Virus record (IMG/VR): IMGVR_UViG_3300006118_000020
Coordinates: 1 to 37,423 of that record
DNA: 37,423 nt
From: a virus
Taxonomy: Duplodnaviria; Caudoviricetes
Strand: one strand, 5' to 3'
The notes under the pieces were generated by a model. That model made no database searches. It was not told the origin of the DNA and saw only the letters and a program-made list of their open reading frames with translations. Numbering within the stretch: the stretch's first letter is position 1; each line of letters begins with the position of its first letter. Below, one piece after another: positions 1-37,423 of this stretch. The translations under genes were made by a program, and so were the position numbers.

Positions 1-112
1 ATTGCTTGAACGCTTAAAGTAGCATTTGTAAATTCTGTTGGATAGATCCATTCGCCGTTTGTGCAAGTACCAATTAATTGATAAGTTGTTTCTGCATTTG
101 GAGTAATTGTTG
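1..112. repeat. 112-bp exact direct repeat, copy 1 (copy 2 at 37021-37132)
   Basis: attgcttgaa...gagtaattgttg is identical at offset 37020; the copies diverge at 113 (t) versus 37133 (c). Confidence 0.97.
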
Positions 113-116
113 TCAT
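1..116 (-). CDS. 5' part of a gene starting MTTITPNAETTYQLIG..., running off the left end; in frame with the C-terminus of 36999-37423
   Basis: ATG at 116-114 overlaps the TAA of the upstream gene (TAATG); the translation matches the C-terminal part of the right-end ORF. Confidence 0.6.
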   Translation of the reverse strand, partial: MTTITPNAETTYQLIGTCTNGEWIYPTEFTNATLSVQA

Positions 117-301
117 TATTTTTTACCTTTCTTCATGCCCTTAAGCGTTTCTGCTAAACGAGCACGGCGACCTTCAGTGCCTGGCTTCTTAGCTGCTGCT
201 GCTAATTTCTTAGCAGGAATCTTTTTACCAGCAGGTACACCCAACTCTTTGTGTAATGCTCCTGGTTTTTTAATTGCTTTTTGTATCCATTTTTCTGCCA
301 T
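116..301 (-). CDS. Small basic phage hypothetical protein (MAEKWIQKAIKKPGALH..., 61 aa)
   Basis: SD AAGGAG upstream of ATG 301, which is downstream of the ORF-track start; Lys/Ala-rich type common near packaging genes of aquatic phages. Confidence 0.8.
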   Translation of the reverse strand: MAEKWIQKAIKKPGALHKELGVPAGKKIPAKKLAAAAKKPGTEGRRARLAETLKGMKKGKK

Positions 302-311
302 AATATTCTCC

Positions 312-938
312 TTAAGCGACAATTTGTACTGGCGTAACATAAACATTTGCACCACTGCAATAAATCTCTAATGGATTATATGCTGGAGCAGTAATGCTTC
401 CTGGAAATTGAACATATTCACTAGTTGCTGGTGCAACAATTAGTGTTTGTGTTGGAGTTCCCTCTGTAGGTGCTATTGGATTTGTTGCAGGATTAATACC
501 TGGAATAACACCTGACTGATATGCAATATTTGCATTGTAATCACTAATCACATCAGTAACAATCCATGTCAAATCGTTTGCTGGACTTGTTCCACCTGTT
601 TGTGTTCCACTTGTTGTAAATGTATAACCCACAGTTAGTCCAGGACCTGTACTTGATGGATTTAATACTGTTGCAGATGTTGCCGGAACAATATCAACAT
701 TCATGTGAATAACTTTTCCATCACCATCAAAAGTTACATTAGTGTATTCAATTACTGATGGAGGTGAAAATGGGTTATCATATGAAATGATTGCACTGTT
801 TGCTGTATCAGTGTTTGTTAGTTTGATTGTGATTGGTCCAATCTTACCTGAAGCACTTGCAAAATCAGTTGAAGTCAATTCAATATTTCCATTTGCTGGT
901 AAAAAATAAGATAAGCCGTAAGGTACATATGTTGTCAT
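312..938 (-). CDS. Putative virion decoration/structural protein, paralog of 947-1609
   Basis: Thr/Pro/Asn-rich beta-type composition; N- and C-termini shared with the neighbour; SD AAGGA. Confidence 0.6.
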   Translation of the reverse strand: MTTYVPYGLSYFLPANGNIELTSTDFASASGKIGPITIKLTNTDTANSAIISYDNPFSPPSVIEYTNVTFDGDGKVIHMNVDIVPATSATVLNPSSTGPGLTVGYTFTTSGTQTGGTSPANDLTWIVTDVISDYNANIAYQSGVIPGINPATNPIAPTEGTPTQTLIVAPATSEYVQFPGSITAPAYNPLEIYCSGANVYVTPVQIVA

Positions 939-946
939 ATTATTCC

Positions 947-1609
947 TTAAGCAATAACTTGAATTGGTGTAACATAGACATTAGCACCGCTACAAACTAA
1001 TGTAGTTGGTGTCAAGTCTGGTGTTTGAGCACTAGTAGGTATTTGAACATACTCAGTAGTTAATGGTGGAATCGTAAACACCTTTGTTGGGTTGTTATAT
1101 GTTGGAGCATTTGCATTTGGTGCATTGCTTGGAATATTAAAACTATTAACATATAATTCAGTTATATAACCATTATTATATCCAGTGTAAGGTGGGTTTG
1201 TTCCAGTTACTGAAAAGTTAATATAATTATTAGCTGTTCCGCCAAACTGTGTTCCTAATACATTGAAACTATCATCATAATTCCATGTATAACTTGAACT
1301 TACAATATTTCCAACTGTAACAGTATTTGCAACTGTGTCAACTGTTATATAAAATTCTACTGTATCTGGAGTTTGTGGTTTTGTATCATTATGTACCAAA
1401 TATGTTTGCGGAACCGGAGGAGGTCCAGGAACAAAACTATTATCATAACTAACAACTGCTATGTTAGTATTACTACTGTTAGTTAATTTCAAGTTTAATG
1501 GACCAACTTTACCGCTTGCGCTAGTAACACCTGTAATATCAATCGTAACATTTGAACCATCATCTGGTAACAAGTATGTTAAACCTACTGGTAAAAACAC
1601 TGTTGACAT
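947..1609 (-). CDS. Putative virion decoration/structural protein, paralog of 312-938
   Basis: Shares SASGK(I/V)GP..KLTN, SYDN and the C-terminal CSGANVYVTP(V/I)Q with the neighbour. Confidence 0.6.
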   Translation of the reverse strand: MSTVFLPVGLTYLLPDDGSNVTIDITGVTSASGKVGPLNLKLTNSSNTNIAVVSYDNSFVPGPPPVPQTYLVHNDTKPQTPDTVEFYITVDTVANTVTVGNIVSSSYTWNYDDSFNVLGTQFGGTANNYINFSVTGTNPPYTGYNNGYITELYVNSFNIPSNAPNANAPTYNNPTKVFTIPPLTTEYVQIPTSAQTPDLTPTTLVCSGANVYVTPIQVIA

Positions 1610-1611
1610 AA

Positions 1612-1959
1612 TTACTCCTGATTGCCTTTAGTAGGACCACGACCAAAGTTAAAGTCTTCACGACCACGCTTTGGAAACTCTGTTGTACCACCTGGTGAAC
1701 GAACTTGTGCGCCGCCATTGATATAGTCAGGGTTTTTAATTTTGCGTTCTGGTACATTAGAAACTGGAGGACGACGACCTTGATGTGTAGTAGTATCACT
1801 ATTACCTTTAGTTGGTCCACGACCTTTGTTTACTAATTCATCACCATCAGTTTTACCTGAATAGTGATTACCAGCATATTTGTTTTCACGACTGTAGCCT
1901 TTGCCGCCGAAGCCATCAAAGTCTAGGCCTGCTTCTTTTTGATCTCTAGATTCTCTCAT
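1612..1959 (-). CDS. Gly/Lys/Arg-rich, probably disordered hypothetical protein with two GRGPTKGN motifs
   Basis: 115-aa ORF coupled to the upstream ORF by an ATGA overlap. Confidence 0.75.
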   Translation of the reverse strand: MRESRDQKEAGLDFDGFGGKGYSRENKYAGNHYSGKTDGDELVNKGRGPTKGNSDTTTHQGRRPPVSNVPERKIKNPDYINGGAQVRSPGGTTEFPKRGREDFNFGRGPTKGNQE

Positions 1960-2114
1960 TTTGTTTTCCTTTTTGTCTTTGTAGACTTCTTTTTAGCTTC
2001 ACGCTGCTCTGAATACGCAATCGCTACGGCTTGCTTCTGGGGCTTTCCAGCTTCCATTTCTTTTTTAACATTCTTACCGAACGCTTTTTTGCTACTTGAT
2101 TTGATTAGTGGCAT
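1956..2114 (-). CDS. Small basic protein MPLIKSSSKKAFGKNVKKEMEAGKPQKQAVAIAYS... (52 aa; not in ORF track)
   Basis: Translated by hand; the 'GKPQKQAVAIA' type is a common small phage protein; ATGA overlap with 1612-1959. Confidence 0.8.
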   Translation of the reverse strand: MPLIKSSSKKAFGKNVKKEMEAGKPQKQAVAIAYSEQREAKKKSTKTKRKTK

Positions 2115-2121
2115 AATGTAT

Positions 2122-2472
2122 TTATTCTTCCTTAATACCTGTAAATTTGGCTAATGCCTGAGCAAATGCTTGCTGTTTCATTTCAATCTGATCTTTACTA
2201 TCGGTAACTTCAACTTTTGCAAGCGAATTCATTACTTTGTTCAATATCAAATTGTGATATTTCATTACCAAATGAGTGTCATTTCTATTTCGTGCATCCA
2301 AAAAGTCTTCAACAAGTATTGATTGATAATCGTTACCGTTTGATTTTAATTTTACACTTTCAAGTAAACCCTCAATAGTAATTTGTTGAGTAGAACCTTT
2401 TGGTCTACCTGCGCCTTTACGAGCACCGCCCCTAGATGGTGCCTTTTTCTTTACTGTGTTAGTCTTTTCCAT
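2122..2472 (-). CDS. Terminase small subunit-like or AT-hook-type DNA-binding protein
   Basis: N-terminal RGGARKGAGRPKGS motif typical of many TerS proteins; first gene of the operon that leads, across the genome ends, to terL. Confidence 0.5.
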   Translation of the reverse strand: MEKTNTVKKKAPSRGGARKGAGRPKGSTQQITIEGLLESVKLKSNGNDYQSILVEDFLDARNRNDTHLVMKYHNLILNKVMNSLAKVEVTDSKDQIEMKQQAFAQALAKFTGIKEE

Positions 2473-2477
2473 ATGTA

Positions 2478-2497
2478 TATTTAGTGTTGATTAAATA
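2478..2497. promoter_or_regulatory. Back-to-back T4-late-like motifs: CTAAATA (minus, 2478-2484) and TTAAATA (plus, 2491-2497)
   Basis: One copy points at each of two divergent genes; the minus copy is 5 nt from ATG 2472 with no SD. Confidence 0.6.
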
Positions 2498-2517
2498 CTT
2501 GTTTGAAAGGTAAAGCA

Positions 2518-3030
2518 ATGATTGAATATTCATGGGTTCCAGCAACTGGTCCCGATATTGAAAAACTAACTGAACTCTCAGTTAAAAACTGCATGACAGA
2601 TGTAGAAACCATCTATGATGTTAAGCCCATAATTTTTACACGAAATCTTACTTTAGCCGTTGTAAATCAACATTTTACTCCTAATGAAGAATTGCTCAGT
2701 GTAGCAAAAGACAGCAACGGTACTATCTTAGCATATACATGGGCAAGTTGTAGCCAATATGCATTGTGGTCAAACGAAAAAATGCTAATAGTTAATATGG
2801 CTGACATAGAACTAACACTTCCAATCAAGTTACGAATCAAACTTGTTAAAGATATGATGTACTTGTGGGAAGAGTTTTGTAAACTATCTCAAATCCCTAT
2901 CATCTGCTCAACTACATTACGAGTTAACCAATCTGCATTCTTAAAATTACACGAGCGTGAAGGTTACCAAATTCGCGGAAGTGCTGCATATAAACGATTG
3001 AGCACGACACAAGCTACTCCTGCCAATTAG
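2518..3030 (+). CDS. GNAT-fold acetyltransferase-like protein (T7 gp13-like)
   Basis: ~170 aa with a GNAT-like pattern (PATGPDIEKL...LSVAKDSNGTILAY...AFLKLHEREGY); SD AAGGT before ATG 2518. Confidence 0.55.
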   Translation: MIEYSWVPATGPDIEKLTELSVKNCMTDVETIYDVKPIIFTRNLTLAVVNQHFTPNEELLSVAKDSNGTILAYTWASCSQYALWSNEKMLIVNMADIELTLPIKLRIKLVKDMMYLWEEFCKLSQIPIICSTTLRVNQSAFLKLHEREGYQIRGSAAYKRLSTTQATPAN

Positions 3031-3089
3031 TTGTTACCTAGATTAGAAAGCCACAAAATCATCTAGTCCTTGATAGTGCTCTTGGTGGC

Positions 3090-3524
3090 TTAACTCAAAC
3101 TAGCTCTTAACATCCACGCAAATTTCTTATGTTGACGGATACGATCTTGTGCAAAATTTGCAATATCGTCGTGTCCTTCTTCAGTCGCAACAACTTCTAA
3201 TTTTCTATAACTATTTTCCATATGCTCTTGACCTTCAAGAGCAAATTCTAATAAACTTGTTGCATCAGTGCCAAGTGCAAGTGTATCAGCTAAATCAGCC
3301 TTACTTAATATCTCATTAATAGTTTCTGGTGCAGTAACATTCAATGCACGAATTAGTTCACCCAAATCATCTTGAATACTTTCGCTGTCTTCATAAATCT
3401 TTTGCAATAGTTTATGCCAACCATAAAAGTTTTCACCAGTAATGTTAAAGTGGATACTATGTGCTCTGTAACTGTTTACAAAGTTATCACTAAATGTTTC
3501 TGTTAATTGTTCAATTGTGTTCAT
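3090..3524 (-). CDS. dps: Dps/ferritin-like DNA-protection protein
   Basis: HSIHFNITGENFYGWHKLLQKIYE...DDLGELIRAL and C-terminal HKKFAWML match the Dps signature (H-[W/F]-N-x-x-G-x-x-F-x-x-x-H...D-x-x-x-E). Confidence 0.85.
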   Translation of the reverse strand: MNTIEQLTETFSDNFVNSYRAHSIHFNITGENFYGWHKLLQKIYEDSESIQDDLGELIRALNVTAPETINEILSKADLADTLALGTDATSLLEFALEGQEHMENSYRKLEVVATEEGHDDIANFAQDRIRQHKKFAWMLRASLS

Positions 3525-5452
3525 TCTACTCTCTTGCCTTTACTGTTTCTCTTTACTATACTTACCTCAGGTAAATGTTGCTTAACTTCTTCTGGCCAAT
3601 CACCATAATTTTGAACTTCGTGTCTTACAATGTTTTCACCTTCACGATAACCACCAACTGGTTTTTTACCTGCTAATGTATTGAATAAATTTGCTTTGTC
3701 AAATTCTTCTTTATTTGGAAAAACTGTTTCTTCAGTAAGCATTTGACTTACTTCAGGAACCTTTTTTTTTGCGCTTTTACGCAATGCAGATTTTTCTGCT
3801 TTTGTTGCAGCTTCTAATTCTGATTGCAACTTATCCATTTTATTTGATAGTTCGCCTAATCTAGCTTGATGTAATTCACCTTCAGGTGTTCCATATTGAA
3901 TTTTATTTTCAAGACCATGCTGATGTAATAGATCATTTTGGTTGCCAATAATATCCATTTCTTTTCGTATTTCGCTAGGTGTTCTTGTTGTTTGTACAAC
4001 TGTTTTTTGAACAACAGGTTGAGTAACTTTAGTTATAGGTTGTGTTATTGGTTGTGCAGTAGGTACACTCATGTTAGCTGGCGGTGTATAACCTCCACCA
4101 CTACGCTTTGCCCAATCAGCAGCTTGTTGTGCTAATGGAGTAGGTTGTACTGGAATAATCTTACTTGCAGCAACTTGTGGAATACTTGGTGGTCTAGCTG
4201 CTTGACTATTAGTTGTATTAATTTGATAGGGTAGCACTGAGCGTTGACCTTCAATATTAACTGCTCGTGGATTAGTACCCATTGGAATAGTTGACGGTGG
4301 CAATGTTTGTCCTGGACCTTGAACAGTTAATGGATAATTAGCTTGTGGTTGTATTGTAGGTTGTGGAACACTTTGTGGTTGAACAGGACCTGTAACAGGA
4401 TGCGGAAAGTTTTGTTGTAATGCTGCTTGTTCTTCAGGAGATAATGAAGTAAAATTAAGATTACCTAAAGTTTTGTTTGCACTAATATCTTTAGCACCTT
4501 GAATTGCTTTGTAACCTTTTCTAATCAATGGAAGTGCAACACCTACGCCTGCTCCAACAGGTCCGCCCATTAATCCACCTAATGCGCCAGCACCCAATTC
4601 AGTTGCCCATGTATAAGGTGATTTCAAATGTTCACCAAATTGTTCACCAGCAGCTTGATATACTTGACCATTCAATGGAACATTACCTTTTGTTCGTTGC
4701 AATGCTTGAATTTGTTCTGGAGTATATGGAACCATTGAACTTTTTAACTGTTCTGTTGAAATTTGACCATTACGCCATGCATTCAATTCATCAGCAGGCA
4801 TATATGTTTCAGTTGCAGGTTGTCTTGCACTTGGTGTTTCCCAAGGTTTAATTTCAGCACCAGGTTGACTAATTGCATTACCTAATACGCCGCCTGTACC
4901 TTTTACAAATTGTCCACCGTTAGTTATTGCTTGTTTACCAACATCAGAAATAGCACCTGCAACTTTAGGAACATATGGTCCAGCGGCAGTTAAACCAGTT
5001 CCAATCATATGTTCAACATCTTGTACAGGTAATCCTGTAGATTGACTTAATGGTTGTGCTACACCATGAACAACATTACCAACACCACCCATAACTCTGT
5101 TACTTAATTCATTTTGATATGAAGGTGATTGAGTTATTCCAAGATAGTTACCAATAGGATTCTTTGGACTAGTTGTTTCTTGTTGTGCTCGTTGTGCAGC
5201 TTGTTCTGGACTCATTTGAGTACCATAATATGCTCGTGCAACAGGATATGCAAGATAGTCTAGTGCACCACTTGCAGCATTAAATCCTGTATCAGCTAAA
5301 CTAGCGACACCATGACCAAACTTAGTCAAACTACTTTCTTCTGGTTGAGGAGCAACGGTAGTTTTACCAAGAAACTTGTAAATCTTTTCTTTTGCTACTG
5401 ATGGATCTTCAGTATCAATATCATAGTGTTCGCCGTTATATTCGTAAATCAT
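3521..5452 (-). CDS. Putative ejection/internal virion protein (643 aa)
   Basis: Last of four large Gly/Ala/Gln-rich ORFs after the nozzle gene; hydrophobic GAGALGGLMGGPVGAGVG segment. Confidence 0.6.
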   Translation of the reverse strand: MIYEYNGEHYDIDTEDPSVAKEKIYKFLGKTTVAPQPEESSLTKFGHGVASLADTGFNAASGALDYLAYPVARAYYGTQMSPEQAAQRAQQETTSPKNPIGNYLGITQSPSYQNELSNRVMGGVGNVVHGVAQPLSQSTGLPVQDVEHMIGTGLTAAGPYVPKVAGAISDVGKQAITNGGQFVKGTGGVLGNAISQPGAEIKPWETPSARQPATETYMPADELNAWRNGQISTEQLKSSMVPYTPEQIQALQRTKGNVPLNGQVYQAAGEQFGEHLKSPYTWATELGAGALGGLMGGPVGAGVGVALPLIRKGYKAIQGAKDISANKTLGNLNFTSLSPEEQAALQQNFPHPVTGPVQPQSVPQPTIQPQANYPLTVQGPGQTLPPSTIPMGTNPRAVNIEGQRSVLPYQINTTNSQAARPPSIPQVAASKIIPVQPTPLAQQAADWAKRSGGGYTPPANMSVPTAQPITQPITKVTQPVVQKTVVQTTRTPSEIRKEMDIIGNQNDLLHQHGLENKIQYGTPEGELHQARLGELSNKMDKLQSELEAATKAEKSALRKSAKKKVPEVSQMLTEETVFPNKEEFDKANLFNTLAGKKPVGGYREGENIVRHEVQNYGDWPEEVKQHLPEVSIVKRNSKGKRVE

Positions 5453-5453
5453 T

Positions 5454-7388
5454 TTAATCAGTAATCTTTATAGGATTTTCTCTAGTACCTGGCTTATGTT
5501 TATTAAGTACAGGATTCTCAGCTTTACCACCTGTAGTCTGTTGCTCAGTTGCATAACGCTGTGTTCTTTCCAATGCTGCTCTAGCTTTAGTTAACCAATA
5601 CTTAGTATATTCTGGATCACTAGTTTCTGTAGGTTTATTTTCAGTTAAGAATTGTAATTCTTGGTTAGTTAAGTGACCTTTAATTGTACCTTGACTTAAT
5701 ACGCCACCGATACTACGAACTGTATCCATAACTGCTTTAGTATTTCTTGCACCTTCAGTGTTAAGTTGAGTTCCAACTGCTTGACCGATTGGACCGCCGC
5801 CACTTAATGTACCAGCAACCATTGGTCCAATATTGTGTTTACCACTTGCAAGAATATCTAATGAATGGTCAATGTCAGTAATTGTGTTTGCTGCGCCTGC
5901 TGCACCAGCAACATTCTGTCCAGCAACTTTACCAACTTCTTTGCCACTTTCAACTCGTGCAGCTTTTTCAGCTTCAAGTTCATATCCAGTTGGACGAGCA
6001 TTATTTGCTGGTGGGTTAGTAATTGCTGCAGGTCTTGTAACAGTTGATGGTTCTACTGGTTTATTAACCACTACTGGTGCTGGTGCTGTTGCTGCAGGTT
6101 TATTTGCACTCACAGTATTACCTCCACCAATTTGCGGAACACGAATTCCAACTTCCGCAGGTTGAACTGGAGTATAACCTTGTTGAACAAGCATTTGATT
6201 GTAAGGACGCAAGATTTGCATTTGTTCTTCAATGCCTTTGCCTTGAAGTTTAATGTTCATTTCTTGTATTGCTCGTGCTCTCATGTCATTCATAGTACCC
6301 ATACTTGATTGTGGGCGCCATCCTGTCATACTAGTACGACCTGCGTCAGTTTGAATATAACTGCGACCAGTATTTTTATCACTAACCACACGACCGACTT
6401 CACCAGTTCTATCGTTAACATAAGTGCCTCCAACAATGTCAAGTTTTTGTCCTTGATTTGCTGCTGCACTAATCAATTCACTTGGATTTAGTTTTTGTCC
6501 AGTTGTTGAATTAAAGCCACTTAATGGTGTTCCATTCGCAGCCATTTTAATCATGTATGCTTCACCGTTAGGTCCATTGACTAATGTTTCTTTACCAATA
6601 CCTAACTTAGCAGCTTCTGATTGAGCACTGTTTTGCATACCTAGCAAACCATAAGCAATTGCTTTGAACCACGAACCGCCTGTTGTCTTTTCACGAAGTG
6701 CTTTTTCCAATTCAGTTGGACCCATTGTTTGCAATTGTTGTTCAGCTTGTTTTTTTTGACGATCATTAATTAAAATGTCTGCTGCTCTTTCTCTTGCATT
6801 GTCTTTTAACCATTGTGGTGCATTTTGACTTTGACTTAACTGCAACAATTGACCTGGATCATTTTGATATTGTTCATATTGTGTTAAATGTTGTTGCTCA
6901 ACAGTTCCAGCCAATGGATTACTCAACTGTTGTTGTGCAGCAGGAACATTGTTTTGAAATTGTTGTTGAACTTGTGGAGTTGCTTGAATACCTTGACCAC
7001 TCATTTGTTGTGGTTGTTGTATTTGTTGTGGTTGTTGTGGTTGCTGTGGCAAATTAGGCAATTGTTGTGTATTGCCTGCAACTTGAACGCCTTGACCAGC
7101 TTGTGGCTGATTAAACTGTGCAGGATTCACTGGAGCAACAGGACTAGCTGGAGCCTGTTGCATAGTGTTTTGCATAGGTTGTGGCATTTGCTGAGTTTGC
7201 GTATTTTGCAAATCCATAGGACTAACAGGTCCACTACTTGTGTTAGTGTTAGGCATCTGAATTGGGTTTTCAGTTGTTTCACCTGGAGCTGGATTATAAC
7301 TTGAACCAAATAGTTGTTGCTGTTGTTTCTTTTTCAATTCTTCATCTGTAGAATCGTTTTGTAATGTGTTAAGATCAGGTGTGAACAT
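5454..7388 (-). CDS. Putative ejection/internal virion protein (644 aa, Gln/Pro-rich N-terminus)
   Basis: Position in the podovirus ejection cluster; low-complexity, helical composition. Confidence 0.6.
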   Translation of the reverse strand: MFTPDLNTLQNDSTDEELKKKQQQQLFGSSYNPAPGETTENPIQMPNTNTSSGPVSPMDLQNTQTQQMPQPMQNTMQQAPASPVAPVNPAQFNQPQAGQGVQVAGNTQQLPNLPQQPQQPQQIQQPQQMSGQGIQATPQVQQQFQNNVPAAQQQLSNPLAGTVEQQHLTQYEQYQNDPGQLLQLSQSQNAPQWLKDNARERAADILINDRQKKQAEQQLQTMGPTELEKALREKTTGGSWFKAIAYGLLGMQNSAQSEAAKLGIGKETLVNGPNGEAYMIKMAANGTPLSGFNSTTGQKLNPSELISAAANQGQKLDIVGGTYVNDRTGEVGRVVSDKNTGRSYIQTDAGRTSMTGWRPQSSMGTMNDMRARAIQEMNIKLQGKGIEEQMQILRPYNQMLVQQGYTPVQPAEVGIRVPQIGGGNTVSANKPAATAPAPVVVNKPVEPSTVTRPAAITNPPANNARPTGYELEAEKAARVESGKEVGKVAGQNVAGAAGAANTITDIDHSLDILASGKHNIGPMVAGTLSGGGPIGQAVGTQLNTEGARNTKAVMDTVRSIGGVLSQGTIKGHLTNQELQFLTENKPTETSDPEYTKYWLTKARAALERTQRYATEQQTTGGKAENPVLNKHKPGTRENPIKITD

Positions 7389-7391
7389 AAA

Positions 7392-8129
7392 TTATAGACC
7401 CATTGCGCTGAATAAACTACCAAGTCCACTAGATGTAATATTAGTTCCAGTAGTGTTTGTAGATTGCGTACCATTAAAGTTCGCACCATAGCTAGTTGAT
7501 GGAGCACCATACATTGCGCTTAACAATGAATTGTTAAATGCCATTGGAACTTCACTTGCATTGACAACATTTTGTGCAGCACCTTGTGCACCTGTCAATC
7601 CATTTTGTCCTAATGCAGCTAATTGATTTGCTGCACTTGCTCGTTGTTGTGCGATTTGGTTTTCAACAGTTGCAGCAGTATTAGCTTGTGTTGCTTCATT
7701 CATACCAGCAAGTTGTTGACCTGCTAATGCTTGACGAGCACTACCTAATTCACCACTACCACCAAACTGTGCTTGTTGATTTGCTAAGTTCTGCATATAT
7801 TGTGCTTGTGCAGGTTGTAATGCAGCAGCAACTTGATTTGCTTCATAATTTGAACCAAATAAGTTTTCTAGTCCACTTACACCTGTATTCAATGCACTTT
7901 CGCCAGTTTGACCTAAAGTGTTTTGTGCTTGACCAGAAACACCAGCCATATTCTGTGCAGCGTTTTGAACGCCAGGTGCACTTTGATTATATTGTGTTTG
8001 TGCGCTACTAATTCCCTGTTGATATGCAGGAATAATTGTGCCAGTAAGCATACCTGTCTGTGCTGACAAGTATTGATTTTGCTGTGGAGACAATGTTGGT
8101 ATTGTCGTTGAAGTTGTTTTACCACCCAT
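7392..8129 (-). CDS. Putative DNA ejection/pilot protein (P22 gp7 or T7 gp14-like)
   Basis: MGGKTTST start, Gln/Ala-rich helices, FGGSG...SAR motif, Gly-rich hydrophobic C-terminus. Confidence 0.65.
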   Translation of the reverse strand: MGGKTTSTTIPTLSPQQNQYLSAQTGMLTGTIIPAYQQGISSAQTQYNQSAPGVQNAAQNMAGVSGQAQNTLGQTGESALNTGVSGLENLFGSNYEANQVAAALQPAQAQYMQNLANQQAQFGGSGELGSARQALAGQQLAGMNEATQANTAATVENQIAQQRASAANQLAALGQNGLTGAQGAAQNVVNASEVPMAFNNSLLSAMYGAPSTSYGANFNGTQSTNTTGTNITSSGLGSLFSAMGL

Positions 8130-8158
8130 GATGGAATCCTTTTATCTATTTAGTTGTT

Positions 8159-9808
8159 TTATTTTGGTGCGATTGGAGCTGATACAGTGTTGCTTAACTC
8201 TGGATAATAGTTTTGCATTGCTGATAAAATATCTTGTGCTGAAGGAGCACTAGTTGCTTCTTTAACGCCCCAAGGTTGTGCTGGAGCATTTGTTAAAGTA
8301 TTATACAATTGTGGATTGAAGGTTGGTCCAGGTTGATATGGATGCATTCCCCAATAGTACTGACTTTGTGCTGGAGTTTGTTGTTGCCAATATGGAACTG
8401 GGCTAATCCAGCCCGGGTTCAATCCTGTCGGAACATTAATGCCAGGTAGATTTGCGCTTGGAACAGTTACATAATTTAATTGATCTGGCGAAGTTGTGTT
8501 TGTAGGTGTTACAATTGGAATAGGAGGAGTTGTGTTTGCTGTATCACTTGCAACCTTACTTGTGTTATCAGGAATAACTGTTTGTGTAGGTGTACTCAAT
8601 GGAGTTGGAACAACACTTGTATCTGGTGGAAGTTTACTTGCAGTTACATTTACAGTTCCTATATCTGTTGGATTTGATGTTGTACCAGTACCAGTACCTG
8701 TACTATTTCCAGTGCCTATGCTTGCAACAGGACCCACAACAACATTAGTATTAGGAACGCTAGGTCCACTTACTGGTGTAGCTTCTACAGGAGCAACACT
8801 ATTTGAACTTGTTTGTCCTGCAGGAGGTGTAATAGTTGTTGGTTGAACTGGACTTAATTCAGTTGTTCCAGTTCCAGTTCCATTTCCTGTAGCGCCTGTA
8901 GGTTCTGCACCACTAGTTCCAGTTCCACTAACATCAATTCGTGTAGCACCATTTTGTACAGGGTATTGATTACCACTTGCATCAGTCCATGTTTTACCAT
9001 CACTGCTATAACCATTTTCACCTGGTGTAACTGTTTGTGGTTGAGCATCAGTAACTGTTGTTCCATCTTTATAAGTGTAAGAAACAGTTTTTAAACCATT
9101 ACCATCAGTAGTTGTATTAGTATAAGCTAATGGAGAACCACTATTATCTTTTTCCATTGAATCTTGTGGTGTTGCTGGAAGTTCATTAGTATTACTTGCA
9201 ACTTGAACGCCTGGTTCATTTGTATTAATTGCTGGGCTTACAATAGTTCCACTACTGTCAACAACATTACCACTACTATCCATAAAGTGTCCGCCACCAA
9301 TGTCAAGCATGCCTGCTGTTGGATTGTTAACATAACCTGTTACACCACCAGCAGCTCCGCCTGTTAATGCTCCATTTAATATTCCATTACCAAGATTTGT
9401 TCCAGTAATAAATGCACCTGTGCCACCTGCGGCTGCTCCTGCGGCTGCACCTTGCAATGCAGTATTTGCAACACTACCTAATCCTGAATCAGCTAATGCA
9501 TTACCAGCGGCTCCACCTGCAACGCCTGCAGCACCACCCATTGCAGCACCAGTTAATGCACCTTTAACAATGTCTCCACCATTACTTGCTGCTCCTGCTG
9601 CGCCACCTAATGCTCCTGCATATACTGGAGGAATACCTGCAGCAATAGATCCAACTGTAACAATCGCTTGAACAGGGTTATTAACAACTGACTGAACAGC
9701 ACTGCCTACAGCGTTACCAACAGTGTTAATTGCTGAACTAACTGTATCAACTGCTGTACTTGCTACCTGTTCAACTGCGTGAGTAATTCCACTAACGATT
9801 CCACCCAT
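8159..9808 (-). CDS. Putative ejection protein with glycine-zipper membrane-interacting N-terminus
   Basis: MGG start; long GAxxG/GxxxG repeats at about residues 45-160; Thr/Pro-rich remainder. Confidence 0.6.
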   Translation of the reverse strand: MGGIVSGITHAVEQVASTAVDTVSSAINTVGNAVGSAVQSVVNNPVQAIVTVGSIAAGIPPVYAGALGGAAGAASNGGDIVKGALTGAAMGGAAGVAGGAAGNALADSGLGSVANTALQGAAAGAAAGGTGAFITGTNLGNGILNGALTGGAAGGVTGYVNNPTAGMLDIGGGHFMDSSGNVVDSSGTIVSPAINTNEPGVQVASNTNELPATPQDSMEKDNSGSPLAYTNTTTDGNGLKTVSYTYKDGTTVTDAQPQTVTPGENGYSSDGKTWTDASGNQYPVQNGATRIDVSGTGTSGAEPTGATGNGTGTGTTELSPVQPTTITPPAGQTSSNSVAPVEATPVSGPSVPNTNVVVGPVASIGTGNSTGTGTGTTSNPTDIGTVNVTASKLPPDTSVVPTPLSTPTQTVIPDNTSKVASDTANTTPPIPIVTPTNTTSPDQLNYVTVPSANLPGINVPTGLNPGWISPVPYWQQQTPAQSQYYWGMHPYQPGPTFNPQLYNTLTNAPAQPWGVKEATSAPSAQDILSAMQNYYPELSNTVSAPIAPK

Positions 9809-9828
9809 AATTTTATCCTTTTTTGTAT

Positions 9829-10743
9829 TTATTGTTTTACGACCTGTGCGCTTAGGCTACGCAATTGTAGTTTGCTATTAGTTACTTGTAAATTTCCTAA
9901 TACTCCTGTTCCAGGATCAGGTATGCTATTGAATGCTACTTCTAAAATGTACCAATAATATCCTGGGCTTGGACTATCAATAATGCTTGTAAAGATTGTA
10001 TCAATACCTAATGGATCAATTGGACTTACACTATTGTTTAACCCATCATAAACATATTTCTTTTGACTTATTGTTTTGTCAAATATAAAACGATAGTCTG
10101 GGTTAGTTGGATCATTATTCAGTACGCCATAATATCTGTTGACTGAAACAATATATTGCATTGCGCTTGGATCAGTTGTAGTTTCAAAACTAATAACATT
10201 GTTAAGTTGGGCACTAATAAACACTCTATCTCCTGCACCATTCACTAATACTTTTGCATTACAATCTGTTGAAATGAAAAAGATGTTGTTTGGATCAGTA
10301 TCAATTGTTGTGTTACTATATGTAACTGTTCCGCCTGTTGCTGGACTACCACTATAACTACTATTAGTTCTACAAATCACATATGTTGTTGTACATTCAA
10401 CTACACCGATTGGAGCATAACCACCATCATACAAGTCTGGGTTGCTTGTTCCATTAACACTAATTGGTTCTCCAACTGCAAATGGTGCGAATGATTGAGT
10501 ACTGGCAAATGTAAACTTAAATGTTCTTGGATCCAATAACTCACTTGTGCTCAATGGTATTGGAACAACATACAAGTTAGTATTTGAATTAGTGTTTGTA
10601 AACGGTGGGCGATAGTTACCAGTCAAGTAACTATCATTATAATCACTAAACCCATTAAAGAACTGTCCAAGACCACTGGGACCGCTTAATAGGTAGTTTA
10701 CCGCATCTTGAACACTGTTATCATTGTTAATTGGAAATGTCAT
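9829..10743 (-). CDS. Tail-associated structural protein
   Basis: 304 aa, translationally coupled to the nozzle gene; beta-rich. Confidence 0.55.
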   Translation of the reverse strand: MTFPINNDNSVQDAVNYLLSGPSGLGQFFNGFSDYNDSYLTGNYRPPFTNTNSNTNLYVVPIPLSTSELLDPRTFKFTFASTQSFAPFAVGEPISVNGTSNPDLYDGGYAPIGVVECTTTYVICRTNSSYSGSPATGGTVTYSNTTIDTDPNNIFFISTDCNAKVLVNGAGDRVFISAQLNNVISFETTTDPSAMQYIVSVNRYYGVLNNDPTNPDYRFIFDKTISQKKYVYDGLNNSVSPIDPLGIDTIFTSIIDSPSPGYYWYILEVAFNSIPDPGTGVLGNLQVTNSKLQLRSLSAQVVKQ

Positions 10744-12650
10744 TATCTATCATCTTCCACTTCAGTATATTGCCAAGTTGTGGCTGCACAAATCCAAACA
10801 TCAGTTGAACTTGTGTTACTCAATTCAATACTGTTCACACGATATGCGTTCTGGTCAATCTGAACCCAAGGTTGTGTTGTATCCAAATACATAACTTCAG
10901 TTGTTGTTGCAACTGGTAATGATCCAACACTGTCAGCAACATCAATTGTAACACTGATCTGTCCTGTGCTTGGCGTGATCTGAATGTTGTTTGTTCCTGT
11001 AAATGGCACAGCACCAATGTTGTTAACTTCAGGAAGAATACGATGTACCATTAGTTTACCACTATAATCTTTTAGTAACTTAATGTTATCACGACGAAAA
11101 CTAGAACTGATTGCACTACCATCTGCATGAGTATAACCAATGTTCATTTGTGCAATCTTGCTGTTGGTAATACCTCTAGCATACACAACTGTTCTTGACG
11201 CTGGAGCTGGTAACCAATGTTGTGGTATTGAAAGTGTTGGCGTAAAGATTGGGCTTTCAGTTGTCATTGTTGCACTATCAACTTCACGAGGACTATTCCA
11301 TGCATCAATATCATAACGATAGCTAATCATTCTATTTGGGACACCATTGATTGCATCTGTTGTAGGATAATAGATTTCAATTTGGTTCTTTTGACTATTG
11401 TTCTCCATGAACACACGATCATAGTATGCTGGATCAATTTGGTCAAACAACCAATTCTTAACTCGTTGATTACCTATACCTTGAAAGTTTGTTCCATCAA
11501 ATACCCATACATCTCTAGCATCAATGCCATAAACATTCTGGTCAGTGTTTGCCCAACAGTTTGAACTTAATAGTCCACGACCTTGGTTGTATAATCTAAC
11601 ACCTAGTATAGGAGCACTTGTTGTACTATAGTTGATTGGGCTGAACACAACTGTGTCCCAATAACTACACAAGAAAAACATTCCATTACTTGGGAATGCA
11701 TCAACTGCACTGCCACGCAATGGAACTTCTAATTGGTTAGCCACATTGGTAATCGTTGGAGTCCATGTTTGTGGAGCTTGGTTCAATCCAAACGCTTGAC
11801 TCCATTGAACTGTAACAGGATACAATGCTGTTGTTGTGTCAACATGTGTAACACTTAAATTACCAGCAACTAATATTGATCCCACATTAGGTGTACTATA
11901 CATACGCATAAAGTCTGCACTATAGCTACTCCAGTTGGGATTATAATTCCATGCATACAAAGGGCTTACAAGTTGTCCAGAATCTGATCCAGGATAAGCA
12001 CTACCAGGAACAGCAAGATAGTCAACATAATCAGTTGTACTACTTACTACGATATATGTTCCATTATAATAACTATCAACACCAGTAATAACTATTTTAT
12101 CTCCAGACAAATATGGAGTAATGGTATAGGGTGTGTAAAATGTTAATCTTTGTGTTGTTGGATTTAGATATGCAATATCACCAATTCTAACTGGAACACT
12201 ATTGCTGTACATTACTAATATTGCGTCAGTTTCATCAGGTAAGAACATTGGGGGATTGATTGTATCGTTAACAAATGGTATTGTACCGTTCCATGCTTCA
12301 GTGATATTTGTGCTCTGACTATAACCAGTAAATGTTGTTCCGCCTGGCGTAATATCATACCAATCAACAATCCCATTGCTTGCATACCATTTACCCTCAT
12401 CAGTTGCAACTAAAAACCAAAATTGTCCGCCCAATCTGAAACCACCAGTGATGAATGTAGGAGTGCCTGGGACACTACCCAAGAACACTTGATCTCCTGC
12501 AACACTACGAATACCTCTAACATCTGTTTCAACATTTATACCACTGTTATATTCGTTTGGTCCCAATGCCGTACTAGGTACATCAGGACTATATGTCATT
12601 TTACTGAAAGGTATGCGTACTTCATCGTACTGTGATTGAATTTGAGCCAT
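10743..12650 (-). CDS. Tail nozzle/DNA stabilisation protein (P22 gp10 or T7 gp12-like beta-propeller)
   Basis: 635 aa, propeller-like repeats (TVQWSQ..., GRGLLS..., VWVFDG..., YRYDIDAWN); position ahead of the ejection cluster. Confidence 0.75.
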   Translation of the reverse strand: MAQIQSQYDEVRIPFSKMTYSPDVPSTALGPNEYNSGINVETDVRGIRSVAGDQVFLGSVPGTPTFITGGFRLGGQFWFLVATDEGKWYASNGIVDWYDITPGGTTFTGYSQSTNITEAWNGTIPFVNDTINPPMFLPDETDAILVMYSNSVPVRIGDIAYLNPTTQRLTFYTPYTITPYLSGDKIVITGVDSYYNGTYIVVSSTTDYVDYLAVPGSAYPGSDSGQLVSPLYAWNYNPNWSSYSADFMRMYSTPNVGSILVAGNLSVTHVDTTTALYPVTVQWSQAFGLNQAPQTWTPTITNVANQLEVPLRGSAVDAFPSNGMFFLCSYWDTVVFSPINYSTTSAPILGVRLYNQGRGLLSSNCWANTDQNVYGIDARDVWVFDGTNFQGIGNQRVKNWLFDQIDPAYYDRVFMENNSQKNQIEIYYPTTDAINGVPNRMISYRYDIDAWNSPREVDSATMTTESPIFTPTLSIPQHWLPAPASRTVVYARGITNSKIAQMNIGYTHADGSAISSSFRRDNIKLLKDYSGKLMVHRILPEVNNIGAVPFTGTNNIQITPSTGQISVTIDVADSVGSLPVATTTEVMYLDTTQPWVQIDQNAYRVNSIELSNTSSTDVWICAATTWQYTEVEDDR

Positions 12651-12672
12651 TATGTGGTTCCACTATAAATAT

Positions 12673-12960
12673 CTATTTAGCTTTCTTATTGAACGCCTGT
12701 TTTGCCACGGAAAATTCCTGATTGATATCTATTGGAGTCCATTTTTTTCCATCAACATCTAATACATTTTCTGGAGTTGGCTCTATACCATAGATTCTTA
12801 CAGGTTTACCCCTGCAAATCTTGGGATGATTCTCAATGACTTTTTCGCTTTTGATTACATGTCCACAATTTTTGCAAATGTATCCATGAAATCTCCATTC
12901 ATTCTTTTTCTTATCATATGCAAACCCGTGGCTAAAGTGTTCGTTGTTTTTGTATTCCAT
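12673..12960 (-). CDS. Small zinc-finger protein
   Basis: YICKNCGHVIKSEKVIENHPKIC gives C-x2-C-x12-H-x3-C. Confidence 0.6.
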   Translation of the reverse strand: MEYKNNEHFSHGFAYDKKKNEWRFHGYICKNCGHVIKSEKVIENHPKICRGKPVRIYGIEPTPENVLDVDGKKWTPIDINQEFSVAKQAFNKKAK

Positions 12961-12972
12961 TGTGCACCATAA

Positions 12973-13398
12973 TTATTTTAATCTCTTATTAATTATGTTG
13001 TTTGTAAGGTCGCTTAAATTTCCCACTTGATCTTCAATATTCTTACAAAGTTCACTAGCTTTTATCATTTTTTCACAATCGCTTATTGGCATGTTTTCTA
13101 GTTCTCTTTGACACATATCAAAGTATATTTCTGTTTGTTTCTCGTTGTTTAACACATCACTAAAAACTTCTACTATTTTGTCTAAGTTTTCATCGTCAAT
13201 GTTACCGCCCACATTTTGACCAATTCTTCTAAACATTTCTTCTAAATTGACTCTGGTCTTTACTTCGCCATTATTCTGACTAGTAATTAACCACAACTCA
13301 CCCATTCTAATCTGATCTCCTTCACGCTCAACTTCAAAAACAAATGCTTGTTCATGTGTATTTTGTATATCTGTGAAAACATGATATTCTTTGGTCAT
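12973..13398 (-). CDS. Hypothetical acidic protein (141 aa)
   Basis: SD AAGGA; TTAAATA motif upstream. Confidence 0.7.
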   Translation of the reverse strand: MTKEYHVFTDIQNTHEQAFVFEVEREGDQIRMGELWLITSQNNGEVKTRVNLEEMFRRIGQNVGGNIDDENLDKIVEVFSDVLNNEKQTEIYFDMCQRELENMPISDCEKMIKASELCKNIEDQVGNLSDLTNNIINKRLK

Positions 13399-13419
13399 AA
13401 TGTTGTTCCTTTACTATAT

Positions 13420-13559
13420 TTAACTGAGTAGAACCGCTGAGTAATTTGCTAAAATGAATCTTTTTTTTTATAATTTTTTTTATAAAAATATTTTTTTTTA
13501 ATTTAGTCAAAAAAAAGCGTTTTACTCAGTGGTTCTACTCAGCATTTCTACTCAGTTAA
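13420..13559. promoter_or_regulatory. Putative replication origin: inverted iteron arrays around an A/T-tract core
   Basis: CTGAGTA at 13424 and 13437; TACTCAG at 13523, 13536 and 13549 (13-bp period); ~75-bp nearly pure A/T core; immediately downstream of the helicase gene. Confidence 0.75.
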
Positions 13560-13561
13560 TG

Positions 13562-15343
13562 TTATTTTAACTCATCTTTGATAGAATAGATAGTAATTTT
13601 CTCTCCCACAGTTGTACCTTTATCATCTAAACTATCTGGATCAATAAAATCTGTTAAACAATAGAACTTTTTCTCTGGAATACTCAGTTTATTTTGAACT
13701 ATACCCATCTTTCTTCTATCTGTATCTGTACAGCCCTTCCAAGTATAGACATTTTCATTTTGTATTTCTTCGCAATCCCAACCCAACTTAGTATTCAACC
13801 AATACATCATGCTGTTTTTGAACCATTCTTTAGTACATTTTTGACTTTCTGCTGTCTCATATAACTTATGTGTGTCTTTAATGTTAATCACATTGGTACA
13901 GCCCTCAGCCATTAATCTCATAAATTTGGGCATAAATCCATCAATTCCACGCTGTTGTCTTACAAGCATTTCTTTGTAATATTTGCCATGAATGGGTAAT
14001 AATTCTGTCATGTTTTTTGCATTATGTTTGTCAATAATATGTCCCAACCATTCAGCAATCTTTTCTTCGTTTTTGTAATAGTCTTTTTGCCATTCTTTTA
14101 CAATAACTTGCATAGCTTTAGTTGTTTCTTCATCTATCATTTCATTGATATCATTTATTAAACCATAATGTAATGCAAGATATCTAGGTAAGTTGATACG
14201 AGCAATAATGGGTTCAAATCGTCTATCTTCGCCGCTTGATCCAGTTCCTGCAAGTTTTGCTGTGCTTGTAAAGCCATTTCTAAAAAAGAAAAAGCTGAAC
14301 AATCTTGCAACATCTCTTGCATCTTTGTTCATTTGACGATGACGATATCTGTTTGACCCTGTAAGTTCTTTAATCTTGTCAATAGGTACTCTGTTGCTGT
14401 CTTTTTCATCAACTTTAATAATCATTTTACCAAACAAGTCACCATTATGTGTGCCCTTAAAAGTTTCTTCACCAGCACTACCACAACATTCATCTGTAAA
14501 GATTGTACGCAATAAGTTAAAGAATGTATCACGCCCGGTTCCTCCGGTAGCACAACTATCAATATTTGGAACCATAACATCTTCTGGATGACAATAACGA
14601 TATGCTACAAATCGTTCAAGTTGATCTGCATAACTTTCATCATTTCCGGCGATACTTAAGCATAACAATCTAAATGCAATATGTGGTTCAACATTGTGTA
14701 TAGGTTTTAACCACTGATTTCTGATCGTATCCATTTGATTATAAACACCTATTCTTGGACTTGCAAAGTCCCTAACAATATGTTTATACATTCTGCCCAT
14801 TTCTTTTGCTAATTTTTTAAGCTCTTGCTCACTAGTAATTTCCCAGTTGCTATCGTTAAAGATCAAGTCTTTGATAACTCCTGCTTCACTATTATTAATC
14901 TTAACATCCATTCTTCCGCCTGCTGGATCAACACTCCACCATTGCTGGTCAAAGATAACATAATGAATATTATTTTCATCAAATACCTTCTCTGCTGTTG
15001 ATTGACTATTTTGTTGAACAAAATCTTGACGGCGTTTTTGTCTGATCTTACCTAAATCTATCTCAAGATTTTTTAGTATTTGTTCATTGTTAGAAACAGT
15101 TAAGCGCATTAGTTTGATGTTAGCATCTAATGCCTTCTTTTGTTCCTTTAGATTTTTCTTTTGAGTTTTATCAGTTTCACCAGATTCTAAAATACTAATG
15201 TTGGTGCTTATGTTTTCATCCTCAAATATCTTTTGTCTATCCTTCTCTAACTGTTGTTTAGTTAGACTAATTTGTTGTGTTAGTTTGTCTAACAACAGTT
15301 GTTCTGAATCAATTTGTTGATTCATATTAATTACATTTGTCAT
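13562..15343 (-). CDS. SF3 (D5/NrS-1-like) helicase with N-terminal coiled coil
   Basis: Walker A-like GGTGRDT, Walker B IIKVDE, KIKELTG, motif C FFFFRN, Arg finger EDRRF; coupled to the primase gene. Confidence 0.8.
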   Translation of the reverse strand: MTNVINMNQQIDSEQLLLDKLTQQISLTKQQLEKDRQKIFEDENISTNISILESGETDKTQKKNLKEQKKALDANIKLMRLTVSNNEQILKNLEIDLGKIRQKRRQDFVQQNSQSTAEKVFDENNIHYVIFDQQWWSVDPAGGRMDVKINNSEAGVIKDLIFNDSNWEITSEQELKKLAKEMGRMYKHIVRDFASPRIGVYNQMDTIRNQWLKPIHNVEPHIAFRLLCLSIAGNDESYADQLERFVAYRYCHPEDVMVPNIDSCATGGTGRDTFFNLLRTIFTDECCGSAGEETFKGTHNGDLFGKMIIKVDEKDSNRVPIDKIKELTGSNRYRHRQMNKDARDVARLFSFFFFRNGFTSTAKLAGTGSSGEDRRFEPIIARINLPRYLALHYGLINDINEMIDEETTKAMQVIVKEWQKDYYKNEEKIAEWLGHIIDKHNAKNMTELLPIHGKYYKEMLVRQQRGIDGFMPKFMRLMAEGCTNVINIKDTHKLYETAESQKCTKEWFKNSMMYWLNTKLGWDCEEIQNENVYTWKGCTDTDRRKMGIVQNKLSIPEKKFYCLTDFIDPDSLDDKGTTVGEKITIYSIKDELK

Positions 15344-16272
15344 TTCATTTTCCTTAATTTCATCTCTATCTCTAGTAATTGTCTTTCAGTGCTAGTGATA
15401 CCACTGAGTTTAATCAATGTGCCTACTGTAGGACTATTGTTTTGTGGTTTCCAACTTTTCAAAGTCTGCATATGCTTTTTTGTTTTTGTGGGCCAGTATG
15501 TCATCATTAAGTTTTGTGCATTACCAATACCTACTGCATGGCAAGTAGCCCAAGCAATTGGTCGCCATTGTTCATAACTACCATTCAAGTCACCAACTTT
15601 ATAACTAATCCTACGCAACAGTTGATTTACAAATTCATAATCAACTATAGATTTTTCATTAGTTACAAATTTAGTTTTTAGTTTTTCTTCTTCTTTAAGT
15701 TCAACTTCACTGATCATTAGTATTAGTCCATCAGTTATAACTTTGGGAAGAATTTTGTCAGTTCTTTCTTTGTATTTGCAATTGGGAACACCATAATACA
15801 ATCGTGCTGCATCTTTACAAACTGTGTCACCAGATTGATAAACCATTAATAGACCACGCATTATCTTTTTCATTTTTTCTCTGTCTGTGATTGGTTCTTC
15901 CAACACAAACATAATACGAAACCTATGATGTTCATCAGTGTGACTTGCAGTTGTGTAAAAGCCTGCACCATATTCATTATAAAACTCGTCATTGAACAGT
16001 TCTTGGATATTCATTCCATCATCAATATCAACCATTACCAATTGACGACTGACAAAATTTTCATCTGTTCTATTATCAGATGATAGTTCTGCACTTGTAG
16101 CCAATCCATCAGTTGTGATAAGTTCAAATGCTGTTTCCCAATCACATTCAATGTTCAACCAATTGTAACCTAGATTAACTTTGTGACCGTTACTAACATA
16201 GTATGGTATGCCATTAAAGCCTTGTTCTTTAGTAGGCTTTCCCTTAATATATCTTTGAATTGATAACTTCAT
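15340..16272 (-). CDS. AEP-family primase/PrimPol with PriCT-2-like C-terminus
   Basis: VDIDDG (motif I), YTTASH...RFRIMF (motif II), DTVCKDAARLYYG (motif III), SYEQWRPIAWA; likely start MKLSIQ at 16272 (SD AAGGA, ATGA overlap). Confidence 0.8.
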   Translation of the reverse strand: MKLSIQRYIKGKPTKEQGFNGIPYYVSNGHKVNLGYNWLNIECDWETAFELITTDGLATSAELSSDNRTDENFVSRQLVMVDIDDGMNIQELFNDEFYNEYGAGFYTTASHTDEHHRFRIMFVLEEPITDREKMKKIMRGLLMVYQSGDTVCKDAARLYYGVPNCKYKERTDKILPKVITDGLILMISEVELKEEEKLKTKFVTNEKSIVDYEFVNQLLRRISYKVGDLNGSYEQWRPIAWATCHAVGIGNAQNLMMTYWPTKTKKHMQTLKSWKPQNNSPTVGTLIKLSGITSTERQLLEIEMKLRKMK

Positions 16273-16436
16273 TTCAATTCCTTTAATAGTTCTAAACATT
16301 TTTCTACACGAATCTTGTATTCGTCTAGTTGTTCATGGTATGTCATTACTGGTGTGTCATACCCATGCATGATCCAATCGTTTAGTTTTTGTTGATACAT
16401 AAACAATTGTTGTTGAGCATATAATCTATCATTCAT
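16269..16436 (-). CDS. Small hypothetical protein (MNDRLYAQQQ..., 55 aa)
   Basis: Packs between 16438-16605 and the primase with tight spacing and an overlap. Confidence 0.65.
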   Translation of the reverse strand: MNDRLYAQQQLFMYQQKLNDWIMHGYDTPVMTYHEQLDEYKIRVEKCLELLKELK

Positions 16437-16437
16437 A

Positions 16438-16605
16438 TTATATTCCCAATCTAATAATCTCGTCAAGAATGTTTTCTACTTCTTGATCCCAAACCGCGAA
16501 TAACTTAAAATCATCTAGTTTAAGATAATGTTCTCTAAAGCCAATAGCGTTTTCTAGTTCCGTGTCAAGACGGATCAGTGTTAATAAACTTAAATCTTTA
16601 CTCAT
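16438..16605 (-). CDS. Small hypothetical protein MSKDLSLLTLIRLDTELENAIGF... (55 aa; not in ORF track)
   Basis: Translated by hand; SD AAGGA; first gene of the replication operon. Confidence 0.7.
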   Translation of the reverse strand: MSKDLSLLTLIRLDTELENAIGFREHYLKLDDFKLFAVWDQEVENILDEIIRLGI

Positions 16606-16627
16606 TTCTTTTCCTTTAATATTGTTT

Positions 16628-16707
16628 CTAAGATACTGTCAATCTCATTTGAACCTTGAGATGAAGCCCCAGGGTTCAAGCTGGGGACTTCGTTTGACAA
16701 TATTTAG
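16628..16707 (-). ncRNA. Structured RNA: three-way junction with two mutually complementary loops
   Basis: P1 16633-41/16695-703 (G-U pair only on the minus strand); hairpins 16642-62 and 16663-91; loops TTGAACC and GGTTCAA. Confidence 0.7.
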
Positions 16708-16802
16708 GAATTATACAAATGTCACTCTGTACACTGTATTTATCTATTGTAATCAAAAGGTATCTTTTAAGAAATAGTTTTTGGGTAACTTGCCCATAAC
16801 AG

Positions 16803-16830
16803 TTGTGTAAAATAGGACTAAGTATATAAT
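16803..16830 (+). promoter_or_regulatory. sigma70-like promoter TTGTGT-N16-TATAAT
   Basis: Perfect -10 box, partial -35 box, followed by SD AAGGA and ATG 16848. Confidence 0.5.
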
Positions 16831-16847
16831 AGACATAAAGGAAATGT

Positions 16848-17333
16848 ATGGCAAAGTTCAAAATCAAAAATGTAAAATTCGTTTTTACGCCCAAGAATCA
16901 TCGTGGCAGTGATTGGGCAACTCCCCCAGATGTTAAAATAGGATTCGGTAATCGTCACACTGATGAGTATAATCAGTATATGTTCCATAGTAATTATATT
17001 GGAGTACTGTTTAGTGATTACTTACATGGTGATCCAAGAAAATATAAAAAGTCAGCAAAGTTTACTGAGAGTGAAGCAATGATATTGTTGCTCAAGTACC
17101 TTGAAGATAACTTAAAAGAAGCACGAAAAACCAAAAAAGAACTAGACAAAATATTACTAGATGTTAAAAACTTTAATACTAACTCACATGCACAAAAGAC
17201 CATGTGGGAATATTCTATTAGTGTAAACAAAAGAGAATTGGCGTACAATATAGCAGCTTGTAAGATTTGGAGAAAGAAAGTTCGTGTAATAAAGAAAAGC
17301 CCAGAGTATCTATGGGAGCAATTACTTAAATGA
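16848..17333 (+). CDS. Hypothetical basic protein (161 aa), likely early-expressed
   Basis: SD plus sigma70-like promoter; ATGA coupling to the next gene. Confidence 0.7.
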   Translation: MAKFKIKNVKFVFTPKNHRGSDWATPPDVKIGFGNRHTDEYNQYMFHSNYIGVLFSDYLHGDPRKYKKSAKFTESEAMILLLKYLEDNLKEARKTKKELDKILLDVKNFNTNSHAQKTMWEYSISVNKRELAYNIAACKIWRKKVRVIKKSPEYLWEQLLK

Positions 17334-17635
17334 GCAAAATCAGATGTTATGGATTGAATGAGTTATTAAACATGCGTGATGTCAAAACTGTGATACCAGA
17401 TAGTTTAGTTGAAACTTTTGTTGAATATAATGTACATTGTTTTCAGCCACCAACTACGCCTGGTAGTGGTCGTGGTCGTAGAACCAGAGCGTTCTATGTA
17501 ACTACTAATGAAGATTTTGATAGATGGGTAAAACTAAACAACACCATTGCTATGTTGAAAAACTTACCTATTGCGAAAATAAAGTATAAAGAATATCCAC
17601 AACCTGTTGTAGACCCATACTTTACATTTATTTAA
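17330..17635 (+). CDS. Hypothetical protein (101 aa)
   Basis: Coupled to 16848-17333. Confidence 0.65.
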   Translation: MSKIRCYGLNELLNMRDVKTVIPDSLVETFVEYNVHCFQPPTTPGSGRGRRTRAFYVTTNEDFDRWVKLNNTIAMLKNLPIAKIKYKEYPQPVVDPYFTFI

Positions 17636-17641
17636 AAGATC

Positions 17642-17782
17642 GCCCAGAAGTCATGCTATATAGGAATTTAACATGCAATGACAACGGTGCATAACTCCTG
17701 GGCAAAAAAATTGTGAGACAGACAATCATAACGGAAATTAACGAATGGCATATCAATTAATAAATTAACTGCTGTCTCACAA
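17642..17782 (-). ncRNA. Tandem hairpin small RNA(s) whose loops are antisense to SD+ATG regions
   Basis: Stems 17711-21/17772-82 (11 bp, perfect) and 17642-56/17689-703 (15 bp with 2 G-U on the minus strand); ATAAATA at 17786-92 directly upstream; U7 linker. Confidence 0.65.
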
Positions 17783-17784
17783 AA

Positions 17785-18012
17785 CTATTTATTCCTTTTC
17801 AAACTTTGATTGTCAATTTTATTTTCAATACGCACTAATTGATTTTGTAGGTCAGCTAGTTTCTTATCCATATTAGTTGTGTTAGCCATATTCACAGCTA
17901 CATTCTTGTCAATATTTTCTACTTTTTGACTCATGTTTAAGTATCCAGTGCCACCTAGTGTAGTTGCACCCACTAGTAACCATGTTAGTTGTTGCGTTGT
18001 AAAGTCTATCAT
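17785..18012 (-). CDS. Holin-like membrane protein (single TM plus coiled coil)
   Basis: LTWLLVGATTLGGTGYL hydrophobic segment followed by heptad repeats; last gene of the tail-fibre operon. Confidence 0.45.
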   Translation of the reverse strand: MIDFTTQQLTWLLVGATTLGGTGYLNMSQKVENIDKNVAVNMANTTNMDKKLADLQNQLVRIENKIDNQSLKRNK

Positions 18013-18013
18013 A

Positions 18014-18703
18014 TTAGGATACCGTCATATATGCAGAAAATAATGTGTTTGATTGTGTTGATATTGTGCGAGAAAGTGTAGTTGAACTTCCACTAAATCC
18101 TGACCCCTCAAAACTATCTGCTACTGCATATATGGTTGCACCTGCAGTCACCTGATGAGAATAGCCTAAGGTTGACGACAAATTTTGTGCAGCAGTACCA
18201 CCTCCACCACCTCCACCATAACCAAATACAACCATTGCATTTGTCATTGTTGGAAAAGTAGGTGATTGATTTGAAGCAGCAGCATTTTGTGCTATTTGGC
18301 TTGTCAATGTTACAAATGAAACCGATGAAGCAGAACTAGACGGTCTATATACAAACACAATAAATGATGATCCAAAAGTACCACTAAATCCAGTTAGTGT
18401 TCTTGATCCACCAGTTGTTGAAATTTGATAACACATTGCTGTTCTTTGTGCATATGTTCCAGTAGGAGTTGCTAAATTTAACACATTAGTAAATCCTGAA
18501 GGTGTAGCTAATGCAGGTGGAGCAGCAGATGAACTAAAATTTGCTCCATTATTAATTAATACAATGATGTCACCAATATTTGCTGAAACTCCAGTAATTG
18601 TATTTGTGGGTGAAGCATTGGTAACTGAATAACTACCAACAAAAGTTAATGATAAACCCGCAGGCGAGTAATAATCAAACCCACCTCTAGCTGCACTAAA
18701 CAT
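18014..18703 (-). CDS. Putative fibre-tip adhesin (partner of 18703-22869)
   Basis: MFSAARGGF short N-terminal arm, beta-rich body, TAATG coupling to the fibre gene. Confidence 0.55.
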   Translation of the reverse strand: MFSAARGGFDYYSPAGLSLTFVGSYSVTNASPTNTITGVSANIGDIIVLINNGANFSSSAAPPALATPSGFTNVLNLATPTGTYAQRTAMCYQISTTGGSRTLTGFSGTFGSSFIVFVYRPSSSASSVSFVTLTSQIAQNAAASNQSPTFPTMTNAMVVFGYGGGGGGGTAAQNLSSTLGYSHQVTAGATIYAVADSFEGSGFSGSSTTLSRTISTQSNTLFSAYMTVS

Positions 18704-21700
18704 TATGCATATCCTTTACTTAATACAGCATAGTATGTTGATCCATCATAGAACACTGACATAATATCAATTGCACTTGCAGCAGTACTTAATGTTTTAC
18801 TACCACCAGCAAATTTCATTGTGCTTGTTAATGTATGACCACCTGTACCATCTTGTGTTAAAATAATAACCATGCTTGTACCAGCAACACTATTAGTTAA
18901 ACTACTCAATGTAATGTTACCAGTTAATGTATAATTATAGATTGTACCTGCTGCTGCGTTTGGAGTTAATGAACCTGATACACTACCACCACTAATTACT
19001 GTTTCATTATATTTGGTAAACAATACATTGGCAATGTTTCCTAATCCAGTACTAATAATATTACCACCTGTGACATTACCAGTAGCAGTTAAATTACCAG
19101 CACTATCTAAACCAGTGATGCTGATGTTTCCGCCACTGATGTTACCTGTAACACTTAAACTTGTAAGAGTACCTAAGCTAGTAATGTTTGGCTGTGCATT
19201 TGTAGTTACAGTTCCAGCTGTAGTTGCAGTTGTTGCAGAACTTACTGTTCCAGTTACATTGGCACCAGTAATACTTGTCAATAAACTACCATTACCACTA
19301 AAATAGTTACCTGTAACTAAGTTTCCTAATGTAGCATTACCACTTGTAATATTACCTGTAGCACTTAAATTTCCAGCACTATCTAATCCAGTTACACTAA
19401 TGTTTCCTGAACTGATGTTACCAGTTACACTTAAACTAGTTAATGTACCTAAACTTGTAATGTTAGGTTGTGCATTTGTAGTTACTGTTCCAGCAGTAGT
19501 TGCAGTTGTAGCAGTTGTAGCAGAACCTGCGCTAACAGCATATGTTGCATTTGCTACAGTTCCAGTCACATTAGCGCCAGTTAATCCAGATAATAAGTAT
19601 CCGTTACCTGAATGATAGTTAGCTGTAACAAGATTACCTAATGTTGCATTGCCTGTAGTAATATTGCCAGTTACACTTAAACTAGTTAATGTACCTAAAC
19701 TTGTAATGTTAGGTTGACTATTGCCAGTGACAGTAACTGCTGTTGTTGCAGTAGTAGCTGTTATGCCTGTTAATAATGAACCATTGCCTGTATAATAGTT
19801 TGCAGACACATTACCAGTGACACTTAAACTAGTTAATGTGCCTAGGCTAGTAATGTTTGGTTGAGCATTAGTAGTTACAGTACTTGCAGTACCGCTAGTA
19901 GTTGCATATGTTGCGCTTACATTAGTTAAGTTTCCGCCCTCACCAAAAAAGTGAGTAGCATACATGTTATTACCTACACTTAAAGTACCGCCGTTCAATT
20001 TGTTAAAAGTTAAGTTAGCACTACCGTTACTTGTTCCAGCATCATTGAACATAACTTGTGTATTTGAACCTGCAGGACTTGTTATAATTCCAGTCAATTG
20101 ACTACCGTTACCAAAGAAATAACTCGCTGTTAAATTTCCAGCATCAGTCAATGTCAATACAGATGTTCCAGCATTATTGCCAATTACTAAAGTGCCTGTT
20201 GTGTTTACAATACCAATAGATTTTTGTGGAGTTGCACCACCGTAGCCATTATATAATGTTACAAATGTAGTAATACTTGCTGAACTATTTGCTGAACTTA
20301 ATGACAATCCATTACCACTTAAGTTACCATATGGTGCAACTACATTTCCACCGGATATTGTTCCTGTTACAGTTAAACTAGTTAATGTACCTGTACTTGT
20401 AATATTTGGTTGTGCTGCGGTTGTTAATGTTCCTGTAACATATGTTCCACTTACATTACCTGTAGATACATTACCACTTACTGTCAAACTAGTTAATGTA
20501 CCTAAACTTGTAATATTAGGTTGACTATTACCAGTAACAGTAACTGCATTAGAAATATTTGTTAATTGACTACCATTACCAATATGATATACAGCAGTGA
20601 TGTTTCCATTAACAGTTATGTTTCCGCCGCTTCCTACAGATCCTACGCTTAAATCACCATATGTTGCTACACTTCCTGAAGTTGGGTTACCAGTATAAAT
20701 TACACCAGTTCCACTCGTATCTTCAATTCTTGCAGTTCTAACTCTACCAGCAGTACCTTGTACATTTATTAAACTGTTTGCAGCTATCGTCAATGAACTT
20801 AATGTTCCTAAGCTAGTAATATTTGGTTGACTATTGCCTGTGACTGTTACTGCTGTGTTTGCGCTAGAAACAGTAATACCTGTTAATAATGATCCATTAC
20901 CAGTAAAATAGTTAGCTGTAACTAAGTTACCTAAGTTTGCGTTACCTGAACTGATATTACCAGTTATAGTTAAACTTGAAAGAGTTCCAAGACTTGTAAT
21001 GTTTGGTTGAGCATTGGTTGTTACTGTACCCGCAGTAGTAGCACTAGTTGCGGTCGTTGCACTACCAGCACTTGTTGCATATGTTGCGTTAGCTACTGTG
21101 CCAGTTACATTAGCTCCAGTTAATCCAGATAACAAGTATCCATTACCACTATGATAGTTTGCAGTAACTAAATTACCCAATGTTGCATTACCACTAGTAA
21201 TATTGCCAGTGACACTTAATGTTGTTAATGTGCCTGTGCTAGTAATATTAGGTTGAGCATTAGTAATTACAGTACCTGCAAAGTTTGCATAGTTTGCGTT
21301 AGCTACGGTACCTGTTATATTAGCGCCAGTTAAACCAGATAACAAGTATCCGTTACCTGAATGATAATTAGCACTGACTAAGTTACCACCACTGATGTTA
21401 CCACTAGTAATATTGCCAGTGACACTTAATGTTGTTAATGTGCCTGTGCTAGTAATATTAGGTTGAGCATTAGTAATTACAGTACCTGCAAAGTTTGCAT
21501 AGTTAGCATTTGCAACATTACTTACTGTTGGAATAGCAGCAAAAACACCATTACCATACAATACATTAGTTGTACTACCGGTTAAGTTGATTGTTGCAAT
21601 GTTACCAATCCCAGATACATTAGCTACTGCTACACTATTTGCACTATCACTTACAGTTGCATGTGTTGCATTACCAACAACACCAGTTACATTAGCACCT

Positions 21701-22869
21701 GTAATACTAGTTAGTAATGAACCATTACCACTATGATAGTTTGCTGTTAACAAATTACCAGCGTTAATATTTCCTGATGTGATGTTTCCAGTTACACTCA
21801 AACTAGTTAATAAACCTAAACTTGTAATATTTGGTTGAGCATTTGTAAGTACAGTACCAGCAAAGTTACTATAATTTGCATTGGCTATACTTGTAGGCAA
21901 TGTGGCAAAAACTCCGTTACCATATAATACATTAGTTGTGCTTCCAGTCAAATTAACTGTTGCAATATTACCAATTCCAACAACATTAGCAACACTTACA
22001 CTGTTTGCTGAATCTGATACAGTCGCATGTGTTGCATTACCAACAACACCTGTTACATTACTACCACTAACACTAAACGCATTGCCTGCGTAATTACTAT
22101 AGTTTGCGTTAGCAACATTACTTACTGTTGGAATATTAGCCCATACTCCGTTGCCATATAAAACATGATTTAGGTTACCATCATAATTTGTTGTAGCAAT
22201 ATTGCCAATTCCAACAACATTAGCAACACTAACACTATTAGCACTATCACTGACATTTGCGTGATTTGAACCACTAACATCACCTACAACATTGCTGCCT
22301 GTAACACTGAAAGCATTACCTGCGTAGTTACTATAGTTTGCATTTGCTACATTACTTACTACTGGAATATTAGCCCACACGCCATTACCATATAAAACAT
22401 GATTTAGGTTTCCATCATAGTTTGTGGTAGCAATGTTGCCTATACCTGATACATTAGCAACAGTGACACTATTAGCACTATCACTAACTGTTGCGTGAGT
22501 TGCATTAGCTACAGTCCCTGTTACATTTGATCCACTAACATTATAAGCAGTACCAGCAAAGTTTGCATAATTAGCATTAGCAACATTACCACTACTGCTT
22601 GTGCCCCAAGTACCATTACCTAATAATACTTGGCTACCATTACCACTTAAGTTAACTGTTGCAATGTTACCGATACCAGACACATTCGCAACAGATACAT
22701 GATTAGCTGTGTTTGCAATTAATGCATTACCTGCATAGTTGGCATAGTTTGCATTAGCAACATTACTGATGTTGCTAACATATTGTTCTTTGATTTGAAC
22801 TGGATTTCCATCACTATCAACTGTGACGATTTGATAGAAATTGCTATTGATTTGACCTCTTGTTGTCAT
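18703..22869 (-). CDS. Long repetitive tail fibre (1388 aa)
   Basis: Repeats TVTTNAQPNITSLGTLTSLSVTGNI, GNGSLLT, ANANYANFAG, VANVSGIGNIAT; C-terminal ...LTQDGTGGHTL...IDIMSVFYDG domain. Confidence 0.85.
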   Translation of the reverse strand: MTTRGQINSNFYQIVTVDSDGNPVQIKEQYVSNISNVANANYANYAGNALIANTANHVSVANVSGIGNIATVNLSGNGSQVLLGNGTWGTSSSGNVANANYANFAGTAYNVSGSNVTGTVANATHATVSDSANSVTVANVSGIGNIATTNYDGNLNHVLYGNGVWANIPVVSNVANANYSNYAGNAFSVTGSNVVGDVSGSNHANVSDSANSVSVANVVGIGNIATTNYDGNLNHVLYGNGVWANIPTVSNVANANYSNYAGNAFSVSGSNVTGVVGNATHATVSDSANSVSVANVVGIGNIATVNLTGSTTNVLYGNGVFATLPTSIANANYSNFAGTVLTNAQPNITSLGLLTSLSVTGNITSGNINAGNLLTANYHSGNGSLLTSITGANVTGVVGNATHATVSDSANSVAVANVSGIGNIATINLTGSTTNVLYGNGVFAAIPTVSNVANANYANFAGTVITNAQPNITSTGTLTTLSVTGNITSGNISGGNLVSANYHSGNGYLLSGLTGANITGTVANANYANFAGTVITNAQPNITSTGTLTTLSVTGNITSGNATLGNLVTANYHSGNGYLLSGLTGANVTGTVANATYATSAGSATTATSATTAGTVTTNAQPNITSLGTLSSLTITGNISSGNANLGNLVTANYFTGNGSLLTGITVSSANTAVTVTGNSQPNITSLGTLSSLTIAANSLINVQGTAGRVRTARIEDTSGTGVIYTGNPTSGSVATYGDLSVGSVGSGGNITVNGNITAVYHIGNGSQLTNISNAVTVTGNSQPNITSLGTLTSLTVSGNVSTGNVSGTYVTGTLTTAAQPNITSTGTLTSLTVTGTISGGNVVAPYGNLSGNGLSLSSANSSASITTFVTLYNGYGGATPQKSIGIVNTTGTLVIGNNAGTSVLTLTDAGNLTASYFFGNGSQLTGIITSPAGSNTQVMFNDAGTSNGSANLTFNKLNGGTLSVGNNMYATHFFGEGGNLTNVSATYATTSGTASTVTTNAQPNITSLGTLTSLSVTGNVSANYYTGNGSLLTGITATTATTAVTVTGNSQPNITSLGTLTSLSVTGNITTGNATLGNLVTANYHSGNGYLLSGLTGANVTGTVANATYAVSAGSATTATTATTAGTVTTNAQPNITSLGTLTSLSVTGNISSGNISVTGLDSAGNLSATGNITSGNATLGNLVTGNYFSGNGSLLTSITGANVTGTVSSATTATTAGTVTTNAQPNITSLGTLTSLSVTGNISGGNISITGLDSAGNLTATGNVTGGNIISTGLGNIANVLFTKYNETVISGGSVSGSLTPNAAAGTIYNYTLTGNITLSSLTNSVAGTSMVIILTQDGTGGHTLTSTMKFAGGSKTLSTAASAIDIMSVFYDGSTYYAVLSKGYA
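21188..21504. repeat. 107-bp exact repeat (21188-21294 and 21398-21504) within a 210-nt tandem unit
   Basis: Direct comparison; offset 210 keeps the frame. Confidence 0.9.
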
Positions 22870-22877
22870 TTTGATCC

Positions 22878-24293
22878 TTATGGAATTATAGTAGTTGTAA
22901 AGTATGAACTAGACAATGCAACAGTAGTCATACTGGAATTTGAACTACCTAATGTGATATTTGATGTAGTATCGTTTAGTATATTTACCGAAGTAAAATA
23001 ACTAGTGTTGTTAGTGACAGAGCATGATGCATCGCTTATAATTAAATTTCCATATGTTCCAACTACAGTACCGTTATCTTTAATTTTAATTAAATAGTCT
23101 TTATCTATTGTAGGATCTCCAGTGCTCTCAAATCTATATGTTGCATAAACATATCCATTTTTCCAATATAATCCTGAGCTAACTGCCGCAACTACACTAG
23201 AAACTGTAATTTGCTTTTGCCAAACAATATTTCCATTATCTGCTCTTATTTTTGCCAAGTAACAATAACCGCTTGACTGATTCAAACATCCTGTTATAAA
23301 AATAAAATTATTAGTATTTTCTAAACAAAGTTCAGTTATTAGCAAAGGCGTACTATTAGAATAGTAATTATTAAACACAACTGCACCATTAGAAATATTT
23401 AATTTAGTTACATAACTATATTCATACGGAGAGGGAACTTCATTTAATGCACATATTGTATAATAATATGTTCCATCACTTATAGTAGTACTACTATCAG
23501 AAACTGCTGCTGCTCCCGGAGAGGTATAATTTGTATATAAACAAATTACAGGATTTGAGTTCCCAGTATTAGTTAAATTATATGTTCCTATTAAATATAC
23601 TGAATTTCCTCCAGCATCATTTGTAAAACCAGTTGCAACACATTTATTGTTTATTGGATCTAAACTAAATCCAAATGTTTGAACATATGCCAATCCTGTA
23701 TAATTTATAGAGTTTGCAATATTTGTCCATATATCTCTTTGGTTTATTGTTGCACCAGTAGAAATATTTGATTTTACGATTGCTGCGTGGTGATTATAGT
23801 CTGCTGAACTTGTAATCATGGTCATTAATGTATTATCGGTGCTATCAAAAATAGTTTCAAGCCCTGTAAGTACAACATTAAGATTGGCGTTACCTGTATA
23901 CTGCGGAAATTTATGCTGCCATGATATATTACCTGTACTATTATCAAATTTTACAATTTCTGCACTTGAAACATTTCCTACAAAGTTTTCACCTGCTGCA
24001 AAAATATTTTCAGATGAATCAATTAAAAAAGAATTATAAGGATCAGTTGGACCAGTTAAGTTTCCGTTCGTAACTTCTTTGGCAAAAATATAATTTCCAT
24101 TACTATTAAATTTTCCAATATTTAATCCAGTGCTGCTACCATATACTTGACTAAAATATACATTACCACTATCTGATACAACCATTTGTCCAAACGCACC
24201 ACTTACTACATATTGATTTCCAACCAATGTTGTAGTAGTAAATGGACTAAATCCATTTTTACTGAATGATGAAAAACTTCCATTAATAGGCAT
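22878..24293 (-). CDS. Putative beta-propeller adhesin (partner of 24293-26227)
   Basis: MPINGSFSSFSKNGF arm; blade repeats (KFNSNGNYIFAK, KFDNSTGNISWQH, KIRADNGNIVWQK). Confidence 0.65.
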   Translation of the reverse strand: MPINGSFSSFSKNGFSPFTTTTLVGNQYVVSGAFGQMVVSDSGNVYFSQVYGSSTGLNIGKFNSNGNYIFAKEVTNGNLTGPTDPYNSFLIDSSENIFAAGENFVGNVSSAEIVKFDNSTGNISWQHKFPQYTGNANLNVVLTGLETIFDSTDNTLMTMITSSADYNHHAAIVKSNISTGATINQRDIWTNIANSINYTGLAYVQTFGFSLDPINNKCVATGFTNDAGGNSVYLIGTYNLTNTGNSNPVICLYTNYTSPGAAAVSDSSTTISDGTYYYTICALNEVPSPYEYSYVTKLNISNGAVVFNNYYSNSTPLLITELCLENTNNFIFITGCLNQSSGYCYLAKIRADNGNIVWQKQITVSSVVAAVSSGLYWKNGYVYATYRFESTGDPTIDKDYLIKIKDNGTVVGTYGNLIISDASCSVTNNTSYFTSVNILNDTTSNITLGSSNSSMTTVALSSSYFTTTIIP

Positions 24294-26227
24294 TATTGAA
24301 ACTCCACTAAACTTCCTAATACATTATAAGTGTTGGTTGCAGTTTTCATAATAGTAAATGTATATGATTGTTGAGCAGATGAAAGTCTTGATCCAATTGT
24401 AGGACTTGACCCATTTACCCATTTTGGTGAAACATTTGAACCATCAATTTGTAGTTGATTAACAATATAAGGTGTTAATCCTACTGTGTTTATATAAACA
24501 ACTGTTACGCTATTGTTAACTGGTAGAATACTATTAAGTGTGTTACCACTTGATCCAGTTATGTTTAATGTGCAGTTTGCTGTTGCGTTACCAGTTTTGT
24601 ACAAGATAGATTGTGTTTGTACATAAAAAGTAACTGTACCAGTTGAACCTGTGCTATTAGGTGTAAACAACTCAAAGCCCAATTGCATATCAATATTACC
24701 AGTAACATTCAAATTACTCAATGTTCCTAAACTTGTAATGTTAGGTTGATTGTTGCCTGTTACAGTAATAGCAGTATTAGCAGAAGTGGAACTGCCAGCA
24801 AAGTTAGCATAGTTTGCATAATTTGCACTATTACTTGTTAACGAACTATTGCTTGTGGTACTAGAGCCTGCAAAATTTGCATAATTAGCATAGTTAGCAC
24901 TATTACTTGTTAATGAACTATTGCTTGTAGTAGCACTGCCGGCAAAGTTAGCATAGTTAGCTGTACTTGCATATGCTGCAACATTAGCTACATTAGCTGT
25001 ATTAGCTGTGTTAGCAATATTAGAATAGTTTGAGTTGTTTGCCAAATATGCAGTATTTGCTATGTTGGCATAGTTTGCACTATTTGCGTAGTTAGAACTA
25101 TTAGCAAAGTTAGCACTGTTAGCAACTATTGAACTGTTTGCAATGTTTGCATAATTTGCACTATTACTATTTGTTGCAAAAAGAATGTTGCTTGTCCAAC
25201 TTAAGTTACCACTACCATTTGTACTTAATACTTGACCATTAGTGCCACCAGTAATAATAACATTACCAACATCTGCAATAACGCTGGTAGCAATACCACT
25301 ACCATTAGCTGCATGCCATGATAAATTACCAGTACCATCTGTCTGCAAATATTGACCACTAGTTCCGCCACCAATATGAATATTAGCAACAGTGCCCAAA
25401 TTTAATATACCATTTGCAGTAATGTTAGTTACAACAATATTGCTTGATGTAATATTACCTGTGTTAACATTGTTTGATATGATTGTGTTAGCTACACCTG
25501 TAGGAAACTTAACATTGCCGGTAGTTGGATTGAATGTAAATTGATCTGTTCCAGTGAGCAGACCTCCACCATTAAACTGAACATCATAATAATTACCACC
25601 AGCCTGACCAGCAGCACCACCGCCCGCGCTAGGTAGTATATCAATTGTATCTCCTGTACTTAATGGTATTTTGATTGTAACAACATTGCCACTCAAGCTA
25701 TATTGAGTTGGTTCAATGTTAATACCGTTTTTGAACACGCTCATTTGCAACACATTGCTGTATGAACTAATGTTGCTATCTGTAAATGTTTGATTGTTAG
25801 CTGTAGCAACTACATCAAAATGAATATACAAAACACCACTATTTGTAATTGCTGCTTGTTCAATCCAACTTAAATTACCATTTCCATCAGTGCTCAATAC
25901 TAAGTTATAAGTACCACCACCAATATGAACATTACCAACATTACCTAAATTACTTTGACCACCAACAGTTAAGTTACCACTCATGTTGATGTTTTCAACT
26001 TGATTACCTGCGCTATCAAATCCTGTGTTTAAGAATTCTTCAACATTTAAGTTACTATAGCTGCGAGTAGGTTCAATCTCTGCTTGCGTTGTATACAATG
26101 TGGTAAAGTTACGGTCAGAAACATTACCTGTGACAACACGGCTGGGATTACTATTGTATAATGTTGTGACATTATTACTGGAAACTGTTACATTTCCAGT
26201 TGATCCATATAAACCTGAATTACTCAT
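24293..26227 (-). CDS. Tail fibre (644 aa)
   Basis: Three GQ(V/Y)LxT(D/N)GxGNLSW-type repeats, ANYAN repeats, QPNITSLGTL and a conserved fibre C-terminal domain. Confidence 0.8.
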   Translation of the reverse strand: MSNSGLYGSTGNVTVSSNNVTTLYNSNPSRVVTGNVSDRNFTTLYTTQAEIEPTRSYSNLNVEEFLNTGFDSAGNQVENINMSGNLTVGGQSNLGNVGNVHIGGGTYNLVLSTDGNGNLSWIEQAAITNSGVLYIHFDVVATANNQTFTDSNISSYSNVLQMSVFKNGINIEPTQYSLSGNVVTIKIPLSTGDTIDILPSAGGGAAGQAGGNYYDVQFNGGGLLTGTDQFTFNPTTGNVKFPTGVANTIISNNVNTGNITSSNIVVTNITANGILNLGTVANIHIGGGTSGQYLQTDGTGNLSWHAANGSGIATSVIADVGNVIITGGTNGQVLSTNGSGNLSWTSNILFATNSNSANYANIANSSIVANSANFANSSNYANSANYANIANTAYLANNSNYSNIANTANTANVANVAAYASTANYANFAGSATTSNSSLTSNSANYANYANFAGSSTTSNSSLTSNSANYANYANFAGSSTSANTAITVTGNNQPNITSLGTLSNLNVTGNIDMQLGFELFTPNSTGSTGTVTFYVQTQSILYKTGNATANCTLNITGSSGNTLNSILPVNNSVTVVYINTVGLTPYIVNQLQIDGSNVSPKWVNGSSPTIGSRLSSAQQSYTFTIMKTATNTYNVLGSLVEFQ

Positions 26228-26236
26228 CAGATATCC

Positions 26237-27427
26237 TTACTTAATGTTATATTGACGATATTGTCTTGGTTGCCAAATACTACTCAATCTTGTATTGCCA
26301 CCACTCCATTTACCTTTGTTGTTTTGGTCTTCAATAGTTTGCCATGCTTCATCAAACTTAGCTTGATAAATTGCTGCATCTTGTGAGTTATGACGCTTGA
26401 TATAATATTCACGCAATGTTGCATAAACATAACCTTCAGGCCATGTTGAAAGAACTGCGTTGTTTTGTACAGTAATATCTATTTGTGTAATGTTTGTAAC
26501 TGTACCTGGTGTTGGACTAGAACCTGCAACTGTAACAGTAAGTTGTGTAGAACTGTCAATACTTACAACTGTAACAGTACCACTACCTAAACTACCTGTA
26601 CCATTTGTTGCAGTTAATGTTGCACCAACACTATAGTTAGTTGTATCACTTACAGTTAATTGCACAGTCCATGGACTAAATCCTGTAGGTGTTCCAACTG
26701 TACCTGTTGTGCTTAATATTTGATTGTCTGCAGGACTAAACAATAACGGCCATGCTTTGTAGTAATACAAGTTAATCAAGTCGCCTTCAGCTACATATGG
26801 TAAAAACTCATACCATTGTGCAACTTCACTAAACTTACCGCGAATAACTGCTGGCACATTGACTGGTTGCAAATACAATTGTGCAATCATACCTTGTGTA
26901 ATAATGTCACGATCACCAATACGATCATAAACAATCCAAGGTCCTGTTTGACTACTATTACTTCCACCTGTGTTGAATACAACATCTTCATTTGTAAATG
27001 TTCCAGTTAATGGAATGCTCAACATAACTTGGTTAGCTTGTGGGAAACTAACAATTGTTGAACCAGGAACAATATTGTTTCCTGTAACATACATACCAAC
27101 GCCCAAACTTTGATTTGGATTAGTAACTAGATTTAAGATATTTGAACCACTTGTACCACTACATGTACATTGAGTTACATACTGACTTCCTTGTTTGAAG
27201 AACAGTATGGGCTTGTTCATGTCGCCCGGGATAGGAATGCGTCCGTTACGATCAACCACGCCAATATTCTCTGGGGCATAAGGATCACTGCGTAGGGCTG
27301 GCAACTCAATGTTACGCATAGACATCTCAGCCATAAACACACACTTTTTAATCTCATTAACATTACTGCTCCCAGTGAAATCTTGGATGAATGTTACTAA
27401 ATCATCCGCTGTTGGTATTACAAACAT
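26237..27427 (-). CDS. Head-tail adaptor (P22 gp4 or T7 gp11-like) with inserted beta domains
   Basis: Adaptor-like termini (FVFMAEMSMRN..LR; N..L..WPEGYVYATL...Y...FDEA); position after the capsid gene. Confidence 0.65.
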   Translation of the reverse strand: MFVIPTADDLVTFIQDFTGSSNVNEIKKCVFMAEMSMRNIELPALRSDPYAPENIGVVDRNGRIPIPGDMNKPILFFKQGSQYVTQCTCSGTSGSNILNLVTNPNQSLGVGMYVTGNNIVPGSTIVSFPQANQVMLSIPLTGTFTNEDVVFNTGGSNSSQTGPWIVYDRIGDRDIITQGMIAQLYLQPVNVPAVIRGKFSEVAQWYEFLPYVAEGDLINLYYYKAWPLLFSPADNQILSTTGTVGTPTGFSPWTVQLTVSDTTNYSVGATLTATNGTGSLGSGTVTVVSIDSSTQLTVTVAGSSPTPGTVTNITQIDITVQNNAVLSTWPEGYVYATLREYYIKRHNSQDAAIYQAKFDEAWQTIEDQNNKGKWSGGNTRLSSIWQPRQYRQYNIK

Positions 27428-27801
27428 TTTTCAGTTTCCTTTAATTTGTTGCGAATTTTTAATGTTTCGCTTATTTTCTTCTTAGTATTTAAGTCTCTAG
27501 ACTTGCCTTGTTTCTGTTCACTTAATATAGAACGAGTTTCCATTGAAACAATTTTTCCAACATTTCCGTCACTAACATTTTTACTTGCAGTGTTTTTTGA
27601 AACATTGTCAGGATGATAGGGTCCAACATCATTTAGACGAGACATAACCAAATTGTCTTTTTCTCGTCCTCGTCTATTAATATCATCTCCCCACCAATCA
27701 ATCCATGATTCGTAAGAAAATTGCCATTCAATTCCCCTACGCCTAGCATTCCCTTTTTGCGTTCTATATTCTGCGCTATATGGTTTCAACGGTCTTCCCA
27801 T
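27418..27801 (-). CDS. Free-standing HNH-like homing endonuclease with NUMOD3-like tail
   Basis: NARRRGIEWQFSYESWIDWW...MSRLNDVGPYHPDNV...SKN, then ETRSILSEQKQGK/TKKKISETLK; likely start MGRPLK at 27801. Confidence 0.75.
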   Translation of the reverse strand: MGRPLKPYSAEYRTQKGNARRRGIEWQFSYESWIDWWGDDINRRGREKDNLVMSRLNDVGPYHPDNVSKNTASKNVSDGNVGKIVSMETRSILSEQKQGKSRDLNTKKKISETLKIRNKLKETEKCL

Positions 27802-27803
27802 AA

Positions 27804-28367
27804 TTAGCCTGTTCTGTTTGGATATGGTACTGCAACTGGGATAGGCAACTTCCCACCTGGAAAACAAACATATTCTGGGTATTCTTGCTGTACTACACGA
27901 TAGAATTGTGCTTTCAATGTTCTATCTTGTTTAATAGCATTCCAGGGCATTCCGCCAAAGTATTGGTCTGAAATACGAACAGAGATAACCATTGGTAACT
28001 CCATCCATTTATATCCTAATGTTCCATCAGGCATTAGTGGTGCCAATGGATCAGGGATACCTGCTTCAGCCATTAATCTATAATCACGAACATGTTGCTT
28101 AATAGCTTCAGTGTTCATCTGTTCACGAGTGATGTAGAATTTACCGTCTTGTCTACCAGTTGTAACTTTAATATTGTTACCTCTGTTCCAATCAGTTCTT
28201 TTCCAATCACCTTTCATTGAGTTGTATAATTCGTTGTTATTACGCAACAATCTATCAGCAACTCCATTATCTTCAGTAACCATTCCACCATGATCTTGTC
28301 TCCAATAATTATGGTTTTTCTCTGGGTCCTTATCGTCTAAGTATTCGGGTTTATCTATGTCATTCAT
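27804..28367 (-). CDS. Conserved-type head-associated hypothetical protein
   Basis: 187 aa between capsid and adaptor; ATG 5 nt after ATAAATA with no SD (leaderless). Confidence 0.7.
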   Translation of the reverse strand: MNDIDKPEYLDDKDPEKNHNYWRQDHGGMVTEDNGVADRLLRNNNELYNSMKGDWKRTDWNRGNNIKVTTGRQDGKFYITREQMNTEAIKQHVRDYRLMAEAGIPDPLAPLMPDGTLGYKWMELPMVISVRISDQYFGGMPWNAIKQDRTLKAQFYRVVQQEYPEYVCFPGGKLPIPVAVPYPNRTG

Positions 28368-28385
28368 AATTGTATTTATCAATAG

Positions 28386-28411
28386 AAAAAGGGGCCCGAA
28401 GACCCCTTTTT
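28386..28411 (-). terminator. Intrinsic terminator with C(UUCG)G loop
   Basis: Minus strand reads AAAAAGGGGTC-TTCG-GGCCCCTTTTT. Confidence 0.85.
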
Positions 28412-28414
28412 GTG

Positions 28415-28534
28415 TTAACCTTTATATTTTAACATAATTTTTAGAATAAATCGTTGCCACCAATTATATTGTTTAGCTTTACTAAGAATAGTTTTAATTT
28501 GATTATCTAATTCTTGCTCATTTGGATGTTTCAT
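28415..28534 (-). CDS. 39-aa moron peptide MKHPNEQELDNQIKTILSKAKQYNWWQRFILKIMLKYKG (not in ORF track)
   Basis: SD AAGGA, own promoter and flanking terminators. Confidence 0.6.
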   Translation of the reverse strand: MKHPNEQELDNQIKTILSKAKQYNWWQRFILKIMLKYKG

Positions 28535-28550
28535 TTCATTTCCTTGTATT

Positions 28551-28572
28551 AAAAAGCCCTTTCGGGCTTTTT
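28551..28572 (-). promoter_or_regulatory. Leader hairpin AAAAAGCCC-GAAA-GGGCTTTTT (attenuator or boxB-like)
   Basis: Perfect inverted repeat between the promoter and the SD of the moron ORF. Confidence 0.65.
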
Positions 28573-28590
28573 ATTTATTACCGTATTAGT

Positions 28591-28619
28591 ATTATATAGG
28601 ATTAGCGTTTGTTATACAA
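28591..28619 (-). promoter_or_regulatory. sigma70 promoter TTGTAT-N17-TATAAT
   Basis: -35 box at 28619-28614, -10 box at 28596-28591, 17-nt spacer. Confidence 0.75.
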
Positions 28620-28630
28620 GTATAAAGGGT

Positions 28631-28654
28631 AAAAAAGGCTCCGAAGAGCCTTTT
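28631..28654 (-). terminator. Capsid-gene intrinsic terminator with C(UUCG)G loop
   Basis: Minus strand reads AAAAGGCTC-TTCG-GAGCCTTTTTT, ~20 nt after the capsid stop. Confidence 0.9.
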
Positions 28655-28675
28655 ATGAACTAATCTTCTTTACGA

Positions 28676-29848
28676 TTAATATGTGCTACCAGCACCAGTA
28701 TTAGTACGAGATACCAAGACAGATGGACGAGCACCTGGCAAGTTAGCTTGTTGATCTGTACCGGCTTTGATGTTGTTTAGAACACCAACGCCTGCTGGGT
28801 TACGAACGATCAATGTACCTTCCATGATGAACTGATCCAAACTAGCATCAGCATTACTGAATACTTCGTTGTTAGGACCTAGATCACGCAATGAACCCCA
28901 TTGTACAACATCTTCGTTTAAGAAATAGATGCTGTTACTTACACCAGACTGATCCATGATCCAAGAATCAAAGATTTCGTATGAGTAATTGAAGTCACCT
29001 TCGTAAGTAGCGATTGTGTCACCACGCTCACTGTTTACGCGGTTGATACCACGAGATTGTGCGATGTTATCGCTGATGCTTGTACGCAATGATGTTGGAG
29101 CAACAACAGTACGAATCTTAGCATTATAGCGTTGTTCAGCAACAGTTACCAATTGCTTGTACAATGCTGGGCTAAACAATTGGTTAGTGAAAGTACCTGT
29201 GTAGAAGTTACTACCATTTGCACTGATTGCAAATGTGTTAGTTTGTTCACTAGCACTATCGCTAGACTCATCGTTTGTCCATGTGTTCAATCCACTCAAT
29301 GTACCACTAGTAGTATTGTATGATTGTGTACCAGCGAATGAAGCTAGTGAACCCATACGACGGCCAGTTTGACCACTTGGTAGACCACTTGCAGAACCAG
29401 ATTGTCCACCGTATTTTGTACCGATTTGGTCAGCACGAACTAGTTGTGATTCAACATCAAACATCAATTCAATCAATTGCTTGACTTCTTGATATGCTTG
29501 AGGATCACCACCAGATTGCATAACTGCACGAGCTGTTCCAGATGCAGCAATAACTGTACTGAAAATTTGTGTGTAGTTACCTAAGTTGTAACGACTATTT
29601 GACTCAGCTTGTGAAGTTGCAACTGTAGCACCTTCAACTTGAGCTTGAACTGCAGGCAAGCGATAAACATCGTCTGTCCACAATGGTAAAGTACTGTTAA
29701 CTTTACGCTTTTTGCTCATTGCCATGTTCAATACAGGCGTATCATCTTTCACACGATTAGACACATCCAGGTCTAAGTCTTTGACAACGATATCTGCGCC
29801 ATAAGCTGTTGTACCGTTACCAATTTGGGATGTCGTAATTTCTGCCAT
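28676..29848 (-). CDS. Major capsid protein (DUF5309/SU10-like)
   Basis: 390 aa after the scaffold; DTPVL, WTDD, EGA, NYTQIF...SGTA, RRMG and EGTLIVRNP motifs; strong SD AAGGAG; terminator follows. Confidence 0.9.
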   Translation of the reverse strand: MAEITTSQIGNGTTAYGADIVVKDLDLDVSNRVKDDTPVLNMAMSKKRKVNSTLPLWTDDVYRLPAVQAQVEGATVATSQAESNSRYNLGNYTQIFSTVIAASGTARAVMQSGGDPQAYQEVKQLIELMFDVESQLVRADQIGTKYGGQSGSASGLPSGQTGRRMGSLASFAGTQSYNTTSGTLSGLNTWTNDESSDSASEQTNTFAISANGSNFYTGTFTNQLFSPALYKQLVTVAEQRYNAKIRTVVAPTSLRTSISDNIAQSRGINRVNSERGDTIATYEGDFNYSYEIFDSWIMDQSGVSNSIYFLNEDVVQWGSLRDLGPNNEVFSNADASLDQFIMEGTLIVRNPAGVGVLNNIKAGTDQQANLPGARPSVLVSRTNTGAGSTY

Positions 29849-29879
29849 TTTATTCTCCTTATGAATTTATTTTAGGCTA

Positions 29880-31037
29880 TTATCTTCCCCCTCTTGAGGC
29901 TCTAATTTTATTTAGTTGCGCCATCAAAAGGTTGTCTGCGGCTTTCTTATCACCGCTCTTGGCTTGTTCACGAAGTTTGGAAATATCATCTCCACTACCA
30001 CGACTACTACTTGAACTATTGCGTCTTTGAGTTAATGCAGCCATACTAGACCCAGCAGGTTTAGTAGTTGGCTTATCTCTATAGCGTAACCCATCTCTGA
30101 CTAAGCTCATTAATGCTTCATCACTTGAGATCAAGTCAATATTTGGAATTCCAGGTACAACTTCTGTTTTAGCATCAGGCCAAATCTTAGCAACTTTATC
30201 TCTAATTTCGTTATAGACATATTCGTTTTTTAACTCTTTGTCCTTAAAATTTTTACGAGTAGCTTCTAATACTTGACTCACTTGCTGTTTACGAATGTTC
30301 CTGAACTCATCAACCGCAGGCTTTAGTGATCCTATAGTCTGTTGTTGTTGACGAATATACTGTTCATTTTGTTGCATACTTGCTTGAATCCTTGCAATTG
30401 TTGCTGGATCATTAGTTTGTTGCAACTGTTGTTGAAAAGTCGTTTGATATTGTTGAGTTTTATAAATCTCATCATACGCCTGTTTCATTTGTGGCTGAAT
30501 AGTAAATTCCATCGCAAGAGTTAACCCCTCTTGACGATTGCGAGTTTCTTTGAGATACTCATCAAACTCGGCTCGTTCAATTTTCAATTGTCGTGCGTCT
30601 TCGCTGATCGCTGCACCTTGACCTAATATACTAGCTGCCTTTTTAGCATCAATTACAACTTCTTTACCATTACGCATAAACTTGAACTTAGCGTTCGGAT
30701 TAGTTTCTGCAAAGTCTAAGAAATCAATAAGTTCTTCTGTTGTTGAATCAGTACTATCAGCAGTTACCTCTTCAGGGCTGTCTGTTTCTTGATTTGGCTC
30801 GTCAATATATTTGTTCTCTGGTTCAGAGATTTCTGGTCCATCATCTGGCGCCACAGGGCTTGAAGTTTCTGCCGATTCTTCACTACCTGTCTCAGTCTGT
30901 TCAGTAGCACGAATTTGATTACGCAGTGTGTGTTCACGCATTGCGGTCATTTTAGCAGCTATGGAGTCTAAACTAGGGACTGCATTTGTTTCAGGTGCCG
31001 CAGCAGTTGTGCTGTTAGGGCTGATATCATTTGTCAT
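29880..31037 (-). CDS. Capsid scaffolding protein
   Basis: Acidic N-terminus, KFMRNGKEVVI motif, long coiled coil, basic C-terminus; lies between portal and capsid. Confidence 0.8.
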   Translation of the reverse strand: MTNDISPNSTTAAAPETNAVPSLDSIAAKMTAMREHTLRNQIRATEQTETGSEESAETSSPVAPDDGPEISEPENKYIDEPNQETDSPEEVTADSTDSTTEELIDFLDFAETNPNAKFKFMRNGKEVVIDAKKAASILGQGAAISEDARQLKIERAEFDEYLKETRNRQEGLTLAMEFTIQPQMKQAYDEIYKTQQYQTTFQQQLQQTNDPATIARIQASMQQNEQYIRQQQQTIGSLKPAVDEFRNIRKQQVSQVLEATRKNFKDKELKNEYVYNEIRDKVAKIWPDAKTEVVPGIPNIDLISSDEALMSLVRDGLRYRDKPTTKPAGSSMAALTQRRNSSSSSRGSGDDISKLREQAKSGDKKAADNLLMAQLNKIRASRGGR

Positions 31038-31049
31038 TTAATTTTCCTT

Positions 31050-31391
31050 TTATTCAGGTTGGGCGAAATTCTCGTTACCTACCTTGTTTCTAATGTAAAC
31101 AGCTTTTTTAAGGCTGTTCACAAAACTGTCTATGCCAGCGAGTTGGTTACTTAACGCAACTCGTTCTGCATTATCTTCTGGTTGATGTCCTCTAATATTA
31201 GCAAGACTATCAGCCAGTTCAAATTTGTAATGATGAACAAACATCGCAAAATCTCTGTTCTTCAATAAGTTTTCTGCTTGGCTACCATAACTCCTAATCT
31301 TATCTTTCTGACTAGGAGTTAATTTAGTAATATTGGTATAATCAAGAGTTAGTCTACTGTTGAAAAATTCAACACTATTGTCGTCAATCAT
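31050..31391 (-). CDS. Small head-morphogenesis protein downstream of portal
   Basis: 113 aa, helical (AENLLKNRDF); syntenic position. Confidence 0.65.
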   Translation of the reverse strand: MIDDNSVEFFNSRLTLDYTNITKLTPSQKDKIRSYGSQAENLLKNRDFAMFVHHYKFELADSLANIRGHQPEDNAERVALSNQLAGIDSFVNSLKKAVYIRNKVGNENFAQPE

Positions 31392-31429
31392 TTCATTTCC
31401 TTAACCTATTATGTATTTATCAATTAAAA

Positions 31430-33715
31430 TTAACGATATACTTTAGGATTTCCTGCAGCCATTGCCATGTAGTCTAACTGTGTTCCAGCATCTTGTCCTG
31501 CAACTTGAAGTTTAACTTCCTGTGCTTTAACTTGATTCAATTGAGCTTGACTCAAATCTTTCTGTTCAGCAGGAGTTGGTTGTCGTTGTGCAGCAGCTTG
31601 TTGACCCTGTTTAATCATTTGTACAACTTCGTCATCAGTTGGCAAATAAACATCACAATCTTTGATACCCAAAACATACAATGTGTCAGCAAATGGTTTC
31701 TTAACTTTCTTATACATTTCTGGTGTCAATGTTCCTTGTTGGACCATACCTTGAACCATAGTATATAAGTCAGTTTGACATTTCTGAATAACTTGTAATC
31801 GTGCTAATGCGTTTTCTTCACTCATCATACCTAATGCTAGTTCCAAATGAACTTGTTTTCTATCACAAAAGTTCATATCGTCCCATGCATTGTAATCTAA
31901 GAATTCAGGCTTCTTGTCTGGATTAAATTTTTGTGCTAATTTCTTAACACCATAATCATCGCCATACTGAATTAATGTACGCCATACCAACCAAATAGCT
32001 TCACGCAATCCTTCTGCTGCATTACGCACACAGTTATCTTGAATCAATTGGTTAGGTGAAAGAGCAAGTTGTAGTTTAGCACCACTATTACCTTCAGCCA
32101 TAATTTCTGGATTGAACACATCTTGTGGAGTGGTCATACCAACCATAGCCATTGTATCTTGTTGGATACGATTCATAGCTGCTTCTAAGAATTGCAAGTT
32201 ACCACTAGGAGGAGGAATTTGGTAGATGTCCTTTGCAGGATCAAATTTACTATCTAAAATAAAGATAGCACTTTCGCCGTCTTGAATCATTTCAAAGTCT
32301 AGTTTGTCGGGTTTAACCCCGATTCTTGGTGTTGCGGTTAATAGACCTAGTTGAATCTCAGCACGGGCTGCACTTGTATTATACTCTTGCATTGGAATCA
32401 CAGATTCAGCAATACTCATACCATAGAAGTTACCTGGTAATGGTTTTGGACACATATTAGCAACAGGAATAAACTCTACTTCTCTTGCACTAATAATATA
32501 TTGACCACTATAAATGATTTCAACTAATTCAAGTTCACCATCACCATCAATGTCATACTTGTTCCATACTGTAACAACACTAACCATTCTACTATCTGGA
32601 TCAGCACTTGCAGCACTAGAAACAGGCACACCCATAACAGGTACACTATCACGAGCGTGAATAGCTAAGTTGTTTAATACACTACCTGCTTGATAAGCAC
32701 CATTCATATTGTATTCAGCGAATTCTTCAAATTCTTCTAAATCAATACCTGGATATAGTTCTGTTGCTTCTTGAATTGTCATTGGATCATAGTAACCACA
32801 GAAAGGTTGATCTTTCATCTCTGGCACTGTAGGATCACAAATCCAAAAGTGTTGTGCAATAGGATGAAACTTAATGTTAATGTTGTAACCAGTCAATTTA
32901 TATTTTGCTGAGTAAACACTGTTGCGTTTAATTGCATCATTCAAAATTTCTTGTTCACCATCATATAACTCTGTGTTCATACCTGACATGTCGCCAGCCA
33001 TGTTTTGAGTTAAGTCATCTTCATTGTCATGTTCTTTAAGTTTGTTAACAAAGTTTTCAATAACACCATCAGCAGTTTGAACTCGTTGCTGACTTGTTTG
33101 GTGTTGTACTTCTGCTAAAACTTTTGCTAAATTAATATCAATGCGTCTACGACTTTGACGCAATGCTGTAAGACCTGCATCTGCTGCTTGTTGTTCAAAT
33201 GCTTTTAGTTGGTCTAATGTACCTTGTGTTTCAACATAACGGGTGATTTGTTCACGAACTGGCTTAATCATCATCATGCCGTTTTTGTGCATACAAGCGT
33301 CCATAATCCAACGCTCTAATATAAAATGTGGATCATTCATTTCATTGACAACACGACTGACCATTTCAGTTGCTTGTCGTGCTGCTTCTTCATCATCTTC
33401 ATTGTCCGCAACAAATTCAAAATTGATTTCGCCTGCGGGCATTAATCCTTTAGCGATAACAGCAGTTGCGTAATCCACAACGGGCTTGACACTAGGATGA
33501 ATGTAATCAATACCATTGACAGGGGCAGTACTATCAGTAACAGCAAGACATAGGTAATGGTAATCTGAGGCTCTGTTGACGGCATTTTTTGTCCCCAAGT
33601 AACGAAGATACGACGCCATTTTCGTATCCATCTGATTTTTCATCTTTACGAATCTAGCATTTGTACTTTTATTTTTATTGATATCCCTTACTGGGATGTT
33701 CTTTATATCCAACAT
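31430..33715 (-). CDS. Portal protein (P22-like)
   Basis: 761 aa after terL; EDDEEAARQAT, YDIDGDGELE, PLPGNFYGMS and Gln-rich C-terminal barrel. Confidence 0.9.
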   Translation of the reverse strand: MLDIKNIPVRDINKNKSTNARFVKMKNQMDTKMASYLRYLGTKNAVNRASDYHYLCLAVTDSTAPVNGIDYIHPSVKPVVDYATAVIAKGLMPAGEINFEFVADNEDDEEAARQATEMVSRVVNEMNDPHFILERWIMDACMHKNGMMMIKPVREQITRYVETQGTLDQLKAFEQQAADAGLTALRQSRRRIDINLAKVLAEVQHQTSQQRVQTADGVIENFVNKLKEHDNEDDLTQNMAGDMSGMNTELYDGEQEILNDAIKRNSVYSAKYKLTGYNINIKFHPIAQHFWICDPTVPEMKDQPFCGYYDPMTIQEATELYPGIDLEEFEEFAEYNMNGAYQAGSVLNNLAIHARDSVPVMGVPVSSAASADPDSRMVSVVTVWNKYDIDGDGELELVEIIYSGQYIISAREVEFIPVANMCPKPLPGNFYGMSIAESVIPMQEYNTSAARAEIQLGLLTATPRIGVKPDKLDFEMIQDGESAIFILDSKFDPAKDIYQIPPPSGNLQFLEAAMNRIQQDTMAMVGMTTPQDVFNPEIMAEGNSGAKLQLALSPNQLIQDNCVRNAAEGLREAIWLVWRTLIQYGDDYGVKKLAQKFNPDKKPEFLDYNAWDDMNFCDRKQVHLELALGMMSEENALARLQVIQKCQTDLYTMVQGMVQQGTLTPEMYKKVKKPFADTLYVLGIKDCDVYLPTDDEVVQMIKQGQQAAAQRQPTPAEQKDLSQAQLNQVKAQEVKLQVAGQDAGTQLDYMAMAAGNPKVYR

Positions 33716-33740
33716 GTTGTGGTTAACCTTATGTTATTAG

Positions 33741-33881
33741 TTATTTATTCTTTTTAGATTCGTCACTTTGCTGGGACTTTTTTTCTTCTTTGACATCTTT
33801 TTTGCCAAAGATTTTGTCCCAGTTACTACTAAATTGTTCTTTTGGAATCTCAATTGGTCTAGCTCTACTTCCTTTTCCCAT
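33741..33881 (-). CDS. Small protein MGKGSRARPIEIPKEQFSSNWDKIFGKK... (46 aa; not in ORF track)
   Basis: Translated by hand; SD AGGAG; GKGS.xRP...NWD.IF is a common small phage protein type. Confidence 0.75.
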   Translation of the reverse strand: MGKGSRARPIEIPKEQFSSNWDKIFGKKDVKEEKKSQQSDESKKNK

Positions 33882-33893
33882 ATATTCTCCTAA

Positions 33894-35504
33894 TTAGCTT
33901 GGGTCATACGCTTGTTTCCAAGCTGGTTTATGACTATAATCCCTAGTAATATATCTATCTCGTTGTGCTCTCATTCGTTGAGCAGGAGTACGATTGTCCC
34001 AAGGTTCTGCAATATTATTTAATATTCCTAAAATACCATAACGACAGCTATCAATGCAATCGTCAGGATCACTAAAGCGTCCCTTTTCATCAACGAAATA
34101 GTTCTGTGCTTCACTTAAAAAATGTGTACAATTTTCATTAATCATTAAACTACCAACTTCTAACATCTGACGCATTTGGTTGATACCATATGCTTTGTGG
34201 TTAGTTACCCTACCCTGACTATCAGGTGGATTCATTATTGGCTTTTCGTAAACATTAAGTTCATAATTCTCAAACAACTCTCGTATACTACTACTGGACA
34301 TTGTGTATCTTCCAGGTGAACTAGCATCCGATGGTAAAACGATAGGCGTTCCAAATACTTCGGGTCTGAGAAGGTGATTGATATATTGAGTTGGTACGGC
34401 TTCTTCAGTACCTTGTATAACAATCTGCTTATGTAAATATGCAGTTCTTTCATGTGGTTCCCAATACATTAAACTGATAACAGTTTTATCATTTACAAGT
34501 CCTAAGTCAAGCGCAATGATTCTATGAATATTATTCATTTCCTCAAAGTTGTAATCGCCAGTTTTGTATGTGGGCCAATTACTCAATTGGAACACAGCAC
34601 CTTTACCCATAACAGGTTTACCTGCGATACGAGCTTCACGCTCATGTGGTAAGTAATCTCGTTCTAATTGTCTACGAGTTTCCATTAGTAAGAATGGTTG
34701 ATTCCATGGATCATACTCAGGTACATCATCCCAACTTACACGAATATACTCGTATCCTTCTTCCCTGTTCCAGAACTTACTTACTAGACCATTCAAGCCT
34801 TTTAATGGCGTGAAAGAGCATAATACTTTACCTTGCGTTGTAGCAGTACGAGTAACAATTTCACTAAAGAAATCATCTGGTGGCTGCTCATCAAACACAG
34901 CTAAGTTTAACTTGAAACCTTGAAGTTGTCTTACTTCCTGTGTATAGTTTGCGAATAGCAAATAACTTTTGGAACCTGACACATGTTTGATCTCAACTCC
35001 GATGCAATTAGCGCCGTCGTTACGCATAGTATCAGTAATAATACATTCTCTGGGAATTGCACCTGTGCCAATGTTCTCTGTTATTTTAATATCTTGCGTG
35101 CCTAGTAATTCATTTTGTAATACTAATGCAACCTGACTCCAGCCCTCACCTGCAACCATGCAAGTGATAGCTTGTTCAAAACGATAACCTTTCCACCAAT
35201 CAGGATATAATCCAGTAAGATGCATTGCTGTTTCATAGCAGGTACTAACTGTTTTACCAATACGGTTTGCAGCTAGAATACCTCTACGCTCACTAGTTCC
35301 AGTTTTGAAAAACTTTAACTGATGTTCAAAAGGTCTAAAGTATTTAAGCTGATTATAATGCATATCATCAGCCACACTAATGACCAAGTCCTCTAATTGC
35401 TTTTTAGCAGGACCTGGTAATATGTTCAAACTATCAGTTTTAAGTTTATACTTGTCAAGAACATATTTTAACGCTCTCGCCATTAGCGTTTCTGTTCCTA
35501 ACAT
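33894..35504 (-). CDS. terL: Terminase large subunit
   Basis: Walker A AANRIGKT, Walker B AVFDEQP, FTPLKG coupling motif, nuclease ALDLG and DDCIDSCRY. Confidence 0.95.
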   Translation of the reverse strand: MLGTETLMARALKYVLDKYKLKTDSLNILPGPAKKQLEDLVISVADDMHYNQLKYFRPFEHQLKFFKTGTSERRGILAANRIGKTVSTCYETAMHLTGLYPDWWKGYRFEQAITCMVAGEGWSQVALVLQNELLGTQDIKITENIGTGAIPRECIITDTMRNDGANCIGVEIKHVSGSKSYLLFANYTQEVRQLQGFKLNLAVFDEQPPDDFFSEIVTRTATTQGKVLCSFTPLKGLNGLVSKFWNREEGYEYIRVSWDDVPEYDPWNQPFLLMETRRQLERDYLPHEREARIAGKPVMGKGAVFQLSNWPTYKTGDYNFEEMNNIHRIIALDLGLVNDKTVISLMYWEPHERTAYLHKQIVIQGTEEAVPTQYINHLLRPEVFGTPIVLPSDASSPGRYTMSSSSIRELFENYELNVYEKPIMNPPDSQGRVTNHKAYGINQMRQMLEVGSLMINENCTHFLSEAQNYFVDEKGRFSDPDDCIDSCRYGILGILNNIAEPWDNRTPAQRMRAQRDRYITRDYSHKPAWKQAYDPS

Positions 35505-35845
35505 TATTCACTTTCTACTGGATAATGTTGGTTAATGATTGAAAGATAATATAATCCATGACATAAATCATGTATCTCGCTTGCAGTACATTTCCATGTT
35601 TCTGGATCACTTAAATCAGTTGGTTTATTTGTTAATATTGCCTGCAGTCTTTCAGCAGTCAATCTCATGCAATGTTCAACTTGACCAGGAAATCTTGTTT
35701 TGAAAGCATCACGATGAAGTTTGTTGACCTTTTGTAAAATGAGTGTATCTTTTACTTGTCGTTCTTGTGTTGCTTTATCAATTTCTTGGTCACGAGGTGT
35801 TCGCAATGGAACCTTGCGTTCATTTCCATCTTTATCTACTATCAT
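35504..35845 (-). CDS. Hypothetical protein directly upstream of terL (alternative TerS candidate)
   Basis: Coupled to both neighbours (ATGA at 35842-45, TAATG at 35504). Confidence 0.6.
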   Translation of the reverse strand: MIVDKDGNERKVPLRTPRDQEIDKATQERQVKDTLILQKVNKLHRDAFKTRFPGQVEHCMRLTAERLQAILTNKPTDLSDPETWKCTASEIHDLCHGLYYLSIINQHYPVESE

Positions 35846-36642
35846 TTTAGATCCCATGGGTTACTTGCAACACTGTCATTCAATGAAACAAATTCACGAT
35901 CAATCCATACTTCCCATTGATTAGTTTTGTTAACTTTGAATGTTTGCATAGTTGCACGAAGACGCTTACCTTGTTGTGTTAATGTGCCATCTTCACGCAT
36001 CAATACTTGTTCACCTGTGCGCGGATCAATCCATTTGATATATTCTGGACGAACACGACCATACTTGTCAATTTTTTCACCTTCAGGCTTTTGCTCTAAT
36101 GGTCCCATGATTTCATAGCTAATCATGCCATTGTTATATTTACGGAACATAACTTGAACCTTTTTGCCTTGTGCTCGTTGTTCTTCATCAGGGTGTGGGA
36201 TGAATGGACTATAGAAAGCATTTTGTTGTTGTTCTCTAGCAGGCAATGACTTGTCTCTTGCTGGTTCAGGCTTCAAGTCTTCTGTAGGAATTAATTCAGC
36301 TTTGTCAATATATGGGTTATTACCACCAATGTATTTACTATCAATGTCTTTACCATTGAGTACATCCATTGCTACTTGATACTTGACTTGGTTAGCACGA
36401 CCTTTCAAATTTAATGTGACACCTGTCTCATCAAATACAAATCGTTCTAAGTCTTTTGCTGTTGGAAAGTCAGTCATCAAACCTTCAATATCAAAGTCAG
36501 GATGACTAATTAATTTTGGTGATTGTGGTTTGTTTTTGGGAGTTTTGACTGGAGTAGTATCTTCTACTGTCTTTTTGAATTCTTCTTTTGCCTGTTCTGG
36601 CGTGTCCCAAATGTTTTCGGATGCTGCGTTTTGTTTTTTCAT
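35842..36642 (-). CDS. Hypothetical protein (266 aa)
   Basis: Likely start MKKQNA at 36642 with SD AAGGA. Confidence 0.75.
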   Translation of the reverse strand: MKKQNAASENIWDTPEQAKEEFKKTVEDTTPVKTPKNKPQSPKLISHPDFDIEGLMTDFPTAKDLERFVFDETGVTLNLKGRANQVKYQVAMDVLNGKDIDSKYIGGNNPYIDKAELIPTEDLKPEPARDKSLPAREQQQNAFYSPFIPHPDEEQRAQGKKVQVMFRKYNNGMISYEIMGPLEQKPEGEKIDKYGRVRPEYIKWIDPRTGEQVLMREDGTLTQQGKRLRATMQTFKVNKTNQWEVWIDREFVSLNDSVASNPWDLK

Positions 36643-36663
36643 TTCATTTCCTTTTCTATAAAC

Positions 36664-36688
36664 AAAGAGAAGCATTGTGCTTCTCTTT
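36664..36688 (-). terminator. 11-bp hairpin (terminator or leader hairpin)
   Basis: AAAGAGAAGCA-N3-TGCTTCTCTTT; ATAAATA abuts it at 36689-36695. Confidence 0.65.
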
Positions 36689-36701
36689 TATTTATCACAA
36701 A

Positions 36702-36986
36702 TTATTTTTTGTATTTGCTAGGTAGTCGTGAACCATCGCTTGTTGGATTACGCTTAGGTCCTGTATTAGAATGTAAACCTTCAAGTGCTGGCTTAGGTGT
36801 TGCAGCTTGACCGCGACCACGCATTTCTAATGCATCTGTTACCATTTTAGCTAACATGCCTTTTTCGCTAGAGCTATGTGCTTTTTCAGCAATAAACTCT
36901 TTGCGTTTTGTTGGGTTACCACCGTTACCAGTAGTAGGACCACGCTTTTGATTAATCTCTTTAGATTCTGGATTAGTTGATTTCAT
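36702..36986 (-). CDS. Basic, probably disordered hypothetical protein with an RGPTTGN motif
   Basis: 94 aa, SD AAGGA. Confidence 0.7.
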   Translation of the reverse strand: MKSTNPESKEINQKRGPTTGNGGNPTKRKEFIAEKAHSSSEKGMLAKMVTDALEMRGRGQAATPKPALEGLHSNTGPKRNPTSDGSRLPSKYKK

Positions 36987-36998
36987 TTTATTTCCTTA

Positions 36999-37423
36999 TT
37001 ATGCTACTGTGTAGCCTGAAATTGCTTGAACGCTTAAAGTAGCATTTGTAAATTCTGTTGGATAGATCCATTCGCCGTTTGTGCAAGTACCAATTAATTG
37101 ATAAGTTGTTTCTGCATTTGGAGTAATTGTTGCAACCAATGTGTTTCCGATTGGGCATGATACACTAATTGGCAAACCAGTACTCTCATCCAAGAATTGG
37201 TAAGTTCCAGTTTGATTTCCAGTGATATATGCACGAGCAATCAATTGATAAGTAATTCCACTTTGTAGTGTGATCTCACCTGTTGTGTTATCAATTGCAA
37301 CATCAGTTCCAACACTAGTTTCAGTTGTGTTGAATGTTAATGGAATGTTTTTACCACCACTAACATATTGAGGAACAGTATATGTATTGTAAATACCAGT
37401 GTTTGCTGTTGCTGTTGTGAAAC
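36999..37423 (-). CDS. Putative virion decoration protein, 5'-truncated by the window end (at least 140 aa)
   Basis: The frame stays open from 37421 (FTTATANTGIYNTY...IPLTFNTT...GEITLQSGITYQLIA...), beyond the ORF-track TTG start; beta-sandwich-like composition. Confidence 0.7.
   Translation of the reverse strand, partial: FTTATANTGIYNTYTVPQYVSGGKNIPLTFNTTETSVGTDVAIDNTTGEITLQSGITYQLIARAYITGNQTGTYQFLDESTGLPISVSCPIGNTLVATITPNAETTYQLIGTCTNGEWIYPTEFTNATLSVQAISGYTVA
37021..37132. repeat. 112-bp exact direct repeat, copy 2
   Basis: Identical to positions 1-112. Confidence 0.97.

Follow-up and report, generated by a model that had tools for sequence, protein, structure and literature searches.

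The freshwater podovirus analysed here is quite probably a satellite virus with a complete virion of its own, in which the reading of late genes would fall to a gp55-type sigma factor supplied by a co-infecting jumbo phage related to T4, and which would depend on that phage as a helper. Since TAAATA boxes are present without a detectable reader, DNA polymerase or endolysin, the phage likely multiplies only in jumbo-infected cells. A broader reading also appears probable, if a little less so. An abundant freshwater family of podoviruses with complete virions, derived from or sister to autonomous ones, would have handed late transcription, DNA synthesis and lysis to T4-related jumbo phages; its members would be bacterial virophages wired to the helper gp55, and a late small RNA would block ribosome-binding sites of helper or own mRNAs.

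Genome organization

The window, that is the whole stretch of 37,423 nt analysed (IMG/VR record IMGVR_UViG_3300006118_000020), contains a complete closed circle of 37,020 bp with a GC content of 36.5%. Window positions 1-112 are identical to 37021-37132; continuity from 37132 to base 113 was found in contigs of 4/4 runs, and 37133-37423 is a variant tail at low depth. As the circle is closed, missing DNA does not explain the absence of a sigma or gp55 reader. The gene set used is made of 40 hand-curated genes and ORFs. By capsid match the freshwater family includes 565 IMG/VR contigs. Own capsid, portal, terminase, tail and fibre genes make up the virion set of the window (PHROGs, Pfam). Outside the virion and packaging block no gene is common to all 11 complete family genomes, and most small ORFs, among those of the window and the accessory ones, have no family match (PHROGs, Pfam). 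The main elements are the following.

2122..2472, minus: core gene (116 aa), likely terminase small subunit, which we take it to be from the N-terminus GGxRxGAGRPKG; leaderless start in 9/11 complete genomes
2518/2521-3030, plus: core gene, acetyltransferase-like by inspection, without profile match
3090..3524, minus: Dps/ferritin-like protein, core (11/11 complete genomes)
3521..12650, minus: likely internal/ejection proteins and tail proteins; 10743-12650 is a virion structural protein (phrog_3287)
13420..13559, no strand: likely replication origin just behind the helicase gene, an A/T tract flanked by inverted iteron arms of 21-24 nt
13562..15343, minus: primase-associated helicase (DUF5906, phrog_1156)
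15340..16272, minus: primase-like protein (phrog_9765, phrog_2135)
16848..17635, plus: two orphan genes without TAAATA; a TATAAT hexamer 17 nt before ATG 16848 is not among the sites called by the promoter scan
17711..17782, minus: candidate small RNA preceded by TAAATA 17786-91; its terminal stem is long, with inner GCCAU and UUCC words and a U-tract after
17785..18012, minus: holin-like gene (phrog_689, E 5e-4)
18703..26227, minus: tail-fibre-like genes, with TTNAQPNI repeats in common with jumbo phage fibres
27804..28367, minus: core 187-aa gene, leaderless
28676..29848, minus: major capsid protein (SU10_MCP)
31430..33715, minus: portal (SU10_portal)
33894..35504, minus: terminase large subunit (Terminase_6N)
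35842..36642, minus: core 266-aa gene, no assigned function; the sister clade has an orthologue

Inverted arms like those of the candidate origin follow the helicase gene in 3/3 relatives examined; primase and helicase are variable or undetected in some relatives. The orphan genes are present in 1/11 complete genomes, and the 161-aa orphan product, looked at for the helical bundle of sigma region 2, was modelled (pLDDT 85.5) as a coiled-coil hairpin with a small beta domain. The model of the 266-aa core protein is of low confidence (pLDDT 47) and unreliable for fold reading. The candidate small RNA has a z of -3.85 and homologues in relatives, and its hairpin exposes anti-SD and anti-AUG words.

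TAAATA boxes in the window

The original prediction had placed the heptamer [A/C/T]TAAATA upstream of gene or RNA starts at 16 coordinates, and 16/16 read as stated on the strands named. The hexamers are located as follows.

2119..2124, minus: 4 nt before ATG 2114 (basic protein of 52 aa), overlapping the stop codon of the preceding gene
2478..2483, minus: 5 nt before ATG 2472, without SD
2492..2497, plus: divergent box, some 20 nt upstream of core gene 2518/2521-3030
8147..8152, minus: 17 nt before ATG 8129, with SD
9826..9831, minus: 17 nt before ATG 9808, with SD
12674..12679, minus: 23 nt before the tail gene ATG 12650
13417..13422, minus: 18 nt before ATG 13398
16737-42 and 16701-06, minus: two boxes upstream of a structured leader and the primase-helicase operon
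17786..17791, minus: precedes the candidate small RNA and overlaps the stop codon in which the holin-like gene ends
28373..28378, minus: 5 nt before ATG 28367, without SD
28572..28577, minus: followed by a GC hairpin, SD and a 39-aa ORF
29909..29914, minus: within the scaffold ORF, 60 nt before the capsid ATG
31414..31419, minus: 22 nt before ATG 31391
33742..33747, minus: 26 nt before the portal ATG
36689..36694, minus: 46 nt before ATG 36642

The close spacing claimed for three starts is real, being 4 nt at ATG 2114 and 5 nt at ATGs 2472 and 28367, the last two without SD. TAAATA is depleted genome-wide (30 copies on both strands, versus 56.3 +/- 7.3 in dinucleotide shuffles). Enrichment over background holds upstream of genes: the hexamer is found in the 45 nt preceding 11/40 genes, versus a mean of 3.3 and a maximum of 10 in the same windows shuffled (0/2000 reach 11). 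The best anagram, ATAAAT (7/40 genes), overlaps the TAAATA motif itself. Five boxes overlap stop codons (2119, 9826, 12674, 17786, 33742), as had been cautioned; only 2/31 TAA stops are followed by ATA.

Promoter signatures in the family and in a sister clade

A sister clade of podoviruses (MW202484 and the IMG/VR relatives G040-G061; RHph_N2 and pCB2047-A are distant sister-type podoviruses) was used as control. Capsids are 61% identical, and portal, terminase and tail genes are orthologous and in the same order. Sister genomes measure 40-43 kb, have 56-66 genes, among which their own endolysin, SSB, recombinase, RusA and DnaB, and no TAAATA network. TAAATA lies upstream of 278/1281 genes in 80 relatives, versus 24/1296 in the sister clade, a contrast that counts as one evolutionary comparison (one long branch, 97/97, the tree not giving the direction of change) and in which the 80 loci in each clade do not count as independent. 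At matched GC (41-47%) the figures are 82/484 and 18/838. A box precedes the portal gene in 72/75 family versus 0/64 sister orthologues, the 187-aa gene in 59/71 versus 0/80, and the 2518/2521-3030 gene in 17/21 versus 1/42.

Family boxes show a leaderless peak 5 nt before the ATG (76 sites, 74 without SD), and spacings of 4-7 nt involve 11 protein clusters in the 11 complete genomes. The T4 late promoter TATAAATA is described as spanning -13 to -6 (PMC1524935), so that a 5-nt gap places +1 on the A of the ATG; the family peak would fall in the register of T4 late promoters. With +1 at the ATG, the box shows T at -11 and a variable -12. No column from -25 to -14 is conserved beyond A/T richness, and a second conserved element was not seen from -25 to +2. 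In codon-shuffle tests on 10 relatives, TAAATA within genes reaches 0.25 (sense) and 0.19 (antisense) of the expected count; the values are 0.25-0.52 and 0.19-0.32 in two jumbo phages, and 0.85 and 0.70 in six sister genomes, where TATAAT is avoided instead (0.29). Boxes directly upstream are rare for capsid (6/79) and terminase (0/66) genes, which must be read through from promoters further upstream.

Register, leaderless peak, avoidance within genes on both strands and absence in the sister clade support the view that TAAATA acts as a -10-only promoter of the T4 late type. The notion that the motif simply arises from stop codons and A/T-rich sequence between genes, to which the low GC content (36.5%) and the five stop overlaps lend themselves, has a negligible probability and is already refuted: composition-matched shuffles do not reproduce the count (0/2000), the peak at 5 nt is sharp, the sister difference is found at matched GC, and the motif is depleted within genes on both strands.

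Search for a reader and for missing functions

As anticipated by the original prediction, no gp55, gp33, gp45, sigma factor or RNA polymerase is recognisable among the 40 window ORFs (PHROGs, Pfam). The jumbo-type gp55 profile detected 0/22 near-complete family records, the T4-type profile 0/26 family records. A gp55 HMM of our own, run over 25,831 frames, gave a best E of 0.16 (both positive controls, E < 1e-56), and a comparison of 21 cluster profiles with gp55 did not exceed 1.3% probability. DNA polymerase, contractile tail and other T4-like hallmark genes were not detected in the window ORFs. No endolysin was detected in the window genome, nor in the family (0/22 genomes); two endolysin families are found in 15/20 sister versus 0/22 family genomes. 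SSB, recombinase, RusA and DnaB were not found in the TAAATA clade. Thirteen sister proteins (endolysins, spanin, SSB, Sak, Erf, RusA, DnaB, O-like, MazG and three without assigned function) match 0/11 family genomes, while each of 7 sister genomes is matched by 7-12/13, in a test biased by the drawing of the markers from sister genomes.

It is unlikely that the phage is autonomous and encodes an unrecognised reader of its own, be it a sigma of high divergence or a specificity protein that binds RNAP. In favour of this, small ORFs are for the most part unannotated, the opposite-strand orphans 16848-17635 lack TAAATA and could be early, and the model of the conserved 266-aa core protein reached low confidence only (pLDDT 47). 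However, only genes of the virion and packaging block are common to the 11 complete genomes, and the early orphans occur in 1/11. The unassigned core genes are themselves behind TAAATA or in the virion block, and the sister clade, which lacks TAAATA, also carries the 266-aa gene as an orthologue. The comparison of the 21 clusters with gp55 (at most 1.3%) also argues against an own reader, which would leave it unexplained why endolysin, SSB and recombinase are all absent.

Even less probable is that the phage is a facultative parasite, replicating slowly on host sigma-70 and host replication proteins, with boxes that boost output or time escape upon jumbo infection. Primase, helicase, origin and holin-like gene are kept, and sigma-70-like sites precede the primase operon, among which an 11/12 match upstream of the primase-helicase operon (minus strand, 16466..16437), not kept in relative G001. 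Yet such sites are at chance level around the operon (26 versus 27.2), endolysin was detected in 0/22 genomes, and leaderless starts behind the box are seen in core genes, the terminase small subunit-like one among them.

Jumbo phages as candidate helpers

Loci with the common fibre repeats are on contigs larger than 100 kb in 10/78 cases. Near-complete fibre-sharing jumbo phages (about 350 kb) encode gp55 in 5/5 cases, as a PA5oct/CBB-like protein of about 300 aa. Neither gp33 nor the gp45 C-terminal domain was detected in these 5/5 candidates, and because of this the gp45 clamp activation known from T4 may not apply to them. The fibre repeats are widely spread.

TAAATA precedes 73/470 genes in jumbo phage G031 and 68/405 in G028, with the same two-peak spacing as in the podovirus family. 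Sites at 4-7 nt (24 and 27, respectively) all lack an SD, and the flank profile of the jumbo boxes is similar to that of the family. The pocket residues N13, F86, Y97 and T99 of T4 gp55 are kept in 7/7 jumbo proteins; jumbo gp55 differs from T4 at L54, H95, D74 and E77. At -12, C is found in 48% of family sites, versus A in 63% of G031 sites. Proteins in common with these two jumbo phages number 28/421 in the family versus 12/360 in the sister clade, so that the sharing is modest and not exclusive. The proposal of a co-infecting T4-like helper thus stands as to the T4-late-type box without a detectable own reader, but has to be amended as to the helper, the best candidates being T4-related jumbo phages rather than T4 proper, as no gp33 or gp45 was detected in them. 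For the primase-helicase operon, which has both the two TAAATA boxes (16701, 16737) and the 11/12 sigma-70-like match upstream, switching-on by a helper, as originally predicted, is no more than a possibility.

Leaderless -10-only promoters occur in some bacteria. A host sigma could read the lone TAAATA as a -10 box, jumbo and small phages being both adapted to it and the small phage needing the host only. The only two matches among GTDB genomes are short contigs in metagenome bins. This scenario is nonetheless very improbable: housekeeping sigmas require T-12 and A-11, whereas in the box T stands at -11 and -12 varies; a second conserved element from -25 to +2 was not seen; the jumbo phages with the TAAATA box encode gp55; and what the sister clade avoids is not TAAATA but TATAAT, the usual host signal.

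Proposed cycle

Under dependence on a jumbo helper, the virion would reach the same host as the jumbo phage by means of related fibre repeats, and its DNA would either wait unintegrated or enter together with the helper. Helper gp55 on host RNA polymerase would open the TAAATA promoters, from which both leaderless and SD-led mRNAs would arise. Own primase and helicase would start replication at the iteron origin 13420-13559, polymerase and SSB being borrowed. The late hairpin RNA may pair with SD and AUG, blocking translation starts, and the helper endolysin would release both viruses.

The tyrosine integrase domain PF00589 was found in 0/22 family and likewise in 0/20 sister genomes, and no integrase matched among the window and 123 accessory ORFs. 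The lack of an integrase counts against the satellite reading, which does not account for how the DNA would meet its helper.

Comparison with known systems

Virophages such as Sputnik and mavirus have their own virion, primase-helicase type genes and the late promoter of the helper, and use its transcription machinery. They are non-tailed, with eukaryotic hosts, a jelly-roll capsid and an FtsK-type ATPase, whereas the podovirus is tailed, has SU10-type capsid, portal and terminase, and is proposed to borrow one sigma acting on host RNA polymerase. Known phage satellites steal capsids or tails; borrowing helper transcription while building the whole particle has so far been described for virophages of giant eukaryotic viruses. 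No bacterial case of a particle-complete phage borrowing a helper sigma was found in the literature searched, in which few subscription journals were covered.

Late promoters read by gp55 are reported as TATAAATA in T4, CTAAATA in Aeh1 and ATAAATA in CBB/GAP32; jumbo phage CBB is described as having a gp55-like gene, with gp33 and gp45 undetected (PMC1524935, PMC5259590, PMC7892883). Core word and absence of a -35 element are, from these descriptions, as in the podovirus (there with no conserved column from -25 to -14), in which the register would also be -11..-6. T4-family phages carry promoter and sigma on one genome, in contrast with a 37-kb genome that has boxes without detectable gp55. 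T4-like phages encode their own gp55, gp33, gp45, DNA polymerase and contractile tail, none of which was detected in the podovirus.

Satellite viruses in general encode their own capsid, as the podovirus does; it would probably also need a helper to complete its cycle. The Streptomyces satellite phages MiniFlayer and MulchRoom are reported to have own capsid and packaging genes and to depend both on a virulent helper (PMC10690885). MiniFlayer resembles the podovirus in its short podovirus-like fibres and lack of an integration module; both satellites lack primases, unlike the podovirus with its primase-helicase pair (PMC10690885). The words promoter, sigma and polymerase are absent from the main text of that report (PMC10690885). 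The podovirus is not a member of the Mulch/Flayer group, since it has a primase and no Streptomyces phage is among its 15 capsid matches in 50,697 records.

PICI, cf-PICI, P4 and PLE are described as integrating, and as taking capsid or tail from the helper (PMC10690885; PMC13595925; bioRxiv 2022.04.08.487710). As reported there, PICI, P4 and PLE have a primase-helicase with nearby origin, reminiscent of 13562-16272 and the origin-like repeats, and PLE activation is tied to helper transcription, with a satellite-encoded small RNA, SviR, to which the candidate small RNA may be compared. They differ in integrating and taking helper capsid or tail; the podovirus has its own capsid, portal, terminase and tail genes and no detectable tyrosine integrase. 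The cf-PICIs have their own capsid and an integrase but no tail genes, whereas the podovirus has tail and fibre genes, and integrase is undetected.

The satellite-virus lifestyle is broadly known from MiniFlayer, and the dependence on a late sigma would be the new part. A whole-particle phage borrowing a helper sigma would represent a different kind of parasitism. If so, many small freshwater podovirus contigs taken as ordinary would be parasites of jumbo phages, with a bearing on jumbo-phage ecology and on why such phages stay uncultured, and the sister clade offers a ready comparison for the loss or gain of autonomy.

TAAATA boxes upstream of genes

The original prediction had placed [A/C/T]TAAATA at 16 sites close to gene or RNA starts, and all 16 are present. 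TAAATA, the core word of the T4-type late promoters read by gp55 (here, the box), is depleted genome-wide in the window, with 30 copies vs 56.3 expected by chance. It is enriched upstream of genes: boxes lie at most 45 nt before 11 of 40 genes; shuffling the identical upstream windows gives 3.3, and none of 2000 shuffles reaches 11. Stop codons do not explain the boxes, since only 2 of the 31 TAA stops in the window are followed by ATA. At 12666-12679 two opposite-strand boxes (12666-71, plus; 12674-79, minus) stand back to back as a near-palindrome before a tail gene. At 28408-28577 (minus strand), downstream of the capsid gene and with a terminator on either side, a box is followed by a GC hairpin, an SD sequence and an unannotated 39-aa ORF.

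The box-carrying relatives of the phage (the family) were sampled as the best 80 of 565 IMG/VR stretches matched by the capsid protein. In 1210 distinct upstream windows from these 80 loci and the window, CTAAAT ranks 2nd and TAAATA 7th of 4096 hexamers, in company of SD words. Boxes are oriented 252 in sense vs 39 in antisense, counts that are not independent events because the loci are related. Genes were called by an in-house ORF/SD script, so individual start positions may be wrong; with this proviso, distances from box to ATG form two peaks, at 5 nt (76 sites, 74 without SD) and at 19-29 nt. The T4 late box TATAAATA occupies -13 to -6 (PMC1524935), so that a 5-nt gap would place +1 on the A of the ATG. 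Spacings of 4-7 nt are seen in 11 protein clusters across the 11 complete family genomes. Archaeal TATA boxes and promoters of sigma-28/54 type were dropped as readings, because the main peak lies 5 nt before the ATG and the profile has no second element.

A sister clade as natural control

Podoviruses whose virion genes are orthologous to those of the family (capsid identity about 61%) and which have no box network were sampled as MW202484 plus 80 loci. Boxes precede 278/1281 family vs 24/1296 sister genes, and 82/484 vs 18/838 in a GC-matched comparison, figures that describe a single evolutionary contrast and not many. The portal gene has a box in 72/75 family vs 0/64 sister loci, and the core 187-aa gene (window 27804-28367, minus strand) in 59/71 vs 0/80. 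In two distant cultured podoviruses (59% GC) boxes precede 1/68 and 0/61 genes. One long branch of the terminase tree (97/97) divides family from sister clade, in a tree whose outgroups are too distant to root it and to order the two states in time.

Avoidance of the box within genes was measured by shuffling synonymous codons in 10 family genomes, the window, six sister genomes and two T4-related jumbo phages.

In-gene TAAATA, observed/expected
10 family genomes: 0.25 sense, 0.19 antisense
Window: 0.46 sense, 0.14 antisense
Six sister genomes: 0.85 sense, 0.70 antisense

The two jumbos likewise avoid the word, and the six sister genomes avoid others (TATAAT, 0.29 of expectation; TAAAAT, 0.18). 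Avoidance on both strands is the pattern expected from selection against stray promoters. A chance or stop-codon artefact is ruled out by the shuffles, the sister-clade control and the in-gene avoidance; the boxes form a genuine promoter network that is under selection.

Genome organization and gene content

The window is a whole phage record. Positions 1-112 are identical to 37021-37132, and from 37132 the main contig continues into base 113 in 4/4 runs; the genome is thus a circle of 37,020 bp with a low-depth variant tail appended. The tail (37133-37423), which extends beyond the circle, is suggestive of a minority strain whose accessory gene is longer here. Thirteen of 24 listed runs contain at least half of the window's words, all 13 being freshwater metagenomes; no RNA run containing the window is among the 24. 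A prophage and host search of GTDB genomes matched only two short bin contigs.

The 40 ORFs of the window, scanned with PHROGs and Pfam, include terminase, SU10-type portal and capsid, tail and fibre proteins, a Dps-like protein, primase, helicase, an HNH gene and a weak holin match. No sigma factor, RNA or DNA polymerase, integrase, SSB or endolysin was found among them, and no tRNA gene in the window. Sister genomes have 56-66 called genes vs 33-43 in the family. A scan of 33 shared sister proteins identified SSB, Sak/Erf, RusA, a DnaB-like helicase, an O-like initiator, endolysins and a spanin. Thirteen marker queries, taken from the sister side only, matched 0/11 family genomes, and 7-12 of the 13 matched each of 7 sister genomes; two endolysin profiles hit 0/22 family vs 15/20 sister genomes. 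The 123 accessory family ORFs scanned (all <620 aa) encode interchangeable primase/helicase modules, methyltransferases, glycosyltransferases, homing nucleases and one HTH protein, and no polymerase, sigma factor, integrase or endolysin. Primase/helicase modules of different families (DUF5906, VapE-like, Prim-Pol) are swapped among the accessory regions of five relatives (G001, G003, G017, G018, G022), and several complete family genomes have no recognisable replication gene.

Two boxes and an 11/12 sigma-70-like site lie upstream of the primase operon; sigma-70-like sites are at chance level in this region, and that of the primase operon is absent from G001. Switching-on of this operon by a co-infecting phage, as in the original prediction, is one possible reading. 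The helicase gene is followed by a likely origin of replication:

13420-13559: inverted 21-24-nt iteron arms around an A/T tract

In 3/3 relatives (L085, L086, L087) arms of this kind likewise stand after the helicase gene.

Search for a self-encoded reader

The family might read the box by an unrecognised factor of its own. A T4-type gp55 profile matched 0/5 records and, in a set of 26 made up of 24 family records, one bin and MW202484, 0/26; a jumbo-type profile matched 0/22 family genomes. The original prediction that no gp55 or sigma factor is recognisable was borne out by an HMM built from seven jumbo gp55 proteins and T4 gp55, which, run unfiltered on 25,831 frames, gave a best E of 0.16 outside two controls. 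Profile comparison of 21 clusters gave gp55 a probability of at most 1.3%.

Apart from a few small genes, the set shared by all 11 complete family genomes consists of virion and packaging genes. The core 266-aa protein (35842-36642, minus strand) gives a poor model (pLDDT 47), whose sole fold match is an uncharacterised relative, and has an orthologue in the sister clade. An orphan of 161 aa on the opposite strand (16848-17333, plus) has 24 homologues and is confidently modelled as a small beta domain plus a long coiled-coil hairpin; Foldseek found nothing for it at E <= 0.001, and the fold matches obtained were all of a generic coiled-coil kind (best Z 7.2). No sigma factor is among the listed fold matches of the two models, and the ESM Atlas had no usable match for either protein. 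Taken together, the profile, HMM, cluster and model results make a factor of the family's own unlikely.

Jumbo phages as candidate helpers

C-terminal fibre repeats matched 78 loci, 10 of them on contigs >100 kb. A gp55 of about 300 aa is encoded in 9/14 larger fibre-repeat records tested, and in 5/5 near-complete ones (349-525 kb). Among the matches listed, the proteins of cultured phages that come closest to it (36-42% identity) are late sigmas, from Pseudomonas phages MIJ3 and PA5oct, Sinorhizobium phage Phosso and jumbos of Rak2/CBB size. Four of seven residues of the T4 gp55 promoter pocket (N13, F86, Y97, T99) are identical in 7/7 jumbo proteins; R57 is either kept or replaced by K, and L54 and H95 are replaced. 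In the two jumbos examined in detail (G031 and G028) boxes precede 73/470 and 68/405 genes; 24 and 27 of the boxes have a spacing of 4-7 nt, all of them without SD, and the spacings peak again at 16-25 nt. Profiles of gp33 and gp45-C, which diverged forms might escape, matched 0/5 jumbos. For jumbo CBB, ATAAATA upstream of structural genes has been reported, together with a gp55-like gene but neither gp33 nor gp45 (PMC5259590), and T4 gp55 by itself supports basal transcription (PMC7892883). The helper role could also fall to other T4-like phages whose boxes read CTAAATA or ATAAATA.

Gene sharing cannot name the helper, since proteins matching the two jumbos are found in the sister clade too (12/360, vs 28/421 in the family). 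An ~88-aa protein (cluster 19, e.g. L105 14459-14725) of 6/11 family genomes shares 30-37% identity with a jumbo protein (L229 13558-13854), and window gene 33741-33881 has a jumbo homologue. A 630-nt stretch shared at 80% identity by jumbo G028 (L258 5277-5903) and a family locus (L044 5366-5992) suggests recent gene exchange. In family genome G011 a 162-aa protein encoded beside the small RNA described below (L097 8461-8949) has the first 10 residues of the SSB (phrog_1192) of both jumbos, a single case of possible mimicry of the helper SSB N-terminus. A simple repeat scan found no CRISPR arrays in the two jumbos, the window or family loci; in the CRISPR-link search by blastn the best 46 of 3046 rows were gene-length matches (66-85% identity).

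A candidate small RNA

The box at 17786 precedes a hairpin with homologues in the family:

17711-17782, minus: candidate small RNA, 72-nt hairpin, z -3.85
L009 20796-20868; L029 17374-17456; L093 8676-8761; others: homologues, terminal stem behind TAAATA

The terminal stem starts from UGUAG, GCCAU is often in the hairpin loop, and UUCC(UUU) follows 9-17 nt downstream. A scan of all loci for box plus terminal stem gave 20 distinct matches, of which 13 have GCCAT and 17 TCCT or TTCC, words outside the search criteria. Seventeen were aligned, L170, L277 and L315 being left out as devoid of these words; the stem is 92% paired and 9/11 pairs show changes on both sides, in sequences that had been selected for a stem. 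At E <= 0.02 the resulting model finds 7/11 complete family genomes (six being training sequences), 0/7 sister genomes and 0/2 jumbos. Rfam has no match at gathering score in the window, and none at E <= 1 for 17550-17900; the RNA is a candidate new family.

As the spaced GCCAU and UUCC(UUU) are the reverse complement of an AAAGGAA..AUGGC start region, the RNA is likely an antisense blocker of starts with SD plus AUG-GC. Duplex ranking in the window and the two jumbos gave no specific or single target: the jumbo SSB and tail-sheath starts are in the top 7 in both jumbos, and the best in-genome seed match is the start region of the phage's own gene 16848, the top-ranked targets being all generic AAGGA..ATGGC starts. 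SviR of PLE is a precedent for a satellite sRNA targeting helper mRNAs.

Comparison with known systems

Dependence of the family on the gp55 of jumbo phages is the best explanation of these data, and quite a probable one. No phage using a helper's late sigma was described in the literature searched by full text. On the helper reading, the window phage works in a virophage-like way. Like MiniFlayer (PMC10690885), it has its own capsid and lacks an integrase; it is a member of neither the virophages nor the MiniFlayer group. It is likewise distinct from PICI, cf-PICI, P4 and PLE, the last of which relies for activation on helper transcription, through cues described as of unknown nature (PMC13595925).

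Follow-up and report, generated by a model that had tools for sequence, protein, structure and literature searches.

The locus examined here raises the question of what a pair of hairpins, which lie between two converging genes of a small phage and display the complement of translation start sites in their loops, might do, and against which messages. The window, meaning the whole stretch of DNA analysed (37,423 nucleotides), is a whole phage record of about 37 kb from a podovirus-like freshwater phage, with a 112-nt repeat at a distance of 37,020 nt. The original prediction was that the hairpins form a late-induced, modular array of antisense guides against foreign translation starts. The features of the locus are as follows.

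17785..18012, minus strand: holin-like gene directly upstream of the element (phrog_689, E 5e-4)
17792-17786, minus strand: ATAAATA, 3 nt before the first stem
17786..17791, minus strand: TAAATA, predicted late promoter of the jumbo-phage (gp55-like sigma) type, invariant in seven aligned two-hairpin copies
17780, minus strand: putative transcription start, G at +6, suggested by base bias
17711..17782, minus strand: hairpin 1, an 11-bp perfect stem (17782-17772 with 17721-17711) and a 50-nt loop (17722-17771), the candidate guide
17722..17755, minus strand: segment of loop 1 with predicted complementarity to the translation start of the jumbo tail sheath
17722-17732, minus strand: leader block of loop 1
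17733-17742, minus strand: SD/spacer block of loop 1
17745-17755, minus strand: start-codon block of loop 1
17704..17710, minus strand: U-rich linker (U7), with four invariant U columns in the seven two-hairpin copies
17642..17703, minus strand: hairpin 2, a 15-bp stem with two G-U pairs (17703-17689 with 17656-17642) and a 32-nt loop (17657-17688)
17330..17635, plus strand: convergent ORF of 101 aa, no family, the other boundary and outside the RNA

Anatomy, strand and copies of the two-hairpin element

The anatomy described in the original prediction, from the ATAAATA and the 3-nt gap through the 11-bp stem and the U7 to the 15-bp stem, was verified in full with its coordinates. TAAATA overlaps the last codons of the holin-like gene, and the loop of hairpin 2 carries anti-SD and anti-AUG sequence in the same design as loop 1. 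For the region 17630-17800, the folding energy of the minus strand is -52.2 kcal/mol (z -5.94), a stability equalled by 0 of 200 shuffles, against -34.8 kcal/mol (z -2.86) for the plus strand. Loop 1 is itself predicted to fold in part; a small apical loop would present the anti-AUG and an internal loop the anti-SD, and both motifs would stay largely free of pairing. The 5' end of the RNA most likely lies at 17780, which would leave the first stem with effectively 9 bp at its base. The window gave 0 matches at gathering score to Rfam 15.

Scans of the fetched loci yielded 26 distinct first hairpins, including that of the window. Twenty-one were chosen by eye from 33 candidates with TAAATA plus a stem, and five were added from a later scan, in which four further candidates were dropped. 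The 12 of the 33 that were dropped lay inside genes or had no anti-SD/anti-AUG loop; one of them, L013, was nevertheless kept in the start-site count given below. Copies beyond the seven aligned ones were found by requiring TAAATA upstream. The element was present in 5 of 10 near-complete relatives that had been fetched blind to its presence. The two-hairpin form behind the holin-like gene occurs in seven copies, and their alignment shows changes on both sides at 13 of 21 pairs, with compensatory changes at 7 of 9 stem pairs in hairpin 1 and 6 of 12 in hairpin 2. Across all 26 elements the pairing of the first stem is kept with different sequences, and the loops are diverse, with lengths of 31 to 66 nt. 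An anti-SD plus anti-AUG core was found in 21 of the 26 loops, partly due to selection. Covarying stems with variable loops, as would be expected of the proposed guide scaffold, are thus present at the homologous loci.

The choice of the minus strand, which the original prediction had based on G-U pairs, was borne out by the folding energies and by one position of hairpin 2, which is G-U in four copies, A-U in two and G-C in one, and pairs only on the TAAATA strand. The overall excess of G-U pairs (27 vs 2) is biased by the finder and was excluded as evidence. The two hairpins are real and lie on the minus strand.

Several copies deserve separate mention. One element on an 8.7-kb contig (L086:3001-3079, minus strand) shares its 10-bp first stem with the window but differs from it in the loop and in the flanking genes, which hints from sequence that the element may move between phages. 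In one clade, a gene of about 150 aa is inserted between the holin-like gene and the element (L034:16912-17367, L052:15430-15882, L384:8770-9222), and the L384 copy of this gene has an HNH domain. The loops of L061, L062 and G032 contain two anti-SD motifs and no anti-AUG core, and their best alignment to leaders of the MQ family extends over the promoter sequence itself. Comparison with cultured phages by blastn returned short chance matches only, and the two that were inspected lay inside genes. Neither the element nor its family is described in the literature searched; the supplementary tables of PMC10690425, with 10,006 candidate viral RNAs, are outside that scope and could contain the hairpin.

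Strong stems located between two converging stop codons, with a U7 behind hairpin 1, would also be expected if these were plain bidirectional terminators, or processing or stability hairpins between convergent genes, with loops drifting freely. An intrinsic terminator is expected to have a GC-rich stem, a loop of 3-8 nt and a U tract, whereas the loops here measure 50 and 32 nt in the window and 31-66 nt over the 26 elements. No consensus terminator or sigma-70 promoter was called at the element, and a separate terminator-like hairpin is located downstream in 17 of the 26 copies, though none was found behind the copy of the window. Plain hairpins would also leave the loop cores and the sheath match described below unexplained, and we regard this reading as highly improbable. 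The plus strand itself might instead be functional through translated mini-ORFs, ribosome decoys or a sponge for CsrA, whose motif is GGA. The SD-AUG and GGA motifs on that strand, downstream of a plus-strand ORF, are compatible with such roles. The encoded peptides, however, range from 2 to 57 aa with no conserved sequence, five of the 26 elements encode none at all, the G-U exchanges of hairpin 2 pair only on the minus strand, and the promoter motif points the other way. A plus-strand function is the least probable of all the readings weighed here.

A predicted late-type promoter in a phage with no recognised sigma factor

Besides terminase, portal and major head protein, the recognised genes of the window specify a tail fibre, a protein resembling ferritin, and a primase with a helicase-like partner. 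The window showed no recognisable sigma factor, DNA polymerase, integrase or endolysin, and a scan of selected proteins from relatives turned up no integrase either. Of 567 candidate stretches in IMG/VR, 565 were confirmed as relatives by their capsid protein, and the nearest cultured phages are about 25-28% identical in this protein. This family of small phages, with genomes of about 33-40 kb, appears to encode a whole podovirus-like virion together with a primase-helicase. A host search in a species-genome collection returned only two short MAG contigs. The holin-like protein is common to small phages and jumbo phages (L110, L113, L133; contigs up to 367 kb).

Three other features of the window are recorded here. 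Nested inverted repeats with a 12-14 bp unit and a very A/T-rich core at 13420-13559, adjoining the primase/helicase genes, look like a replication origin, judging from sequence. The Ferritin/Dps-like protein is encoded inside the virion gene block (3090-3524, minus strand), and a similar gene occurs in the relatives listed. Short perfect hairpins at 28386-28411, 28550-28573, 28633-28654 and 36664-36688, three of them clustered behind the capsid gene, are probably terminators.

TAAATA is found at most 70 nt upstream of 11 of 32 gene starts in the window, compared with 4.2% of random minus-strand windows. In T4, late promoters have the sequence TATAAATA and depend on gp55. The role of gp55 is treated in PMC7892883. 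The jumbo phages considered here are T4-like; one of 360 kb (G052) has the late sigma, sheath, tube, portal and a gp23-like capsid. An ATG follows TAAATA at 4 nt in 63 of their genes and at 5 nt in 103, and this distance suggests leaderless mRNAs starting at about +6. In the elements, a purine is present at +6 in 20 of 22 cases and a pyrimidine-purine step at +5/+6 in 19 of 22, against a purine frequency at +6 of 0.49 among 852 jumbo TAAATA sites; the +6 purine is the first base of the stem. The spacing of the element after TAAATA therefore matches the late promoter of the 360-kb T4-like jumbos. The element itself was absent from the two complete jumbos (0 of 848 TAAATA sites).

The late sigma phrog_12791 was found in none of 21 small genomes and in four of six jumbo records, both complete ones included; a jumbo gene for the late sigma lies at L200:4203-5096. 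Since the small phages use TAAATA and lack a late sigma of their own, we infer that their late genes and the RNA are switched on by a co-infecting jumbo. That the jumbo-type TAAATA recurs throughout the genomes of the window and 20 relatives (G004-G050), which have no late sigma, suggests that the whole small-phage family may be a class of helper-dependent, self-packaging satellites. The late induction originally proposed is supported to this extent by a late-type TAAATA with jumbo spacing and start-site bias, while transcription itself, putatively from 17780 and only during late infection by the jumbo, is a prediction.

Predicted targets of the loops

The target set comprised sheath loci, of which 80 were kept of 599, and about 1.5 Mb of jumbo records. 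The pool used for duplex energies contains 2,429 jumbo gene starts, 55 of them sheath, and is therefore sheath-enriched; 179 families were ranked. An initial duplex scan of long windows in two jumbos was swamped by shadow ORFs and GC-rich noise and was discarded. The nearest cultured sheaths, at 41-51% identity, are those of Vibrio 2.275.O, fHe-Yen9-04, PA5oct/Paride and PBECO4.

In its plus-strand reading, loop 1 agrees with the sheath leader over separate blocks: 9-11 nt that precede the SD, the SD with its spacer (10 nt), and the region of the start codon. Pairing requires bulges of 5 nt in the target and 2 nt in the guide. By alignment, the best two of 1,624 starts belong to sheath; duplex energy puts sheath at the first seven places among 2,429 starts and at 10 of the first 12, with a best value of -33.2 compared with a mean of -13.2 (sd 4.0). 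When the anti-SD and anti-AUG cores were held fixed, the sheath mean and maximum were reached by three and one of 200 shuffles in a first test, by none of 200 in a second, and by none of 100 when scored by duplex energy. As a null model, shuffling suits A/U-rich leaders imperfectly, and the elements share a common ancestry. A three-block pattern of loop 1 matched 22 sites in IMG/VR, namely 21 sheath starts and the element itself; this pattern is post hoc, having been written after the alignment was known. In L239 the matched leader block lies downstream of the TAAATA of the sheath gene, and the block is therefore within the sheath mRNA. The sheath leaders of L214-L293 also possess a small hairpin that is conserved and whose arms covary; it precedes the start codon by about 25 nt and lies just outside the region of guide pairing.

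The sheath match extends to some relatives of the element. Sheath is among the top five of 179 families for 8 of the 26 first loops and ranks 7th to 9th for three, while for the other 15 it ranks 19th to 152nd, which amounts to no sheath match. For elements with other stems, the sheath mean was reached by 0 (L014), 1 (L094), 2 (L022), 5 (L130) and 5 (L174) of 200 shuffles. The element of G004, found after the hypothesis was formed, has sheath starts at all top five positions of 2,429, and its scores were reached by 1 and 2 of 300 shuffles; a clear sheath match was present in only one of the five late-found elements. In the two complete jumbos, neither of which need be the cognate helper, the loop of the window places sheath only at rank 66 of 414 and 14 of 417. 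Pieces of sheath 5' ends were present in all four of the examined sequencing runs that contain the window, which is weak support because two of the runs may be the source of the window and these jumbos are common.

Two other matches of loop 1 were rejected. A start of the "MAY..." type had appeared plausible, and the MAYTIIRS family is top by mean of the 179 families, but its z is 1.2 with four members, and none of 15 large-phage records contains the simple pattern. In a tail gene of the relative L372, a 19-nt near-match attributed to chance lies in a coding region and does not fold; that it scores almost as high as sheath in blastn (30.8 against 32.7 bits) counts against the sheath match.

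The main rival to a sheath-directed guide is a generic anti-initiation RNA, in which only the anti-SD and anti-AUG cores matter and many strong jumbo late mRNAs are dampened, the sheath leader being a typical strong one. The frequency of the core among the loops, in part a product of selection, agrees with this, as does the fact that many elements match no single family. The MAxTRTH family (117-149 aa) also ranks first in pooled z when all first loops are combined (6.2, above 4.9 for sheath), is the top blastn match for five guides and gives low shuffle counts for L094, L117, L152 and L165, so that many loops may be multi-target; its predicted fold is of low confidence and uninformative. For the loop of the window, however, MAxTRTH is unsupported by energy (27 of 100 shuffles). 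Core-preserving shuffles fall short of the sheath score for the window and several relatives, the 141 non-sheath starts that share these cores average 25.1, below the 31.2 of sheath, and L022 uses another register in its pairing with the sheath leader. On this balance we consider a purely generic action unlikely.

Regulation in cis was weighed against the phage's own gene starts. The hairpins would then form the 3' end of the holin or late mRNA and mask ribosome-binding sites of the phage itself, as the position directly behind the holin-like gene could suggest. The best score of loop 2 against own starts was reached by 14 of 200 shuffles, and the terminator loops of G013 and G048 are complementary to their own early "MTK" starts. 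For loop 1, in contrast, the best own-gene score was reached by 85 of 200 shuffles (11 to 190 of 200 over 13 guides tested), and the stem has ahead of it a promoter-like motif of its own, with a bias at the start site. The longest matches of either loop to the rest of the genome are 10-11 nt, in agreement with the earlier view that only short fragments match. Self-regulation is in our opinion quite improbable.

No clear target was found for loop 2; nine families were tested and none is claimed. The mean and maximum were reached by 4 and 6 of 200 shuffles for MKSL, 6 and 27 for tube, and 23 and 45 for MQ. MKSL is top in a pooled test of seven second loops (z 4.7), and its PA5oct homologue is annotated as a structural protein; the MQ homologue is annotated as a virion structural protein. 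A metagenome pattern of loop 2 gave 103 distinct sites; 22 of these have an ORF of 45 aa or more, and no family predominates.

In relatives with a single hairpin, the loop of the downstream terminator is antisense to a start codon. Seven of 17 terminator loops read ATGAC(T/C)AAA on the other strand under different stems (L026, L034, L052, L061, L165, G012, G013), and three more have an anti-ATGGC-like loop (L022, L062, G032). The jumbo MTKKL family, which is often leaderless, has 11 of 15 jumbo starts of the ATGACT type. It resembles a cluster with the small-terminase domain PF11053 in 23% of its members (score 0.97), which offers a lead that MTKKL is possibly the small terminase subunit; a model of MTKKL gave no PDB match. 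Loop 2 and the anti-AUG terminator loops of relatives are likely further guides against other jumbo late genes.

Targeting of foreign start sites, as originally proposed, thus gains support for loop 1 and the jumbo tail sheath beyond core-preserving shuffles, but not for loop 2, nor for the 15 of 26 related loops with no sheath match. The modular array of guides is likewise partly supported by the covarying stems, the variable loops and the predicted foreign phage target of loop 1.

Proposed action and comparison with known systems

We consider it probable that the element is a helper-triggered two-hairpin antisense RNA of a satellite-like phage, transcribed by the late sigma of a jumbo, with loop 1 blocking translation of the jumbo tail sheath. 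During co-infection, the jumbo late sigma would transcribe the RNA from 17780, and the stems would protect it and display the anti-SD and anti-AUG seeds. Loop 1 would then cover the SD and start codon of the sheath mRNA and reduce translation of a very abundant helper tail protein. Tail production by the helper would fall during assembly of the small phage's particles. The benefit would consist of ribosomes and amino acids diverted to the virion of the small phage, and of fewer tailed helper particles.

A broader reading, which we put forward tentatively as possible rather than probable, is that a large overlooked family of freshwater podoviruses comprises virion-encoding satellites of GAP32/PA5oct-like jumbos. 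The late sigma would serve as an infection sensor that fires a reprogrammable antisense array, with the stem as scaffold and exchangeable multi-target loops, against sheath and further late proteins, among them likely the small terminase subunit, and the guides would evolve to track helper leaders. If the proposed action on sheath is true, the element would be an RNA weapon in phage-phage conflict with a target readable from sequence, and the guides would identify the giant phage parasitised by a small uncultured phage. The 565 capsid relatives in one scan point to a possible class of self-packaging jumbo-phage satellites in fresh water. A stem plus variable loop behind a helper-specific promoter would also provide a simple scaffold for conditional translational silencing.

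Among known arrangements, icaR-type pairing of 5' and 3' UTRs is similar in that a hairpin loop behind a gene is antisense to a ribosome-binding site. The target there is the gene's own, whereas here the mRNA leaders of the phage are unmatched and the match is to another phage.

The original prediction called the element conceptually like SviR. This small RNA of the Vibrio cholerae PLE is predicted to occlude the ribosome-binding site of ICP1 gp120 and to lower its translation; according to the consulted part of that account, it derives from a chromosomal satellite, targets a gene of the capsid operon and also regulates transcripts of the PLE itself (10.1101/2022.04.08.487710). The likeness, a small RNA encoded by a parasite, here a presumed one, against the ribosome-binding site of a helper morphogenesis gene, holds at the level of predicted pairing. 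The scaffold, carrier and target differ. The carrier has its own capsid, portal, terminase and tail fibres, the RNA has a promoter of the helper late type and a covarying stem with a variable loop, and the target is the tail sheath; a second seed on own transcripts was not found (85 and 14 of 200 shuffles for loops 1 and 2). The gene content of the carrier is not PLE-like. The element may therefore be said to work like SviR in our analysis, but it is not filed as a member of the SviR family.

Satellites of the PICI, PLE and P4 types have no virion genes and integrate into the chromosome, whereas the present phage possesses its own capsid, portal, terminase and tail fibre and was represented in the host search by the two short MAG contigs only. 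Closer parallels are the Mulch and Flayer systems, described as satellites with their own packaging genes (PMC10690885), and the cf-PICIs, which have their own capsid and packaging genes and need a helper for other functions (PMC12772148), so far as the consulted parts of both sources describe them. Own capsid and packaging genes are shared; dependence on a helper in other respects is putative for the small phages. The small phages differ in their size of about 33-40 kb, in what is apparently a whole podovirus-like virion plus primase-helicase, and in that they seem to borrow late transcription. The genomic island I55, which is integrated and is packaged and transduced by the jumbo phage JPTI55, is likewise a mobile element exploiting a jumbo phage, and differs in that the consulted part of its description includes no virion of its own and no antisense RNA (PMC12772148). 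The same part of that source presents jumbo-phage satellites as newly found.
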